Below the pieces are notes generated by a model. The model was not told the DNA's origin, made no database searches, and saw nothing but the letters and a program-made list of their open reading frames with translations. DNA of 64,000 nucleotides from an uncultured Desulfatibacillum sp. (GTDB taxonomy: Bacteria > Desulfobacterota > Desulfobacteria > Desulfobacterales > SpSt-501). The position numbers and the translations under genes are program-made. Of the stretch, positions 1-64,000 are shown piece after piece; within the stretch, counting starts at the first letter, position 1, and each line of letters begins with the position of its first letter. The stretch spans positions 20,656 through 84,655 of the forward strand of contig CAZNKG010000009.1 in the NCBI GenBank assembly GCA_964573635.1, in the 5' to 3' direction.

Positions 1-1
1 A

Positions 2-1060
2 TCCAACATCATCCTGGTGCGCTTCAAACACGAGGATCCCGTCATGGCGGCTGCGGCGGTCAATCGCCTGGCCGAGTCCTACCTGGAGCTGCACGTCGAG
101 GTGCACCGGAGGAATCACTCCACCGAATTCTTCGGGCAGCAATCGGAATTCCTTCAATCGAAGATCGCCAAAACCGAGCAGACGATCATGGACTTGAAAA
201 AGACAACCAACATCACCTCGCTCAAGGATCAACAGTCCCAACTCCTGCGGCAGCACGGTGATCTGCGCAGCGATCTGAACCAGTCGCTCAGCCAGGAGGT
301 CCAGATCGGCCGCCGCATCCGGGAGCTCCGGCAGCAGCTGGCCGCGACTCCGGCCACCATTCCGCAGCGGGTCGAGGAGGAGGTCAACAACCAACTGATC
401 AACACGCTGCAGGGGCGGCTGGTGGAACTCGAACTGCGCGAAAAGGACCTTCTCAACAAGTATAAAGAAGACAGCCGGCTGGTGGTCAACGTCCGCGAGG
501 AGATCGCGGTGGTTCGCCAAAAGCTCGCCGACCAGGAGAAAAGGCTCTACGGACGCAGCATGACGGGCATCAATCCGGCCTATCAGCGCATCCAGGAGGA
601 CCTGCTGAAGAGCGAAACCGACCTGCGGGCAGTCCAGGCGAAGATCAGCAAGTTGAAGGAGCAGCTCGAGGACTACCAACGGGAGCTCGATAAGATTTCG
701 CCGGTTGAGATGGAACTGGACCGATTGGCGCAGCAGCTCGAGGTCGAACGCAACAACTACCGTCTCTATCTTTCGAAATTCGAGGAATCCCGCATATCCT
801 CGGCCATGGATTCCGAGAAAATCACCAACGTCAGCCTGGTGGAGCGGGCCCAACCGGCCCTCAGACCCAGCTCGCCGAGCAAGCTGTTGCTGTTTGCCGC
901 CGGCACCATCATGTCTCTGCTGGCCAGCATCGGTCTGGCGGTGTTCATCGATTGCGTGAGCGACCATGTCGAGAGGCCCGAAGATTTGGAGCGGATCTTG
1001 GATGTTCCGGTGCTGACCTCCATCCCGGATTTCCAACGCCCGCTGGACCCAACCGGATGA
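2..1060 (+). CDS. Polysaccharide co-polymerase / chain-length determinant (Wzz/GumC-like; kinase-less PCP-2b type), 5' end cut by window edge
   Basis: Frame is open back to base 2 (SNIILVRFKHEDP..). Long Q/E/L/R-rich coiled-coil segment typical of PCP periplasmic domains. C-terminal TM helix LLLFAAGTIMSLLASIGLAVFI. A separate kinase-like gene follows. Confidence 0.8.
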   Translation, partial: SNIILVRFKHEDPVMAAAAVNRLAESYLELHVEVHRRNHSTEFFGQQSEFLQSKIAKTEQTIMDLKKTTNITSLKDQQSQLLRQHGDLRSDLNQSLSQEVQIGRRIRELRQQLAATPATIPQRVEEEVNNQLINTLQGRLVELELREKDLLNKYKEDSRLVVNVREEIAVVRQKLADQEKRLYGRSMTGINPAYQRIQEDLLKSETDLRAVQAKISKLKEQLEDYQRELDKISPVEMELDRLAQQLEVERNNYRLYLSKFEESRISSAMDSEKITNVSLVERAQPALRPSSPSKLLLFAAGTIMSLLASIGLAVFIDCVSDHVERPEDLERILDVPVLTSIPDFQRPLDPTG

Positions 1061-1202
1061 AAGGTCAGGCGGAAGCCTATCGGCGTGATGCACCCCATCG
1101 GTCACACGCCCGATTGTCGGCTGAGATGGAAGAAGGCCTCGACGGGGAGGGAGCTTCTTCCGGGAAGAGCGAGTCCGGGTAGTCCGGGAGAAGGGTGGGG
1201 TG

Positions 1203-1952
1203 ATGGCGAAACGCAGGAAGCATGGCGAGCCGGCCGGAGACGAGGCACAGTCTATCTTTTTCCAGCCGGTGCCGTATTCAGAAAAAGCCCTCCAACCCTA
1301 TGTCCAAAATTTCAACCTGCCGCGCCTGGCGGCGGAGTGGTGCCAGGAGCTGCGCTCCCGCCTGTTGCTGCTATCCAATGAGAAAATAATCAAAACGATT
1401 GTGTTCACCGGCGCCTGCCCGGGATGCGGCAACACCACCAGCGTCGCCTGGTTCGCACTTTATCTGGCCAGTATTTTGAAAAAGAAGGTCTTGCTGCTGG
1501 ATTTGAACTTGAGGTCGCCGGGGTTGCATCGGTTTTTCAACCACCCGGGCGTGCGTGGGCTGCGGGATGCGATCGATCGGGAGAAAACCCCGCCGCTCGA
1601 ATTCCTCAACACGTTGCAAGGAAACCTGTGCCTGGTGACCTGCAACGATCATGGAGACAACGAGACACCGGCCATCCTGCATTCCGAAGAGTTCAACGCG
1701 TTTCTGTCGAAATGCCGAGAGGAATACGATTATGTGCTGATCGACTCGGCGCCGGTAGTGACCAACGCCGAAACGCGCTTGATCAGCAGCTTCGTCGACG
1801 GGGTGGTTCTGCTGGTGGAATCGGAGCGCAGCCGCAGCGAGGTCGTCCGGCGCGCCAAGACGGAGATCGAGCGCAGCGGCGCGAGCTTTCTGGGAGCGAT
1901 CCTCAACCGGCGCAAGTTCCACATCCCCGGTTGGCTCTACAAGCGGCTATGA
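1203..1952 (+). CDS. CpsD/CapB-type BY-kinase-like P-loop protein with degenerate Walker A (probable pseudokinase)
   Basis: IVFTGACPGCGNTTSVA at the Walker A position (Lys replaced by Asn). VLLLDLNLRSP (Walker A'). YVLIDSAPV (Walker B). No C-terminal Tyr cluster. ATG 1203 preferred over GTG 1200. Confidence 0.75.
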   Translation: MAKRRKHGEPAGDEAQSIFFQPVPYSEKALQPYVQNFNLPRLAAEWCQELRSRLLLLSNEKIIKTIVFTGACPGCGNTTSVAWFALYLASILKKKVLLLDLNLRSPGLHRFFNHPGVRGLRDAIDREKTPPLEFLNTLQGNLCLVTCNDHGDNETPAILHSEEFNAFLSKCREEYDYVLIDSAPVVTNAETRLISSFVDGVVLLVESERSRSEVVRRAKTEIERSGASFLGAILNRRKFHIPGWLYKRL

Positions 1953-2043
1953 AACGACCGGCGGAGCCGATGCCAGACCGAAGGCATGCGGGTGGGGTGA
2001 GGAAGGAACAGCGGCAACACGATCATAATTGGAGGGGGGAGCC

Positions 2044-2784
2044 ATGAGAGCGAAAGCGATGTTGTGCCTCCTGTTGCTGGGGCTGATCGCTGTCCTGAAT
2101 GGATGCGCGCATTCGCCGGCGGGCGCACCGGCGGCCGCCGGGCCGGCAGCGGCAGCGGCCCCGACCGCTTCGATTGGAGGGGGCTTGCCTCCCTACCGGA
2201 TTCAACCGGGTGATGCCCTGGAAGTGAAGTTCTTTTATAATCCGGAGCTTAATGAGTCGGTGACCGTCCGACCGGACGGCCTCATTTCGCTGCAATTGGT
2301 CGACGAAGTCCTGGCAGCCGGCCTGCAGCCCGCCGAATTGGATGCGCTGCTAACCGAGAAATACGCGCGGGAGCTGAAGAAACCGGTCGTCACGGTGATC
2401 GTCCGATCGTTCGGCGGTCAGCGCGTATACGTCGGCGGAGAGGTGGCGCAGCAGGGGCTCATTACCATGGCCGCCGGAATGACGCCGCTTCAGGCGATCA
2501 TGCAGTCCGGGGGGTTCAAGGTGACGGCTCAGCCGAGCGAGACCATCATCATCCGCAAAGGGGCGGACCGGCGGCCGGTTCCATTCCGGATCGATCTCAA
2601 CGCGCAGCTCGAAGGCGGCACCCCGGCGGAGGAGTTCAGGCTGCAGCCCGATGACATCGTCTTCGTGCCCAAGTCGACGATCGCCAAGCTCAACCAGTTC
2701 GTGAACCAATACGTCGAACAGCTGTTCCTATTCCGCGGGATCAGTTTGGGGTTTGGATATCAGTTGAACAACAACGACGACTAA
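2044..2784 (+). CDS. Polysaccharide export outer-membrane lipoprotein (Wza-like; Poly_export + SLBB)
   Basis: Lipoprotein signal LLLLGLIAVLNGC. YRIQPGDALEVKFFYNPELNESVTVRPDGLISLQLV and VYVGGEVAQQG motifs. GGAGGGGGGAG Shine-Dalgarno sequence before ATG 2044. Confidence 0.85.
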   Translation: MRAKAMLCLLLLGLIAVLNGCAHSPAGAPAAAGPAAAAAPTASIGGGLPPYRIQPGDALEVKFFYNPELNESVTVRPDGLISLQLVDEVLAAGLQPAELDALLTEKYARELKKPVVTVIVRSFGGQRVYVGGEVAQQGLITMAAGMTPLQAIMQSGGFKVTAQPSETIIIRKGADRRPVPFRIDLNAQLEGGTPAEEFRLQPDDIVFVPKSTIAKLNQFVNQYVEQLFLFRGISLGFGYQLNNNDD

Positions 2785-2860
2785 GCGGACAACTATCGTT
2801 TCGCTATCGGCACATCGATAGAAGAGCGGGGCGACCGGACGGGGGAAAGGAATTCAGGGA

Positions 2861-3277
2861 ATGTCATTTCTCCACGCCTTGCAGAATTACCTGAATGGCG
2901 CGAGAGGAGCGGGGCTGGAATCGGCGGCGCCGGTCGTTGCCCCGAGCGAATTCCGGCGGTTGATCCTCAAAGAGCGTGACCGCGCGGGGCGCAATGACAA
3001 GGTTTTCTCTCTGGTGCTCGTTGAAGCCCGGTCCTCCAATCACCGGCCGACGAGAAACCATCGCCTCGCACAAATTCTTGCCAGGCAGTTGCGCAACCTC
3101 GACGCCATCGGTTGGTTCGACGAAACCCGACTGGGAATTTTGCTGCCCTACACCCCGCGCGACGGCGCTCATCAGGTGCTGGAGCGCATCCGGGAGGCGC
3201 TCAAGGATGTCGGCGGGATTCACTGCGAGATCTATACCTATCCCGACCAGAGGCTTTTCGAAATGGGAGGAGAATAG
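2861..3277 (+). CDS. Degenerate GGDEF-like domain protein (GGDEF replaced, RxxD I-site-like motif retained)
   Basis: VFSLVLVEA...RQLRNLDAIGWFDETRLGILLPYTPRDGAHQVLERIREAL aligns by eye to the GGDEF fold. RNLD sits at the I-site position, DETRL replaces GGDEF, and the metal/substrate-binding segment is deleted. The stop lies 4 nt before the priming transferase. Confidence 0.6.
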   Translation: MSFLHALQNYLNGARGAGLESAAPVVAPSEFRRLILKERDRAGRNDKVFSLVLVEARSSNHRPTRNHRLAQILARQLRNLDAIGWFDETRLGILLPYTPRDGAHQVLERIREALKDVGGIHCEIYTYPDQRLFEMGGE

Positions 3278-3280
3278 TCC

Positions 3281-4063
3281 ATGGAGAGCCAGCCGTTTTG
3301 CGCGGGCGGTAGGTCACCGACGACGGCCTGGGTCGACGAAGGCAGCGGCAGCGGTCAAGCGCTGCTCGCGGTGCTCTCTCGGAAGAGCATCTCGCCTTTC
3401 TTCACTTCAAGGCTCCCGCTGTGGAAGCGAACGACCGACATTACGCTTTCGTGCATCCTGCTATTGATCCTCTGGCCGCTGTTTTTGATGATAGCCGCCG
3501 GCATCAAGCTCTCCTCTCCGGGTCCGGTGTTCTATCGGCAACAGCGCGTCGGCAACGGCGGCCAGCTCTTCGAATTGATCAAATTCCGCACCATGTCGGC
3601 CGGGTGCGATCCAACCCGCCACCGGCAATATTGGCATGCTTTGATCGACCGGGATGGGTCGGCCGGCGCCGAAGGTGCCACCATGAAGAAACTCGATGAC
3701 GGGAACCCGGACATTTTTCCTTTTGGACGGATTTTGCGCCGATCGAGCCTCGATGAGCTGCCGCAGCTTATCAATGTGCTGCGGGGTGAGATGAGCCTCG
3801 TTGGACCGCGGCCGCCGATACCCTACGAGGCGGCGGCCTACGGCGGATGGCATAACGGTCGCTTCGACGCTGTGCCGGGCATGACCGGGCTTTGGCAAGT
3901 GAGCGGCAGAAACCGTCTCACGTTTGCCGACATGGTGCGCCTTGATATCCGCTACGCACGGCACTTGAGCCCCATGCTGGACATCAAAATCCTGCTGCGG
4001 ACGCCGATGGCCGTGATGCGTGATTTCCAGCGCGCCGCATCGACCGGCGAGCCAGCCAGATGA
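3281..4063 (+). CDS. Undecaprenyl-phosphate sugar-phosphate transferase (bacterial sugar transferase family, priming enzyme)
   Basis: TM helix ILLLILWPLFLMIAAGI. SPGPVFYRQQRVGNGGQLFELIKFRTM. DELPQLINVLRGEMSLVGPRPP. Confidence 0.9.
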   Translation: MESQPFCAGGRSPTTAWVDEGSGSGQALLAVLSRKSISPFFTSRLPLWKRTTDITLSCILLLILWPLFLMIAAGIKLSSPGPVFYRQQRVGNGGQLFELIKFRTMSAGCDPTRHRQYWHALIDRDGSAGAEGATMKKLDDGNPDIFPFGRILRRSSLDELPQLINVLRGEMSLVGPRPPIPYEAAAYGGWHNGRFDAVPGMTGLWQVSGRNRLTFADMVRLDIRYARHLSPMLDIKILLRTPMAVMRDFQRAASTGEPAR

Positions 4064-4076
4064 CGGAGGCAACGAC

Positions 4077-5144
4077 GTGACGGCGGCGCCTGTCAACGTT
4101 GCGGTCGTCGGATGCGGATACTGGGGGCCGAACCTGGTCCGCAATTTCCTGTCTCTCTCCGATTGCCGCGTTCTGCAAGCCTGCGACTGTTGCCCGGAGC
4201 GGCTGCAGCACATGCAGGGATTGTATCCCCAGGTGCAGGCGACCATCTGCTTCGATGATGTGGTTCGCGACGAACGGGTCGATGCGGTGGCTATCGCGAC
4301 GCCGGTTCGCTGGCACTTCGAGATGGCCAAGCGGTGCTTGGAGGCCGGCAAGCATGTTTTCATCGAGAAGCCCATGGCCGCTTCGGTCGCCGAATGCCGG
4401 ATGCTTCTGAAGATCGCTGAGGCGCGGCAGCGAGTGATCTTCGTCGGCCACACGTTCATTTATTCTCCCGCCGTGCGCCGGATCCGAGAAATCATCCAGG
4501 CCGGCGAGCTCGGCGAAATCCAGTACATCAGCGCCCGGCGGCTTAACCTCGGGCTCTTCCAAAAAGACATCAACGTGGCCTGGGATCTCGCGCCCCACGA
4601 CATCTCGATCATTCTGTATGCGCTGAAGAAGCGGCCGGTCGCGGTGAACTGCCAGGGCAAGGCGCATGTGCACCCGCAGATCGAGGATGTGACCAGCATG
4701 ACGCTGCATTTCGATAACGGCGGGCTCGCAACGATCCAAAGCAGTTGGCTGGACCCCAACAAGGTGCGTGACATGACCTTCGTCGGGAGCCGCAAGATGC
4801 TGCTCTACAACGACCTGGAGCCAAACGAGAAGATCAAGATCTACGACAAGCGCGTCGAGCGCCCGCCGCATTACGACACTTTCGCTGAATTCCACTTTTC
4901 ATATCACTACGGAGATATGTACTCGCCTTACTTGCGGCAATACGAACCGCTGCGCATGCAGTGTCAGCATTTTCTCGATTGTCTGCGGACGGGTGAGACG
5001 CCGGAAACGAGCGGCTACGACGGCCTGCAGGTGGTTGAAATCCTCGAGGCGGCTACCTGCTCGCTGCGTCAAAAAGGGGCTGAAGTCGATCTCGGTCGTG
5101 GGGCTGCCGGCGGCGATGCCACGACGTTTCAGGCAGATGGATGA
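4077..5144 (+). CDS. Gfo/Idh/MocA-family sugar-nucleotide oxidoreductase
   Basis: Rossmann N-terminus VNVAVVGCGYWGPNLVRNF and EKPMA motif. GTG 4077 has a GGAGG 8 nt upstream. The ORF-track start at 4020 would overlap the previous gene. Confidence 0.8.
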   Translation: MTAAPVNVAVVGCGYWGPNLVRNFLSLSDCRVLQACDCCPERLQHMQGLYPQVQATICFDDVVRDERVDAVAIATPVRWHFEMAKRCLEAGKHVFIEKPMAASVAECRMLLKIAEARQRVIFVGHTFIYSPAVRRIREIIQAGELGEIQYISARRLNLGLFQKDINVAWDLAPHDISIILYALKKRPVAVNCQGKAHVHPQIEDVTSMTLHFDNGGLATIQSSWLDPNKVRDMTFVGSRKMLLYNDLEPNEKIKIYDKRVERPPHYDTFAEFHFSYHYGDMYSPYLRQYEPLRMQCQHFLDCLRTGETPETSGYDGLQVVEILEAATCSLRQKGAEVDLGRGAAGGDATTFQADG

Positions 5145-5650
5145 ATACCGAGGCGTCTGCGGATCCGACGCGCCGCATCGCCGCCGATGTGACCCTCGGC
5201 GAAGGCGTGCGGATCTTTAGCTTCGTCAACCTGTATGGCTGCACGGTCGGCGCCCACTCCCAGATCGGCGCCTTCGTGGAGATCCAGAAAGGTGCGGTCA
5301 TCGGCCGGCGCTGCAAAATTTCGAGCCACTCATTCATCTGCGAAGGCGTAACCGTCGAAGATGAGGTGTTCATCGGCCACAACGTGACCTTCACGAACGA
5401 CCGGTACCCGCGGGCCACAACCGCTGCTGGTTGCATGCAGTCGGCGCAGGACTGGACGTGCATCAAGACGAGGGTGCGAAGGGGGGCCTCGATCGGCTCC
5501 GGGGCGACCATTCTGTGCGGGGTCACCATCGGTGAACAGGCCATTGTCGGGGCGGGCAGTGTCGTCGTTCGCGATGTACCGGCGCACGGCGTCGTCGCCG
5601 GAAATCCGGCCCGCATCCTCCGAGTGCTGGAAGCTCGAGGCCGGCCATGA
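5141..5650 (+). CDS. Left-handed beta-helix (hexapeptide repeat) sugar N-acetyltransferase
   Basis: Hexapeptide repeats. FIGHNVTFTNDRYPRA ... GASIGSGATILCGVTIGEQAIVGAGSVVVRDVPAHGVVAGNPARI. ATGA overlap with the oxidoreductase. Confidence 0.8.
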   Translation: MNTEASADPTRRIAADVTLGEGVRIFSFVNLYGCTVGAHSQIGAFVEIQKGAVIGRRCKISSHSFICEGVTVEDEVFIGHNVTFTNDRYPRATTAAGCMQSAQDWTCIKTRVRRGASIGSGATILCGVTIGEQAIVGAGSVVVRDVPAHGVVAGNPARILRVLEARGRP

Positions 5651-5789
5651 ATGCGCCCCATCTCGGTCTCGGAGGCGCGGAAGCCGCTCGTTATCGGAGT
5701 TAATCGACCGGGCGATCGGTCGGCGGATCGATCCATGCGCCTTTGCCGAACGCCGTCTTTACCCCTCTGCGGGGCGTCGCCCCGGTGCA

Positions 5790-5888
5790 CGCTTCGGCCG
5801 AACGGCCGACCATGATGCGGTGAAGGACACGGTCCGGCGCCAAGGACCGGGAAGGTTCGAAGACGCTTCGCAGATCCATGGCGCCGGC
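5790..5888 (+). pseudogene. Possible short remnant of a DegT/DnrJ/EryC1/StrS-type sugar aminotransferase
   Basis: RFGRTADHDAVKDTVRRQGPGRFEDASQIHGAG resembles the conserved H-x-x-G-x-x-x-D-M-D-x-I ... I-E-D-A-A-Q-A-H-G-A block. It lies in a 350-nt gap with no supported CDS, directly after the oxidoreductase/acetyltransferase pair. Confidence 0.25.
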
Positions 5889-6000
5889 CAGCAGAGGCGG
5901 CGGAGCGGCCGGTGCGAGCGTTTGCGCCTGCCGAGGCCCGGTGTTCTAGCAAAAGCCAGCGCCCCAGGACGGCCTGGGGGCAAAGACAGATTCGTGCAAT

Positions 6001-7299
6001 ATGGCGCAGTCATTGATCAATTATGCCGCGGAGGAGGCCCATGCCGATGCCATTTCACGGCATCTGGCGAAGACCGCGGTCGTCGCGTATTTGTTCTTCG
6101 CATTTTTCGGTACGGCCATTCCCTTTCAGACAGCGGTCACCTCGATTGAGGAGATCGCCACCGTCAACCCGTTCAACCAGTTTCTATACGCCACGCTGTA
6201 TTGCCTGGCGGGGATGAGCCTGATCCATCGCCGATCCGAAATATGGGGCTACATCCTGAAGGAGAAAATGCTTTTCATTTTCGCATCCTGGTGCGCGCTG
6301 ACGCTCTTGTGGTCGAGCTATCCGCTGGTTTCCTTCAAGCGCTGGCTGCAATTGGGCGGGGCTTATCTCATTCTCATGTCCGCCATGCTTCACCTGGATT
6401 TCGGCAGGCACATGCTGAAATGCATGCAGCGGCTGTCCGCCATCTACCTCATCGTCAATCTGGCGGCGGTCGTTTTCGTGAGCGGCGCGCGGCATGAGGA
6501 GGGCATTTGGCGGGGGGTCGCAACTCACAAAAACATTTTGGGTCAAAGCAGCCTGATCTGCCTGATCTACTGGACCTATGCGCTCCTGACCGGCACGTCA
6601 CGTGAAAGAGCGGTGGCGTCCGTTTTCTGCTTTCTCGCATTCATTTTACTGGCGGGATCGCACAGCGCCACCCCGACGCTGACCTACGCCATGTTGGGCG
6701 GCGCCCTGATGCTTTTTCAGATCCATCGCCAGCTCTTCTCACCGAAAATCGGTGCGATCTCCTCGCTGGTGATCCTGGCCGCTCTGGTGGTGACCCCCGC
6801 GGTTATCCTGGTCGTTAACCAGGAGTGGCTCCGCATGCTCCTGGAGCTGATGGGGCGGGATATCACCCTCACCGAGCGGGTCGATCTTTGGGAGAGCATC
6901 ATGGAGCATGCCCGGCAGCATCTGATTGTCGGCTGCGGGTTCGGTGGTTATTGGGTCACGTCAAGCCAAACAATGGAGGCGCTTTATAAGGAGTTTGTCT
7001 GGTTCCCCAACCAGGCCCACAACGGCTACCTGGATATCCTCAACGAGACGGGGTTGATCGGCCTCGTGCTTTTCCTCGCCTTGATCCAGCGCGCCTTCAG
7101 CCGTCTGAAATCCAAGCCGGCCGCTTTTTTCTGGAGATGGGTTTTTCTGGCGGTAATCGTTTTGAATCTCACCGAGTCGACTTTCATCCGGGCGAACGAA
7201 CTGTCGGCGGCCTGGTTCATGTTCAGCTACCTGGCGTCGATACACACGGCGGATGGCCCGGAGGCGACCACGCGCTATGCCGGAACCTCCCCGCGATAA
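6001..7299 (+). CDS. O-antigen ligase/polymerase-like membrane protein (Wzy_C domain)
   Basis: About 10 or more hydrophobic segments. FPNQAHNGYLDILNETGLIGLVLFLALI matches the Wzy_C loop motif. Confidence 0.8.
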   Translation: MAQSLINYAAEEAHADAISRHLAKTAVVAYLFFAFFGTAIPFQTAVTSIEEIATVNPFNQFLYATLYCLAGMSLIHRRSEIWGYILKEKMLFIFASWCALTLLWSSYPLVSFKRWLQLGGAYLILMSAMLHLDFGRHMLKCMQRLSAIYLIVNLAAVVFVSGARHEEGIWRGVATHKNILGQSSLICLIYWTYALLTGTSRERAVASVFCFLAFILLAGSHSATPTLTYAMLGGALMLFQIHRQLFSPKIGAISSLVILAALVVTPAVILVVNQEWLRMLLELMGRDITLTERVDLWESIMEHARQHLIVGCGFGGYWVTSSQTMEALYKEFVWFPNQAHNGYLDILNETGLIGLVLFLALIQRAFSRLKSKPAAFFWRWVFLAVIVLNLTESTFIRANELSAAWFMFSYLASIHTADGPEATTRYAGTSPR

Positions 7300-8209
7300 G
7301 GTGGCGATCGCCATAGCGACCTGCGGCCGGCCGCGGTCGCTGGGCTTCCTTTTGGAAAGCCTTTCCCGGCTTCGGTTCATCCGCAATCCTCGGACGGAAG
7401 TCCGGATTATCGTGGTGGACAACCACCCGCAGGAGGAGGGCCGCGACATCGTGGCGGCCTGGGAAGGCCGGTTGCCTTTTCCGATCACCTACCAGGTCGA
7501 GCGACGTCGCGGTATCGCCACGGCCCGGAACCGGCTGGTCCAGTTGGCGGCCGCCTGCGATTTTATCGCCTTCATCGACGACGACGAAACGGCCAGCGCG
7601 GATTGGTTGGACGAGCTCTTGGAGGCGCGCAAGCAATTCAACGCCGATATCGTCCAGGGGGCCACCCACAGCCGCTATGAGGATCCACCCGCGTGGCTCC
7701 TGGACGGCCGCTTTTTCGAAATGCGGCGCTACCCCCACGGGCAGGAGCTCGACGAGGCCTACACCTTCAATGTGTTGGTTTCCACCAAGGCGCTGATGGC
7801 GATCGCCGGTCCTTTCGACGAACGCTTCAACCTTAGCGGCGGCGAGGACATTTTCCTGTTTCGCCAGCTTCGTCGCCGGGGTGCTCGAATAGTTTACAGC
7901 GCGCGCGCGCTGACCGAGGAGATCCGGCCGCGAAGCCGCACGACGTTGGGCTGGTATTGCCGCCGAGCCTACCGGATCGGCAATACCAACGTCTTGGTTG
8001 ATCGGCATTTCCGCAACGCCTTCGCGTGGCTGTGCAAGTGGATCGGATATGCCCTCGGGCGGTTCGGGCAGGGTTCCCTGTTGCTGATCCGTGGGATAGT
8101 GGCCGGCCGCGCGACCACCGTGCGCGCGCTATTGTCGTTTTGTCTGGGGGCCGGGAACATCTCCGGGCTGTTGAACCTTAAGTATTATGAGTACCGTAGG
8201 CTTTACTGA
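7253..8209 (+). CDS. Glycosyltransferase family 2
   Basis: VAIAIATCGRPRSL ... IIVVDNHP ... FIDDDE (DxD) ... GGEDIFLF. The start is uncertain (7253 or 7277). Confidence 0.85.
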   Translation: MARRRPRAMPEPPRDKVAIAIATCGRPRSLGFLLESLSRLRFIRNPRTEVRIIVVDNHPQEEGRDIVAAWEGRLPFPITYQVERRRGIATARNRLVQLAAACDFIAFIDDDETASADWLDELLEARKQFNADIVQGATHSRYEDPPAWLLDGRFFEMRRYPHGQELDEAYTFNVLVSTKALMAIAGPFDERFNLSGGEDIFLFRQLRRRGARIVYSARALTEEIRPRSRTTLGWYCRRAYRIGNTNVLVDRHFRNAFAWLCKWIGYALGRFGQGSLLLIRGIVAGRATTVRALLSFCLGAGNISGLLNLKYYEYRRLY

Positions 8210-9680
8210 ACGCACCAACGCGAAGCGGAGCGGCGGGAATCGTGCCGGCGGCCGAAGCGCCTCATCGCGCGGGACGGCGGCCGGCATTCAAGCGGGCCAG
8301 GCCATGTTCGACCGAGGCTTCATACAGCGGGTGCAGGCATCCTTGCGGTGCAGAACGACGACGCCTTGGAGCGGACGGATCAATTGGCGGACGGTGTTCT
8401 TGCCGGGTTCGTTGGCGATCAAGATGGCGGGGAGCGTTTTCACGCATTCCCTGCTCAGCGCGACCAATTTCCTGGTGGGGCTTTACCTCATCCGAACCGC
8501 GGCCAAGGAGGAGTACGGCCTCTACATCATGTGTTTTTCGGTTCTGCAGATTTTCAGCAGCATACAGAACGCCCTGGTGAACACGCCCATGATGGTGCTG
8601 CTGCCGGCGAAGAAGGCGGATCAACAGACGCCATTCCTCGCGGGGCTTGCCGGCGGGCAGTATCTCAGTCTATCCCCGGTGTTAGCCCTCTGCGGCGTCG
8701 GGTTGCTCCTCACCAGCCGCTCCATACCGCTCGCCCCGGAGCAATGCAACGCCCTTCTGGCGCTTCTCTTCGCCATTCCCGCCAGCTACGCGCGTGAATT
8801 CCTCCGCGCTTTGCAGTACGTCGCTTTGAACATCCGCGCGGTCATCTATTCCGACTTGGCATTCATCGGCGGCTTGGCGGTCACGCTATTGCTATCCGGA
8901 AGCGCTGGAGGCGCCACGGCGGCGAAGGTCATCCTGGCGCTCGGGGCGGCCGGACTGGCCTCCGCCGGCTATGCTTATCGCCGCGAAGGACGAAAATTCT
9001 CTTTCCGTTTTGCGTGGATGCGGGGCGCCTTCCGGGAAACCTGGTTTTTCAGCCGATGGGCCCTGATGGGGGTTGCGGTCGCCAATGTGCAGTCCTTCGC
9101 CTACATTTTCATCATCTCGACGGTTATGGGCCTCAGCCAAACCGCCGAAATTTCCGCGGCGCGCCTGTTCTTCATGCCTTTCGGCATTCTGCTGAGCAGC
9201 AGTCAGCGTATCCTTCTCGCCAAAGGCGCGCACATGCTGAAGGAGGGGCTGCGCGATTTTTTGATCATGATTCTCCGCTTCCTGGGGATGCTGACCCTTC
9301 TCTGGGCGATCTACTTCCTCGTGGTCTGGTTTTCCTGCAAATGGGTCATCGTGAACATCTTCACCGATAAATATGCCGACATCGGCCCGGCCATATTGGG
9401 ATGGGGGATGTTCTTCGGCGTGAGTACGTGGACCTTTATTCTGAACCACGCCTTGCAAGCCCTTAAGGACTTCAAAATGCTCTCCCTTCTCGGGGCCGTC
9501 AGCGCCGCGGTCACTTTGGGCGGCTGCCTCATTCTCACGCACCTTTTCGGCCTCTGGGGAGGGCTGCTGTCCTTAATCATGGGTGAAATGGTTGCCGTCG
9601 GCGCATATGGGTGGCGCTTTACCCACCTGATGTCTCCCCGGCCGGCCGAAAGGCGTGTCAAGGAGGCTGCGCTTGGCTGA
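8187..9680 (+). CDS. Polysaccharide flippase (Wzx-like, MOP superfamily)
   Basis: Multi-pass membrane protein with 12 or more hydrophobic segments, in EPS context. The start is uncertain: ATG 8187, 8307 or 8427 are all in frame. Confidence 0.7.
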   Translation: MSTVGFTERTNAKRSGGNRAGGRSASSRGTAAGIQAGQAMFDRGFIQRVQASLRCRTTTPWSGRINWRTVFLPGSLAIKMAGSVFTHSLLSATNFLVGLYLIRTAAKEEYGLYIMCFSVLQIFSSIQNALVNTPMMVLLPAKKADQQTPFLAGLAGGQYLSLSPVLALCGVGLLLTSRSIPLAPEQCNALLALLFAIPASYAREFLRALQYVALNIRAVIYSDLAFIGGLAVTLLLSGSAGGATAAKVILALGAAGLASAGYAYRREGRKFSFRFAWMRGAFRETWFFSRWALMGVAVANVQSFAYIFIISTVMGLSQTAEISAARLFFMPFGILLSSSQRILLAKGAHMLKEGLRDFLIMILRFLGMLTLLWAIYFLVVWFSCKWVIVNIFTDKYADIGPAILGWGMFFGVSTWTFILNHALQALKDFKMLSLLGAVSAAVTLGGCLILTHLFGLWGGLLSLIMGEMVAVGAYGWRFTHLMSPRPAERRVKEAALG

Positions 9681-10608
9681 GGAAGGGACCGATAGGCCCT
9701 TGGGGCCGTATGTCTTGATGACGGCTGCCAAAAACGAGCAGCAATTCATCGGACGCGTGATGGATGCCGTCATCAACCAGGTGGTGAGGCCGCTGCGCTG
9801 GGTCATCGTCAGTGATGGATCGACGGATGGCACGGACGAGATCGTCATGCAGCGAGCGAGAAAGCACGAATTTATCGAGCTCACGCGGCGTCCGGTTGGC
9901 GAAAAACGGAATTTCGGCGCCAAAGTGCGCGCCTTGGAGTTTGCGGCCCGGCGTTTGGCGGAATTCCCGTACGAATTCATTGGGAATCTCGATGCAGATG
10001 TAACTTTTAAACCCGATTATTACGCGCGCGTATTAAACGAGTTTGGCCGTGATCGCCTCCTGGGAATCGCCGGCGGACGCCTCTGGGACTTTGACGGCCG
10101 CAGCTTCAAAGCGCAGCGGATCAGTCCCAAAAGCGTGGCCGGTCCGGTGCAGATGTTTCGCCGGCGCTGTTGGGAGGAGCTCGGAGGGTATCTGGCATTG
10201 CCGGGCGGCGGCGAAGACGCGGTGGCCGAAATTACGGCGCGCATGCGGGGTTGGAACGTCCGGCTGCTGCCTCAAATCCCGGTATGGCATCACCGGGCGA
10301 CAGGCACCGCCGGCCAATCGTGGATCCGGATTTGCTGGAAAGGCGGCCGGCTGGAGTACGCCATCGGATATCATCCTTTGTTTCATCTCGCGCGGGCAGT
10401 GCAACGGTCATTGGATTACCCGTGGGTCATTGGCAGCTTGGTCAGAAGCGCGTCTTACGGCTGGAGCTGCCTGCGGCGTTTCCCGAGACCGGTGGAGGCC
10501 GACTTCGTTCGGTTTCATCGCGCCGAGGAGATGAAAAAGCTCAAAGCCGCGGCACTGACCTTGCTTCAGCGCAAGGCTGAATTTGACGACATCGGTGATG
10601 AAAGATAG
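9655..10608 (+). CDS. Glycosyltransferase family 2
   Basis: YVLMTAAKNEQQFIGRVMDAVINQVVRPLRWVIVSDGSTDGTDEIV; NLDADV (DxD). Confidence 0.85.
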   Translation: MSRRLRLAEEGTDRPLGPYVLMTAAKNEQQFIGRVMDAVINQVVRPLRWVIVSDGSTDGTDEIVMQRARKHEFIELTRRPVGEKRNFGAKVRALEFAARRLAEFPYEFIGNLDADVTFKPDYYARVLNEFGRDRLLGIAGGRLWDFDGRSFKAQRISPKSVAGPVQMFRRRCWEELGGYLALPGGGEDAVAEITARMRGWNVRLLPQIPVWHHRATGTAGQSWIRICWKGGRLEYAIGYHPLFHLARAVQRSLDYPWVIGSLVRSASYGWSCLRRFPRPVEADFVRFHRAEEMKKLKAAALTLLQRKAEFDDIGDER

Positions 10609-10629
10609 GACCGCCGGCCGCTTCAGTCG

Positions 10630-11922
10630 ATGCACGGCGCCGGCATTGGAAACGGCCGCATCCGCGGCCGCCACGTTGTCGTGAAGTCGGGTCGGCGAAC
10701 TGTTGAGAGGATAGAGTTGCGACCACTGAAGATCGCCCAGCTCGCACCGTACTACGACCCCAGCATCGGAGGGGTGGAGACCGTGGTTCAATACGTGTCT
10801 GAAGAGCTGGTGCGGCGAGGCCATGACGTGCATGTGCTGACCTCCAACCGGGGCCATCGCGGCTTTCAGTGGGGCGCGGAAGCCCGCTCGGCCCGGATCA
10901 ACGGGGTGGCGGTTCATCGTCATTTCAGCCTGTTGAACATCGGCCACATGAGCCTCCGGCCGGGATGCTTCGGCGCGTTGTGGAAAGGCGGATTCGACGT
11001 CATCCACAGTCATGTCTACCGGCATCCGCACAATGAAATGGCCTCGCAGGTCAGCCGGTTCAAATACACGCCGCTGGTGCTGCATGGACACGGCCCCTTC
11101 TTCGCCAACGTCGCCTCGCATCCGATCAAGAAGCGGCTTTACGCGACCTACGATTTTTATGCGCGGCGTTTTTTCTTCAAGACGGTCGGCTTCGTCATCG
11201 CGCTGACTGAATTCGAAAGGCAGAAGTACCTGCGGCTGGGGGTGGTCCCGGAGCGCATTGCCGTTATCGGCAATGCCGCCGGCGATGAGTGCTTCGAGGC
11301 GAACTCCGACGGGGGGGGGTTCATAGCCAAATATAAGCTCCAAGGCCGACGCATTCTTCTCTTCGTTGGAAATCTGAACGCGGCCAAAAGACCCGACCTT
11401 TTAATCAAGGCCCTCCCGTCGCTGCGCAACCGGATTCCCAACGTGCAAGTTGTCATGATCGGCGCCGATGAAGGCATGGGCCATCTGTTGGAGGTCTTGG
11501 CGGCTCGACTCGGCGTCGGCCGATCCTTTCTTTGGGCCGGGCCCCAGCGGGGAAACGATAAAATCCAGGCCCTGCGCGCCGCCGAACTTCTGGTGATGCC
11601 CTCGGATTCCGATGTTTTTCCGTTGGCGGTCGTGGAGGCGATGGCCACCGGCCTCCCCGTGGTTTGCAGCGATGCTCTGGCGCAGTCCGGGATCATCGAA
11701 CCCGGCGCCACCGGCCTCATTTTCCGCAGAGGCGATGCGTCGGACCTGGTGAACAAGACGCTGAGCCTGATGGAAGCGCCCCAACAGCGGCAGCGAATGG
11801 GGCGGAACGCCCGGGCCTCCGCCTTGAGACGCTTTCGCGTGTCCGTGGCGGTGGATCGCATCGAAGAAATCTATTACCGCATGATAGAGGAGCATCCATG
11901 CCGAAGACCGAGCGCCGTGTGA
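10630..11922 (+). CDS. Glycosyltransferase family 4 (GT-B)
   Basis: LKIAQLAPYYDPSIGGVETVVQYVSEELVRRGHDVHVLT. C-terminal E-x7-E-like region VMPSDSDVFPLAVVEAMATGLPVV. The true start may be downstream of 10630. Confidence 0.85.
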   Translation: MHGAGIGNGRIRGRHVVVKSGRRTVERIELRPLKIAQLAPYYDPSIGGVETVVQYVSEELVRRGHDVHVLTSNRGHRGFQWGAEARSARINGVAVHRHFSLLNIGHMSLRPGCFGALWKGGFDVIHSHVYRHPHNEMASQVSRFKYTPLVLHGHGPFFANVASHPIKKRLYATYDFYARRFFFKTVGFVIALTEFERQKYLRLGVVPERIAVIGNAAGDECFEANSDGGGFIAKYKLQGRRILLFVGNLNAAKRPDLLIKALPSLRNRIPNVQVVMIGADEGMGHLLEVLAARLGVGRSFLWAGPQRGNDKIQALRAAELLVMPSDSDVFPLAVVEAMATGLPVVCSDALAQSGIIEPGATGLIFRRGDASDLVNKTLSLMEAPQQRQRMGRNARASALRRFRVSVAVDRIEEIYYRMIEEHPCRRPSAV

Positions 11923-13193
11923 GGATCTGCATCCTGCGCCACGGCGGCTATCCGTACTGCTCGCGGGTTGCCAAAGAGGTCAAGACGCTTCTGGATGCGG
12001 GGGCGCAGGTCGACCTCATCTGCCTGAGCGATGGGACGCAGCCCTTCTTCGAACAGCAAGAGCGGCTCACCATCTACCGCCTTCCCCTGCAGCGCCACCG
12101 CGGGGGCCTCCTCCGCTATGCGGTGGAGTACGGCGTTTCGTTTGCCCTGATGGGCGGTTTGCTGAGCGCGCTTTTCCTGCGTCGCCGTCATGCCCGGGTT
12201 CAGGTGAATACCCTGCCCGATTTTCTGGTTTTTACCACCGTCCTTCCCAAGCTGGCGGGGGCCGAGGTGGCGATCGATATGCACGAACCGACGCCGGAGC
12301 TCTGGCGGACGAAGTTCAGCCGCCGGCGGCTTCACACCGTCGAGAAACTTCTGGTCTGGATCGAGCAGCTGGCGATCCGTTATGCCGACCAGGTGTTGAC
12401 GGTGACAGAGCCCCTGCGGCGGCGCTTTGGCGAACGCGGGGCCGACACGCGGAAGATCGTGGTCATCCCCAACTCCTGTGACGAGAGCAAATTTTTTCCG
12501 GATCCCGGATCGGAGGCCGTCCGGCGGCAGCCAGGCCGGTTTGTCGCGGTGACGCATGGGACCATCGAAGAGCGTTACGGACACGAGCTGATGGTCCGCG
12601 CCATTCATCTTCTGAAAGATCGACTGCCGCAACTGCAGCTCGTCATCGGCGGAGGGGGCTCATTCAGACCCACACTGGAAAAGCTCGTGCGCCGGCTGAA
12701 CTGCGAAGACCGGATCGCTTTCATCGGCTATCTGCCGCTCGACGAGTTGAGAAAACTGCTGGGCGCTTCCCACGTCGGGATCAACGCGATGTACCGCAGC
12801 CCGTACTCGGAGCTGATCGACACGAATAAGATGTATGAATACATCGCTATGCGGCTTCCGGTCGTGACCTCCCGGCTCCCGCCGATCGAGGCCAACTTCG
12901 ACGATGAAAGCCTCATGTATTTCGAAGCGGGCAATGCGGACGATTTGGCGCGCTGTCTTCTGACGCTGCATGACCAGCCGCAGCGGCGCGAAGCAATGGT
13001 CCAAAGCGCCATGCGGCAGTACGCCGCGCTGCGTTGGAGTACCACCCGCGCGCGCTACGCTGCACAGCTTCTCCGCCCTGCCGCTAAGAATCAAAGATCC
13101 CAGGCGCTGGCCTCAGAAGCCGCCCCACTGGAGGCGGAGCCGCTGGATGGCTCCGCGGGCTGGCTTTGCCCCAACCGACGAGGCGCTCCATGA
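11898..13193 (+). CDS. Glycosyltransferase family 4 (GT-B)
   Basis: ATG 11898 gives MPKTERRVRICILRHGGYPY... C-terminal MYRSPYSELIDTNKMYEYIAMRLPVV. The upstream part of ORF 11664 overlaps the previous gene out of context. Confidence 0.8.
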   Translation: MPKTERRVRICILRHGGYPYCSRVAKEVKTLLDAGAQVDLICLSDGTQPFFEQQERLTIYRLPLQRHRGGLLRYAVEYGVSFALMGGLLSALFLRRRHARVQVNTLPDFLVFTTVLPKLAGAEVAIDMHEPTPELWRTKFSRRRLHTVEKLLVWIEQLAIRYADQVLTVTEPLRRRFGERGADTRKIVVIPNSCDESKFFPDPGSEAVRRQPGRFVAVTHGTIEERYGHELMVRAIHLLKDRLPQLQLVIGGGGSFRPTLEKLVRRLNCEDRIAFIGYLPLDELRKLLGASHVGINAMYRSPYSELIDTNKMYEYIAMRLPVVTSRLPPIEANFDDESLMYFEAGNADDLARCLLTLHDQPQRREAMVQSAMRQYAALRWSTTRARYAAQLLRPAAKNQRSQALASEAAPLEAEPLDGSAGWLCPNRRGAP

Positions 13194-14248
13194 GCGGCCG
13201 GAGAATCCGCAAGCGCACCCGTTGGATCGCGGCTAGCGCCCTGGTTGTCGCGGCGATCCTGCTCGTGGGCGTCCTGAAGGTGCGGAACCTGCCGTATGTC
13301 GGGGTGATCCAAACGTTATGGTCGATCGGTCTCTACGCGGTGCGCTTGAACGGCGAGCCAAGACGCGCGGATTTTTCGCCTCTGGAAGGCAACCCGATTA
13401 TCACGGCCGCCTTTCTGGGAATTGAGGATGCGCATTATGTGGCGGATCCGTTTTTGGTGCATGCATCCGGAAAGAATTACCTTTTTTTCGAGATTCTGAG
13501 CAGCGCTGGCGGGGCCATCGGCCTGGCATCCAGCACCGACGGGCGGCGGTGGCATTACCACGGCGTCGTCCTCGCCGAGCCGTTTCATCTGTCCTACCCT
13601 CATGTCTTCAAGTGGCAGGATAAATTCTACATGGTGCCCGAATCCGAGGAGTCCGGATCGGTGCGCCTCTATGAGGCCGTAGAGTTCCCGCTATCCTGGC
13701 GCTTCGACCGGGTGCTGCACACGGGACCCGCGCTGGCGGACCCGACGGTCTTCTCGCATGACGGCCGGTGGTGGATGTTTGCGGCCGTCGGGATAAGGGA
13801 TCTCCATCTTTTCCATGCCGCCGCGCTGCAGGGGCCATGGCGCCCACATCCGGCGAACCCCATCCTGAAAAACGCTCCGGAAGCGGCGCGGCCGGGAGGG
13901 GCGGTCGTGCGATCCGGCGGCAAGCTCTACCGCATCGCCCAGAATTGCAAACCCGCCTATGGGACGGCCGTCCGGGCGTTCGAAATTACGACCCTTACCG
14001 AAACGGCCTATGCCGAACGCGAAGTTGCCGACAGCCCGCTGCTTTCCGGCACTGGCTCCGGTTGGAACGCCGACGGCATGCACCACTTGTCCATCCAGCA
14101 GATCGAGCCGGATTCCTGGCTCGCCGTCGCCGACGGCCGCCGATCGCAGCCCGATTACATCTATTTGGGGGCGGCGCGAATCCATGTGCCGAAGGCTGTC
14201 GTCACGGCTTACAAATGGCTGCGAAGCCATCTTGATTCGGAAGAGTGA
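13190..14248 (+). CDS. Membrane-anchored GH43-like beta-propeller protein (GINT1 N-terminal-like fold), function unknown
   Basis: N-terminal anchor WIAASALVVAAILLVGV. ADPFLVHASGKNYLFFEILS...STDGRRWHYHGVVLAEPFHLSYPHVFKWQDKFYMVPE resembles the five-bladed propeller family seen in glycan loci. Confidence 0.6.
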   Translation: MSGRRIRKRTRWIAASALVVAAILLVGVLKVRNLPYVGVIQTLWSIGLYAVRLNGEPRRADFSPLEGNPIITAAFLGIEDAHYVADPFLVHASGKNYLFFEILSSAGGAIGLASSTDGRRWHYHGVVLAEPFHLSYPHVFKWQDKFYMVPESEESGSVRLYEAVEFPLSWRFDRVLHTGPALADPTVFSHDGRWWMFAAVGIRDLHLFHAAALQGPWRPHPANPILKNAPEAARPGGAVVRSGGKLYRIAQNCKPAYGTAVRAFEITTLTETAYAEREVADSPLLSGTGSGWNADGMHHLSIQQIEPDSWLAVADGRRSQPDYIYLGAARIHVPKAVVTAYKWLRSHLDSEE

Positions 14249-14256
14249 GAACCCGC

Positions 14257-15393
14257 ATGGACATGAGATGGCGGATCGTCGTTGGGGTTTGCGGCTTGGT
14301 GGCGGCCGCCACGGCGCTGGCGGGGGCCGGGGAAAATGGGATCGTCGGCGAAGGCGATCGCTACCCGTTCGGGATCATGCCCAGCGGCCGCAAGGCCGCC
14401 GATGCGCGCGCCGTCTATCGACAGTGGGTCGAACGGTACGTGATCGCCGAGCGGACCCCGAGGGTCAAGCGCGTCATCGATCCCAAAAACAACAACGCCA
14501 GCTATTCGGAAGGCATCGGTTACGGCATGCTGTTGGCGGGCTACATGCGCGACCGCGATCTCTTCGACGGGCTCTGGGGATTCTATCAATCGCACCTCAA
14601 CGAAAACGGCCTGATGTATTATCAGATCGATTCGTCCGGTCGGCCCACGAGCCGAGCCTCGGCGACCGACGGCGACCTCGATGTCGCCTTTGCCTTGTTG
14701 GTGGCTCACGGCCAATGGGGAGCGGCCGAATCAAGCTATCGGGATGAGGCCCAGGCGCTGATTCGCAAAATCCGCCAACATGCGGTGGAGGATTCGACCC
14801 ACATCCTGAAACCGGGCGACGGCCCGGGTTGGGCGGACGTGGTCAACCCCTCCTATTTTGCTCCGGCTTACTTCAGGGTCTTCCAGACCGTGGTCCCTGA
14901 GGCCGAATGGGGCCGGATCGGTGCAAGGTCCTATGAGATCTTGAAAAAAAGCCGGCATCCCGAAACGGGGCTCGTACCGGATTGGTGCACCCCGGACGGA
15001 CGGCCGGCCCCTGGCCGGTCGTATGCCTACTCCTGGGATGCGACTCGGGTTCCGTGGCGGGTGGCCCTCGACCATCTATGGTTCGGTTCGCCGGAGGCCT
15101 CAGAGGTCTGTGCCCCATTGACTCGTTTTGCCGAAAAGATCGGGACGAAAAAAATAGTCAGCGGTTACTACCTCAATGGAAAACCCGGCGACCGCTGGCA
15201 TGCCAGCGCTTTCGTGGGGCCCTTTGGGGTGGGTTCCATGGCGGCGGGGAGCCGTTTTCAGCAGTTTTGCGACGAAGCTTACTTGGACAATTTGGCCACC
15301 GCAGGCGACAACTATTACAACCTGAGCCTCAAGGTGCTCACTCTTTTCACTCAGGCGGGGCTGTTTTTCAACCCCTTGATTCCAAGACCGTGA
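14257..15393 (+). CDS. Glycoside hydrolase family 8 (secreted endoglucanase/chitosanase-like)
   Basis: Signal peptide MDMRWRIVVGVCGLVAAATALAGA. GH8 signature ATDGDLDVAFALLVAHGQW. SEGIGYGML. PSYFAPAYF. Confidence 0.85.
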   Translation: MDMRWRIVVGVCGLVAAATALAGAGENGIVGEGDRYPFGIMPSGRKAADARAVYRQWVERYVIAERTPRVKRVIDPKNNNASYSEGIGYGMLLAGYMRDRDLFDGLWGFYQSHLNENGLMYYQIDSSGRPTSRASATDGDLDVAFALLVAHGQWGAAESSYRDEAQALIRKIRQHAVEDSTHILKPGDGPGWADVVNPSYFAPAYFRVFQTVVPEAEWGRIGARSYEILKKSRHPETGLVPDWCTPDGRPAPGRSYAYSWDATRVPWRVALDHLWFGSPEASEVCAPLTRFAEKIGTKKIVSGYYLNGKPGDRWHASAFVGPFGVGSMAAGSRFQQFCDEAYLDNLATAGDNYYNLSLKVLTLFTQAGLFFNPLIPRP

Positions 15394-15442
15394 ACGGCGG
15401 CTGCCGGACGGCTGGGGTCATGCAGATCGGTTGGTGGTGCCC

Positions 15443-16270
15443 ATGAGCGTGGCGATGGAAATCGGGCGTCGCCTGCCCCTCGGCAGAGAGCTGCCTGCCG
15501 CTGCGCTGGTTGAGGCGGAGGGCGATCTGCATGTCTGGCGGATCGGGCTGCAGGCCGACAGGGCGGCGATGCGACATCTCAGCGCGATTCTGGCTCCCGA
15601 GGAAAAGGCGCGGGCCTCCGGCTACCGTTTCGAATCGGATGCCCGGCGATTCATCGTCGGCCGGGCCTCGCTGCGTCGGATTCTGGGGCATTACCTGCTG
15701 CGGAATCCGGCTCAAATCGAGTTGGTCCGGGGCCCATGGGGCAAGCCCGAGCTGGCCGGATCGGGGAAGGCGCGTCGGGTGAAATTCAACGCCTCCGGAT
15801 CCGACGACACCGGGCTCGTGGCTGTGGCCATCGATCGGGAGGTCGGGGTGGATATCGAGTCGCTGCGAACCATGCCGGAGCTGGAATCGATCGCGGAGCG
15901 CTTTTTTACGGCGTCGGAGAAAGCTGCTTTTCGTGCGCGGAGCGCGGAAGGCCGCCGGGATTTTTTTTTCCGCTGCTGGACACGCAAAGAGGCCTTGGCC
16001 AAGGCCGTCGGTCGGGGCCTCACGCTGCCGTTGGAGCGGATCGAAACGCAGGCCGGGATCGTTGGGGCCACGCCGTCCGTCCGGATCGCGGGGGTGCCGA
16101 GGGCTCGCTGGCGGGTTCGAGACCTTGCGCCGGGAGCCGGATTCGCGGCGGCCCTGGCGGTGGGGGATGCCCGGAGCCTCGGGCGCCCGCGGAGAAGGCC
16201 AATGGCCGGCGCGGATGCGGACGGCGATGCTTTCGATTGGGAGTCGATCGATGGATTTCTCATGGAGTGA
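15443..16270 (+). CDS. Sfp-type 4'-phosphopantetheinyl transferase
   Basis: WGKPEL, FNASGSDD, VGVDIE and FFRCWTRKEALAKAVGRGL motifs. Start is ATG 15443 (TTG 15431 is also possible). Confidence 0.85.
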   Translation: MSVAMEIGRRLPLGRELPAAALVEAEGDLHVWRIGLQADRAAMRHLSAILAPEEKARASGYRFESDARRFIVGRASLRRILGHYLLRNPAQIELVRGPWGKPELAGSGKARRVKFNASGSDDTGLVAVAIDREVGVDIESLRTMPELESIAERFFTASEKAAFRARSAEGRRDFFFRCWTRKEALAKAVGRGLTLPLERIETQAGIVGATPSVRIAGVPRARWRVRDLAPGAGFAAALAVGDARSLGRPRRRPMAGADADGDAFDWESIDGFLME

Positions 16271-17396
16271 AACTCAGGCCGAGTTGTATGCTTCGGTGCT
16301 CAAGTTCGCCCGGGGCGTCTTGAACGTCGAACGCCGGCCGCGCGAATCCGGTCAGGGGTTCGACCGGGATCTTTGGAGGCGGCTCGGGCAGCAGGGGCTA
16401 TTGGGCATGTGCGCCCCGACCGCCTATGGCGGCAGCGGCTTCGGAGCGTTGACCACCGCGCGCATCATGGAAGCGCTCGGCCGTGGATGTGAGGACCGGG
16501 GCCTGATCTTTTCCGCCGCAGCGCACCTTTTCGCTTGCGTGATGCCCTTGGCGGAATTCGGGTCCGAGGAGATCAAAGCCAAATGGCTTCCCAAGTTATG
16601 CTCCGGAGAGTGGGTGGGCGCCAACGCCATCACCGAATGCGAGGCCGGCTCGGATGTCTTCGCGCTGCGCACGCGCGCCGAGCGAACCGACGGCGGCTAT
16701 CGGCTCACGGGGACCAAGGAGTACGCAACCAATGGGCCGGTTTGCGATGTGGCCTTGACCTACGCCACCGTCAACCCGGGGTTCGGTTATTTGGGGGTCA
16801 CGGCCTTTGTCGTGAAAACGGGGACGCCGAATATGAGCCGGGGGCAGCCGATCCCGAAGATGGGACTCATGGGATCGCCGACCGGCTCCCTCTACTTCGA
16901 CGGCTGCCCGGTTCCTCTCGAAAACCGCCTGGGGGCCGAAGGCCAGGGTGGGATGGTATTCAAACGGTCGATGCTATGGGAGCGGGCGTGCCTGTTCGGC
17001 ATGTATATCGGCATGATGGAACACCAGCTGGAACGGGCCGTCGTTTATGCCCGCCAGCGGCGCCAGTTTGGCAAGCCGATCGGGAAAAACCAAGGGGTTT
17101 CCCATCGCCTGGCGGACATGAAGCACCGCTTGGATGCCGCGCGGCTGATGCTCTACCGGGCGTGCTGGTGCATCGACCAGGGCGCCGAGGCCACGATGGA
17201 GGTCGCGTTGGCCAAGCTCGCCGTCAGTGAGGCCGCCGTCCGCTCCAGCCTGGATTGCATTCAGATCCATGGCGGCATCGGCTACGCGAGCGAAAGCGGC
17301 ATCGAGCAGATGCTGCGTGATGCGGTGCCGAGCACCATTTTTTCGGGGACATCGGAAATCCAGCGGGATCTCATCGCCAAGGAGTTGGGCTTATGA
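16251..17396 (+). CDS. Acyl-CoA dehydrogenase family protein (probable acyl/aminoacyl-S-carrier-protein dehydrogenase)
   Basis: MDFSWSETQAELY..., ITECEAGSDV, YATNGP, and C-terminal IHGGIGYASESGIEQMLRDA...IFSGTSEIQRDLIAKELGL. Overlaps the PPTase stop. Confidence 0.85.
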   Translation: MDFSWSETQAELYASVLKFARGVLNVERRPRESGQGFDRDLWRRLGQQGLLGMCAPTAYGGSGFGALTTARIMEALGRGCEDRGLIFSAAAHLFACVMPLAEFGSEEIKAKWLPKLCSGEWVGANAITECEAGSDVFALRTRAERTDGGYRLTGTKEYATNGPVCDVALTYATVNPGFGYLGVTAFVVKTGTPNMSRGQPIPKMGLMGSPTGSLYFDGCPVPLENRLGAEGQGGMVFKRSMLWERACLFGMYIGMMEHQLERAVVYARQRRQFGKPIGKNQGVSHRLADMKHRLDAARLMLYRACWCIDQGAEATMEVALAKLAVSEAAVRSSLDCIQIHGGIGYASESGIEQMLRDAVPSTIFSGTSEIQRDLIAKELGL

Positions 17397-18907
17397 TTCT
17401 GCAAGATCTCGTCCGCATCAGCGCGCAGCGCACTCCCGAGGCGGAAGCCATTCGCGCGCCCGACGGCCAAACGACTTACGGCGGGTTGGACCGGCTGGCC
17501 CATCGCATCGCCCGAACGCTGCACGCCATGGGAGTGCGTAAAGGCGATCGTGTCGGCGTCTGGCTCGATAAATCGCTGCGTGCGGTTGCGGCCACTCAGG
17601 GCATCCTGCGCTGCGGCGCGGCCTATGTCCCTCTTGATCCGTTTTCGCCTCCGGCGCGAGTGGCCACCATTATTTCCGACTGCGCCATGCGGGCGCTGGT
17701 CGCCACCACGCGCGGTGCGGCGGCGGCGCTGGGAGACAATCCGGCCGGAGTCCGCTGCTTGTGCGTTGACGGCGCATATCACGGACCGAGCTGGGATGAG
17801 CTCGCAACCGTGCCCGATCATCCGTTTCCGGGTCCGCCGGCCGATGACGCGGATCTGGCCTATATCCTCTACACGTCGGGCTCGACGGGAACGCCCAAGG
17901 GGGTTTGCATCAGCCATCGGAACGCGCTGGCCTTCGTCGAATGGGCGGGCGATGTGCTTCAGGCGACGTCGACCGACCGTTTTTCCAACCACGCTCCGCT
18001 GCATTTCGATCTCTCGGTTCTGGATCTCTATACGGCCTTTCGCGCCGGCGCCCGCGTCTCGCTGATCCCCGACGGCATGTCTTATGCGCCGCAGCGCTTG
18101 GTGTCCTTCATCGCTGCCGAGCAGATCACGATCTGGTATTCCGTGCCCTCGGCGCTCATCCTGATGATGGAGCAGGGGGGCCTCCTGGAGCAGAAATCGC
18201 TGCCGGTGCGGGTGTTCATCTTCGCCGGAGAGCCGTTTCCCGTAAGGCATCTGAGACGGCTCGTCGCGCATTGGCCCAAAATCCGATACCTGAATTTTTA
18301 CGGCCCCACCGAGACCAATGTGTGCACGTGGTACGAGGTGGATCCGGGCGCTCTGGATCTCGACCGCCCGGTGCCGATCGGCACGGCCGCTTCCGGAGAC
18401 CGGGTGTGGGCGGTCAAGCCGGACGGTTCAGCGGTCGGCGCTGGTGAAACCGGTGAGCTCATGGTGGCGGGGCCGACGGCGATGCTCGGCTATTGGGGCA
18501 GGCCGCCTCTCGGAGATGCGCCTTACGCGACGGGCGATCTGGTCCGGCTGCGGGCGGACGGAAACTTCGATTACTTGGGCCGTCTGGACCATATGGTCAA
18601 AGTCCGCGGACATCGCGTAGAGCTCGGCGAGATCGAGGCGGTATTGAGCGCCCACCGTGCGGTGCATGAGGCGGCGGTGGTGGTGAAGGGCGCGGGAACC
18701 GAGGCGCGGCTGGTCGCGTTTATCGCCGCGAATGGGCAGCCGCCCTCGTTGTTGGAGATCAAGCGCCACTGCGCCGAGCGGCTGCCGCGGTACATGATCG
18801 TGGATGACCTGCGCTGCCTGTCGAGGCTTCCCCGCACGCGGAACGGCAAAATCGATCGCCTGGCGCTTGGTCGCGAAGCCACCTCGGACGGGGAAGGAGG
18901 AAAATAG
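17393..18907 (+). CDS. Stand-alone adenylation enzyme (amino-acid adenylation domain, DltA/PltF-like size)
   Basis: LAYILYTSGSTGTPKGV (A3), HFDLSVLDLY (A4 with Asp235), NFYGPTETNV (A5), YATGDLVR (A7), VKVRGHRVELGEIE (A8), NGKIDR (A10). Confidence 0.9.
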   Translation: MILQDLVRISAQRTPEAEAIRAPDGQTTYGGLDRLAHRIARTLHAMGVRKGDRVGVWLDKSLRAVAATQGILRCGAAYVPLDPFSPPARVATIISDCAMRALVATTRGAAAALGDNPAGVRCLCVDGAYHGPSWDELATVPDHPFPGPPADDADLAYILYTSGSTGTPKGVCISHRNALAFVEWAGDVLQATSTDRFSNHAPLHFDLSVLDLYTAFRAGARVSLIPDGMSYAPQRLVSFIAAEQITIWYSVPSALILMMEQGGLLEQKSLPVRVFIFAGEPFPVRHLRRLVAHWPKIRYLNFYGPTETNVCTWYEVDPGALDLDRPVPIGTAASGDRVWAVKPDGSAVGAGETGELMVAGPTAMLGYWGRPPLGDAPYATGDLVRLRADGNFDYLGRLDHMVKVRGHRVELGEIEAVLSAHRAVHEAAVVVKGAGTEARLVAFIAANGQPPSLLEIKRHCAERLPRYMIVDDLRCLSRLPRTRNGKIDRLALGREATSDGEGGK

Positions 18908-18911
18908 CACG

Positions 18912-19169
18912 ATGGAGCGAACCGAGATCTTGGACACGCTGCGGCACTACGTCGCCCGGGAAATCCTGGAGGGCAAGGACATGGGGTTGGATGCCGCCAC
19001 ACCCTTGCTGGAGTGGGGGATTCTCAATTCGATCGAAATCGGGAGGATCGTGGCCTTCATCCAGAAGCAATTGGGCGTCGTCGTCCCGCCGGAAAAGATC
19101 CTTCCGGAGCATTTTATCAGCCTGGCCGCGCTCTCCGATCTGGTGTGGGGGCTCTCCCGGCGGGGATAG
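18912..19169 (+). CDS. Free-standing carrier protein (PCP/ACP)
   Basis: 85 aa with LLEWGILNSIEIGRIVAFIQKQL (Ser in the phosphopantetheine-site context), directly after the A enzyme. Confidence 0.75.
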   Translation: MERTEILDTLRHYVAREILEGKDMGLDAATPLLEWGILNSIEIGRIVAFIQKQLGVVVPPEKILPEHFISLAALSDLVWGLSRRG

Positions 19170-19355
19170 CCGGCTGTGGATCTACGGCGTCTTGAGGCCG
19201 TGATCCTGCGAGTCACGGCGCTTGGCAATGCTCCCATCGGATTCGAACGAGCGGCGCTTTCCAAGTCGCCGCGCGCCTCGGCTGTCGGCCGGATGCTTGT
19301 TTTTCCAGAGACCGATAGCCGCTGCGGCGGCGCGGCGCAAAAGGAGCAGGACATC

Positions 19356-22300
19356 ATGCGGTCCGAACTGAATGGCGCTGCGGGCGAAAGCCGATCCGGC
19401 GCCGGCAGCCCGGAACCCATCGCGATTGTCGGGATCGGCTGCCGGTTCCCGGGCGCCTCCGGACCGGAGCGGTTCTTCGAGAACCTCTGCGCCGGAGAGG
19501 ATGCCGTGCGGGAGGTCCCGGCGGATCGATGGGATGTCGAGCGGCTGTTCGACCCGGACGGGTCGGCCCCCGGCCGCATGAATTCCCGGCACGGAGGCTT
19601 TCTGAGGGACGTTGATCAATTCGACTGGAAGGCGCTGCGCATCCCGCCCCGCGAAGCCAGTTTTCTCGACCCTCAGCAGCGGCTTCTGCTTGAGGTCGCC
19701 TGGGAGGCGTTCGAGGACGCCGGGCTGCCGCTCGAGTGGGTGGCCGGCAGCCGCACCGGGGTCTTTCTGGGGCTGATGTGGAACGATTTTTTGCGGCGGC
19801 TTTCGGCGCACCTCGAAAGTTTGAACGGGTATGCGCTGACCGGTAACATGTTCGCTTTCGCTCCCAATCGCATCTCCTTCTTTTTCGATTTGAAAGGCCC
19901 GAGCATGGCGGTGGATGCGGCCTGCGCCTCCTCGCTGGCCTGCCTGCAGGCCGCTTGCCTCAGTCTGTGGGCTGATGAATGCGACATGGCGCTTGTCGGC
20001 GGCGCCAGCCTGATGCTGCATCCGGATGCCGCCATCATGCTCTCCAAGGCCGGCGTGCTGTCGCCGCAAGGGGCCTGCCGGGCGCTGGACGCGTCGGCGG
20101 ACGGTTTCGTCCGCGGCGAGGGCGCCGGCGTTGTGGTGTTGAAGCCCCGCTCGAAAGTGAACGCCGCTGACCGGGTTTATGCCTATGTCCGCGGTGTCGC
20201 GGTCCGCCACAACGGCCGCAACGAGTGGATCATGGCGGCCAATGCGGCGGGGCAGTCCCGGACCCTCCGGGAAGCCTACCGCCGTGCCGGGGTCGATCCG
20301 TCGCAAGTGGATTACGTCGAGCTTCACGGCACCGGGCTCCTGAAAGGCGATGCGCTGGAGGTCGGCGTCTTGGGCGAGGTTCTCGGACGTTGTCCGGGCC
20401 GCCGCCATCCCTGCCGGGTGGGTTCCGTCAAAACCAACATCGGGCACCTGGAAGCCGCGGCGGGCATCGCCGGCCTCATCAAGGTGGCTCTTGCGCTGCA
20501 TCACGGGCAAATTCCTCCGACTCGGAATCTGCTGCGGGTTAACCCGGCTATCGATTTCGAAAATCTTGGCCTGCGGCCGCAGCTGACCCTGGGTCCGTGG
20601 CCTGAACGGCAGGGTCCGGCAGTGGCCGGAGTCAGCGCCATATCGATGTCCGGGGTGAACGCCCACGCGGTTCTGGAAGCGGTGCCCAACGCCCCCCCGG
20701 AAAGGGCTGCGGGCGGCCGAGAGGCCCCATCGCCCTATGTGCTGCCGATTTCCGCGCGCACGGCGGGCGCCTTGCGAAGGCAGGCGCAGGCGGTGGCCGA
20801 AGCGTTGCGCGCGGAAAATGGCGCCGGGGCCGGCGCGTTGAGTGACGTTTGTTTCACGGCCGCCGTGCGGCGCAGCCACCATGAATTCCGGACGGCGGTG
20901 GTGGGGGAAACCCGCGCTCAGCTGGCCGCGGCGCTGAGCCGTTGGCTCGAAAGCGAGCCTGTTCCCTCCGCGGCCGCTCACTCACCGCCGAGCGTGGTGT
21001 TTGTTTTCAGCGGCCGTGTTCCGGCCGATTGGCGTTTGAACCGGAGTCCGCTGCCGCGCGACGAGCTGTTCTGTTCCGTGGCCGAACGCTGCCGCCGGGT
21101 GCTTCGGGAAGGGTTCCGGCGCCCGGCGGCGGCCGGGGTGCCGCGCGATCCCTCCGGCCTCCGGCTCAAGGCGGTAGACCGGGCGCGTTGGGAGCTTGCG
21201 GCGGTCCAAATGGCGACCGTAGCGCTTTGGCTGTCGTGGGGGGTGACGCCTTCCGCCTGCCTGGTGTCACGCGCCGCCGCGGATGCAGCGGCGCGTCTCG
21301 ATGAACAAGTCGACCTCGAGGAGGAGATCCGCGTCTGTTTCGGATTGAACCCGGTGCAGTCGCGGGGCGGCGGCGCGGACGCCGGGCGGCCAGACCGGGA
21401 CCCGACAGCGGAACGCCTCTTCCCGGTGCGAAAAGAAACCCTCTTCCCGAAATTTGGGGCGCCGCGCATCGTCCTGTTCGAGGAGCCCCCCAGTGCCGAC
21501 GAAGGGGAGGCGGCGGGGGCGCCGCGGGCCGATCGCGCTGCGCTGGAAGCCGCTCTGGCGGCGTCTGTCGGGGAGCTGGGCGCCGATGCGGCCGCCCATT
21601 ATCTCGAAATCGGTCCACGCCTGCGCCTGTCCCGGCATCTCACGAACCTGCAGACCCGACAACGGATTGGGGGCCGCTGCCTCATGCCGGCATCCGCGGA
21701 GGCGGTTGACCGTCACCTGATGGTGCAAGCGCTGGCGCAGCTTTACCGGACGGGATGGCCTGTTCGTTGGAGCGGTTTTTATGCGCACGGAGGGCGCTGC
21801 GTGCATCTTCCCCCGTACCCGTGGGAGCGGGAGCGGCTGTGGCCGCCTTGTCTCGACGCCGAAGCGCGCGGCGGCCAAGCGCGGCCGGGCCGGCGGCTTG
21901 AAGGCCCGAATGCGGCCTCCGCGCCGCCGTCAACGGGGAACCAAGACGGTTCGGCGGCCGCGCCACAAAACCGGTCGGACGGCGGCGATCTCGGGATGAG
22001 TTCGGTGCGGACGCTTTCGGCCGCCTGGCGGAACACCCCCCGGACGGGGCCGCTGCGTCCGCTGCTGGTCGGGGTCCTGTCCTCTCACCTGATCGATATC
22101 CTCGGGTTTGAAAGGGGGGTGAGCCTGGATCCCCACCGGCGTTTGTTCGAATTGGGGATGAATTCCCTGGCCACGGTCGAACTCATGCGCCGCCTGGAGC
22201 TCGAAATCGGGCGACGTTTCCCGCCGACGCTCATCTTCGACTATCCGACCATCGACGGCTTGGCCGGCTGCCTGGAACGCGAGTTGTCGGACGGACCGGA

Positions 22301-22432
22301 GGGCCCACCCCGCTCGGCGCAGCGCCCGGGACGTTGCGAAGGCGATCGCCCCGCGGCGGCCGTCATCGACCAGCTTTCCGAAGCGGAAGCCGACGAGCTC
22401 CTGCGGCATAAACTTGATGCGCTCGAGAGAAA

Positions 22433-22442
<10 letters not shown>
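19356..22442 (+). CDS. Type I polyketide synthase module: KS - degenerate AT remnant - ACP
   Basis: See the domain features below. ATG 19356 has AAGGAG upstream. In-frame GTG 19176 is an alternative start. Confidence 0.9.
19413..20684 (+). other. KS domain (module 1)
   Basis: EPIAIVGIGCRFPG; VDAACASSL (Cys codon 19923-19925); VELHGTG; VKTNIGHLEAAAG. Confidence 0.9.
20994..21614 (+). other. Truncated/degenerate acyltransferase-like region (module 1)
   Basis: VVFVFSGRVPADW replaces FxFxGQGSQ. WGVTPSACLVSRAAAD sits where GHSxGE is expected (about 21258-21284). The region is only about 200 aa. YLEIGP and the post-AT linker YPWERERLW are retained. Confidence 0.65.
22059..22280 (+). other. ACP domain (module 1)
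   Basis: FELGMNSLATVELMRRLE (Ser codon 22164-22166). Confidence 0.8.
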
Positions 22443-26907
<4,465 letters not shown>

Positions 26908-26911
<4 letters not shown>

Positions 26912-29900
26912 ACGCCCGCCCCCCCCGCAGCGATTCCCTCGGCGCAGAGGAAAAGCGACGCTTGCTGGAAGATATCCTCCACCGGCGCGTCCAGGGCTCC
27001 GCCACACCCTGTCCGCTGTCCCACAACCAGAGCGCCCTGTGGTTTCTTTACCAGCTGGCGCCGAAAGCCTCGGCTTACAATTTGTCATTTTCGACCCGCA
27101 TCCGCTCGGCGGTGGATCCCTCGGCCTTGCACCGGGCTTGCCAGGGGCTGATCGACCGGCATGCGGTATTGCGCACCACCTTCGCCGCCATCGCCGGCCA
27201 ACCGATGCAGTTGGTGCACCAAACGATGCCGGTCGACTTCCGGCAGGCGCAGGCTGTCGGGTGGAGCGAAGAGGAGCTTCGGGCGCGCGTGGAGTCCGAC
27301 TTCAAATCGCCTTTCGATCTGGAGAACAGCCCGCCGCTGAGCGCTTTTTTCTACTCTTTATCGGAAACGAATCACGTTTTCCTGCTCAAGGTTCATCATA
27401 TCGCCTTCGACGGATGGTCGGCTGCGGTCGTCGCCCGGGAGCTCCTGTCGCACTATGCGACGGAAACCCGCGGTCTTCCCGGCGAGGTCCGGCCGCCCCG
27501 CCGCCAGTACACCGACTTCGTCCGCTGGCAACAGCAGCTGCTGGAAGGCGAAAGCGGCGAGCGCAGCTGGTCCTTTTGGCGCTCGCGGTTGGCGGGAAAC
27601 CTGCCGGTGCTCGATCTCCCCGGAGACCGCCCGCGGCCGCCGGTCTTGACGTTCAACGGCGCGACCCACCGCTTCACGCTGGAGGCGGATCGCGTGGCGC
27701 GGCTGCGGGAGCTGGCGCGGGGAAACGGCGCAACGCTTTTCATGGCGCTCCTGGCAGGCTACATGCTGCTGCTGCACCGCTGGAGCGGGCAGGAGGAGAT
27801 CCTGATCGGAGCACCCGTTTCCTGCCGCGGCCGGGCTGAATTCGAAGGCACCGTCGGCGACCTGGTGAACATGATCCCGCTGCGCGGAAATCTCGATCCG
27901 CAGCAGAGCTTTCTCACGCTGCTGGCCCAACTCCGCCAAACCGTTCTCGAAGCCCTGTCGCACCGGGAATTCCCCTACGCCGTCCTAGTCGAACGCCTTG
28001 CCCCGCCGCGCGACACCAGCCGCATGCCTCTGTTCGACGTGGCCTTTTCGTACCAGATGCCCGGCCGCTTCAGCGAATTGACCAACCTTCTGGTCGCCGG
28101 CCGCGGGGGCACGCGCATCCAATTCGGAGGGCTGATTCTCGAGCCCTACCCGCTCAACCAGCAGGAGGGTCAGTTCGACCTCAACCTGGAGGTTAGAGAA
28201 GAAAGCGATTCCATCCTCTGCGCGCTGATATACAAGCCGGAGCTTTTCGATGCCGAAACCATCGTGCGGATGGCGGAGCACTTTACGGTCCTCTTAGACG
28301 GCATTCTCGCGGATCCCACGCGGCGGCTGGCCGATTTTTCGATGTTGACGCCAGCGGAGACCCATCGGCTGCTGGTCGAATGGAATGACACCCGCCGGCC
28401 CTATGACCTTGAGGTCGGCCTGGCCGAACGGTTTGAAGCCCAGGTGGAGCGTACCCCGCATGCGGTCGCCGTGGAGTTCGAAGGCCGCGAAATGACCTAT
28501 GCCGAGTTGAATGCGCGCGCCAATCAGCTCGCCCATCTCCTGCGGAGTCGCGGCATCGGGCCGGAGATCCCGGTCGGCATTTTCATGGAGCGGTCGCTTG
28601 AGATGCTGATCGGGATATACGCTGTCGTCAAAGCGGGCGGCGCGTATGTTCCGTTCGACCCCGATTACCCTCCGGAGCGCATCGCCTTTATGGCGGACGA
28701 TGCCCGGGCCCCCATCCTGCTGACCCAGGCGCATCTGCGCGCGGCGCTGCCGTCGATCCCGGCCGAAGTTCTAGACGTCGATGCGGATGGTGCGGGTTTG
28801 GAAGGCCTGCCGCGATCCAACCCGGCCACGGTGGTTTCCGCGGACCACTTGGCCTACATCATTTTCACCTCCGGATCGACCGGCAAGCCGAAAGGGGTCA
28901 TGAACACCCACCGCGGGATCGTCAACCGCCTGCTTTGGATGCAGGAAGAGTATCGGCTGTCGCCGGCAGACCGCGTGCTGCAGAAGACGCCGTTCAGCTT
29001 CGACGTTTCGGTGTGGGAGTTTTTTTGGCCGCTGCAGGTCGGAGCGCGGCTGGTCATGGCGCGGCCCGGGGGGCATCGCGACAGCGCTTATCTGGTTCGG
29101 ACGATCGCCGGCCGCCGGATCACGACGCTGCACTTCGTTCCCTCGATGCTGCAGCTCTTCCTTGAAGAGGACGGCCTGGAAGCGTGCCGGGACCTGCGTC
29201 AGGTGTTCTGCAGTGGCGAGGCGCTTTCCGCTGAGCTTCAAAACCGGTTTTTCGAGAAATTCGCCTGCGCCCTCCATAATCTTTACGGACCGACCGAGGC
29301 GGCGGTGGACGTCACCTATTGGCCGTGCGCGGCGGGCGGCGATCGTCCGGTGGTTCCCATCGGGCGCCCCGTGGCCAACACCCAGATCTATATCCTGGAC
29401 GCCCAAGGCCAGCCCACGCCGGTGGGGGTCCCCGGAGAGCTGCACATCGGCGGCGTTCAGGTGGCCCGCGGGTATCTCAACCGCCCGGAGCTGACGGCGG
29501 AAAAGTTCATTCCGGATCGGTTCAGCCGGACACCGGGGGCGCGCCTTTACAAGACGGGGGACCTCTGCCGCTATCTGAAAGACGGCAGCATCGAATACCT
29601 CGGCCGCCTGGACTTCCAGGTCAAAATACGGGGATTGCGCGTCGAACTGGGTGAGGTCGAGAATCGTTTGGCGGCCTTCGACGGCGTCGGCAACTGCGTG
29701 GCCGTGCTGCGCACGGACCGGCCGGAGGACCAGCGTCTGGTGGCCTACTACGAACTTGCCGCCCGTCGGGAGATACCCGCGGCCCAACTTCGAAAGCACA
29801 TGCTCGACGCCTTGCCCGATTATATGGTTCCGCAGCATTTCGTGCGCCTCGACGCCCTGCCCCTTCTGCCGAACGGCAAAGTCGACCGCAAGGCGCTTCC

Positions 29901-30276
29901 CGCCCCCCGGTTTGACGGAGAGGACCGGGGGGCTTACGTGGCGCCGCGCAGCGAGACCGAACGGCGCGTCGCCGCCGTCTGGGAGGCGGTGCTGGGTCGC
30001 GGGCCCGTCGGCATACGGGAATCGTTTTTTGAACTCGGCGGGCATTCGCTGCTGCTCCCGCGGGTGCTGCGTCGGCTGCGGCAGGAGCTCCATGCGGAAC
30101 TGTCGCTGGTCAACCTCTTTCAATATCCCAGCGTCGCCGCGCTGGCGGAATACATCGACGCCATCCATCATCCGGAGATCACCCCCGAAAAAACACGCGA
30201 TCGGGCCGCCAGGCAGATCGCCTCGCTGAAGCGGCAGAAACGGCTGCCTGCCGCGCCGAGAAAGGCCAATGACTGA
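26908..30276 (+). CDS. Nonribosomal peptide synthetase module: C - A - PCP
   Basis: See the domain features below. ATGA overlap with the upstream PKS. Confidence 0.92.
27004..28317 (+). other. Condensation domain
   Basis: SHNQSALWFLYQL; HHIAFDGWS (27394-27414). Confidence 0.85.
28405..29892 (+). other. Adenylation domain, by-eye specificity code DVWHFSLVDK (Ser-type)
   Basis: LAYIIFTSGSTGKPKGV; FSFDVSVWE; ITTLHFVPSM; VFCSGEAL; NLYGPTEAAVDV; YKTGDLCRY; NGKVDRKAL. Confidence 0.85.
29944..30162 (+). other. PCP domain
   Basis: FFELGGHSLLLPRVLRRL. Confidence 0.85.
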
Positions 30277-33200
30277 AGCACCGACCGAATTCGCGGAGGA
30301 AGCGCTTGAGCCCATTGCGGTCATCGGCATCGCCTGCCGCTTTCCGGGTGCGGCCGACCGGGAGCAGTTCTGGCGAAACTTGTGCGGCGGCGTCGAATCC
30401 ATCCGCCATTTCAGCGAGGAGGAGCTGCGCGGCCGCGGATTGCCCGAAGAGTGGATGCGTCATCCCCGGTTCGTCAAGGCCGGGACGATCCTGGAGGATG
30501 TCGACCGTTTTGACGCCAAGTTTTTTGGTTTCAGCCCGCGGGAGGCTCTGATCACGGATCCTCAGCACCGCCTTTTTCTGGAAACGTCGTGGGAGGCGCT
30601 TGAGGATGCCGGGTATGTCCCGGGGGCCATTCCCGACCCCGTGGGAGTATTCGCCGGCGTCAACCAGAACCACTACCGCCCCCTGGTGGAGCCGCTGGCA
30701 TCCCCGCACGACACGGCCGAAGAGCTCGAGCTGCTGTTCGGAAACGAAAAGGATTTCCTGGCGACGCGGGTCTCTTACAAGCTCAACCTGACAGGTCCCA
30801 GCCTCAGCGTGCAGACGGCCTGCTCGACCTCTCTGGTGGGCGTCGGTCTGGCCTGCCAGAGCCTGTGGAGCTATCAGTGCTCGATGGCGCTCGCGGGGGG
30901 CGTTACGGTCAACCTGCGCCATGTCAACGGCTATTTTTTTCAAGAGGGGGCCATCCTGTCGCCTGACGGCCACTGCCGGGCGTTCGACGCCCGCGCGGCC
31001 GGCACCGTCATCGGGCAGGGAGTCGGGGTCGTCGTTATCAAGCGCCTCGCGGACGCGCTGAGGGATGGCGACCATATTTACGCCGTGATCCGAAGCTGCG
31101 CCATCAACAACGACGGGGCCGCGAAGGTCGGCTTTACCGCGCCCAGCGTCGAGGGCCAGTCCGAGGTGATCACGATGGCGCACGCATTGGCCGGCATCTC
31201 CGCTGAATCGATCGGCTACATCGAGGCGCACGGCACCGGCACCCGGCTGGGCGACCCGATTGAAGTCGCGGCGCTGACCCGCGCTTTCCGCGCCACGACG
31301 TCGCGCAAAGGATTCTGCGCCATTGGGTCCGTCAAGACCAACATCGGCCATGCCGATGCCGCCGCCGGAATCGCCGGCCTGATCAAGACCGCCCTGATGC
31401 TCGAACGCCGCACGCTCGTTCCAAGCCTCAATTACACGGCGCCGAACCCCGAGATCGATTTCGAATCCAGCCCGTTCTACGTCAGCCGCTGCCGCTGCCC
31501 CTGGAAGGCCGATGGGCATCCGCTCCGGGCCGGCGTCAGCGCCTTCGGTATCGGCGGAACGAACTGCCACGTCGTGCTGGAGGAGCCTCCGCAGGTCGAT
31601 CCCTCCGGCCCCTCCCGGCCCGAGCAGTTGATTCGGCTGTCCGCCCGAAGCCCCGAGGCGCTCAAACGGGCCGCCGGGCGCTTGGCGTCCGCTTTAAGGG
31701 CGCAGCCCGAGATGCATCTCGCCGATGTCGCTTTCACCCTGCACCTCGGACGCCACGATTTCAATTGCCGGGGCATGCTGGTGTGCCGGGACGCGGCGGC
31801 GGCCTGCGAGATTCTGGAGCGATACGATGACCCGCGATGGGTATGGCGCGTGCAGACGCGTCGCGACCCGCCGCTCGCTTTCATGTTCTCGGGCCAAGGA
31901 TCGCAGCATGCCGGCATGGGCCGCCAGCTTTACCAAACAGAACCCGCCTTCCGGCAGGCGCTCGACCGCTGCGCCGAGGTTCTGGGGCCGCACCTCCCGT
32001 GGGATCTGCGGGAGGCGCTTTTCCCGCCGCCGGCCGAAGCGGCGACCTCACGCCGCGATCTGCGATCGACCGATCTGGCCCAGCCCGCGCTGTTCGCGGT
32101 CGAATACGCGCTGGCGCAGCTGTGGATGTCCTGGGGCATCCAACCGGAGGCGATGATTGGACACAGCATCGGCGAATATGTCGCCGCATGCCTTGCCGGC
32201 GTCTTCAGCCTGGAAGATGCGCTTGCGCTGGTCGCCGACCGCGGGCGGCTCATGCGGGGGCTCCCCGAGGGTTCGATGGCGGCCGTGCCGCTCGCGGAGG
32301 ACGATCTGCGCCGGCTGGCGGGCGGCAGGCTCGATATCGCGGCGGTGAATGCGCCCGAGCTGTGCGTCGTGTCGGGGGAGAGCGCGGTGGTGGCGGAATT
32401 CGTTCGGGAGCTGGAAGCGAACGGCCGGTCATGCCGGCGGCTGCATCTCTCCCACGCTTTTCACAGCCGCATGATGGATCCGATCATCGATCGCTTTATC
32501 GAGCGGGTCTCCCGGGTGCCTCGGCATCAGGCCCGAATCCCGTTTCTCTCCAACCTGACGGGCACCTGGATCACGCCGCAGCAGGCCGTCTCGGAAGAAT
32601 ATTGGGGCCGGCATCTCCGGCAGACCGTGCGCTTTGCCGACGGCGTGCGCGTGCTTCTCGACCAATCAGAACGCATCCTCTTGGAGGTTGGCCCCGGCAG
32701 CGCGCTTTGTACGCTCGCCCGTCAGCAGGCAGGCGCCGGCGGCCGCGTCATTCTGCCGTCACTGCCCCATCCCCAGGCGGGAGTGAGCGATGAAGAGGCC
32801 GTGCAGCGATGCCTGGGCAGACTGTGGTTGGAGGGTGTACAGCCGGACTGGCGCCGCTATTATGCCGGTGAGCACCGGCGGCGGGTTTCTCTGCCCACTT
32901 ATCCTTTCGAGCGCGAAAGGTTCTGGCCGAGTTCCCCTGCGGCCGACACCGAAGGCCGCGCCGCGCCGGTCCCCGGTGCGTGGGGGGGTGCGCCCGGTGT
33001 CGTCGCCGAGGCGCCGCCCCCGGACTTTGAAAAGAGCGGCTTCGTCCGCAGGGATGACCCCGGCGGCGGCGCCTCCCGTCCGCGGAACTCCCTGGAGCAG
33101 GAGCTGCGGTCGATCTGGCAAGCCGTTCTGGGCTGCGACCAGGTCGGGCTGCATGACGATTACTTCGAACTTGGAGGAACCTCGCTCCGCGCCGCACGGC

Positions 33201-34240
33201 TGTTTTCCGAAATCGAAAGGCGCCTGGGAAAACGGATTCCGTTGTCCGTGCTTCTTCAGGCGCCGACGGTGGCCCGCTTGGCGGAGGTCATCAGCGACTC
33301 CGGCGGCGCGGCCCGCTGGCCGTCATTGGTCCCCATGCAGGTCCAAGGCTCCAACCCGCCCTTTTTCTGCGCCCATGGCGCGGGTGGAAACATCCTGATC
33401 TACCGGGACTTGGCCCGGCATCTGGGCCCGGATCAGCCGTTCTACGGGCTGCAGTCCCGGGGCCTCGACGGCCTGCAGCCGTTCCATGTTCGGATCGAGG
33501 ACATGGCGGCTCACTACATCGAAGAAATCCGGCAGGTCCAGCCCTGCGGCCCATATTACCTGGGCGGGTACTGTATGGGAGGCACGATCGCCCTGGAGAT
33601 GGCCCAGCAGCTGCATGCTCAAGGTGAAACCGTGGCGCTGCTGGCGTTTTTCGAGACCTATAACTGGGGTGAGATCGAGCCGCCCAACTGGGCCGGGAAA
33701 TTCTTCTTTTACTGGCAGAAAATCGATTTTCACCTGCGCAATCTCCTGCTCGCCGAGAACCCCACCGACTTCTTCAGGGAGAAGCTGAGAGTCGCCGGCG
33801 AGCGCAGCTCTTTATGGCGGGAGACGCTGACCAGCCTTCTGCGCAACGGCCGTTCCGCGGGGGTGGAGGCGGAAAGAGGGCTGCACCGGCTCTGGGAAAT
33901 CAACGACCGCGCAGCCATGGGGTACGTTCATCGCTACTATCCCGGCCGCATCACTCATTTCAGCCCCCGCAGGCCTTACGCCTTGTTCAATCATCCGCCG
34001 GTCCGCTGGCATCGCCTCGCGGCCGGCATCGATGAGCGCCGGCTGCCCGTCTACCCGGCCGGCATGTTGGTCGAGCCTTTTGTAAAGCGGCTGGCCGCCG
34101 AACTGCGGTCCTGCATCGAAGAGCAAGCGCGGCGCTTCGAATCGAGCCCATCAAGCTTGTTGGCGCCTGCGGCCGGTCGGCAGCGGCGGGCGCCGGGCAC
34201 CGAGAGCGGCGGTTCCGATGCAGCGCGGACCCCCGCCTAA
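30269..34240 (+). CDS. Type I polyketide synthase terminal module: KS - AT (malonyl-type) - carrier - thioesterase-like
   Basis: See the domain features below. The start overlaps the NRPS stop by 8 nt. Confidence 0.92.
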   Translation: MTEAPTEFAEEALEPIAVIGIACRFPGAADREQFWRNLCGGVESIRHFSEEELRGRGLPEEWMRHPRFVKAGTILEDVDRFDAKFFGFSPREALITDPQHRLFLETSWEALEDAGYVPGAIPDPVGVFAGVNQNHYRPLVEPLASPHDTAEELELLFGNEKDFLATRVSYKLNLTGPSLSVQTACSTSLVGVGLACQSLWSYQCSMALAGGVTVNLRHVNGYFFQEGAILSPDGHCRAFDARAAGTVIGQGVGVVVIKRLADALRDGDHIYAVIRSCAINNDGAAKVGFTAPSVEGQSEVITMAHALAGISAESIGYIEAHGTGTRLGDPIEVAALTRAFRATTSRKGFCAIGSVKTNIGHADAAAGIAGLIKTALMLERRTLVPSLNYTAPNPEIDFESSPFYVSRCRCPWKADGHPLRAGVSAFGIGGTNCHVVLEEPPQVDPSGPSRPEQLIRLSARSPEALKRAAGRLASALRAQPEMHLADVAFTLHLGRHDFNCRGMLVCRDAAAACEILERYDDPRWVWRVQTRRDPPLAFMFSGQGSQHAGMGRQLYQTEPAFRQALDRCAEVLGPHLPWDLREALFPPPAEAATSRRDLRSTDLAQPALFAVEYALAQLWMSWGIQPEAMIGHSIGEYVAACLAGVFSLEDALALVADRGRLMRGLPEGSMAAVPLAEDDLRRLAGGRLDIAAVNAPELCVVSGESAVVAEFVRELEANGRSCRRLHLSHAFHSRMMDPIIDRFIERVSRVPRHQARIPFLSNLTGTWITPQQAVSEEYWGRHLRQTVRFADGVRVLLDQSERILLEVGPGSALCTLARQQAGAGGRVILPSLPHPQAGVSDEEAVQRCLGRLWLEGVQPDWRRYYAGEHRRRVSLPTYPFERERFWPSSPAADTEGRAAPVPGAWGGAPGVVAEAPPPDFEKSGFVRRDDPGGGASRPRNSLEQELRSIWQAVLGCDQVGLHDDYFELGGTSLRAARLFSEIERRLGKRIPLSVLLQAPTVARLAEVISDSGGAARWPSLVPMQVQGSNPPFFCAHGAGGNILIYRDLARHLGPDQPFYGLQSRGLDGLQPFHVRIEDMAAHYIEEIRQVQPCGPYYLGGYCMGGTIALEMAQQLHAQGETVALLAFFETYNWGEIEPPNWAGKFFFYWQKIDFHLRNLLLAENPTDFFREKLRVAGERSSLWRETLTSLLRNGRSAGVEAERGLHRLWEINDRAAMGYVHRYYPGRITHFSPRRPYALFNHPPVRWHRLAAGIDERRLPVYPAGMLVEPFVKRLAAELRSCIEEQARRFESSPSSLLAPAAGRQRRAPGTESGGSDAARTPA
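30305..31588 (+). other. KS domain (module 4)
   Basis: EPIAVIGIACRFPG; VQTACSTSL; IEAHGTGTRLGDPIE; VKTNIGHADAAAG. Confidence 0.9.
31871..32704 (+). other. Intact acyltransferase domain, HAFH (malonyl-CoA-type) motif
   Basis: LAFMFSGQGSQHAGMG; GHSIGEYVAA (Ser codon 32165-32167); AAVNAPELCVVSG; LSHAFHSRMM; LLEVGPG. Confidence 0.9.
33080..33292 (+). other. Carrier (T) domain, PCP-like
   Basis: DDYFELGGTSLRAARLFSEIE. Confidence 0.8.
33317..34123 (+). other. Thioesterase-fold domain with Cys at the nucleophile position
   Basis: PFFCAHGAGGNILIYRDLARHLGPDQPFYGLQ; YYLGGYCMGGTIALEMAQQL (TGT codon 33572-33574 where GxSxG Ser is expected). No recognisable GDH motif near the C-terminus (VYPAGMLVEP). 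Confidence 0.75.
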
Positions 34241-34257
34241 AGGGAGATGACCGGCTC

Positions 34258-35241
34258 GTGTCCCTGTCGAAAGCACTCACCGGCCTGTACTATCTCGTGA
34301 AGCCGGCCATACCCCGCAGTTTGCAGCTGCGGATGCGCCGAGCCATGATTGCGAGAAAGCGGCCGCGAGTGGCCAACCGCTGGCCGATTCTTGAAGCGGC
34401 GGGTGAAAAGCCCGACGGATGGCCCGGGTGGCCGCAGGGCAGGCAGTTTGCTTTCGTCCTGACCCACGATGTGGACACGGCGCGCGGGCAGAATCGGTGC
34501 CGTCGCTTGATGGAGATGGAGATGGCGCTGGGACTGCGGTCGTCATTTAACTTCGTTCCCGAGCGCTACCCCGTAGACCGCGAACTGCTTCGTCTGCTTC
34601 AGCGCAACGGTTTCGAGGTGGGCGTCCACGGCTTGAACCACGACGGGCGGCTTTTTTCGTCGCGCCGGCTTTTCCGGGAACGGGCGCGCCGGATCAATCA
34701 TTACCTCAGCGCTTGGCAGGCCGAGGGATTTCGGGCTCCGGCGATGCACCGGGAGCTCAATTGGCTCCATGATCTGATGATCGCGTACGACAGCTCGACA
34801 TTCGACACGGATCCATTTGAGCCGCAACCCGAAGGCGTGGGCACCATCTTCCCCTTTTGGGTGCCCGGACCGGAAAATCGCGGGGGCTATGTCGAGCTGC
34901 CGTATACCCTGCCGCAGGATTTTACCCTGTTTGTGCTGATGGCGGAACGCACGCTGGAGATTTGGGCCCGGAAGCTTTCGTGGATTGCGGCGTGCGGGGG
35001 TATGGCGCTCATGAATACCCACCCGGATTACATGAACTTCGAGTCCCGCCCCTGCGCGCCGGAGGAATACCCCGCAGCTTATTACCGGCAGTGGCTGGAA
35101 CATGTTCGGGAAAAATACCACGGACGGTATTTCAGCGTTTTGCCCAGGGAGTTGGCGCGGTATTGGAAAGCCCACTGCCGGCGGCCCTCCCGTTCGTTTC
35201 CAGTGACGGAGAAAGCCGAGATTGCGGAAGCTCGACCATGA
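34258..35241 (+). CDS. Polysaccharide deacetylase-like (CE4-like) protein
   Basis: FVLTHDVDT (Asp-Asp-type motif) and GVHGLNHD (HxxxH). Confidence 0.7.
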   Translation: MSLSKALTGLYYLVKPAIPRSLQLRMRRAMIARKRPRVANRWPILEAAGEKPDGWPGWPQGRQFAFVLTHDVDTARGQNRCRRLMEMEMALGLRSSFNFVPERYPVDRELLRLLQRNGFEVGVHGLNHDGRLFSSRRLFRERARRINHYLSAWQAEGFRAPAMHRELNWLHDLMIAYDSSTFDTDPFEPQPEGVGTIFPFWVPGPENRGGYVELPYTLPQDFTLFVLMAERTLEIWARKLSWIAACGGMALMNTHPDYMNFESRPCAPEEYPAAYYRQWLEHVREKYHGRYFSVLPRELARYWKAHCRRPSRSFPVTEKAEIAEARP

Positions 35242-36520
35242 GAGAATCGGGCGGCGGCGTTTCCTAAACCTGACCGGCGCCGCCGGTGCTGCGGCGGCTT
35301 TGGCGATGGGAGTGGATTGCACAACGGCCAAAGAGCTGTTCAACCGCCTTCGGAGCCGCTTCAGCCGGCCGGAGGCCGCGCCGCCGGAACACCTGCGAAC
35401 CCTCGCGCGGCTGCCGCCCGAGGGCCCGTCGGTTCCGTTGGAGACCGCCCTGAACTCGCGCTGCACCAGCGATGACGACGGTCGTTGCGAGCTCTTTCAC
35501 TGGGGTCTCTTTGACACCCAGTCGCGGCTCAGTCCCGAGCAGATCGCGCAGGTGGTGGGGCTCGTCAGAGTTCCGCGGTTCACCGACCGGCCGGTCGGCC
35601 TGACCGCCCAAGGCAATATCCTCACGTTCACGGTGGAACGCGGGGCCGATGAAACGCTCATGACCTGGCTGATGATCGAGAGCGGGATGCAGCAGCAGGC
35701 CTTGTGCCTGATCTGCGCGGCGCTCGGCGTGGGAATGGTTTTTGAGAATCTGGGTCCGAAGGGAAGGCCATTGTCCGAAAGGGAGCATGGCTGCGTTCGG
35801 GTGCGGCTGGATCCGATGAGGCCCTCCTATGCGGGGGCTTTCTGGACGGTGACGCCGCCGGCTGGCAGCCGGCCTTGGCGCCGTGGCAGCCTCCCCGATC
35901 CAGATCGCCAAGGGTCCCGGGCGCTGCTGGCCCTGCTAACCCAGGGACGAACCGCGAACCGCCAGGGGGTGGACCTCACGGAACAGAGCCTCAGTCAGGT
36001 GCTTTGGGCCGCCCGCGGCCGAACCCCGCACTTGTACAAATCGAGGCACTGGGGGATGACCATCCCGACCTGGGGGGGGGAGCAGCACATCTCGTGCATT
36101 TACACCGTCTCCTCGGAGGCGGTTTGCCGGTACGTCAATTGGCGGGACGACCATCCCACCCACGCGCTGGAACCGATCCGGCTCCAAGGCGGCCAGATAC
36201 TGCGCCGGCTGAAACCCTACGGGGCGGAAGGCGATGAGGTGCTGGTCATCGCCGGCAATGAGGATTCGCCACGGGCCCTTTGGGAAATCGGCTACCAATT
36301 GCTCAATATGCTGCTTCAGTCCCACAGCTTGGACCTCCACTACCAGGCCGTTCTGTTCGGCCATGAGCCGCGCGCGATACTTCAGGAAGCCGGCGTGACC
36401 GGAGCGCAGGCGGCCATCGCCTTCCGCCGGAGCGCAATGCGGCCGGCAGCAGACTGTGGGAAAGCAAGTGTCAGGCCGTCAGCCAAGGCGCGCGGCGGTT
36501 CGGAACCTGGCGCAATATAA
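35222..36520 (+). CDS. Tat-signal protein with tandem nitroreductase-like (SagB/ThcOx-like) folds
   Basis: Twin-arginine signal IGRRRFLNLTGAAGAAAALAMG. LETALNSRCTS ... ESGMQQQALCLICAALGVG in the first half. LSQVLWAARGRTPH ... ALWEIGYQLLNMLLQSHSLDL in the second half. TTG start (no in-frame ATG nearby). Confidence 0.55.
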   Translation: MRKLDHERIGRRRFLNLTGAAGAAAALAMGVDCTTAKELFNRLRSRFSRPEAAPPEHLRTLARLPPEGPSVPLETALNSRCTSDDDGRCELFHWGLFDTQSRLSPEQIAQVVGLVRVPRFTDRPVGLTAQGNILTFTVERGADETLMTWLMIESGMQQQALCLICAALGVGMVFENLGPKGRPLSEREHGCVRVRLDPMRPSYAGAFWTVTPPAGSRPWRRGSLPDPDRQGSRALLALLTQGRTANRQGVDLTEQSLSQVLWAARGRTPHLYKSRHWGMTIPTWGGEQHISCIYTVSSEAVCRYVNWRDDHPTHALEPIRLQGGQILRRLKPYGAEGDEVLVIAGNEDSPRALWEIGYQLLNMLLQSHSLDLHYQAVLFGHEPRAILQEAGVTGAQAAIAFRRSAMRPAADCGKASVRPSAKARGGSEPGAI

Positions 36521-36630
36521 GCTGGATGGGAGCCGACCGAAGAGCCGCGCCGTGCAGGCTTGCGTCCTGAGAGGCCGCAAGTCCACCGGCTGCTAAACCA
36601 TCACGGAGTCACCCGGGTCACCTCAATCGT

Positions 36631-37830
36631 ATGAAGCCGCTCCACATCGCCCACATCGCCCCTTATTATTATCCGAGCGTAGGGGGCGTGGAATACACGG
36701 TGCAGCACCTGGCTGAAAGCCTTTCCGCCCGCGGCCATCAGGTCGATGTGCTGACCACGCTGAGGTCGAACCAGCCGCACAAGCGTCCACTGATGCGCTC
36801 GATCGATCGCCTCAACGGCGCCAACGTCTACCGATACCCAAGCTGGATGTCCGTCGGTCATATGAGTTTCTTTCCGGGTATTTGGAGGCGGCTGGCGCGC
36901 GAGCACTATGAGATCGTGCATATGCACGCGCTGCGCCATCCCCATACCTTGATCGGCCTTTTGAGCGCCTTGAGGCATCGATCGGCGGCCGTCCTTCAAG
37001 GGCACTCGCATTTCATCGCCGGCCTGCCCGTGAAAAACCTGATCTACAAATGCTTCGACGCGCTTGTTTTCCCGACATGCTATCGAAAACTGGCCGCTGT
37101 GGTCGCCCTCACCCGTTCCGAAAAAGAAGGCTTCATCCAGCGCCGGATCCGCCCGTCACAGATAGAAGTGATCCCCAATGCGGTTCGAGAACCGTTTTTT
37201 CACCCGCAAGACCCGTCGTCCTTTCAGGAGAAGCATCGGCTGGACGGGAAAAAGGTATTGCTTTTTTTGGGGCGTATCGTGCCCGACAAGCGCGTCGACC
37301 TGATCATACGCGCGCTGCCCGATGTGGTGAACCAGGTGCCCTCGGCCGTCTTCGTGGCGGCCGGCCCCCAGCAGGAAAATTGCCGTCGCTACATTCGGTT
37401 GGCTTCGGATCTTGGGGTTGGCGATCGCGTGAGGTTCGTCGGCGAACTGGACGAGGACGAGAAGCGGCAGGCCCTCACCGCGGCGGATGTATTTGTTCTG
37501 GCTTCGGACTATGAAGCGTTCGGTTTGGGAATCGCCGAAGCGATGGCAGCGGGCAAGCCGGTAATCGCCACACGGACCCCGGGGCCGATGGAGATCGTGC
37601 GGAACGGGACTACCGGCTTGTTGGTGGACAGGAATTCTCCGGCTGCGATCGCCGAAAAGGCGATCCTGCTGTTACAACACATCGGCTTCGCCCGGGCGCT
37701 GGGGGAAGCAGGCCGGCGCCACGCGCTCGAGAAGTTCAGCCCGCAGAAGGTGATCCTGCAGGTTGAACACCTGTACTACCGCCTCGCCGCCCAGCGCGCC
37801 GCTCGCTTCGCCGGGCGTTTCAAAATATAG
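36631..37830 (+). CDS. Glycosyltransferase family 4 (GT-B)
   Basis: MKPLHIAHIAPYYYPSVGGVEYTVQHLAESLSARGHQVDVLT; VLASDYEAFGLGIAEAMAAGKPVI. Confidence 0.88.
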   Translation: MKPLHIAHIAPYYYPSVGGVEYTVQHLAESLSARGHQVDVLTTLRSNQPHKRPLMRSIDRLNGANVYRYPSWMSVGHMSFFPGIWRRLAREHYEIVHMHALRHPHTLIGLLSALRHRSAAVLQGHSHFIAGLPVKNLIYKCFDALVFPTCYRKLAAVVALTRSEKEGFIQRRIRPSQIEVIPNAVREPFFHPQDPSSFQEKHRLDGKKVLLFLGRIVPDKRVDLIIRALPDVVNQVPSAVFVAAGPQQENCRRYIRLASDLGVGDRVRFVGELDEDEKRQALTAADVFVLASDYEAFGLGIAEAMAAGKPVIATRTPGPMEIVRNGTTGLLVDRNSPAAIAEKAILLLQHIGFARALGEAGRRHALEKFSPQKVILQVEHLYYRLAAQRAARFAGRFKI

Positions 37831-38296
37831 GGCCTTTCGGATTGAGCGGCCAGTAGAACGGGCTCTGCGGCCGCTCGGTGTCCCCAGCCACCGGAGCAGC
37901 CGGCCGCTGCGGTGCGGATTCATCCGACGCCGCGCGATCGGCCGCTTCCGGCGCCGAGCGCCGGGACGTGGTGATGAACCTTCCCTTGAAATAGGATACG
38001 CGGGCCGATTTCCCTGCGGAGACTTTGACTTCCGTTTCATCACGGTCGATCCGCACCGAATAGACGCCTTCCTCCAACTGCAGGTCGATCAGCGGGGTCG
38101 AGCCAGCTTGCCGCCCGTCGATGCTCACGGCCATCTCCGGTGGTTCACTGAAAACAGAAAGCTGGCCGACGGTCATCGGTGGCCCGTCGAGGCTGCGGGT
38201 CGGTGAAATCAAATCGGCCCCGAAAGCCAGCTGCCAGCAAAAGACGATGCACACGGAAAGGAGAACACGGGAAAACCTCCGATCTGAGTTTTTCAT
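37820..38296 (-). CDS. Secreted PEGA-domain protein
   Basis: Signal peptide VLLSVCIVFCWQLAFG. MAVSIDGRQAGSTPLIDLQLEEGVYSVRI (PEGA-like). AAGGAGGGGA Shine-Dalgarno sequence. The 3' end overlaps the convergent GT4 by 11 nt. Confidence 0.7.
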   Translation of the reverse strand: MKNSDRRFSRVLLSVCIVFCWQLAFGADLISPTRSLDGPPMTVGQLSVFSEPPEMAVSIDGRQAGSTPLIDLQLEEGVYSVRIDRDETEVKVSAGKSARVSYFKGRFITTSRRSAPEAADRAASDESAPQRPAAPVAGDTERPQSPFYWPLNPKGPIF

Positions 38297-38332
38297 GTCC
38301 CCTCCTTATCGTTTCTGCTCCTTTATGATAAC

Positions 38333-38360
38333 TATATAGCCCATAGCCGTCCGCTTTCAA
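38333..38360 (-). promoter_or_regulatory. Candidate sigma70-type promoter for the PEGA gene
   Basis: On the minus strand: TTGAAA (38355-38360) - 16 nt - TATATA (38333-38338), in an AT-rich divergent spacer. Confidence 0.3.
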
Positions 38361-38367
38361 GGTTAAT

Positions 38368-40398
38368 TTGCATGCCAGACGCCCGCAAGGCGATGGCCGA
38401 GGGTTGGTGGCCGTGGTCGACCGGCAACATGCCAACGATGGTTCGCCTCCGGCGATATTGGCCCCGGCGGGATCCCGCCCGGCGTTTTTAGCCGCGCTCG
38501 CGGCCGGGGCGGAGGCGGTCTACTGCGGGCTGAAGGAGTACTCGGCGCGCATGGAGGCCGCGAACTTCACCGTGGAGGAGCTCGCCGCGCTGACCGCGCT
38601 CGCGCATGCGAAGGGGGCGCGGGTCTTCGTGGCGCTGAACACGCTGATCAAGCCCGGCGAGCTCGCCGCCGTCGGCCGACTGGTCGAGCGGCTGAACCGC
38701 GAGGTCGCCCCCGATGCGCTGATCGTGCAGGACCTCGCCATGGCCGGGATCATCCGCCAGGCGGGGTTTCCCGGGGAGGTGGTCTGGTCGACGCTCGCCA
38801 ACGCGACCCACCCGGCGGCGCTCGCCGCCATCCGGGGCGCGGTCCCGATCGACGCGCTCGTGCTGCCGCGCGAGCTCACGGTCGACGAGGTGCGCGCCAT
38901 GGCCGCGGCCTGCCCGCCGGGGATGGGGCTCGAGGTGTTCGTCCACGGGGCGCTCTGCTACGGGGTCTCCGGGCGCTGCTACTGGAGCAGCTTCCTCGGG
39001 GGCAGAAGCGGGCTGCGCGGCCGCTGCGTCCAGCCCTGCCGGCGGCTCTACGCCCAGGCGGGCGGCGCCGGACGGCGCCGGCTCTTTTCCTGCCTCGATC
39101 TGAGCCTCGATGTGCTCGTGAAGGTCCTGCGCGGGATCCCCCAGATCCGGGCCTGGAAGATCGAGGGGCGCAAGAAGGGCCCGCACTACGTCTACTACAT
39201 CGTCACCGGCTACCGCCTGCTCCGGGACCATTTCCACGACCCGCGGATGAAACGCGACGCGCTCGCCTTCATCGCCCAGGCGCTCGGCCGGCCCGGCACC
39301 CACTATTACTTCCTGCCCCAGCGGAAGCAGAACCCGGTCGATCCGGCGGCCGAGACCGCCTCGGGGCTCTTCGTCGGTCGGGTGGCGGGCGCGGCCGGCC
39401 GCACGGCGCTCGCCCCGCGGGTCGAGCTTCTCGCCGGGGACCTCCTGCGGGTCGGCGCCGAGGACGAGCCCGGCCACCGCCTCGAGCGGATCGGCCGAGG
39501 GGTCCCCCGCGGGGGGCGGTTCTCTCTGCCTGCCGGGGTGCCGAAGGGGACCCCGGTCTTTCTCATCGACCGCCGCGAAAAGGCGCTCGAAGCGCTCATC
39601 GCCGGGCTCGCCGCCGAGCTCCCCGCGGTGCGGGCCGCGGCCCGCGGCGCGGCGGCGTTCGCCGTGCGCCTGCCGAAGCCTTACCGGCCGCCGCTCCGAA
39701 AGCGGCCGGTCGAGATGCGGGTCGGCCGCACGGCCGCCGCGGGCCGCGGCGGGCCTGAAAAGGGGTTCTGGCTCGGGAAAGCGTCGCTTGCGGGCGTGGG
39801 GGCGGCTGCGGCCGCCTGGTGGTGGCTCGATCCGGTGATCTTCCCGGACGAAGAGGCCGAGGCCGCGGCGCTCATCGCCGCGGCCCGCGCCCGGGGGGCG
39901 CGGCGCTTCGTGCTGAACGCCCCCTGGCAGACCGCGCTTTTCCCGGGCGGCGGCGCGGGGTGCGAGCTGTGGGCGGGCCCTTTCTGCAACCTCGCCAACC
40001 CGCTGGCGCTCGAAGCCGCAAGGCGCATGGGGTTTACCGGGGCGATCGTCAGCCCCGAGCTGGGCGCGGCGGAATGCCTCGCGCTGCCGGCGCAGAGCCC
40101 GCTTCCCCTGGGGGTGGTCGTCTCCGGGAGCTGGCCGCTTTGCATCGCGCGGCCGGCGGCGGCGGAGCTGAAGCTCGGGCGCCCCTTCCGCAGCCCGAAG
40201 GGCGAGGAGGCCTGGGCCGTGCGCCACGGCGCGCTCGTCTGGGTCTATCCCAACTGGAACCTCGATCTCGGCGCCCACCGGGAGGAGCTGGCGCGCTCGG
40301 GCTACCGGCTTTGCGTGCACCTGGACGAGCCGCGTCCGGCCGCAGTCGCCCTGAAGGCGCGCCCCGGCGTGTGGAACTGGGAGATCGGGCTGCGGTGA
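38368..40398 (+). CDS. Peptidase U32-family protein (Fe-S type; RlhA/UbiU/TrhP-like family), with a second U32-like half
   Basis: ILAPAGSRPAFLAALAAGAEAVYCGL. VFVHGALCYGVSGRCYWSSFLGGRSGLRGRCVQPC (C-x6-C-x15-C-x3-C). The start is uncertain (TTG 38368 or GTG 38407). Confidence 0.8.
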   Translation: MHARRPQGDGRGLVAVVDRQHANDGSPPAILAPAGSRPAFLAALAAGAEAVYCGLKEYSARMEAANFTVEELAALTALAHAKGARVFVALNTLIKPGELAAVGRLVERLNREVAPDALIVQDLAMAGIIRQAGFPGEVVWSTLANATHPAALAAIRGAVPIDALVLPRELTVDEVRAMAAACPPGMGLEVFVHGALCYGVSGRCYWSSFLGGRSGLRGRCVQPCRRLYAQAGGAGRRRLFSCLDLSLDVLVKVLRGIPQIRAWKIEGRKKGPHYVYYIVTGYRLLRDHFHDPRMKRDALAFIAQALGRPGTHYYFLPQRKQNPVDPAAETASGLFVGRVAGAAGRTALAPRVELLAGDLLRVGAEDEPGHRLERIGRGVPRGGRFSLPAGVPKGTPVFLIDRREKALEALIAGLAAELPAVRAAARGAAAFAVRLPKPYRPPLRKRPVEMRVGRTAAAGRGGPEKGFWLGKASLAGVGAAAAAWWWLDPVIFPDEEAEAAALIAAARARGARRFVLNAPWQTALFPGGGAGCELWAGPFCNLANPLALEAARRMGFTGAIVSPELGAAECLALPAQSPLPLGVVVSGSWPLCIARPAAAELKLGRPFRSPKGEEAWAVRHGALVWVYPNWNLDLGAHREELARSGYRLCVHLDEPRPAAVALKARPGVWNWEIGLR

Positions 40399-40410
40399 GG
40401 CGGCGGCGGA

Positions 40411-41730
40411 CTAGATTTTCCGCTGCAGGCGCCGCATCGCGATCTGCAGGCTCGTCTGCATCCGGCCGATCGCCTGCGCGAGCAGCCCGATCTCGTCCCG
40501 GGAGTCGACGTCGATTTTCAGGTCGAGCTCGCCCAGGCTCATGCGCTCGGCGGCGTCCGTGAGCCTGCGGATCGGCGTGACGAGCTTGCGGGAGGAGAAC
40601 CAGGCGATCGCGGCGACCAGGGCGACCGTGACGGCGAGCAGCCAGATGGCGAAGTTCCGCATGACGGCGAGGTTTTCGAAGACCTCCGACTCGTCCTGCT
40701 GGAGGGCGAGGACCCAGCCGGTGCTGCCGCTGCGCGCGTGCCCGAGCGCGGGCTGCCCCGCCTCGCCTTGGAAGGTCGTCGAAATGCTCGTCCAGCCCTT
40801 CTTGCGGAAGGCGGCGATCAGGGGGTGGGTGTTCAGGTTTTCGCGGGCCTCGATGAACTTCTTCTGGGGATGGGCGATGACGAAGCCTTTTTCATCGAGG
40901 AGGAAGGCGAACCCGGAGGTCCCCCGCTTCCAGGTGGCGACCCGGCGGGAGAGCTCGTCGACGGTCATGGCGGCCGCCATGACGCCGATCACCGCTCCGT
41001 CGTTCTTGATCGGAACGGCCAGGATCAGCGCCGGCACGTTGGAGGTGCGGCCGACCACCGTCTGCCAGGCCAAGGCCTTGCCCGCCGCGACGTCCTTGTA
41101 GTACTGGCGGTCGGAGTAGTCCCTCAGCGCCTGGTCGTCGCTGCGGGCGATGTTCCCGCCGTCCAGGCCGAGGGTGAAGACGAGGTACATCCAGGGGTGC
41201 TCTTTCTGGAACGCCTTGAGCACCGGCTCCTGCTCCTCGCGCTTCATGGAGGCGACCGCCGCCAGGCCGGCCGCGGTGCGCAGCGTCCCCACGTTCGCCT
41301 TGATCCAGTCGTCGACCTGATCCCCCAGCCCCTTGGCCGTCTGCGCCATCAGCGTCTCGGCGTCCTCGCGGATGCGCGCGTCGGTCTCGCGCAGGGTGAT
41401 CACCCCGAAGACGCCGAAGGGGACCAGGCTGACGAGCAGCATCACCAGCAGCGTTCTCGGAAAAAGCCCGAATCGCACGCGGCGCGGGGGCGGCGCCGAC
41501 AGCGCCGGGTCCAGGTCGATCGACGGGCGGGCCCCCGCGGCCGGTTCCAGCCGCTCGGTGGCGGCGAGGATCTCCGTCGCCGCCGCGGGGGCGGCCGGCG
41601 GCGCCGGCGGGCGGCTCACGGTGATCACGTTGCCGCAGGACTTGCATTTGACCTTGGCGGTCGCGGCGCGCATCTGGGTCTCGTCGACCCGGTAGCGCCG
41701 TCCGCATCCCTCGCAGCGCACATCCATCAT
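40411..41730 (-). CDS. MJ0042-type zinc ribbon / Cache / HAMP membrane receptor without an output domain
   Basis: MMDVRCEGCGRRYRVDETQMRAATAKVKCKSCGNVITV. TM1 LLVMLLVSLVPFGVFGVITL. Periplasmic Cache-like region. TM2 AIWLLAVTVALVAAIAWF. HAMP segment PIRRLTDAAERMSLGELDLKIDVDSRDEIGLLAQAIGRM. The protein ends about 15 aa later. Confidence 0.75.
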   Translation of the reverse strand: MMDVRCEGCGRRYRVDETQMRAATAKVKCKSCGNVITVSRPPAPPAAPAAATEILAATERLEPAAGARPSIDLDPALSAPPPRRVRFGLFPRTLLVMLLVSLVPFGVFGVITLRETDARIREDAETLMAQTAKGLGDQVDDWIKANVGTLRTAAGLAAVASMKREEQEPVLKAFQKEHPWMYLVFTLGLDGGNIARSDDQALRDYSDRQYYKDVAAGKALAWQTVVGRTSNVPALILAVPIKNDGAVIGVMAAAMTVDELSRRVATWKRGTSGFAFLLDEKGFVIAHPQKKFIEARENLNTHPLIAAFRKKGWTSISTTFQGEAGQPALGHARSGSTGWVLALQQDESEVFENLAVMRNFAIWLLAVTVALVAAIAWFSSRKLVTPIRRLTDAAERMSLGELDLKIDVDSRDEIGLLAQAIGRMQTSLQIAMRRLQRKI

Positions 41731-42218
41731 GGCGATCGGCTCCTGTCCGCGGATGAAATCCTGTTCAGAATGGCGAGGACCGCTTGCTTGAACTTAAGCC
41801 GGCTGTTCCCGTCGGGGACCTCGAGCGCCAGGCGGTTGCCGAGCTCGGCGGCCTGCGCCAGGGTGAGGCGGTCGGGGTCGAGGCGGAGCTCCGCCATGTT
41901 CTCCTCGAGCAGGAAGCGGGCCATGGGGCCGATCGCCATCGAGAGCGCCTGATAGAGCTCCTGGATGAAGCGGCGGCCGGGGAAGACGGGCGGGCGGGGC
42001 ACCGGTTCGATCAGCCCCTGGGCGAGGAGGCGCTTGACGGCCGGGCGGACGACCTCGGGGGGCAGGCGGGTCTGGGCGGCGATTTCGGCGAGGCTCCGGG
42101 TGCCGTCGATGGCCTTGAGCAGGAGGATCAGGTCCGCGTTCAATGCGAGCGGGCGGTCCGCTTGCCGGAGCGTCCGGCGGTAGATCAGCTCGTTTTCGCC
42201 CGGCGTCGTCGGGTCCAT
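41727..42218 (-). CDS. Hypothetical protein with winged-helix-like segment
   Basis: LLLKAIDGTRSLAEIAAQTRLPPEVVRPAVKRLLAQGLIEPV. ATGA overlap with the Cache/HAMP gene. ATG at 42218 preferred; the ORF-track start at 42332 is also possible. Confidence 0.55.
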   Translation of the reverse strand: MDPTTPGENELIYRRTLRQADRPLALNADLILLLKAIDGTRSLAEIAAQTRLPPEVVRPAVKRLLAQGLIEPVPRPPVFPGRRFIQELYQALSMAIGPMARFLLEENMAELRLDPDRLTLAQAAELGNRLALEVPDGNSRLKFKQAVLAILNRISSADRSRSP

Positions 42219-42369
42219 GCCGCCTTGTGCCTTCGCGCCGCCGCGGCCGTCCCCCTCGGCGCGCGGGCGGCGTCCGGAAATCCCCCTGAGTGTCAACGGA
42301 TCAAGTAAATGATAAAGCGCCTTGGGTGTCAAGCAAAAAGACCGGCGGATCGGTCCGCGGGCGCGCGGG

Positions 42370-42798
42370 CTACGCGGGCGGGCGGGATTTCTTTTCGAGC
42401 TCCTCCTTCAGCTTTTTCTCCATTTCGGCGAAGCGGCTCTTCTGCCTGTCGGCCTGCTCCGCCGCCAGGGATTCGAAGCGCTTGGCGATGCCCTTCTGGG
42501 AGTCCTGGAACTTCTTCAGCTCCTCTTCCAGTTTGCTTCCGAGCTCCCCGCGCGGGATCTCCTCGAGCCGGCGGTGGTCGGCGACGAAGAAGCGGTCGCC
42601 GAAGGAGCCCTGCACGATCTCGACGACCCGGCTCTGCGCCAGCCGGCGGGCGATGAACCCGGCCTTTTCGGCCGAGAAGGCGAGCATCCGGCAGACGTCC
42701 TCCAGCACCGGCGGCGTTCCGTGCTGGTGCGTGTGCAGGCGCACGGCGGCGACGAAGAGATGGGCTTCCTCATAGAAATCCAGCGGCGGGGACGGCAT
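42370..42798 (-). CDS. Hypothetical protein (142 aa) with C-terminal charged coiled-coil
   Basis: Only the 3' 143 codons of ORF 42370..44040 are plausible (MPSPPLDFYEEAHLF...KKLKEELEKKSRPPA). The rest of that ORF is antisense to eno. Confidence 0.5.
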   Translation of the reverse strand: MPSPPLDFYEEAHLFVAAVRLHTHQHGTPPVLEDVCRMLAFSAEKAGFIARRLAQSRVVEIVQGSFGDRFFVADHRRLEEIPRGELGSKLEEELKKFQDSQKGIAKRFESLAAEQADRQKSRFAEMEKKLKEELEKKSRPPA

Positions 42799-42855
42799 GG
42801 CGCGCTTCTCCCGAACGGCACGGGGTTTGGGCTCTCCGAACGGCGGTGCGTTCGC

Positions 42856-42884
42856 TTGACTTCGATTGACGATCAGATTAACAT
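42856..42884 (+). promoter_or_regulatory. Candidate sigma70-type promoter upstream of eno
   Basis: TTGACT (42856-42861) - 17 nt - TAACAT (42879-42884). AGGGAGG Shine-Dalgarno sequence before ATG 42946. Confidence 0.3.
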
Positions 42885-42894
42885 GACCGGTTGA

Positions 42895-45869
<2,975 letters not shown>

Positions 45870-45890
45870 GCCTTCCCGCGCCGCGGGGCG

Positions 45891-46466
45891 TCAGGGCGTC
45901 ACGATCGCCTTCAAGGTCTTCTGGGCGCACACCGGGCAGTAGCTCGAGGTGATGTCCAGCCGCGCGTGCTCGTTGATGAACTGCTCGACGGGCACCCAGC
46001 GCCCCTGGCCGGAGGGCTTGCCCGTGTCGTCGCGGATCTTCTTGCACATGCAGCACATGGGGATGATCTTCTGGTAGAGGTGGACCCGCCGCGTGAGCTC
46101 GAGCTTCTCGAGGCAGCGCTCCACGCGGAAGAAGATCTCGTCGGATTCGCAGGGCTTCAGCAGGTAGTCGTCGGCCTGGTTGCGCAGCGCCTCGATGGCC
46201 GAGAGCATGTCCCCGAACCCCGTCAGCAGGATCACCATGGTGGCGGCGTTCACTTCCTTGCACTTCTTGAGCACCTGGATCCCGTCGGTGCGCTCCATGA
46301 CGAGATCGGTGATCACGAGATCGAAGGGGGCGCGCTCGAGCATCTCGACCGCTTTTTCGCCGCTGTTCACCCGCGTCACCTGGTAGCCGCGGCGCTCGAG
46401 GTCCTCGCCGATGCCGGCCAGGATGAAGGGGTCGTCGTCCACCAGCATGAGGTTGTATTTTTTCAT
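45891..46466 (-). CDS. Response regulator receiver protein with C-terminal Cys-rich tail
   Basis: REC domain: LMLVDDDPF..., DLVITDLVM, LLTGFG, KP. Tail: IPMCCMCKKIRDDTGKPSGQGRWVPVEQFINEHARLDITSSYCPVC. Confidence 0.85.
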   Translation of the reverse strand: MKKYNLMLVDDDPFILAGIGEDLERRGYQVTRVNSGEKAVEMLERAPFDLVITDLVMERTDGIQVLKKCKEVNAATMVILLTGFGDMLSAIEALRNQADDYLLKPCESDEIFFRVERCLEKLELTRRVHLYQKIIPMCCMCKKIRDDTGKPSGQGRWVPVEQFINEHARLDITSSYCPVCAQKTLKAIVTP

Positions 46467-46521
46467 GGGATAGGCTCCGCTGCGTCGATCCGCCGGGTTC
46501 CGGCGGCCCTCGCGTTCACGA

Positions 46522-49500
46522 TCACGGCCCCTTCTGCCGGGCCACGATGAACTCGGCGATCTTTTCCGCCGACCGCCCGAAGAGCTCGTCGACCGGCAGC
46601 CCCTCCAGCCAGGCGTCGTCCCAGGCCGGGGTGTTTTCCTGCACGATGCTCTTGATGTGCTCGTACTTGCCTCCGAGGGCGCGGATGCGCGCGGCGAGCG
46701 GCACCGGGTCCTGGAAGGCCACGTGGAAGAGCAGGAGGTGCTCGATGCGGCCGGGCCCGGCGGGCTCCGCGGAGAGCAGCGGCACCACGAGAATGCTGCG
46801 GTCGTCCTTGCGCCCTTTGCCGAGGTAGACGTTTCCTTCGCGCACGATGATGCGCTTGCTCCCCTTGAGCTGGCGGTCGGTTTCGACGCGCGAGGGGATC
46901 GCGGCGGTCTTGCCGCGCTTGTGGACGACCGTGATGGTCGTCTCCTCGCCCGGCTCGCCGAGCAGGTTCAGGCCGGCGATGCGGTAGAGGATCGAGCCCT
47001 CGATTTCGCGGATGATCCCCTGGACGTTCTTGAGCACGAGGAGGTTCGCGGGGGTGAGCTGGCCGATCGAGAAGTTCTCGGCGGCGAGCGCGGCGAACAG
47101 GATCCCCTCGAGGCGCTCGACGGCGCGGCTCGTGCCCACGGTCACCGTCTTCGCCTGGTGCTTGATCGCATCCACCGGGCGGGCGAGGTGGGCGACGGCC
47201 TCCGCGAGGCTGCGCTCGAGGACGTTCAGCATGTTGGGGGCGGTGCCCTTCACCCCGAAGTCGAGCTCGAAATCGGCGACCGGCAGGCGCCCGGCGAGGT
47301 ATTTGAGCAGCAGCGTGAGGTCCGCGGCGGCGTCGAAGCCCGCCGTGGCGGGGAACCGGCGCTCGGCCCGCTGGCGGCGGAACTCGGCGTAGAAGCCGGC
47401 GATCTTCTCGCGGAACTCGCGCTCCAGGATGATCTCGAAGATGTCGGCGCCGCGGCGCACCCCCGCGCCGACCGTCCGGCGGACCTCCTCGTGGAAGCCG
47501 AACAGGAAGCGCGAGCCCTCGTGGATGGCGAGCGCGGCGTGGTAGCCGAAAATGTGCCCGACGAGCGTGTTCAGGATCGGGGCGAGGTGCTCGGCGACCG
47601 CCGGGACCTTGAAGACCGCCGCGGCGTAGGGGTCGAAGCGCTCCTCGCCGCGGTCGCAGATCACCACCGGCAGCGCCTTGTGGGCCTTGAAGATGGCGGT
47701 GTCCTTGACGATGTCGCCCACGACCGTGGGCCGCGAGCCGGCCGCGCACACGATGATCAGCGGCTCCGAGGAGAGGTCGATGTGCTTCTTGTCCTCGACG
47801 TAGTCCGAGGAGATCGTCTTGTAGCAGAGCTCGCTCAGCTTGATGCGGATCTCGTCGGCCGAGGCCTTGTTGGGGCCGCTGCCGACGGTGGCCCAATAGG
47901 TCTTGGCGACGGCGAGCCGGCGGGCGGCCGCGCCGATCTCCGCGCTCATGGCGAGCACGGCGCGCATGTGGCCGGGGATGGCGAGCAGCCGCTCGATTTC
48001 CTGGGAGACGAAGGCCGCGTCGCGGCGGCCCCGCAGCCGGGCGATGTGCAGGCCGAGCAGCGCGCCGGCCGTGATCTGCGCGTAGAAGGCCTTCGTGGAG
48101 GCGACCGACATCTCGATGTCGCGCCCGCTGCTCGTGTAGAGGACGCCGTCCACCTTGAAGGTCAGGTCCGAATCGCGGCGGTTGACGATCGCGATCGTCC
48201 GGGCCCCGCGCTCGCGGACCATGTCGACCGAGCGGTTCGTGTCGGTGGTGGTGCCCGACTGGCTGATGGCGACCACCAGGCAGTCGGCCATGGCGTCCGG
48301 TCCGGCCTGCTCGCTCAGGGCGAACCCGCTGAACTCCGAGGCCTTCATCGCCTGGACGGCGATGGCGGGGTCGTTCAGGTAGATCTGCAGGATGTTCGCG
48401 CAGGCGAGCGCCGCCACGCCGGCGGTCCCCTGGCCGATGAAGAAGATCCGCCGGATGCCGCCGCCGGCCAGCGCCGCGGCGACCGCCGGCGGAAAGGCCT
48501 TGTCGTCGAGCGCCGTCGTGCGCCGCGGGGAGCCGTCGCCCGCGATTTTCCAGCGGTTCAAGAGCGTGCGCTCGACCGAGCGGGGCGACTCGGAGATCTC
48601 CTTCAGGAAGTAGTGCGGGTAGTCCTGGCGGTCGATGTCGCGGGAGGTGAGCTGGGTGCGGCGGATGTCCTTGGCGCTCAGGGCGACCGGGGTGCCGTCG
48701 TAGGCCATGGCCCGGATGCCGGCAAGCCCCCCGGGCGACTCCCGGTCGAGGATGACGATCTGGCCCTGGGTGGGGCCGGTCGCGCCCTGGACGACCGACT
48801 CCCCGTCGAGCTTGATGAAGTCCGAGGTCTCCTCGATGAAGCCGTAGACTTCCGAGGTGGGCATGTAGTGGTCGGGGGCGAGACCGACGAAGAGCGCCTG
48901 GCCGCTGCCCCTCTGCGCCAGGAAGAGCTTGCCCGGCGCGAGGTCCGTGTGCATCGCGATGGCGTGCGAGCCCTGGAAGTCGCCGACCGCGCGGCGGAAG
49001 GCCTCGGTGACGTCGTGCCCCTGGCGCAGGTAGTGCTCGATCCTCAGCGGGATGATCTTGGTGTCGGTCGTCACCTCGGGGTGGATGCGGCCCCCGGCGC
49101 CCTCGAAGCTCTCGCGCAGCTCCAGGAAGTTGTCGATGTCCCCGTTGAGGCTCGCGTGGATGATGCCGGTCTCCGGCGCGGGGGCCGCCGGGGACTTGTT
49201 GTCGACGGGATGGCAGTTCGCCTCGGTGATCGCTCCGACGGAGGCCCAGCGGGTGTGGGCGTTCACGGTGCAGGCGGCCGTGGGCAGGGCGGCGACGAGA
49301 TGCAGGATCCGGTCGTTTTCGATCTGCGCGCGGATGAAGCGGATGTTGTCCCCCAGGCTGCCGATCTCGGCGGCCACCTTGTAGGTGAAGGCGAGGGCGG
49401 CCCGTCCGTCGCGGCGGCCGGCGGTGATGCTTCCGTTCAACAGCGGCTCGCGGCGGCAGCGCCGCTCGAATTCGTCGGCGAGGCCGCGGCCCGCGAGCCC

Positions 49501-50253
49501 CTCGGCGAACCGCGCGTAGTCGTCCGCCGGCAGCGTGAAGAGCAGCGAGATTCCGGCCGAGTCGCGGCCGCGCACCTCCATGCGGTCGATGCTGTTCAGG
49601 ACCGCGTTCACGTGGCGCATCAGGCCGAGGGCGCCCGCGTCGGCCGGGCCGGGGAGCAGGCGCCGGACCTTCGCCGCGTTTCCGAGCAGCTCGGCGCGCA
49701 GCGTCCAGGCGATGTCGCTCAAGGTTTCGATCCGCTCGGCCATGAGCTCGGCGTCCCCGGCGCTCAGCTGCCCGCTCACCTCGTCGAACCGGCGGGATTC
49801 GAGATCGCGCCGCTCGGCGAGCCGCGCGGCCAGGCGTTCGAGCCGCGCGGCGAGCGCGGGGTCGGCGACGATCGCGGCGAAGCCGGCCGGCCGGCGGAGC
49901 GCGAGCACCCGGCGCCGCAGCTGCGCGAGCGGCTCGGCGCCGCCGAGGTACCGCTCCGCGTTGAAGCCGGCGGCGCCGCCGCGGTCGGCGCCGGGTGCGG
50001 CGACGGTTTCGACGAGCGCCTCCAGCGCCTCCGGGTCTGGCCCGGGACCGGGCGCATCCGGGGCCTTGAAGGCCACCAGGCCCGCGATCCCGCAGCCGAG
50101 AAGGGTCTGGCGCACGGGGAACAGGATCAGCGCCCCGGGCGGGACGCTCGCCGGGGCGCGTCCGAAGTGGATCGAAGCGGGCAGCCGGGCGGCCAGCCGG
50201 CGGGCGGCGGGCGCCAGGCGTGCGGCGAACATGGAGGCAAGCCGTGCGATCAT
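46522..50253 (-). CDS. Giant GlmS-like protein: class-II glutamine amidotransferase motifs + two SIS domains + about 400-aa C-terminal extension
   Basis: LLGCGIAGLVAF (Cys54), RGRDSAGISL (about residue 228), HTRWASVGAITEANCHPV, LNGDIDNF. SIS motifs: FFIGQGTAG, VVAISQSGTTTDT, ASTKAFYAQI, VGSGPNKASADEIRIKLSE. Confidence 0.8.
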   Translation of the reverse strand: MIARLASMFAARLAPAARRLAARLPASIHFGRAPASVPPGALILFPVRQTLLGCGIAGLVAFKAPDAPGPGPDPEALEALVETVAAPGADRGGAAGFNAERYLGGAEPLAQLRRRVLALRRPAGFAAIVADPALAARLERLAARLAERRDLESRRFDEVSGQLSAGDAELMAERIETLSDIAWTLRAELLGNAAKVRRLLPGPADAGALGLMRHVNAVLNSIDRMEVRGRDSAGISLLFTLPADDYARFAEGLAGRGLADEFERRCRREPLLNGSITAGRRDGRAALAFTYKVAAEIGSLGDNIRFIRAQIENDRILHLVAALPTAACTVNAHTRWASVGAITEANCHPVDNKSPAAPAPETGIIHASLNGDIDNFLELRESFEGAGGRIHPEVTTDTKIIPLRIEHYLRQGHDVTEAFRRAVGDFQGSHAIAMHTDLAPGKLFLAQRGSGQALFVGLAPDHYMPTSEVYGFIEETSDFIKLDGESVVQGATGPTQGQIVILDRESPGGLAGIRAMAYDGTPVALSAKDIRRTQLTSRDIDRQDYPHYFLKEISESPRSVERTLLNRWKIAGDGSPRRTTALDDKAFPPAVAAALAGGGIRRIFFIGQGTAGVAALACANILQIYLNDPAIAVQAMKASEFSGFALSEQAGPDAMADCLVVAISQSGTTTDTNRSVDMVRERGARTIAIVNRRDSDLTFKVDGVLYTSSGRDIEMSVASTKAFYAQITAGALLGLHIARLRGRRDAAFVSQEIERLLAIPGHMRAVLAMSAEIGAAARRLAVAKTYWATVGSGPNKASADEIRIKLSELCYKTISSDYVEDKKHIDLSSEPLIIVCAAGSRPTVVGDIVKDTAIFKAHKALPVVICDRGEERFDPYAAAVFKVPAVAEHLAPILNTLVGHIFGYHAALAIHEGSRFLFGFHEEVRRTVGAGVRRGADIFEIILEREFREKIAGFYAEFRRQRAERRFPATAGFDAAADLTLLLKYLAGRLPVADFELDFGVKGTAPNMLNVLERSLAEAVAHLARPVDAIKHQAKTVTVGTSRAVERLEGILFAALAAENFSIGQLTPANLLVLKNVQGIIREIEGSILYRIAGLNLLGEPGEETTITVVHKRGKTAAIPSRVETDRQLKGSKRIIVREGNVYLGKGRKDDRSILVVPLLSAEPAGPGRIEHLLLFHVAFQDPVPLAARIRALGGKYEHIKSIVQENTPAWDDAWLEGLPVDELFGRSAEKIAEFIVARQKGP

Positions 50254-50271
50254 GCGGACTCCCTTGGTCGG

Positions 50272-51072
50272 TTAACCCTCCGCCCCGGCTGCTTCGGCGC
50301 GGCGCTGGCGGCGGATCAGCGCGGCGGCGCGCTCGATGTCCTCCGGCCGATCGACGCCGAAGCTGTCGTGGGCGGTGACGGATACGTGAACGGGGATGTC
50401 GTTTTCGAGCAGCCGCAGCTGCTCCAGCCCCTCGGCCTGCTCGAGCCGGCTCGGTGCGAGGGCGACGAAGCGCCGCAGCGCCTCGAGCCGGAAGGCGTAG
50501 AGGCCGACGTGGACGAAAACGGTCCCGCCCTCCTCCGGCCGCCGGCAAAACGGCAGCCGGGCGCGCGAGAAATAAAGCGCGCGGCCGCTCGCGCTGAAGA
50601 CCACCTTGACGCGGTCCGGGTGATCGGCCTCCTGCGCCGGGACCGCGCGGGCGAGGGTGGCGACCGCCACGCGCGGGTCGCCGAAGGGGGCGAGCAGCTC
50701 GTCGATCATCTCCGGGGCGAGCGCCGGCTCGTCTCCCTGGATGTTCACGATCACCGCGCCCGCGGCCGGCCGGAGGCCGAGCGCGGCCTCGAGCACCCGG
50801 TCGGTCCCGCTCGGGTGCTCGCGGCGGGTCATCCGCACCGGTACATGCAAAGAGCGGGCCGCTTCGGCGATCCGTTCGTCGTCGGTGGCGAGCACGACCC
50901 GCGCCAGCGACCGGCACCGCGATGCCCGCCGGTAGACGTGCCAGAACATGGGCTTCCCCAGGATGGGGGCGAGCGGTTTCCCGGGAAACCGGCTCGAGTC
51001 GTAGCGGGCCGGGATGATGCCGATCGCTTCGAGGCGCGCGGCGCCGCTGTTTTCCGGGTTCGGGCGCATCAC
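50272..51072 (-). CDS. kdsB: 3-deoxy-manno-octulosonate cytidylyltransferase
   Basis: [18 protein letters not shown]; [10 protein letters not shown]; HPSGTDRV; IVNIQGDEP. Confidence 0.9.
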
Positions 51073-51088
51073 GGCTCCCCGCCGCCGG

Positions 51089-52996
51089 TCAACGCAGGGG
51101 CGTTCCGGGGGCCACGGGCCGGTCCGGCAGGATGAGGACCGGTCCCTTCTGCTCGCCGGCGGCGAGCAGCATCCCCTGCGAGAGAACCCCGCGGAGCTTC
51201 GCCGGGCGCAGGTTCGCGACGACCACGATCTGCCGGCCGACGAGCCCTTCGGGGTCGTAGTGCTCGGCGATGCCGGCGACGATCGTCCGGCGCTCGCCCA
51301 TGTCGATGTCGAGCTTCAACAGCTTCTTCGCCCCCGGGATGCGCTCGGCGGAGAGGACCGTCGCGGCCCTCAGGTCGATCCGCTGGAACTCCTCGATGGT
51401 GATCTCCGCCTTGACCGGCGGCGCGGCGGGGGCGGCCGGGGCGGCGGCGGGCGGCGCCGCCGGGGTCTCGATGCGCGGGAACAGCATCACGGTCCGGGGA
51501 AGCCGGGTCCCGGCGGGAATCGGCTGCCACAATTTCAGGCGGTCCAGCAGATAGAACGGCGCCGCCGGGTCGAGGCCCAGGTGCTGCTGCATGCGCGCGG
51601 CCGTTTCGGGCATCACCGGGTGGATCAGCCCGGCGACGAGCCGCAGCCCCTTCAAGAGGCTGTGCATCACCGCGGCGAGCTGGGGGGCGCGCGCCTTCTT
51701 CTTGGCGAGCTCCCAGGGAGCCGCCAGGTCGACCGCCTTGTTCAGGCGGCCGATGAACTCCCAGACCGATGCGAGCGCGCGCTGGAACTCGAAGGCCTCC
51801 ATGGCGCGCTCGTACTCCGCGATGCAGCGGGCCGCCTCCGGCGCGAGTCCCAGGCCGAACTGGCGGGCGGCCTCGGGGTCGAGCTCCGGCACCACCCCGC
51901 CGAAGTACTTGTGGGTCATCGAGACGACCCGCGAAAAGAGGTTTCCCAGGTCGTTCGCCAGGTCCGCATTGATCCGCTGGATGAGGGCTCCCTGGCTGAA
52001 GCTCGCGTCCAGGCCGAAGGTCATCTCCCGCATCAGGAAGTACCGGAAGGCGTCCAGGCCGTAGAGGCGGCGCATCTCCATGGGCTCGACCACGTTGCCG
52101 ATGCTCTTGGACATCTTGCCGTGCTCCACGTTCCAGTAGCCGTGCACGTTCAGGCGGCGGTACAGGGGGATGCCCGCGGCCTTGAGCATGGTCGGCCAGT
52201 AGATCCCGTGGGGCTTGAGGATGTCCTTGGCGATCACGTGCTGGGCGGCCGGCCAGTACTTGGCGAAGTCGGCGCCGTCGGGGTAGCCCAGGGCGGAGAC
52301 GTAGTTCAACAGCGCGTCGAACCAGACGTAGGTGACGTAGTCCGGGTCGAACGGCAGCGTAATACCCCACTGCAACCGCGATTTCGGCCTGGAAATGCAG
52401 AGATCGCCAAGCGGCTCGCGCAGGAAGCTCAGGACCTCGTTGCGGTAGCGCTCCGGCTGGATGAAATCCGGGTGGCGCCGGATGTGGTCGACGAGCCACT
52501 CCTGGTAGCGGCTCATGCGGAAGAAATAGTTCGACTCCCGGATGCGCTCGGGTTCGGTCTGGTGGTCGGGGCAGCGGCCCTCGACGAGCTCCCGCTCGGT
52601 GTAGAACCGCTCGCAGCCGAAGCAGTAGAGCCCCTCGTACTCGCTGAAATAGATGTCCCCGGCGGCGTGGATTTTCTCGAGGACCGCCGTGACCACGGCC
52701 ATGTGGGCCGGGTCGGTGGTGCGGATGAAGCGGTCGTTCGCCACGTTGAGCTCCGGCCACAGGTCGCGGAAAAGCCGGCTGATCGCATCGGCATAGGCCC
52801 GCGGCGTCTTTCCCTCCTTCTCGGCGGCGCGGACCACCTTGTCGCCGTGCTCGTCGGTGCCCGTCAGGAAGAAGACCTCCTCGCCGCGCATGCGGTGAAA
52901 GCGCGCCGCGACGTCGGCCACGATGGTGGTGTAGGCGTGGCCGAGGTGCGGCCGGGCGTTCACGTAATAGATCGGGGTGGTGATGTAGAACGTCAT
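51089..52996 (-). CDS. metG: Methionine--tRNA ligase
   Basis: [24 protein letters not shown] (HIGH-type motif), KMSKSIGN, and a C-terminal tRNA-binding (EMAP-like) domain. Confidence 0.97.
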
Positions 52997-53017
52997 AAAC
53001 GGTGTCCTGTGCCGTCG

Positions 53018-53821
53018 TTAGGCCGTGAGCGGCGGCGCATTCTCGGCCGGGACCTCGATCTCCATCCCGTCCTCCAAACGGACGCCCAGGCGGTTGCAGG
53101 TGACGTTGAGGCGGACGACCTTGCCCGGACCGCTCGGGGTCCGGACCATGGTGCCGATCCGGGGGAGGTCCTTTTTCAGCTGCATGTAGGTGTCGTACTC
53201 GTACACGAGGCAGCACATGAGCCGGCCGCACTGGCCGGAGATCTTGGTCGGGTTGAGCGACAGGCCCTGCTCCTTGGCCATGCGGATGGACACCGGCTCG
53301 AATTTTCCGAGGTGGGCGGCGCAGCACAGCTCGCGCCCGCAGCGGCCGATCCCGCCGCACATCTTGGCCTGGTTGCGGATGCCGACCTGGCGCATCTCGA
53401 TGCGCCCGCCGAACTCCTTGACCAGCATCTTGAGCAGCTGGCGGAAGTCGACGCGCCCCTCGGCGGTGAAGAGGAAGGTGAGCTTGTTGCCCTCGAAGGA
53501 CTTCTCCACCGCGAAGAGGTTCATCTTGAGGTTGAGCTCCCGGATGCACCGGCGGCAGAAGGCGTAGGCGGTCCGTTCGTCTTCGGCATGGCGCGCGAGC
53601 TGCGCGAGGTCCTTGGGCGTCGCCAGGCGGTACACCTTGCGATAGGTCCGGTCCGCCGGCGGCTCCTCGAGGAGCCGCGGCGCGCTCGCGACGGTGCCCA
53701 GGCTCAGGCCCTGCTCGGTCTCGACGATGACGTGGTCTCCGGCATTGAGCACGAAGGCCCCGCAGTCGAAATCGTATATTTTTCCCGCCGGTTTGAAGCG
53801 GACCCCAACCAGTTTCACCAT
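53018..53821 (-). CDS. PSP1-domain protein (RicT/YaaT-like)
   Basis: MVKLVGVRFKPAGKIYDFDCG...; GRIEMRQVGIRNQAKMCGGIGRCGRELCC; GQCGRLMCCLVYEY. The upstream part of ORF 53018..54520 overlaps holB. Confidence 0.9.
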   Translation of the reverse strand: MVKLVGVRFKPAGKIYDFDCGAFVLNAGDHVIVETEQGLSLGTVASAPRLLEEPPADRTYRKVYRLATPKDLAQLARHAEDERTAYAFCRRCIRELNLKMNLFAVEKSFEGNKLTFLFTAEGRVDFRQLLKMLVKEFGGRIEMRQVGIRNQAKMCGGIGRCGRELCCAAHLGKFEPVSIRMAKEQGLSLNPTKISGQCGRLMCCLVYEYDTYMQLKKDLPRIGTMVRTPSGPGKVVRLNVTCNRLGVRLEDGMEIEVPAENAPPLTA

Positions 53822-54807
53822 GTCGCTGCCGCCGCTAAATTCTTTATCTTGACCAATAACGCCTCCAGTGTCAACCGCACGTTGCCGCGCGCCGCGATGC
53901 GGCGCCGGGCCTCCTCGAGGGCCGCGTAGGCCTGGACCGGGAAGTCGGGCGGCAGCCCCGCGGCGTCGGCCAGGATCTCCTCGCGGCGGTCCGGCCGGCC
54001 GATGCGGTCCGGATCGAGGCGCGCCACGGCGAGGTCGCGCAGCCAGAGGGCGATCAGCTCCAGGTCGGCGGGCGTCTCCTCGGGGTCGCGGGCGAGCCGT
54101 TCGGCCATGGCGAGCGCCCAGGCGGCCGGCTTCGGCCGCCGCGGGGAGAGCTCGGAGGCGATCCAATCGCGGCGCTCGAGGCGCCGCTTGGCCTTCAAGG
54201 CGAGCGCCTGCGTGACGCTCCCGCCGGCGATCTCCGCGGCGGCCTCGGCCTCCCGGGGCTCGAACCCGTAGGCGCGCTCGAGAATCGCCGCGAGGTGCCG
54301 GCGGGCGAGCGGCTTGAAGCGCAGGTGCTGGCAGCGGGAGACGATCGTCGGCAGGAGCTCCTCGGGCTGGCGCGCCGTCAGGATCAGCACGGTCTCTCCC
54401 GGCGGCTCCTCGAGCGTCTTCAACAGCGCGTTCGCCGCGGCCGGGTTGAGCGCGTGGGCCTCCGCGATGACGCCGACCCGCATGGGCGCCTCGTAGGGCC
54501 GCAGCGCCAGCACCCGGCAAAACTCCCGCACGGGCTCGATGCGGATCATCGCTCCCGCCGGCGCCAGCTGATGCACGTCGGGGTGCCGGCCGGCGGCGAT
54601 CTTGCGGCAGCCCGTGCAGCTCCCGCAGGGCCGCTCGCCGCCGCTTCCGCAGTTCAGCGCCATGGCGAAGGCGAGCGCCGCGGTTCGCTTGCCGACGCCC
54701 TCGGCGCCGGTGAAGAGCAGCGCCTGGGGGATGGCTCCGGTTTTCAGGTAGGATCGAAGGGTCCGGACCGGAATGTCCTGGTCGATGATGGCGTCGAATC
54801 CCGGCAC
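53815..54807 (-). CDS. holB: DNA polymerase III subunit delta'
   Basis: ALLFTGAEGVGKRTAALAFAMALNC...CGSCTGCRKIAAGRHPDV; NALLKTLEEPP. Confidence 0.9.
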   Translation of the reverse strand: MPGFDAIIDQDIPVRTLRSYLKTGAIPQALLFTGAEGVGKRTAALAFAMALNCGSGGERPCGSCTGCRKIAAGRHPDVHQLAPAGAMIRIEPVREFCRVLALRPYEAPMRVGVIAEAHALNPAAANALLKTLEEPPGETVLILTARQPEELLPTIVSRCQHLRFKPLARRHLAAILERAYGFEPREAEAAAEIAGGSVTQALALKAKRRLERRDWIASELSPRRPKPAAWALAMAERLARDPEETPADLELIALWLRDLAVARLDPDRIGRPDRREEILADAAGLPPDFPVQAYAALEEARRRIAARGNVRLTLEALLVKIKNLAAAATW

Positions 54808-54811
54808 GGAG

Positions 54812-55087
54812 CTATCGGTCGACCCGTTCCTTGAGTTCCTTGCCGGACTTGAAGAACGGCAGCTTCTTCGGCTTGATGATCACCTTCTCGCCGGTCTTGG
54901 GATTGCGTCCGGTGTACGTCTTGTAGCTCTTCACGAAAAAACTGCACAACCCCCGGATCTCGACACGCTCGCCTTGGGCCATGGCGTCGGCCATTTCATC
55001 GAAGAAGATCTGGACGACGCGGGCGGCTTCGGTCTTGGAGATGTTGGCTTCGGTTTTCAGTGCGGAGATCAATTCCAGCTTGTTCAT
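54812..55087 (-). CDS. HU/IHF-family DNA-binding protein (IHF beta-like)
   Basis: MNKLELISAL...GERVEIRGLCSFFVK...TGRNPKTGEKV...FKSGKELKERV. Confidence 0.9.
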   Translation of the reverse strand: MNKLELISALKTEANISKTEAARVVQIFFDEMADAMAQGERVEIRGLCSFFVKSYKTYTGRNPKTGEKVIIKPKKLPFFKSGKELKERVDR

Positions 55088-55134
55088 GCGGCCTCCTGCG
55101 GGGGTGCGGAAAAATCCTCGGCAACGACTCCTGG

Positions 55135-55163
55135 ACTATAGCCAAATCATGAAAAAATGTCAA
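55135..55163 (-). promoter_or_regulatory. Near-consensus sigma70-type promoter upstream of the IHF-like gene
   Basis: On the minus strand: TTGACA (55158-55163) - 17 nt - TATAGT (55135-55140), about 45 nt upstream of ATG 55087. Confidence 0.55.
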
Positions 55164-55167
55164 TCAG

Positions 55168-55704
55168 TTATGATAGAATGGGGGGCAAGCGCTCGATGTC
55201 CTCCTCCAGGACATCGACGCCGGCGAACTGCCCGAGAGCCTCGATGTTGACCACCACCCGCCCCTGGCCGCGGTAGCGCAGGAAGGTGCCCTTCACCCCG
55301 GCGAATGGACCGCTCACCACCAGAACGCGCTCGCCGGGCTGCAGCCGGTGGCCGGTGAAGACGGGCGCCTCGGCGGCGACCATGATCTTCAGGGAGTCGA
55401 CGGTCTGGTCGGCGACGGGCACCGGCCCGAGGTGGCTGCCGATCAGCTTCACCGCGCCGGCCGTCTTGACGATCTCCAGGTGGTGGTGCGGGTGCAGGTC
55501 GGTGCGGATGAAAAGATAGCCGGGGAAAAGCGGCACCTGGATCATGATCCGCCGGTCCCGCCGCCGGCTGGGCACCTTGACCTTCGGCAGGAAGACCTCG
55601 AGGGATTTGCGGTCGAGCTGGTCGGCGACGACGCTCTCGTGACGGCTGCGGGTGTGCAGCACGTACCACTGCCGCTTAAGGCGCTTGTCTTCCGTCGGTT
55701 CCAT
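55168..55704 (-). CDS. NusG-family paralog (NGN + KOW; RfaH/UpxY/TaA-like specialised antiterminator candidate)
   Basis: QWYVLHTRSRHESVVADQL...LFPGYLFI (NGN). GERVLVVSGPFAGVKGTFL (KOW). ATG 55704 preferred over TTG 55752. Confidence 0.75.
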   Translation of the reverse strand: MEPTEDKRLKRQWYVLHTRSRHESVVADQLDRKSLEVFLPKVKVPSRRRDRRIMIQVPLFPGYLFIRTDLHPHHHLEIVKTAGAVKLIGSHLGPVPVADQTVDSLKIMVAAEAPVFTGHRLQPGERVLVVSGPFAGVKGTFLRYRGQGRVVVNIEALGQFAGVDVLEEDIERLPPILS

Positions 55705-55758
55705 CGGCTGGCTGTCGATCCCTTCTTTTGCCCGCCCGGTCGCGCCCCGCAAAGAGCG

Positions 55759-58140
55759 CTAGAGGCCGAACTCCCCGATCCCGTAGAGGCGGATGCGGAC
55801 CCCGATCCCGGTGTCCTCGGAGCCGTCGCTGTAGAGCACCTCGATGCTCCAGCACTGGGTGCGGTAGTCGAACCCGATCCCGATCTGATTCGTCTCCTCC
55901 GCCTGGAAATCGTACTCGTATCGCGCCAGCAGGTTGAGGCGGTCGGTCAGCCCGAGGCGCAGCTCGGAGAACAGCGAGTTGATCTTGTTTTTCCGCGCCG
56001 AGGTGTCGAACTCGTCGATGTCGCGGCCGGTGGTCTCGATGTCGTCGTCGTCGCGGTTCTCGCGGTCGTAGCGGTACTCCACGACCAAGCGGTCGTTTTC
56101 GCGCGCCCGGAGGGTGAGCGCGGTGCTGTACTGGTCCACCTGGGTGTCGTGGACGTTGTACTGCGCGGTGCCGTCCAGGCTGACCCGCCACCCGGGGAGG
56201 AGGTCGATGCGGCCGGCGATCGGCGAGAACGGCTCCGCGTGCCGGGCGAAATCGTAGTACTGGGCGACCTTGATCCGCAAAAAGTCGCGGTAGTCGTAGT
56301 CGCGACCGTCGTCGATCGTCCCGCGGCGCTTCTCCTGGCGCGGGTGCGCCTCGGGATCCGGGGCCGCGCTCGAGGACTTGGCGGTGAAGGTGTTCGTCAA
56401 GGCGTAGCCGAGCCGGCTGCGGTTTTCGATGCGGTCGCGTGCGTCGATGTGCGGCAGGTTGTCCTGCGCCGCCTCGGGGACATAGGTGTGGAAGATCTCG
56501 GGGCGCACGGAATGCTTGACGCGCTCGATCTCCCCGCCGGCGACGTCGAAGACGCGGTAGATGTCCGTGAAGAGGGAGAGGCGCGTGTCGAAGAGCTCGC
56601 GGTGGAAGCGGCGGTCGTCCGACCAGGGGTTGTCGGCGTCGGCCCGGTACTGGTCCCAGAGGGTTTCGCGCAGCCCGACCGACGGCTCGAAGGTGAGATA
56701 CGGCGGCAGCGTGAGGGGGTAGTAAAACCGCGGCCACAGGTCCAGGCGCTGCACCCGCGCCCCCCGCTCCCGGTAAAAGTGGGTGTACTCGGAGAAGAGG
56801 TTGCTGTAGATCGACCCCTCCCCCAGGGGCTGTTTGGGGGCGTCGAAGATCACGACCGGGAGCTTGTGGGTGGATTCCTTCCAGTTCTGCCCCTTGCGGA
56901 CGTCGTCGTAGAACCGGTTCTCGGCGTTCAGGCCGAACGCCGACCAGGATTTGGACAGCAGCAGCCGGTTGACGCGCACCGGGTCGTTGTAATCGTCGAG
57001 CTCGCGGCCGAAGAACTTGTTGAAATAGCGCTGGGTATCCTCGAAGCCCATGTAGCCGGTCTTGAAATCCCGCAGGTAGTCCTGGTCGCTGGCCCGATCG
57101 AAGTCGAGTTTCGCGTCCACCCCGAAGGGCAGCGGCTGGTGGTGGCTCAGGCGCAGCCAGTAGCGGTCGCGGTTGGGGCGCAGGAACTCCCCGGACTCGT
57201 CCTCGTAGCCGTAGTCGCCGCTCGACCCCCCGCGGCCGTCGTCCACCTGGTCGTCGTGCAGGAAGTCGAACATCAGGGCGCCGCGCGCCTCGCGGGTGAG
57301 GAAGTAGCGGTATTCGACCCCCGGCCGCCACCCGCGCGCGCTCATGGCCTGGAGATAGAACGTGGCGTCGGAGTGCGGGTTGATCGCCCAGAAGAAGGGC
57401 TGGCTCCAGCTCGCGCCCTTCTTCTCGTAGTAGCCGAACTGGGGCATCAGCAGGCCGGTCTGGCGGCCGCGCGCCGGAAACCGGATGTAAGGGAAATAAC
57501 CGACCGGCAGGTCGCGGGCGTAGAGCGTCGCGTTCCACGCCGAGCCGGCGCCGTCCTCGCGCAGGTTCACGTCGCTGCCGGCGATCCGCCAGTCGGGCCG
57601 CTCGCCGTCGCAGGTGGTGATGGTCGCCCGGTCGATCCAGTAGGTCTCGGCGCCGGTTTTCTGGATGAGGTTTCCCTGGATGTGGTAGTTGTTTTCGCGG
57701 ATGAAGATCAGCCCGTTGTCGAGCGTCCCGAGCTCGCTGTCGAGATCGATCTCCAGGGTGTCGCCGGTCAAGCGGTCCTCGCCCGCCGCCACCACCACGC
57801 GGCCCTCGGCGTAGGCCATCATCGTCCGGCGGTTCAGGCGCATGAAGTCGGCCGTGATGCTGCGCCCCTGCTTGCTGATCACCACCCGCCCCTCGGCCTG
57901 GTACTCGTCGAGGGCCTCGTCATAGCGGATGCGGTCGGCCTCGATGTCCCAGGGCACGCCGGGGTCGGAGGGGAAGCTGCGGGCCCCGCCGGCCTGGATG
58001 TCGATCGCCGCGGCCGGCGGCGCCAGGGCGGCAAGGGCGGCGAGGGCGGCGAGCAGCAGCAGGGCGAACGCCGCGAGGCGCCGTCCGGGCCGGTCGACCC
58101 CGCTTGCTGCAACCGATCGCTCCTCACCGCCTGTCGCCAT
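55759..58140 (-). CDS. lptD: LPS-assembly outer-membrane protein LptD
   Basis: Signal peptide AAFALLLLAALAALAALAPPAAA. OstA-like N-terminal repeats (YQAEGRVVISKQGRSITADFM...AYAEGRVVV). Large beta-barrel rich in alternating aromatic residues. Confidence 0.9.
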   Translation of the reverse strand: MATGGEERSVAASGVDRPGRRLAAFALLLLAALAALAALAPPAAAIDIQAGGARSFPSDPGVPWDIEADRIRYDEALDEYQAEGRVVISKQGRSITADFMRLNRRTMMAYAEGRVVVAAGEDRLTGDTLEIDLDSELGTLDNGLIFIRENNYHIQGNLIQKTGAETYWIDRATITTCDGERPDWRIAGSDVNLREDGAGSAWNATLYARDLPVGYFPYIRFPARGRQTGLLMPQFGYYEKKGASWSQPFFWAINPHSDATFYLQAMSARGWRPGVEYRYFLTREARGALMFDFLHDDQVDDGRGGSSGDYGYEDESGEFLRPNRDRYWLRLSHHQPLPFGVDAKLDFDRASDQDYLRDFKTGYMGFEDTQRYFNKFFGRELDDYNDPVRVNRLLLSKSWSAFGLNAENRFYDDVRKGQNWKESTHKLPVVIFDAPKQPLGEGSIYSNLFSEYTHFYRERGARVQRLDLWPRFYYPLTLPPYLTFEPSVGLRETLWDQYRADADNPWSDDRRFHRELFDTRLSLFTDIYRVFDVAGGEIERVKHSVRPEIFHTYVPEAAQDNLPHIDARDRIENRSRLGYALTNTFTAKSSSAAPDPEAHPRQEKRRGTIDDGRDYDYRDFLRIKVAQYYDFARHAEPFSPIAGRIDLLPGWRVSLDGTAQYNVHDTQVDQYSTALTLRARENDRLVVEYRYDRENRDDDDIETTGRDIDEFDTSARKNKINSLFSELRLGLTDRLNLLARYEYDFQAEETNQIGIGFDYRTQCWSIEVLYSDGSEDTGIGVRIRLYGIGEFGL

Positions 58141-58219
58141 TCGGGCCGCCGCCTCGCAATCCCGGATGAGGCGCGCCCCGGGTTGCCGATCCCGCCGGGC
58201 GCGCGCGCATCCGGCGGTC

Positions 58220-58248
58220 TTGAACCTCGCCGGGAGTTAAGCTATAAA
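58220..58248 (+). promoter_or_regulatory. Candidate sigma70-type promoter upstream of surE
   Basis: TTGAAC (58220-58225) - 17 nt - TATAAA (58243-58248), 34 nt before ATG 58282. Confidence 0.45.
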
Positions 58249-58281
58249 GCCAATTTGATTGTAAAAGTCAAGCGACGGGCC

Positions 58282-59055
58282 ATGCACATTCTGCTGACGA
58301 ACGACGACGGCATCCACGCCCCGGGTCTGGGGGCCCTGCACGCGGCCCTCGGGCGGCGCCACCGCGTGACGGTGGTCGCCCCCGACCGCGAGCGGACCGC
58401 CGTCGGCCACGGGATCACGCTCGACCGGCCGCTGCGCGCCGCGGCCGTGAGTCTGAACGGCGGCGGGCCGGGGTTCGCCGTCAACGGCACCCCCGCCGAC
58501 TGCGTGAAGCTCGCGCTCCTGGAGATCCTGGAGGGGCGGCCCGATCTGGTGGTCGCGGGCCTGAACGCCGGGGCGAACGTCGGAGTGAACATCGCCTATT
58601 CGGGGACCGTCGCCGCCGCCAAGGAGGCGGCCTTCGCGCGGATCCCGGCGATCGCCGCCTCGATCGACGGGCGCGAGCCCTATCCCTTCGAGGCGGCCGC
58701 GGAGTTCATCGCGCACCTGTCGGAAATCGTTCTGGCGCGCGGGCTGCCCCCCGGGAGCTTTCTCAACGTGAACTTCCCCAACCGGCGCCGCGAGGAGATC
58801 GCCGGGGTGCGCGTGAGCCGCCACGGGCTCGCGGCTTTCGCGGAGTACGTGGAGAAGCGGGTCGATCCGCGCAACCGGGTCTACTACTGGCAGGGCGCCG
58901 ACATGCAGGCCTTCGACGAGGACCTCGACGTCGACGGCGGGGCGCTCAAGCTCGGGTTCATCACCGTGACGCCGATCACCTGCGACGCGACCGACTACCG
59001 GATGCTCGAGGACCTCAAGCGCTGGGCGCTCGACGCGCCGTCGCGGGAGGGGTGA
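58282..59055 (+). CDS. surE: 5'/3'-nucleotidase SurE
   Basis: MHILLTNDDGIHAPGL...; GTPADCV; NAGANVG; YSGTVAAA. Only the last 258 codons of ORF 55348..59055 are real. Confidence 0.95.
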   Translation: MHILLTNDDGIHAPGLGALHAALGRRHRVTVVAPDRERTAVGHGITLDRPLRAAAVSLNGGGPGFAVNGTPADCVKLALLEILEGRPDLVVAGLNAGANVGVNIAYSGTVAAAKEAAFARIPAIAASIDGREPYPFEAAAEFIAHLSEIVLARGLPPGSFLNVNFPNRRREEIAGVRVSRHGLAAFAEYVEKRVDPRNRVYYWQGADMQAFDEDLDVDGGALKLGFITVTPITCDATDYRMLEDLKRWALDAPSREG

Positions 59056-59061
59056 GCCTCG

Positions 59062-59703
59062 ATGTTCATCACCTTCGAAGGCGGCGAGGGGGCCGGGAAA
59101 ACCACCCAGATCGCCCGGCTCGCCCGGGCGCTGGCGGACCGCGGCCGCGCCTGCCTGACGACGCGCGAGCCCGGAGGGACGCCGCTCGGCCAAAGGATCC
59201 GCGCGCTGCTCCTCGACCCGCAAAGCGACGGCATCTCCCCCCGGGCCGAGCTGCTGCTCTACATGGCCGACCGCGCCGAGCACATCGCCGCGGTGATCGC
59301 CCCGGCGCTCCAGCGGGGCGAGGTGGTGCTCTGCGACCGCTTTTTCGACGCGACGGTCGTCTACCAGGGGGTCGGCCGGGGCCTCACGGCCGACCGGGTC
59401 CGCGAGCTCCACGGCGCCCTTTTCGGAGGGCTTCTCCCCGATGTGACGATCCTGCTGGACCTCCCCCCGGCCGTCGGGCTTTCGCGGGCCGCGCGGCAGC
59501 TCGCCGCCGGCGGCCGCAGCGCCGCCGAGGGCCGCTTCGAGTCCGAGGCGCTCGCCTTTCACGAGCAGGTGCGCGACGGCTACCTCGCGCTCGCCCGCCG
59601 CGAGCCCGGCCGCTTCCGCGTCATCGACGCCGCCCAGAGCGAGGCGGCCGTGGCGGCGGCGGTCCTCGCGGCCGTCGAGGCCGCCCTGAAGGCGGCCGCA
59701 TGA
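59062..59703 (+). CDS. tmk: Thymidylate kinase
   Basis: MFITFEGGEGAGKTTQ...; TREPGGT; DRF. Confidence 0.95.
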   Translation: MFITFEGGEGAGKTTQIARLARALADRGRACLTTREPGGTPLGQRIRALLLDPQSDGISPRAELLLYMADRAEHIAAVIAPALQRGEVVLCDRFFDATVVYQGVGRGLTADRVRELHGALFGGLLPDVTILLDLPPAVGLSRAARQLAAGGRSAAEGRFESEALAFHEQVRDGYLALARREPGRFRVIDAAQSEAAVAAAVLAAVEAALKAAA

Positions 59704-61937
59704 CCCCCGGGACCTCGCTGCTCGACGCGATCGGCAACACCCCGCTGGTGGAGATCCGCCGGATGAACCCCAACCCGCGGGTCCGGCTCTACGCCAAGCT
59801 CGAATACCTGAACCCGGGCGGGTCGATCAAGGACCGGCCGGCCCGGTTCATGATCGAGGCGGCCGAGAGGTCGGGCGAGCTCACCGCCGGGAAGACCGTC
59901 GTCGAGGCGACCAGCGGCAACACGGGGATCGGGCTGGCGCTCGTCTGCGCGGTCAAGGGCTACCGCCTGCTGCTCGCCATGTCGGAGTCGGTCAGCCTCG
60001 AGCGCCGCCGGATCCTCAAGGCCCGCGGGGCGGAGATCATGCTCACCCCCGGGCACCTCGGCACCGACGGGGCGATCGAGGAGGTCTACCGCCTGGCGCG
60101 CGAAAACCCGGAGCGCTACTTCGTCGTCGACCAGTTCAACAACCCGGCCAACTGGCAGGCGCACTACTTCGGCACCGCCGAGGAGATCTGGCGCCAGACC
60201 GAGGGCCGCCTGGACGTCTTCGTCGCGGCCATGGGGACGACCGGGACCCTGATGGGGGCCTCGCGGCGGCTGAAGGAGCTCGACCCGCGCATCGCGATCG
60301 TCGGGGTCGAGCCCTACCTCGGCCACAAGCTCCAGGGGCTGAAGAACCTCAAGGAGGCTTACTGCCCCGAGATCTTCGAGAAAAGCCGCCTGGACCGCAA
60401 GGTCAACATCGCCGACGAGGAGGCGTTCGACACGGCCAGGCGGCTGGCGCGCGAGGAGGGGCTGCTCGTCGGGATGAGCAGCGGCGCCGCCATGGCGGCG
60501 GCCGTGAAGGAGGCCGCGCGGCTCGAGGAGGGGGTGGTGGTCGTGGTCCTGCCCGACGGCGGGGAGCGCTACCTGAGCACCCCGCTCTTCGGCGCTCCGG
60601 AAAAGCTCCCCGTGAACCTGTTCAACTTCGACGGGCGCCGCCGCCAGCCGCTCGAGCCGGCGCGCCCCGACACCGTCGCCGTCTACACCTGCGGCTCCCA
60701 TGCGGGGCGGCCGCTGCGCCTGGGGGAGCTTAGGCGCTTTCTCCTCGCCGATGTGCTCGTGCGCTACCTGCGCTTTCGCGGGTTTTCCGTCAAGCACGTC
60801 GTCGACATCCCGGATGTGGACGACTCCCCGCCCGGCGCCGCCTCCGAAAACGGCGCGGGGCCGCTGCACCCCGAGCTGGCGGACCTCGGCGTCCGCCCGG
60901 CCGATGCCTACCTGCGCGCCGCCGACCGCCTCGAGGAGATGGTGGCGGCCGCCGAGCGGCTGGCCGCCAAGGGGGCGGCCTACGAGAAGCTGCGCTCGCT
61001 CTATTTCGACCTGTCCAAGACGAGCGGCTACGGGCGGCTCTCCGGGGTCGATGCCGCCAAGGTCCGGGTGGGGGCGACGATCGATCTCGAAAACTTCGAG
61101 AAGGCGAACCCCCGCGACTTCGCCCTGCTCAAGCGCTGCCGGCTCTCGGAGCTCAAGCGCGGCCTCTTCGTGAAGAGCCCCTGGGGAAACGTGCGGCCCG
61201 CCTGGCACCTGCAGACCGCGGCCATGGTCCTGAACAGCCTCGGCGGCCCGGCCGACGTCCACATCTCCAGCCGCGAGCTCGTCTTTCCGCACCACGAGAA
61301 CGAGAACGCGATTGCGGCCGCCCTGACCGGCAAGCCCTTCGCCCGCATCTGGGTGCTCTGCGACCGCGTGCGCGCCCCGGCGGAGTCGCTCGCCGAGCTC
61401 AGCGCGCAGGGCTTTTCCGGCCGCGAGATCCGCTTCGGGCTGCTCGCGGCCCATTACCGCAAGCCGGCGCACTGCTCCGCCGAGCGCCTGACCGATGCGC
61501 GCCGCGCCCTCGAGCGGCTCGACCGCTGCGTCGCCGCGCTCGCGGCGCCGCCGGCCGGGGGGGAGCCCGCCGCGGAGGTCGACCAGCTGGTTTACGACCT
61601 GCGCGCGGGCGTCTGCGACGCGCTGGACGACGACCTCGACCTGCCGGCGGCGACCGCCGCGCTTTTCCGGGCCGTCAAGCGGATCAACGCGCTCGCCGCC
61701 TCCGGCCGGCTCGAGGCCCTGGGGGCGGGGCGGCTGCTCGCGGCCTTCCGCGAGATCGACGGCGTGCTCGCGGTGTTCGACTTCGGCTCCCCGCAGCCAC
61801 TCGACGCCGAGGTCCAAGCGCTCATCGAGCGGCGCCGCCAGGCGCGTGCGGCGCGGGACTGGGCGCTCGCCGACCGGCTGCGGGAGGAGCTCAAGCGCCG
61901 CGGCGTCGCGGTGCGGGACGAGAAACTCGCCCGGTGA
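59700..61937 (+). CDS. Fusion protein: cysteine synthase (CysK/CysM-like, PLP) + cysteinyl-tRNA-synthetase-like domain lacking HIGH and KMSKS
   Basis: N-terminal half: NPGGSIKDRPA, TSGNTGIGLA, MGTTGT, SSGAAMAAA. C-terminal half: VAVYTCGS..RLGE (60717-60728 in place of HIGH), LRFRGFSVKHV, PAWHLQTAAM, FPHHENE, DDDLDLP, ERRRQARAARDWALADRLREELKRRGV. ATGA overlap with tmk. Confidence 0.8.
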   Translation: MTPGTSLLDAIGNTPLVEIRRMNPNPRVRLYAKLEYLNPGGSIKDRPARFMIEAAERSGELTAGKTVVEATSGNTGIGLALVCAVKGYRLLLAMSESVSLERRRILKARGAEIMLTPGHLGTDGAIEEVYRLARENPERYFVVDQFNNPANWQAHYFGTAEEIWRQTEGRLDVFVAAMGTTGTLMGASRRLKELDPRIAIVGVEPYLGHKLQGLKNLKEAYCPEIFEKSRLDRKVNIADEEAFDTARRLAREEGLLVGMSSGAAMAAAVKEAARLEEGVVVVVLPDGGERYLSTPLFGAPEKLPVNLFNFDGRRRQPLEPARPDTVAVYTCGSHAGRPLRLGELRRFLLADVLVRYLRFRGFSVKHVVDIPDVDDSPPGAASENGAGPLHPELADLGVRPADAYLRAADRLEEMVAAAERLAAKGAAYEKLRSLYFDLSKTSGYGRLSGVDAAKVRVGATIDLENFEKANPRDFALLKRCRLSELKRGLFVKSPWGNVRPAWHLQTAAMVLNSLGGPADVHISSRELVFPHHENENAIAAALTGKPFARIWVLCDRVRAPAESLAELSAQGFSGREIRFGLLAAHYRKPAHCSAERLTDARRALERLDRCVAALAAPPAGGEPAAEVDQLVYDLRAGVCDALDDDLDLPAATAALFRAVKRINALAASGRLEALGAGRLLAAFREIDGVLAVFDFGSPQPLDAEVQALIERRRQARAARDWALADRLREELKRRGVAVRDEKLAR

Positions 61938-61949
61938 CGGCCGGGCGCC

Positions 61950-62948
61950 TTGCGAATCGAGGAGCGGATGCCGGCGATCTATTTTCCGCAGACATACGTG
62001 ACGCCCGAGGCGGCCGCGGCGCTCGGCCGGTTTTTCCCCCGGCTCATCGGCTACCGGCCGGACGACGGGGAGCTGCCCCCGGAGATGGCGGCGCTGCGTT
62101 CGGGCGGCGCCTGGGAGTTCATCGCCCCCCCTCCGGGAACCGCGGGCAGGCTGGCGGCCGCCGCCGCGGAGTTCCGCCGCTTCGGCGAGCTCCACCGGGA
62201 CGGGGCCGGCGCGCGGGCGCTCGCGGCGCTAGGCGAGGGGGCAGGCTTCGAAGCGGAATCCGAGGAGCGGATCGCCGCGGAGATCCGGCGGCGCATCCGG
62301 CCGCCGGGCGGCCCGGAGGAGGACCCCGCGCTCTTCGCCGCCCGCCTCTTTCTGCACCTCGCCGAGGAGTACGACCGCGGGCGGGGCGCGCTGGCGCGCG
62401 AGCTCGCGCGCCATGCGGAGCTCTCCGCGCTGCTGGAAGAGGCTCTCGGCGCGGAGCCCCTGCCGGATGCGCCGCGCCCCGAACCGCTCCCGGCGGACGG
62501 CCCCCTGCCGGCGGACGGCGGCGAGCTCTGCCGCCGGCGCCTGCGGGCCTGGTCGCGGGTCTTCCTGAGCCGGCCGGCTCCGGGCCCCCTGCTCTGCACC
62601 TGCGACGCGCAGGTGCCCGAGGTGTTGATGGACGCGCTGCCGCAGGCCCGGTTCCTCGCGGCCGACCTCGCTCGGGCGGTTCCCGAGGCCGGAAGCGGCC
62701 GCGACCCCGGCGAACGGCTGATGGCGATCGCCGCCGCGAGCGCCGAGGAGCTCGTCCGCGAGTTCGGCTTCGGGGCGCCGGAGCGGCCGCTTGGCCCCGA
62801 TTCCGGCGGGGCGCGGTTGTGGGTCGTCGCCGGGGTGGCCCCCGCCGATCTCTGCGGGCGGCTCGCCGGGGCCCCGCCGGCGGCGGCCGGCGGGAGGGGC
62901 GCGGCGCACGCGCTGATTGCGCTGGTGGACCCGGCGCAGGGGCGCTGA
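61950..62948 (+). CDS. Hypothetical Ala/Arg/Pro-rich protein
   Basis: This is the most protein-like of several overlapping high-GC ORFs here (mixed hydrophobic/acidic composition). It starts 13 nt after the CysK fusion gene. No motif recognised. Confidence 0.45.
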   Translation: MRIEERMPAIYFPQTYVTPEAAAALGRFFPRLIGYRPDDGELPPEMAALRSGGAWEFIAPPPGTAGRLAAAAAEFRRFGELHRDGAGARALAALGEGAGFEAESEERIAAEIRRRIRPPGGPEEDPALFAARLFLHLAEEYDRGRGALARELARHAELSALLEEALGAEPLPDAPRPEPLPADGPLPADGGELCRRRLRAWSRVFLSRPAPGPLLCTCDAQVPEVLMDALPQARFLAADLARAVPEAGSGRDPGERLMAIAAASAEELVREFGFGAPERPLGPDSGGARLWVVAGVAPADLCGRLAGAPPAAAGGRGAAHALIALVDPAQGR

Positions 62949-63030
62949 CGGTCACAATATTCTGATTTAAAAGATTTAATTGCTTTCATGGCCTTGCCGT
63001 GCCCCCGCTTCAGAAAAAAATGAACAAGGC

Positions 63031-63058
63031 TTGACTCGCCTTTTTTTTATGGTATATG
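63031..63058 (+). promoter_or_regulatory. Candidate sigma70-type promoter upstream of the ferredoxin gene
   Basis: TTGACT (63031-63036) - 16 nt T-rich spacer - TATATG (63053-63058), in an AT-rich spacer. AAAGGAGAA Shine-Dalgarno sequence before ATG 63130. Confidence 0.35.
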
Positions 63059-63129
63059 GACTCAGCCGGAAACGGACGAACTGGCGCCATGCCACGACCG
63101 AATAACTATTCGAAAGGAGAAGCCCTGAG

Positions 63130-63318
63130 ATGGCGTTCAACCCCACGGTAGACGAAGAGAAGTGCGCAGGCTGCGAGGAGTGCGTGGATGTTTGCCCGGT
63201 CGAGGTCTTCGAGATGCAGGACGGGAAATCGGTCCCGGTGAATGCGGAGGAGTGCCTCGGCTGCGAGAGCTGCGTCGAAGTCTGCTCGGAAGGCGCGATC
63301 ACGGTCGAGGAGACCTGA
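63130..63318 (+). CDS. 2x[4Fe-4S] ferredoxin (62 aa)
   Basis: CAGCEECVDVCP and CLGCESCVEVC cluster motifs. Confidence 0.9.
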   Translation: MAFNPTVDEEKCAGCEECVDVCPVEVFEMQDGKSVPVNAEECLGCESCVEVCSEGAITVEET

Positions 63319-63340
63319 TCGGAGGCCTTTTTAGGTTTCT

Positions 63341-63378
63341 CCGGCCGGCCCGCGACACCGGGCCGGCCGGTTTTTTTT
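63341..63378 (+). terminator. Rho-independent terminator after the ferredoxin gene
   Basis: Perfect 12-bp stem CCGGCCGGCCCG / CGGGCCGGCCGG with 6-nt loop (63353-63358), followed by T8 (63371-63378). Confidence 0.8.
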
Positions 63379-63464
63379 CCTGCCTGCCGCGCGGCTCCCC
63401 GTCCGCCTCCCCCGGTTAAGATACGTCTTGCGCGCCACAACACGTTGTGTTACTTATTGAAGAC

Positions 63465-63797
63465 ATGAAACAATATGTTGTTGATCAGCTGCGCTACGGC
63501 GATTTCGAGAAGCTGAAAGGCTATCTCGACCAGCAGTACGGGTCGGCCGCGATGCCGGGGGTCTACTGGGTTCCGGTCGATGCCGGCCGCCTCTCCCCGG
63601 TCCAGGCCGAGCACCGCGACTGCCAGCCGTTTTACGCGGCGATCCAGCTGGAGGAGACCTCGCTGTCGATGGAGCTCTTGGTGCGCACCAAGAACCGCGT
63701 CCGCTGCGGGTGCATCGCCTACGCGACGGAAGGCCAGCGGGCCTGGATGATGGACCTGGTGGACGGGATCCTTTCGCGGCTGGAGATCTCCGTCTGA
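63465..63797 (+). CDS. Hypothetical protein (110 aa)
   Basis: MKQYVVDQLRYGDFEKLKGYLDQQYG... has a balanced, protein-like composition. No motif recognised. Palindrome CACAACacGTTGTG (63436-63449) lies just upstream. Confidence 0.55.
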   Translation: MKQYVVDQLRYGDFEKLKGYLDQQYGSAAMPGVYWVPVDAGRLSPVQAEHRDCQPFYAAIQLEETSLSMELLVRTKNRVRCGCIAYATEGQRAWMMDLVDGILSRLEISV

Positions 63798-63844
63798 CCC
63801 GCCGGCACGGCGGGGGACCTTGTGGCGACCGGGTGAAGCAAGGC

Positions 63845-64000
63845 ATGGCGGCCGCGATCCGAACGGGGGCCCTGGTGCTCTGGGTGGTCGCCGCGACGTT
63901 CGTGCTCGGCGTCGCCGCGATCGGGGTGTCCTGCTTCTCGAAATCCGGCAACGGCGTGCATCGCATCGCCCGGATCTGGGGCCGGTCCATCCTGGCGGTG
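63845..64000 (+). CDS. Start of a membrane-anchored protein, possibly a PlsC-type lysophospholipid acyltransferase (3' end outside window)
   Basis: MAAAIRTGALVLWVVAATFVLGVAAIGVSCF...HRIARIWGRSILAV resembles acyltransferase N-termini. Only 52 codons are visible. Confidence 0.3.
   Translation, partial: MAAAIRTGALVLWVVAATFVLGVAAIGVSCFSKSGNGVHRIARIWGRSILAV

Follow-up and report, generated by a model that had tools for sequence, protein, structure and literature searches.

In the window, the 64,000-nucleotide stretch of DNA from an uncultured Desulfobacterota of sulfate-reducer type analyzed here, positions 1 to 37830 hold 26 consecutive genes, all on the + strand and with tight or overlapping junctions. 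They belong to a polysaccharide-biosynthesis island of about 41 kb that probably forms one unit, with a thiotemplate assembly line nested inside EPS genes; it opens with a PAS-LuxR/PilZ pair shortly before the window and closes with a GT4 gene ending at 37830. The preliminary description had followed the locus only from the window start; the first gene is a 3′ part, and public gene calls (L009) place the left end about 3.7 kb upstream, where the genes for the PAS-LuxR regulator and the PilZ protein lie. The left block carries genes for EPS export, polymerization, and sugar modification:

17..1060, +, Wzz/GNVR polysaccharide co-polymerase, 3′ part (PF13807 GNVR; TIGR03007 pepcterm_ChnLen, 137 bits, below cut-off)
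1203..1952, +, BY-kinase-like protein (TIGR01007, 93 bits; cut-off, 108)
2059..2784, +, Wza/OPX outer-membrane polysaccharide exporter (PF02563 Poly_export, E 2.4e-21, plus SLBB)
2861..3277, +, 138-aa ORF with no assigned function (public gene call; weak GGDEF-like matches only)
3281..4063, +, priming polyprenyl-phosphate sugar-phosphate transferase (PF02397 Bac_transf, E 5e-58)
4020..5144, +, GFO/IDH/MocA oxidoreductase, UDP-GlcNAc 3-dehydrogenase-like (PF01408, PF22725; NF040723, 171 bits, below cut-off)
5141..5650, +, left-handed beta-helix sugar N-acetyltransferase, WbpD/PglD-like (PF00132 Hexapep, TIGR03570)
5781..5909, +, relic of a DegT-type sugar aminotransferase (tblastn queries, L015 and L013 DegT proteins; E 2e-4)
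6001..7299, +, Wzy_C-domain membrane protein, polymerase or ligase (PF04932, E 6e-17; at least 5 hydrophobic segments)
7277..8209, +, GT2 glycosyltransferase (PF00535)
8187..9680, +, multi-pass membrane protein, candidate Wzx flippase (at least 7 hydrophobic segments)
9718..10608, +, GT2 glycosyltransferase (PF00535)
10630..11922, +, GT4 glycosyltransferase (PF00534, PF13439)
11898..13193, +, GT4 glycosyltransferase (PF13579, PF13692)
13190..14248, +, GINT1_N/GH43-like beta-propeller protein (PF24793, E 1e-57; N-terminal membrane anchor, hydrophobic residues 13-31)
14257..15393, +, GH8 glycoside hydrolase (PF01270, E 1e-56; signal-like N terminus, hydrophobic residues 11-29)

The full Wzz/GNVR gene encodes 521 aa from a start upstream of the window (L009). 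The BY-kinase-like product, identical to a protein already on record among public gene calls, has Asn in place of Lys in Walker A (PGCGNTT) and no C-terminal Tyr cluster, and is probably a pseudo-kinase. The list of upstream genes in the preliminary description had omitted the GFO/IDH/MocA gene, the hexapeptide N-acetyltransferase, and the 138-aa ORF. The hexapeptide enzyme is 66% identical to the GFO-adjacent one of L008. A DegT aminotransferase, the usual companion of these two genes, is reduced here to a relic (EDASQIHGA aligned with EDACQAHGA) in the sole sizeable intergenic gap, which suggests that part of the sugar-modification logic has decayed. The protein at 8187..9680, previously called a flippase, is a multi-pass membrane protein but had no family match in Pfam, NCBIfam, or PDB; an orthologue 57% identical occupies the same position in L037.

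The EPS genes are followed by a phosphopantetheinyl transferase (PPTase) and three starter genes:

15443..16270, +, Sfp/HetI-type PPTase (PF01648, PF22624; NF042922 HetI, E 6e-50)
16251..17396, +, L-prolyl-S-PCP dehydrogenase, a PigA/PltE/Bmp3/AnaB-like flavoenzyme (NF053553 PigA, 473 bits; cut-off, 500)
17393..18907, +, free-standing proline-activating adenylation enzyme, PltF-like (PDB 6o6e PltF, E 8e-146)
18912..19169, +, 85-aa prolyl carrier protein, PltL/PigG/Bmp1-CP-like (PDB 6cxt_A, E 3e-13; PltL, E 6e-12)

The dehydrogenase matched PDB entries 6cxt, 5zw0, and 4irn with E values of 1e-101 to 1e-109. For the adenylation enzyme, whose specificity code reads DLLSIAFVCK, the PltF match was about 90 bits ahead of the runner-up. 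By homology, the three genes are a proline-to-pyrrole starter cassette of PltF/PltL/PigA type, with pyrrolyl-S-PCP as the predicted product. An ACAD/A/PCP cassette had been noted at this position, but its proline-to-pyrrolyl starter role was overlooked.

Four multidomain genes make up the remainder of the assembly line:

19176..22442, +, PKS module 1: KS, dead AT stub, ACP (Pfam KS, PP-binding)
22433..26911, +, PKS module 2: KS, dead AT stub, KR, ACP (Pfam KS, KR, PP-binding)
26908..30276, +, NRPS module C-A-PCP (Pfam; HHIAFDG motif)
30269..34240, +, PKS module 3: KS, AT of malonyl type, ACP, TE (Pfam; GHSIG and HAFH motifs)

Pfam matches bore out the domain strings proposed earlier (KS-AT*-ACP, KS-AT*-KR-ACP, C-A-PCP, and KS-AT-ACP-TE). 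Module 1 keeps the KS Cys/His/His residues while its AT motif has changed from GHSIG to LVSRA; in module 2 the AT segment is a partial Acyl_transf_1 match (positions 2-114 of 319) with GVGPG at the motif. Both AT* segments are genuine dead stubs. The start of KS1 is ambiguous: the public call places it at a GTG (19176), the preliminary description at an ATG (19356). The NRPS A domain carries DVWHFSLVDK, the EntF Ser code (PMC3795760), and is predicted to activate serine; the code in five C-A-PCP orthologues (L006, L012, L013, L018, and L023) is DVWHISLVDK or DAWHFSLVDK. The TE nucleophile is Cys, with GYCMG aligned to GWSLG of PDB 7crn, as it is in 10/10 TE orthologues. The C-A-PCP and TE domains had thus been seen before, but the serine specificity and the Cys nucleophile had not. 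In L012 a GNAT domain takes the place of the TE at the PKS C terminus, and in L006 the TE is replaced by a related, unassigned C-terminal domain.

Three further genes close the island:

34258..35241, +, CE4-like (NodB-fold) deacetylase-family protein (PDB 3rxz polysaccharide deacetylase matched by the family profile, E 1.5e-5)
35222..36520, +, Tat-signal nitroreductase-fold protein (N terminus RRRFLNLTG; Foldseek 3hj9, E 9e-7, and 2ymv)
36631..37830, +, GT4 glycosyltransferase, last island gene (PF00534, E 1e-41)

The CE4-like protein has an invariant His/Asp set and no transmembrane segment or signal, and is predicted to be cytoplasmic. The structure model behind the nitroreductase-like match is moderate (pLDDT 60). 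This protein family is small, and its consensus keeps the Tat signal, which implies a periplasmic step. The last GT4 gene is missing from the syntenic relative L035.

Matches to Pfam and NCBIfam and the public gene calls of the same sequence (L001, L009) confirmed the earlier statement that all supported genes from 1 to 37830 lie on the + strand; the one exception among the calls is a 59-aa minus-strand call within the 5650-6001 gap. With public start sites, ten of twelve previously quoted overlaps stood (5141/5144, 8187/8209, 11898/11922, 13190/13193, 16251/16270, 17393/17396, 22433/22442, 26908/26911, 30269/30276, and 35222/35241). The overlap given as 7253/7299 changes to one of 23 nt (called start at 7277), and that given as 9655/9680 gives way to a 37-nt gap (called start at 9718). 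An overlap of 44 nt between the priming transferase and GFO genes (4020/4063) was absent from the earlier list. The EPS-PKS junctions measure 49 nt (15393-15443) and 17 nt (34240-34258), and neither contained a terminator-like site in a scan compared with shuffled sequence; such sites occurred at about the shuffle level (23 versus 18.0 ± 4.2 expected; 21 versus 16.5 ± 4.6). GC at third codon positions (GC3) was 0.69 to 0.84 across the block, in EPS and PKS genes alike, far below the 0.91 to 0.97 of the flanking housekeeping genes.

A related MAG (GCA_975971425.1; PyrG 84% identical) carries the island on two contigs. One reads X497-GT2-GT4-GT4-GINT1_N-GH8-ACAD-A-PCP-KS-ACP-PKS, and the other reads KS-AT-ACP-TE (61%)-CE4-like (63%)-nitroreductase-like (47%)-PEGA-U32-eno-pyrG. 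The island adjoins the same housekeeping genes and occupies the same chromosomal site. Both EPS-PKS junctions are kept, at 66 to 70% DNA identity, and island proteins are 47 to 71% identical between the two genomes. The preliminary description had asked whether these junctions are conserved elsewhere; they are, and the EPS-PKS linkage is more than a chance feature of a single genome.

The set of PPTase, C-A(Ser)-PCP, KS-AT-ACP-TE(Cys), CE4-like, and Tat nitroreductase-like genes recurs within EPS loci of Desulfobacterota, Nitrospirota, and Acidobacteriota. Its back half (Ser-NRPS and KS-AT-ACP-TE), with the CE4-like and nitroreductase-like genes, was found in EPS loci of at least three phyla in varying gene order. 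Together with the conserved junctions and shared GC3, this recurrence upholds the earlier view that the PKS/NRPS genes are not an unrelated neighboring BGC. In counts conditional on the chosen anchor proteins and obtained by tblastn against a small home-made reference panel, loci anchored on the nitroreductase-like protein (n = 23 genome loci) held carrier-protein genes in 11 cases, EPS genes in 15, and both a KS-AT-ACP PKS and an A-PCP or C-A-PCP module in 8, while those anchored on the CE4-like protein (n = 35) were EPS loci in 32 cases and held carrier genes in 5. The nitroreductase-like gene occurred in 0/35 CE4-like-anchored loci and was found only in loci anchored on itself. It accompanies carrier modules in about half of its own loci and therefore tracks the acyl module, marking EPS loci with carrier-protein modules, not EPS genes generally. 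The CE4-like gene is generic to EPS loci of this type and so belongs to the EPS side; the former assignment of the downstream genes to the glycan side thus holds for it but not for the nitroreductase-like gene.

In the window, L015, L018, and L023, the module lies amid glycan genes rather than beside them. It often has FemAB-like and hexapeptide transferases as neighbors, and in L006 and L007 it adjoins an exosortase. A related module is also carried by a cultured bacterium, Desulfonema magnum 4be13. The Pro-cassette/KS-ACP front half lay among glycan genes in 4/6 independent contexts, and in L003 and L119 the Pro-cassette/KS family stands in ordinary BGCs without glycan genes. We take the back half (with the CE4-like, nitroreductase-like, and PPTase genes) as an ancient module recurring in EPS loci, and the proline/pyrrole front half as a lineage-specific cap replacing the simpler acyl donors of other loci.

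The most likely product of the line is a pyrrolyl-diketide-Ser-malonyl acyl group, serving as a decoration or anchor of the exported glycan. A Wzx/Wzy-type pathway (priming transferase, two GT2 and three GT4 enzymes, Wzy_C protein, candidate flippase, Wzz, pseudo-kinase, and Wza) would make and export the glycan, with periplasmic GH8 and GH43-like proteins as putative trimming enzymes. Once the PPTase has primed the line, proline would be loaded on the 85-aa PCP and oxidized to pyrrolyl- (or pyrrolinyl-) 2-carboxyl-S-PCP. The two AT-less PKS modules would extend the chain by two malonyl units, with one keto and one hydroxyl group remaining; serine would come from the C-A-PCP module and the last malonyl unit from the KS-AT-ACP-TE module. 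The cytoplasmic CE4-like enzyme may deacetylate an N-acetyl-hexosamine in the lipid-linked repeat unit to free an amine, and the Cys-TE may hand the chain to that amine or to another glycan nucleophile; after flipping, the Tat-exported flavoprotein could alter the attached group in the periplasm. That the chain is transferred and not simply released is hinted at by the invariant Cys of the TE, the GNAT swap, the FemAB-like and hexapeptide neighbors, and the conserved Tat signal. Against transfer, a TE usually releases a free product, and no demonstrated acyl-to-sugar transferase is among the window's enzymes. We hold this account as a whole, from Wzx/Wzy island to acyl chain handed to the glycan, with moderate confidence as the best explanation. 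The recurrence of the line's core within polysaccharide loci of several phyla points, if the reading is true, to an undescribed acylated glycan or glycan-linked lipid.

The main rival, less probable, is a free small-molecule product, inherited and regulated together with the EPS genes yet never attached to glycan: an N-acyl-5-hydroxymethyl tetramic acid, a delta-lactone, or a lipo-amino acid, acting as a signal, surfactant, or antibiotic in the biofilm matrix. The line is self-contained, with PPTase, starter cassette, and terminal TE, and its C-A-T, KS-T-TE, PPTase order is that of the pathway for reutericyclin, a free N-acyl tetramic acid cyclized by its TE (PMC8210680). The line would then be the thiotemplate counterpart of N-acyl amino acid synthases; their genes reportedly adjoin PEP-CTERM/exosortase EPS genes (Craig et al. 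2011, cited in PMC7293339), which shows that free acyl-amino-acid lipids can be EPS-locus-linked. The glycan-free Pro cassettes of L003 and L119 fit as well. A free product, however, leaves unexplained the confinement of a Tat-exported flavoprotein family to these modules and the GNAT-like PKS ending in some relatives, and it sits poorly with the position of the module amid glycan genes and with an island whose Pfam/NCBIfam gene content includes no small-molecule transporter.

Glycan attachment, the reading we prefer, might instead take the form of a lipid end-group, with one acyl-Ser-ketide per chain as an outer-membrane tether or an acceptor for chain finishing rather than a repeat-unit decoration. 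The Wzy_C-domain protein could be a ligase (PF04932 is common to O-antigen ligases), a periplasmic nitroreductase-like enzyme fits a ligation or maturation step there, and relatives without the front end probably supply their leading C domain with fatty acyl donors, giving a lipid, because L018 and L023 have no upstream acyl-activating gene. We consider an end-group improbable: the cap predicted here, a pyrrolyl-diketide, is short and polar, lacks a long acyl chain, and would therefore anchor poorly in a membrane, and neither a lipid transporter nor a Wzi-like protein is among the window's genes. At the sequence level, decoration and anchor look alike. Least probable is a mobile BGC that landed in a variable surface-polysaccharide hot spot with no functional tie. 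The island does lie at a compositional break beside conserved housekeeping genes, and its divergence relative to PyrG is typical of exchangeable surface loci. Against such a landing stand the equal GC3 of EPS and PKS genes, a window in which no tRNA, integrase, or repeat boundary was found, the retention of both junctions in the related MAG, and an association that appears independently across several phyla in differing gene orders.

The ORF listing and the Pfam and NCBIfam scans showed that positions 17 to 37830 hold an uninterrupted series of genes, all on the + strand. These genes, with the features on either side, are as follows (L009 is a public record that reaches upstream of the window; the other L-numbered loci, L003-L119, are comparison loci).

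Genes of the polysaccharide island and its flanks, in order
L009 6301-8257, upstream of the window: PAS-LuxR regulator and PilZ protein
Gene 1, +: Wzz/GNVR co-polymerase, 3′ part
Gene 2, 1203-1952, +: BY-kinase-like protein
Gene 3, +: Wza (Poly_export/SLBB)
Gene 4, 2861-3277, +: ORF of 138 aa, with weak GGDEF-like matches
Gene 5, +: Bac_transf priming transferase (PGT)
Gene 6, +: GFO/IDH/MocA enzyme, sugar 3-dehydrogenase-like
Gene 7, +: hexapeptide N-acetyltransferase (Hex)
Gene 8, +: Wzy_C protein
Gene 9, +: GT2
Gene 10, 8187-9680, +: multi-pass membrane protein of 497 aa without family match (X497)
Gene 11, +: second GT2
Gene 12, +: first GT4
Gene 13, +: second GT4
Gene 14, +: GINT1_N/GH43-like protein
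Gene 15, +: GH8
Gene 16, +: Sfp/HetI PPTase
Gene 17, +: protein with acyl-CoA-dehydrogenase (ACAD) fold
Gene 18, +: free A enzyme
Gene 19, +: carrier protein of 85 aa
Gene 20, 19176-22442, +: KS-(AT stub)-ACP (KS1)
Gene 21, +: KS-(AT stub)-KR-ACP
Gene 22, +: C-A-PCP
Gene 23, +: KS-AT-ACP-TE
Gene 24, 34258-35241, +: 327-aa protein (CE4-like)
Gene 25, 35222-36520, +: 432-aa protein (nitroreductase-like)
Gene 26, +: GT4, ending at 37830
Beyond 37830, −: PEGA protein, then housekeeping genes (U32 peptidase, enolase, CTP synthase, GlmS-like, MetG, HolB, LptD, SurE, CysK-CysS)

The public record for the 10 kb upstream supplied the head of the island, namely, the PAS-LuxR regulator, the PilZ protein, and the full 521-aa Wzz, preceded by a divergent ABC/HAD operon. 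Because these genes lie left of the window, the island measures about 41 kb; it is likely controlled by c-di-GMP. With the public start sites, 10 of the 12 gene overlaps listed in the preliminary description were unchanged, while one became 23 nt and one turned into a 37-nt gap; a 44-nt overlap of the PGT and GFO genes had been missing from that list. The EPS-to-PKS junction is 49 nt, the PKS-to-EPS junction is 17 nt, and 5650-6001 is the sole sizeable gap of the island. Consensus scans for terminator- and promoter-like sites, which are weak evidence either way, gave counts at the level of shuffled sequence and none in the junctions.

GC3 was 0.69 to 0.84 in every island gene, EPS and PKS alike, versus 0.91 to 0.97 in the U32, eno, and pyrG genes. 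Since GC3 is alike in both gene sets, the PKS genes owe their higher overall GC to amino acid composition. The whole island is thus compositionally single and distinct from the core genome. The change at the 37830/38368 boundary is abrupt: GC3 is about 0.77 on the island side and 0.91 to 0.97 in the housekeeping genes. Insertion by a mobile element was rejected, as the window contains no tRNA, Rfam match, or integrase. CTP synthase shares 84 to 90% identity with proteins from MAGs labelled Desulfobacterales or Syntrophobacterales, which places the host, an uncultured bacterium, in Desulfobacterota. The presence of LptD indicates a diderm envelope.

Both EPS-PKS junctions, which were sought in other genomes as the preliminary description had proposed, are conserved at the same chromosomal site in a related MAG, GCA_975971425.1, whose PyrG is 84% identical. 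The super-locus was reconstructed from two contigs of this MAG (percentages are identities to the window's proteins).

Gene order in GCA_975971425.1
Contig 1: X497 (57%), GT2 (62%), GT4 (58%), GT4 (54%), GINT1_N (54%), GH8 (58%), then ACAD (71%), A (66%), PCP (55%), KS-ACP (62%), large PKS, contig end
Contig 2: starts within KS-AT-ACP-TE (61%), then CE4-like (63%), nitroreductase-like (47%), PEGA, U32, dCache/HAMP, eno, pyrG

The island DNA is 66 to 70% identical between the two. The relative has no PPTase at the GH8-to-ACAD junction, it is missing the terminal GT4, and the middle of its assembly line has a KS-AT-DH-type PKS instead of KS-KR-ACP. Conserved junctions and site with drifting contents are the pattern expected of a functional surface-polymer island. 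Further, the GC3 jump, together with island proteins that are 47 to 71% identical against 84% for PyrG, suggests that this fixed site is a hot spot for exchangeable surface polymers.

Among the polysaccharide genes, an initiating polyprenyl-phosphate sugar-phosphate transferase is present (PF02397, E 5e-58; TIGR03025, 245 bits), as are the PCP and OPX parts (Wzz/GNVR and Poly_export/SLBB). The Wzy_C protein matches PF04932 (E 6e-17), a domain common to Wzy polymerases and O-antigen ligases. The candidate flippase, X497, had no match in Pfam (E 0.01), in NCBIfam, or in a phmmer search of PDB (E 10). The BY-kinase homologue at 1203-1952 (+) is probably a pseudo-kinase, judged from its residues: the Lys of the Walker A motif is replaced by Asn (PGCGNTT), and the C-terminal Tyr cluster found in the L006 and L008 homologues is absent. 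A 43-residue relic of a DegT/WbpE-type sugar aminotransferase lies at 5781-5909 (+), within the 5650-6001 gap (EDASQIHGA aligned with EDACQAHGA; E 2e-4). In L013, L015, and L018, an intact DegT gene comes after GFO-Hex, so the 3-amino-sugar branch looks decayed here.

XrtA/PEP-CTERM-associated EPS loci were reportedly described by Haft et al. in 2006 and are said to be represented by TIGR03007, TIGR03018, TIGR03027, TIGR03006, TIGR03097, and TIGR03098. The best NCBIfam matches of the window's Wzz, kinase-like, Wza, Wzy_C, and CE4-like proteins are XrtA-system models, and relatives carry exosortase, FemAB-like, AsnB-like, and AAA_22 genes. Every island match, however, falls under the curated cut-off (score/cut-off, TIGR03007 137/279, TIGR03018 82/231, TIGR03027 118/180, TIGR03006 27/276, and TIGR03097 45/188). 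No window gene had a Pfam or NCBIfam match to exosortase, and tblastn with the L006 exosortase found none in the window and the 10 kb upstream. Membership in the XrtA/PEP-CTERM system was rejected on these grounds.

The preliminary description was right about the genes of an ACAD/A/PCP cassette at the head of the assembly line but had missed that the starter is proline. The free A enzyme matched PltF, an l-proline-[PCP] ligase (6o6e), with an E value of 8e-146, about 90 bits over other solved A domains, and its specificity code, DLLSIAFVCK, is close to that of its relatives (DLLSLALVCK). The top PDB matches of the dehydrogenase are the prolyl-carrier-protein dehydrogenases Bmp3, PigA, and AnaB (E about 1e-101 to 1e-109); its score against NF053553, the PigA model, is 473 bits, narrowly below the cut-off of 500. 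For the 85-aa carrier protein, the top PDB matches are Bmp1-CP, PltL, and PigG. By homology, these three proteins are predicted to form a classical proline-to-pyrrolyl-S-PCP starter cassette. PigA and AnaB are near-equal matches, and the sequence leaves four-electron oxidation (pyrrole) and two-electron oxidation (pyrroline, AnaB) unseparated. As in the pyoluteorin (PltF/PltL/PltE), prodigiosin (PigI/PigG/PigA), bromopyrrole (Bmp1-CP/Bmp3), and anatoxin-a (AnaC/AnaD/AnaB) pathways, a Pro-specific free A enzyme, a small PCP, and an oxidase of acyl-CoA-dehydrogenase fold adjoin one another and are followed by a KS. Unlike those cassettes, the one in the window has no halogenase, and it lies in an EPS locus, where it supplies two AT-less PKS modules followed by a Ser-NRPS/PKS core.

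KS1, the first PKS module, has no close full-length homologue other than itself. Its KS is 57 to 62% identical to a family of KS-ACP proteins of about 800 aa that follow Pro cassettes. Four of the six independent contexts examined for this family lie among glycan genes: the window; L037, a contig of the relative; L005, with four GT4 genes upstream and CE4-like and Hex genes (the latter 54% identical to the window's) downstream; and L038, with PGT, FemAB-like, PglD-like, and CapK-like genes. The other two (L003 and L119) are clusters of the ordinary kind, from which glycan genes are absent. In L005 (8176-9918) and L119 (16121-17914), a B12-binding radical SAM enzyme is encoded in or beside the Pro cassette, which suggests that the pyrrole or the chain is C-methylated in these versions. 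L013 has another front end (3884-13487), consisting of a methyltransferase, a PCP, an arginase-family enzyme, an ACAD (42% identical), an A enzyme with the code DLFLHSISSK, and a 755-aa GNAT-ACP loading protein; a sulfotransferase gene follows its PKS. Behind these differing front ends, the Ser-plus-malonyl core does not change.

In the PKS line, Cys/His/His are kept in all three KS domains. In place of a full AT, modules 1 and 2 carry stubs of about 120 to 140 residues, with GHSIG changed to LVSRA and GVGPG, respectively; the AT of the last module is intact (GHSIG and HAFH) and of malonyl type. No discrete AT gene is encoded, making this cis AT the sole active one, and a trans-AT PKS was rejected because the stubs are accompanied by no free-standing AT gene. 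The NRPS module has the specificity code DVWHFSLVDK, the Ser code of EntF. The Ser assignment rests on this code because the PDB matches of the A domain do not discriminate between substrates. A GrsA fragment served as the guide for extracting the codes, and those obtained agree with Ser codes in the literature. The full C-A-PCP orthologues in L006, L012, L013, L018, and L023 have DVWHISLVDK or DAWHFSLVDK, both of which are Ser codes. From the domain order, the chain on the last ACP is predicted to be pyrrolyl-CO-CH2-CH(OH)-CH2-CO-NH-CH(CH2OH)-CO-CH2-CO-S.

The TE of the window (33269-34240) has the nucleophile motif GYCMG, whose Cys aligns with Ser in the GWSLG motif of an NRPS TE of solved structure. 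Cys occupies this position in 10 of 10 TE orthologues (the window, L005, L013-L015, L017, L018, L020, L023, and L035). In the subgroup that includes the window TE, the canonical His column holds Ala and a separate conserved His (FHxRN) lies upstream; FHxRN is missing from the other subgroup, in which FHKN is retained. From this alignment, the catalytic His may have been relocated in the window's subgroup. In L006 (18554-19675) and L012 (17439-18389), a domain of about 320 to 370 aa takes the place of the TE at the C terminus of KS-AT-ACP. That of L012 matches GNAT Acetyltransf_9 (E 2e-6); that of L006 is related to it and has no Pfam assignment.

Two proteins encoded immediately downstream of the PKS line were characterized further. 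The 327-aa protein has no transmembrane segment and no signal, and as a single sequence, it had no Pfam or PDB match. A profile of its family matched 3rxz, a polysaccharide deacetylase (E 1.5e-5), and H70, D71, H124, H128, D129, R159, H255, and D257 are invariant in a nine-member alignment, which bears out the earlier guess that the protein is CE4-like. The 432-aa protein begins with RRRFLNLTG, and the twin arginine is conserved in the family consensus. Its AlphaFold model is of moderate quality (pLDDT 60, pTM 0.63); the best Foldseek match is 3hj9 (E 9e-7), and 2ymv (a two-domain Acg homologue), 3hoi, and BmdC, an NRPS-associated oxidase, are also among the matches. PF00881 is annotated on several homologues. 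The model predicts a nitroreductase fold and places the protein in the nitroreductase/FMN-oxidoreductase superfamily. An exhaustive profile search of 1.84 billion representatives gave only 62 clusters (50% identity) at E ≤ 1e-30, and the family is small and sharply bounded. NCBIfam has no model for it, and the CE4-like protein has only the weak TIGR03006 match there. Members with 32 to 34% identity occur in two archaeal (Bathyarchaeia) MAGs, L032 and L033, where our tblastn panel matched no neighbours.

This panel was home-made, from the window and three loci with public Pfam annotation, and was used to annotate the neighbours of relatives; the counts that follow are conditional on the anchor proteins chosen. 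The nitroreductase-like anchor gave 25 genome loci, 23 of them informative, with carrier-protein genes in 11 of the 23 and recognizable EPS genes in 15. Eight of these loci have an adenylation-carrier module with a KS-AT-ACP PKS: L012 (Nitrospirota); L013; L014; L015 (Desulfobacteraceae); L017; L018 (Syntrophales); L020 (Desulfobacterales); and L023 (Terriglobia). The module is a full C-A-PCP in L012, L013, L018, and L023; it is an A-PCP with no C domain and another specificity code in L014, L015, and L020; and a contig end interrupts it in L017. PPTase was recognizable in six of the eight and fell below the panel threshold in L018 and L023. The flanks include Wzz, kinase, Wza, PGT, GFO, Hex, DegT, GT2/GT4, FemAB-like, and AsnB-like genes. 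In the metagenomic locus L006/L007, the Ser-NRPS/PKS pair lies directly before an exosortase gene. In a second recurrent variant, the NRPS-PKS gives way to ACP/AMP-ligase/(formyltransferase)/ACP/KAS III/hexapeptide transferase genes, again adjoining the nitroreductase-like and CE4-like genes; it occurs in L008, L010, L027, and L011, the last from the cultured Desulfonema magnum 4be13 (NZ_CP061800.1, 4.818-4.839 Mb).

The CE4-like anchor gave at least 546 relatives in metagenome contigs. Flanks of 5 kb or more were available for 35 loci, of which 32 are EPS loci and 26 have a FemAB-like neighbour; carrier genes occur in only 5, and the nitroreductase-like gene occurs in none. These counts indicate that the CE4-like protein is generic to this type of EPS locus, and the low carrier count led us to reject it as a PKS-specific partner. 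The nitroreductase-like protein, by contrast, tracks the acyl module.

These comparative data support the central idea of the preliminary description, that the thiotemplate product is functionally tied to the glycan, and they make it very unlikely that the PKS/NRPS is a fortuitous neighbour of the EPS genes. Our tentative proposal, to which we give appreciable credence short of an even chance, is a widespread, hitherto unrecognized class of EPS with thiotemplate-made N-acyl-seryl-ketide substituents, which Ser-NRPS/KS-AT-ACP-(Cys-TE or GNAT) proteins and the CE4-like protein would install and a periplasmic Tat nitroreductase-fold enzyme would mature. First, the CE4-like enzyme would expose an amine on a sugar; transfer of the chain would fall to the Cys-TE, or in relatives to the GNAT-like domain, and the Tat-exported putative flavoprotein would act after flipping. 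This deacetylate-then-acylate route is preferred because of gene content, the periplasmic address of the nitroreductase-like protein, the replacement of TE by GNAT, and an analogy with two known systems. In lipid A synthesis, LpxC is followed by LpxD; for Nod factors, NodB is followed by NodA, with the acyl chain made by NodF/NodE. As in those systems, a deacetylase-family gene stands beside carrier-protein-based acyl synthesis and glycosyltransferases. Unlike them, the island has no NodA or LpxD homologue dedicated to transfer, and the CE4-like protein also occurs in EPS loci without an acyl module; the resemblance is one of mechanistic analogy only. A precedent for TE off-loading onto a sugar is Pks13, whose TE transfers mycolate to trehalose and is among the PDB matches of the window TE. 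Mycobacterial glycopeptidolipid loci likewise join PKS/NRPS and glycosyltransferase genes in one locus and yield a surface glycoconjugate; they differ in MmpL export, an unrelated cell-envelope context, and the absence of Wzx/Wzy/PCP/OPX genes.

The main rival is a free product, of N-acyl tetramic-acid type or a lactone, as in reutericyclin (PMC8210680). In the reutericyclin/mutanocyclin system, RtcN (C-A-T), RtcK (KS-T-TE), and a PPTase extend an acylated amino acid by one malonyl unit (PMC8210680), and the window likewise has a C-A-T NRPS, a one-module PKS ending in a TE, and a cluster PPTase. It differs in the amino acid (Ser in place of Leu), in a PKS that includes an AT, and in the Cys nucleophile of the TE. 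Further, no PhlABC-type acetylation genes were found in the island, there is no resistance transporter, and the surrounding genes are those of polysaccharide synthesis in environmental Gram-negative bacteria. Attached and free products are inseparable by sequence. A free tetramic-acid-type lipid would still be a new biofilm-linked metabolite family.

A further parallel comes from N-acyl amino acid synthases, which are reportedly tied to PEP-CTERM/exosortase EPS loci (Craig, Cherry and Brady in 2011, and the stieleriacine cluster, are said to provide examples). The Ser-NRPS/PKS genes beside exosortase in L006/L007 resemble this arrangement. The N-acyl amino acid synthases, however, are single GNAT-like enzymes that use acyl-ACP, whereas here a thiotemplate NRPS-PKS adds a ketide unit. 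One report notes that acyl-amino-acid genes adjoin EPS and exosortase genes in environmental Gram-negatives, with a functional tie suspected and unexplained (PMC7293339). If our proposal is true, it could supply the missing chemistry that links acyl-amino-acid genes to exosortase/PEP-CTERM loci, and the NRPS-PKS module would be a concrete, testable candidate for this long-noted tie.

Wzx/Wzy EPS pathways, pyrrole starter cassettes, and NRPS-PKS lines are each of known kinds. Searches of a limited literature set on PKS/NRPS genes inside EPS, Wzy, or exosortase loci yielded no account of the module, and neither the recurrent combination nor the Cys-TE clade nor the dedicated Tat partner of nitroreductase fold appears to have been described. 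How bacterial matrix polysaccharides behave, physically and biologically, is determined by their non-sugar substituents, which are usually simple, for example acetyl, pyruvyl, succinyl, and single amino acids. If the proposal is true, acyl groups made by assembly lines would join this list in EPS loci of anaerobic sediment and soil bacteria, in a new joining of assembly-line chemistry to Wzx/Wzy glycan assembly, and the window would hold the most elaborate version, capped by a proline-derived pyrrolyl-diketide. Targets for biochemistry are the narrowly distributed family of Tat putative flavoproteins, the Cys-nucleophile TE clade, and cultured D. magnum with its related module.

In the housekeeping flank, long + strand ORFs between 46.6 and 59 kb (1492, 971, and 1235 aa) were rejected as giant proteins; per GC3, they are antisense artefacts of high GC. 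The true genes of this stretch are on the minus strand.

Minus-strand genes of the housekeeping flank
46522-50253, −: GlmS-like protein of 1243 aa (GATase and SIS), with about 300 N-terminal aa without domain assignment ahead of GATase
51089-52996, −: MetG
55759-58140, −: LptD

At 59700-61937 (+), one ORF encodes both a cysteine synthase (PALP) domain and, with no stop in between, a full cysteinyl-tRNA synthetase; it is either a CysK-CysS fusion or a read-through.

Follow-up and report, generated by a model that had tools for sequence, protein, structure and literature searches.

A cysteine synthase fused to a CysRS-like domain devoid of ATP motifs in an uncultured Desulfatibacillum sp. and its relatives

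The fusion gene and its neighbours

The window, that is, the whole 64,000-nucleotide stretch of DNA from an uncultured Desulfatibacillum sp. that was analysed, carries at 59700-61937 a stop-free frame of 745 amino acids (P0001), whose translation joins a PLP-dependent cysteine synthase to a body resembling cysteinyl-tRNA synthetase (CysRS); this frame and all features described below lie on the plus strand. Four Pfam domains are recognised along it: PALP at aa 8-286 (E 6e-75), which, together with NCBIfam TIGR01136, defines a CysM/CysK-type PLP domain (59721-60557); tRNA-synt_1e at aa 319-601 (E 8e-46; 60654-61502), a Rossmann/CP domain whose ATP site is destroyed on a residue map against E. 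coli CysRS; DALR_2 at aa 638-693 (61611-61778), a helical domain of DALR type with a DDDLD motif and conserved D348 and D349; and CysS_C at aa 701-742 (61800-61925), the CysRS anticodon-binding domain. By alignment, the CysRS-like body is full-length and spans aa 306-742, its N-terminal strand starting at about aa 306, and it is reached through a short interdomain linker (aa 293-305; 60576-60614), estimated at about 8 residues, that is modelled as disordered, with pLDDT below 50 at aa 293-301.

The four-domain architecture is common to all 120 database relatives. Of 400 genomes sampled from the phylum, about 155-160 (~40%) have the fused frame, and within the order it is present in 24 of 26. 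Since the frame is kept across the family, an assembly artefact at the junction is ruled out, and the view of the preliminary description that a cysteine synthase and a CysRS-like domain are encoded by one open reading frame is upheld. The fusion is a large, undescribed family in bacteria of the sulfate-reducer type, and no published account of a CysK/CysM-CysRS fusion was found in the literature searched. A possible selenocysteine, suggested by an in-frame TGA in the fusion genes of two relatives, was also considered and discarded, the TGA being a true stop at the end of the gene.

The start codon at 59700 shares the sequence ATGA with the stop of tmk, and the N-terminus of the fusion agrees with the consensus start of the family. 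The tmk gene (thymidylate kinase; 59062-59703; Pfam Thymidylate_kin, E 1.5e-47) also directly precedes the fusion elsewhere, both in contigs L016-L019, which are unrelated, and in the one that carries P0191. Upstream of it lies surE (58288-59055, start approximate), detected as Pfam SurE (E 7e-58) at aa 981-1162 of a long open frame at 55348-59055, and surE likewise stands upstream of tmk in contigs L018 and L019. On the downstream side, an unrecognisable ORF had been placed about 13 nt after the stop of the fusion; a frame does open there, at TTG 61950, but its likely start is ATG 61968, and it proves to be a member of a conserved gene family linked to the fusion. This gene, designated X (61968-62948), encodes a conserved protein of 326 aa and is homologous to the gene that follows the fusion in L018, L019 and other genomes. 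In most cases it lies next to the fusion, and genomes with X alone were hardly ever encountered; its family comprises 1728 representative clusters, and it follows both subtypes of the fusion, with no tracking of the loop-deleted subtype. After X, here and in other genomes, comes a 62-aa ferredoxin with 2x[4Fe-4S] (63130-63318), located by tblastn with identities of 89% and 87% to the post-X ferredoxins of L018 and L019, where Fer4 Pfam matches are present. A scan of 55000-64000 yielded no Rfam match, and the window has no tRNA.

No Pfam or NCBIfam model matches gene X, and a word-indexed homology search returned two relatives. Its structure is modelled with confidence and has no clear fold match: Foldseek against the PDB gave nothing at E 0.001 or better, the ESM Atlas gave TM values of 0.36 or less in a shape search and nothing in a feature search, and a wide VIA-align search reached a best Z of 4.6. 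A likeness to HUP-class nucleotide-binding domains (NMN/NaMN adenylyltransferases, PanC, PP-loop, ETF) recurs and is too weak for the fold to be named from it. Gene X represents a large unnamed family whose sole functional clue is its link to the fusion.

The cysteine synthase half

The CysK/CysM hallmarks that had been read by eye, GGSIKDR, TSGNTG, MGTTGT and SSGAA, are each found, at aa 40, 71, 178 and 260, respectively. The PLP-Lys (K44, within GGSIKDR; 59817-59837), the Asn loop TSGNTG (59910-59927), the Gly-rich phosphate loop and the Ser at PLP N1 are all present, and the catalytic motifs of this half are invariant across the family. The NCBIfam model cysKM (TIGR01136) scores 370.9 bits, above its cut-off of 344.15, while the scores of the two equivalog models lie below theirs (cysM, 358 vs 394; cysK, 329 vs 351); among solved structures, the best matches are to O-acetylserine sulfhydrylases (E 4e-80). 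With CysM and CysK enzymes of this activity (e.g. PDB 2Q3B, 2V03 and 2BHS) the fusion has in common the PLP-Lys, the Asn loop, GTTGT and SSGA, and with CysM, in particular, a short CysM-like loop at aa 208-226. It differs from them in bearing an extra C-terminal pseudo-synthetase of 445 aa; its putative substrate would be O-acetylserine or O-phosphoserine, used with a sulfur donor. These features indicate that the PLP half is very probably an active cysteine synthase.

In two genomes of the same order, one of them 98% complete, the fusion is the only match to the CysK/M family, which lends indirect support to a sulfhydrylase activity. The search for a separate canonical cysS and cysK, which the preliminary description had recommended, identified both in the host genome: a cysS with HIGN and KMAKS (421.5 bits) and a cysE-cysK pair. 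Charging of tRNA does not depend on the fusion, because this canonical cysS is present and a stand-alone CysRS also occurs in 13 of 14 genomes of the same order. A SepRS/SepCysS-dependent route was rejected, the genome being without SepRS (best sepS match 27.5 bits, cut-off 380).

Losses and retentions in the CysRS-like half

The residue map was derived by aligning the fusion with residues 3-451 of E. coli CysRS (1LI5, E 9e-55) and from a multiple alignment of 136 sequences; counts for the family refer to 121 aligned members. The HIGH signature (H37-H40 in E. coli) is replaced by RLGE (60717-60728), and position 40, the second His, is E or D in 120 of the 121 members. At the site of the KMSKS loop (aa 559-563; 61374-61388), the fusion lacks about 9-11 alignment columns between APAE and S (aa 562/563) relative to canonical CysRS and to loop-bearing members of the family; the loop is deleted in 46-48 of 121 members, and the others read GKKVDEQ-like. 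WHIEC has become WHLQT (61203-61217), in which W205 and H206 persist, E208 is changed to Q, and the zinc ligand C209 aligns with Thr. These three alterations had been noted before and reappear in the alignments, which add three more: T68 is replaced by P, K73IIK76 by SPPG, and the GGG/D motif of the ATP site, H224-GGGSD, by H-ISSRE (across the family, G226/G227 are mostly SS and D229 mostly E).

A functional HIGH or KMSKS was not recovered in HMM or multiple alignments, and the NCBIfam cysS model (TIGR00435) gives the fusion 217.7 bits, below its cut-off of 340. Since every one of the 121 family members has lost HIGH, KMSKS and the GGG/D229 motif, the CysRS-like half is predicted to be unable to adenylate cysteine canonically, as had been anticipated, to make Cys-AMP or to charge tRNA; in all probability the fusion has no aminoacylation activity. 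The idea that this half is still a CysRS, or an MshC-like ATP-dependent cysteine ligase with non-canonical motifs, can draw on an alignment to CysRS that spans its full length, and on the many relatives annotated as cysteine--tRNA ligase, whose halves score at or near the cysS cut-off and in some cases above it. It is nevertheless very improbable, given that all three motifs are jointly gone, that an acidic residue stands in place of the second His, that both family models score below their cut-offs and that a canonical cysS is present. MshC (ATP-dependent Cys:GlcN-Ins ligase) does resemble the fusion as a CysRS-derived paralogue with a zinc/cysteine pocket employed outside translation, but the two are mirror images, in that MshC adenylates and is devoid of an anticodon domain, whereas the fusion has no ATP site and keeps its anticodon domain. 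Given the loss of the ATP site and its motifs, and a score of 110.3 bits for the MshC model (TIGR03447) against a cut-off of 485.1, the earlier suggestion of an MshC-like novel ligase is unsupported.

Two other departures from the canonical enzyme invite comparison. CysRS*, of which a likely copy is also present in the host genome, is a non-canonical CysRS paralogue described by Mukai et al. (cited in PMC9437257) from Desulfobacterales, the same bacterial group as the fusion; it keeps HIGH and KMSKS and is devoid of the anticodon domain, the opposite of the pattern found here. CARS/CysRS acts as a PLP-dependent cysteine persulfide synthase, with PLP reported on K73, K76, K266 and K269 (Akaike et al. 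2017, PMC5660078), and in it, as in the fusion, a CysRS body is linked with PLP chemistry on cysteine. In the fusion, however, PLP belongs to a separate, genuine fold-type-II domain, and a CARS-type persulfide synthase was rejected, as the PLP-binding lysines are absent (K73-K76 read SPPG, and K266-K269 are deleted).

In comparison with E. coli CysS (PDB 1LI5/1U0B; TIGR00435), the fusion is without HIGH and KMSKS, is changed at GGG/D229, C209 (to T) and T68 (to P), and has its synthetase-like half placed behind a PLP enzyme, in a clade of its own with a long stem; the domain order (Rossmann/CP, DALR, anticodon-binding) and the length are shared, and the G34 contacts, W205, H234 and E238 are kept. 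Residues R712, R716, W721, D725, R728 and D740 of the fusion correspond to E. coli R423, R427, W432, D436, R439 and D451, and all 121 sequences agree at each of these positions except W432, where 112 have W and 9 have F. Four of them, R427, D436, W432 and R423, have been published as contacts to G34 in CysRS-tRNA-Cys recognition (PMC12684709, PMC13449415), and the four are present in the fusion. Much of the scaffold for tRNA binding is kept as well: the family shows no variation at R42, D48, K175, D180, F181, R290 and D349, and a single member among the 121 departs from Y298 and R299. The CysRS-like half is therefore likely, to judge from these residues, to retain tRNA-Cys binding, and the earlier suggestion that it may do so appears plausible in view of the G34 contacts.

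The zinc site is preserved less completely. FPHHENE (61284-61304) keeps the ligands H234 and E238, and across the family W205, H234, H235, N237 and G29 never vary, while C28 is kept in 87% and E238 in 77% of members. The fusion of the window has three of the four ligands (C28, H234 and E238), with T at position 209; among the 121 members the pattern CTHE occurs 44 times, CCHE 36 times and others 41 times, so that three ligands are kept even in the eroded subclade (CTHE). The proposal that Cys or a thiol may be bound consequently stands in part: the pocket would survive through C28, H234 and E238, but not through C209. Such a pocket could serve as an end-product sensor, in which free cysteine bound at the residual zinc site would feed back on the synthase and tRNA would play no role; the five invariant residues and the frequent retention of C28 and E238 are consistent with this, and an analogy may be drawn with HisZ, a dead HisRS paralogue that regulates HisG and binds histidine. 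This reading is quite unlikely, as it leaves the 121/121 invariance of the anticodon residues unexplained while T68, C209 and E238 vary, and the window copy itself has T68 changed to P and C209 to T.

Family evolution and proposed function

In the tree, the CysRS-like halves of the fusions form one clade (support 1.0) with a long stem, and their mean pairwise identity is 0.58, against 0.79 for the PLP half. The window lineage is the most eroded (tree depth 1.29 vs a mean of 0.81; cysS score 218 bits vs 335-376 in relatives), and its copy is a derived one, within a subclade that is eroded further (C209T, T68P). Faster evolution and such erosion would suit a structural relic, retained for folding, oligomerisation or solubility and free of ligand, but this is improbable: the residues of the RNA-recognition surface are invariant across a clade of about 0.8 substitutions per site, and a module of 440 aa is retained in about 40% of the sampled genomes of the phylum. 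Positions invariant in canonical enzymes carry, moreover, near-invariant substitutions (R168T, G190S, G201V, G204S, E208Q, Q241I and S242A), and these new residues, together with the single fusion clade, indicate that the CysRS-like half is under selection and not decaying.

The loss of catalytic motifs, together with the retention of determinants for ligand or tRNA binding, is the pattern of a pseudo-synthetase. In GCN2, a HisRS-like domain serves to bind uncharged tRNA (PMC4335047). This domain and HisZ exemplify non-catalytic synthetase paralogues coupled to another enzyme and acting through ligand or tRNA binding; the fusion may work alike, although its synthetase class and amino acid are different, its partner is the biosynthetic enzyme of the cognate amino acid, on the same polypeptide, and regulation is here a prediction. 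By this analogy, a working CysM-type cysteine synthase would be permanently fused to a pseudo-CysRS: the dead synthetase half would bind tRNA-Cys, the residual zinc pocket might hold the cysteinyl moiety of Cys or of Cys-tRNA-Cys, and tRNA-Cys binding would tune or localise the fused synthase, so that the output of cysteine could track the charging state of tRNA-Cys. The fusion would be co-transcribed with tmk and usually with gene X, the latter perhaps as an accessory partner. The most likely function, put forward tentatively, is that of a cysteine synthase equipped with a sensor or tether that binds tRNA-Cys but does not charge it; that tRNA-Cys binding regulates or tethers the synthase is, taken by itself, a possibility to be held with somewhat greater reserve. 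If the CysRS-like half does sense tRNA-Cys, a bacterial enzyme of amino-acid biosynthesis would be coupled, without intermediaries, to how far its cognate tRNA is charged, a form of coupling known mainly from GCN2 and HisZ and, if true, new for cysteine and for a class I synthetase.

Several points temper this proposal. The two halves are not placed confidently relative to each other in the model of the whole fusion (pTM 0.58), so no allosteric path can be demonstrated, and the further erosion of the cysteine pocket in the window subclade (C209T, T68P) weakens a cysteine-binding role. Cysteine synthesis is classically controlled at CysE and not at the sulfhydrylase, and a regulator acting on CysM would therefore be unusual. 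The location of the fusion in a constitutive housekeeping operon (surE-tmk), and not in a sulfur regulon, is also an observation that speaks against a sensor.

Alternatively, the pseudo-CysRS half could bind Cys-tRNA-Cys, by its anticodon and by the cysteinyl moiety at the zinc site, as a substrate or cargo, which it would present, protect or modify (e.g. by persulfidation or other thiol chemistry in a cell rich in sulfide), perhaps together with the PLP domain or X. The invariant anticodon contacts, the three zinc ligands kept even in the eroded subclade, the new, conserved and non-random residues at former active-site positions and the adjoining conserved partner gene X would all be in keeping with such a role, for which a precedent exists in cyclodipeptide synthases, which have the fold of class I synthetases but no ATP motifs and use charged tRNA (PMC2922099). 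It is unlikely, however, since variation at C209, E238 and C28 leaves part of the family without an intact thiol pocket, the Asn loop that binds the carboxylate, a typical trait of enzymes of free amino acids, is retained in the PLP domain, no set of catalytic residues can be named for a new reaction, and X has no conserved Cys or His. Beyond the preferred reading of a cysteine synthase with a tRNA-Cys-binding module, the fusion and X might together constitute a hitherto undescribed tRNA-Cys-linked system of sulfide-rich anaerobes, in which the dead CysRS would hold tRNA-Cys or Cys-tRNA-Cys at a re-purposed zinc site, either for direct feedback from charged tRNA on cysteine synthesis or for a new chemistry of tRNA-bound cysteine, an extension that is doubtful.

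The family also bears on genome annotation: because many members are labelled cysteine--tRNA ligase, and some of them score over the NCBIfam cut-off without having any ATP motif, automated counts of CysRS in Desulfobacterota are inflated.

The fusion gene and its family

The gene at 59700-61937 of the window (+ strand) is a single open frame of 745 codons, in which a CysM/CysK-type PLP-dependent synthase half is joined to a half that resembles cysteinyl-tRNA synthetase (CysRS); its ATG shares the sequence ATGA with the stop codon of tmk, and its N-terminus agrees with the family consensus start. Pfam domains follow one another as PALP (aa 8-286), tRNA-synt_1e (aa 319-601), DALR_2 (aa 638-693), and CysS_C (aa 701-742). 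The first 300 aa score 370.9 bits with the NCBIfam cysKM model, against a cut-off of 344.15, and the cysS model of NCBIfam matches the remainder end to end but, at 217.7 bits, falls short of its cut-off of 340; residues 3-451 of E. coli CysRS (PDB 1LI5) align to this same part (E 9e-55). Alignment and motif checks verified all of the coordinates and motifs quoted for the gene in the preliminary description.

An identical architecture is present in all 120 of the best database relatives (58-99% identity), whose named sources are Desulfobacterales or Thermodesulfobacteriota and whose labels read either “cysteine synthase” or “cysteinyl-tRNA synthetase”. The CysRS halves of several relatives from the same order reach 341-376 bits with the cysS model, and it is because they exceed the 340-bit cut-off that these proteins are annotated as cysteine--tRNA ligases. 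The phylogenetic tree gives the fusion halves a single origin, apart from stand-alone CysRS (support 1.0; stem length 0.92 substitutions per site), and two subtypes can be recognized: subtype A, in which a GKKVDEQ-like loop, T68, K73, and in most cases C209 are still in place (E. coli CysRS numbering, here and below), and subtype B, in which the loop is deleted, T68 and K73 are lost, and C209 is replaced by threonine in 45 of 48 sequences. One clade (support 0.999) holds 46 of the 48 subtype-B sequences. The window gene belongs to subtype B and lies on a long branch (depth 1.29; mean depth 0.81), and with 218 bits from the cysS model it is far below other fusions from the order, which reach 335-376 bits. 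When a fusion was called by a best E below 1e-130 and a full-length fused match, about 155-160 genomes in an even sample of 400 across the phylum carried it, the others having separate genes only; within the order it occurs in 24 of 26 distinct genomes.

A search for separate canonical cysS and cysK genes had been suggested, and both were found on contig C1 of the same genome: cysS at C1:39953-41329 (421.5 bits, with HIGN and KMAKS) and cysK at C1:434469-435359 (443.8 bits), adjoining a cysE-like gene. Across an order sample, stand-alone CysRS is present in 13 of 14 genomes and stand-alone cysK scores above its cut-off in 11. The fusion thus exists alongside the usual cysteine machinery and does not replace it. 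The genome also holds a third CysK-family match, under the cut-off (C6:77940-78863, minus strand, 259 bits), and two clearly different tRNA-Cys(GCA) genes (C7:1-75 and C32:15482-15553), both with U73; no SepRS was found in it, the top match scoring 27.5 bits.

Residues lost and kept in the two halves

The synthase half carries GGSIKDR (with the PLP-binding lysine K44), TSGNTG, MGTTGT, and SSGAA, motifs that are invariant or nearly so in an alignment of 76 members, and its closest solved structures are O-acetylserine sulfhydrylases (Mycobacterium CysK1, E 4e-80; E. coli CysM, E 4e-75). The loop at aa 208-226 is approximately 7 residues shorter than that of Mycobacterium CysK1, and a loop of this shorter length is the CysM form. 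By sequence, the CysM-type active site is intact. It is of note that two genomes of the order, one with a completeness of 98%, have no CysK/M-family match at E 1e-40 or better other than the fusion, which argues that the synthase half is a working cysteine synthase. This half is also the slow-evolving part of the protein, with a mean pairwise identity of 0.79 vs. 0.58 for the CysRS-like half.

The second half was mapped residue by residue using 121 fusion halves, 14 stand-alone CysRS from the order, and E. coli CysS for numbering. The absence of HIGH and KMSKS, first proposed for the window protein, is borne out by the alignment and extends to the whole family, position 40 being E in 112 sequences, D in 8, and V in a single one. 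The family has also lost G226/G227, which are mostly SS, and D229, which is mostly E. In the window copy itself, HIGH reads RLGE, the KMSKS loop is deleted, and T68P, C209T, and the replacement of K73IIK76 by SPPG are found. Judged from these positions, the CysRS body cannot bind or use ATP, and residual ligase activity in this half is hardly credible.

Several residues invariant in canonical enzymes are exchanged in the fusion family for others that are themselves near-invariant (R168T, G190S, G201V, G204S, E208Q, Q241I, and S242A), and all 121 halves keep G29, R42, D48, K175, D180, F181, W205, H234, H235, N237, R290, and D349, with Y298 and R299 each conserved in 120. Retention is equally complete (121/121) for R423, R427, D436, R439, and D451, while position 432 is W in 112 halves and F in 9. 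R427, D436, and W432 make direct contacts to the anticodon base G34, and R423 is part of the hydration network around it (PMC12684709; PMC13449415). The residues that read the anticodon are preserved. The combination of a destroyed ATP site and preserved tRNA-anticodon recognition residues reflects selection rather than decay; that the CysRS-like half is a structural relic, as its faster divergence could be read, is distinctly improbable. The zinc/cysteine pocket is kept in part (C28 in 87%, E238 in 77%, and C209 in 45% of members), and three zinc ligands are retained in the window copy. A cysteine-only sensor would make use of such a pocket but would leave the family-wide conservation of the anticodon-reading positions unexplained, and we consider it quite unlikely.

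Candidate roles and known systems

The dead CysRS-like half probably retains tRNA binding, and would still dock tRNA-Cys. Such docking may in turn modulate or localize the synthase, to which the half is joined via a linker of approximately 8 residues; this regulatory step is proposed tentatively, and falls somewhat short of an even chance. Occupancy of the residual thiol pocket, with either Cys or the cysteinyl end of Cys-tRNA-Cys in it, could perhaps contribute. It has also been considered that the dead half acts on charged tRNA, as cargo or as substrate, a reading that shares the conserved anticodon positions and the partial pocket with the docking scheme but is unlikely. In the fold model of the fusion (pTM 0.58) the linker has a pLDDT below 50 and the orientation of the halves is not fixed, so that the model cannot discriminate between tRNA-Cys docking and its rivals.

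Docking of this kind would apply to cysteine the logic of GCN2 and HisZ, and the fusion adds another form to the pseudo-synthetases, with a function that we infer. Its identification as a CysRS is rejected by the defining features of the family, and as MshC by the MshC model (110 vs. 485 bits); the published mechanism of CARS-type persulfide synthases is ruled out, K73, K76, K266, and K269 all being missing. The fusion is a real and conserved feature; a literature search found no description of a CysK/CysM-CysRS fusion, which to that extent is undescribed.

Outside the window, three minus-strand genes lie in a row at C15:53963-57119 of the same genome (locus L002): a tRNA-SeC-like gene (C15:57028-57119), a gene for a diverged SelB-like protein (108 bits; cut-off 242), and a CysRS in which HIGH and KMAKS are intact and the anticodon-binding domain is missing (379 bits, the match covering only profile positions 5-378). 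This triplet matches the CysRS*/SelB*/SelC* system, described as placing Cys at UGA in some Desulfobacterales (PMC9437257). The genome thus appears to carry a CysRS* paralog as well. The CysRS* of Desulfobacterales has the reverse make-up of the fusion, its motifs being kept and its anticodon domain lacking. An ordinary second tRNA-SeC is located at C29:39102-39199.

The neighborhood and gene X

The order lptD (minus strand), surE, tmk, and fusion is seen in the window and recurs in unrelated contigs, in some with a further gene between surE and tmk: at loci L016, L019, and L050 of other genomes this is a gene of approximately 320 aa with an OB-fold (tRNA_anti-codon) and an HD domain, which the window and locus L018 of another genome lack. 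A PSP1-domain gene lies at 53018-54520 of the window (minus strand), and the same block continues in relatives with holB, HU, a NusG-like gene, lptD, and metG, which places the fusion in a conserved housekeeping neighborhood.

The downstream reading frame, previously called unrecognizable, proved on reading the right frame to be a real conserved gene of 326 aa (gene X, 61968-62948, + strand), which aligns with the gene that follows the fusion in L018 and L019 and with genes of 16 further genomes. Neither Pfam nor NCBIfam gives a family for it; its profile reaches 1728 representative clusters in a library of 1.84 billion proteins. Structure searches with a confident model (pLDDT 82, pTM 0.81) found no clear fold match, the sole recurring theme being that HUP-class nucleotide-binding domains show a weak likeness to it (Z 3.5-4.6). 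Among 80 genomes tested, X is present in 29 of 43 fusion-bearing genomes, with just two weak matches (E 1e-7 and 1e-8) among the 37 without a fusion, a pattern rather than a statistic since the genomes are related. In 10 of the 29 genomes it adjoins the fusion, once on the upstream instead of the downstream side, and the two genes are likewise adjacent at L018, at L019, and in another contig; in one relative, a single codon separates the fusion stop from the X start. Elsewhere (loci L030-L032 and L051 of other genomes), X directly precedes carA and is transcribed divergently from glnS, a GlnRS/GluRS-type synthetase gene. The window continues with a 2x[4Fe-4S] ferredoxin of 62 aa (63130-63318, + strand), which follows X in three distant genomes with 87-89% identity among them, the neighboring X proteins being only 25-31% identical, and which lies where the G+C content drops locally (0.58 at 63000-63499).
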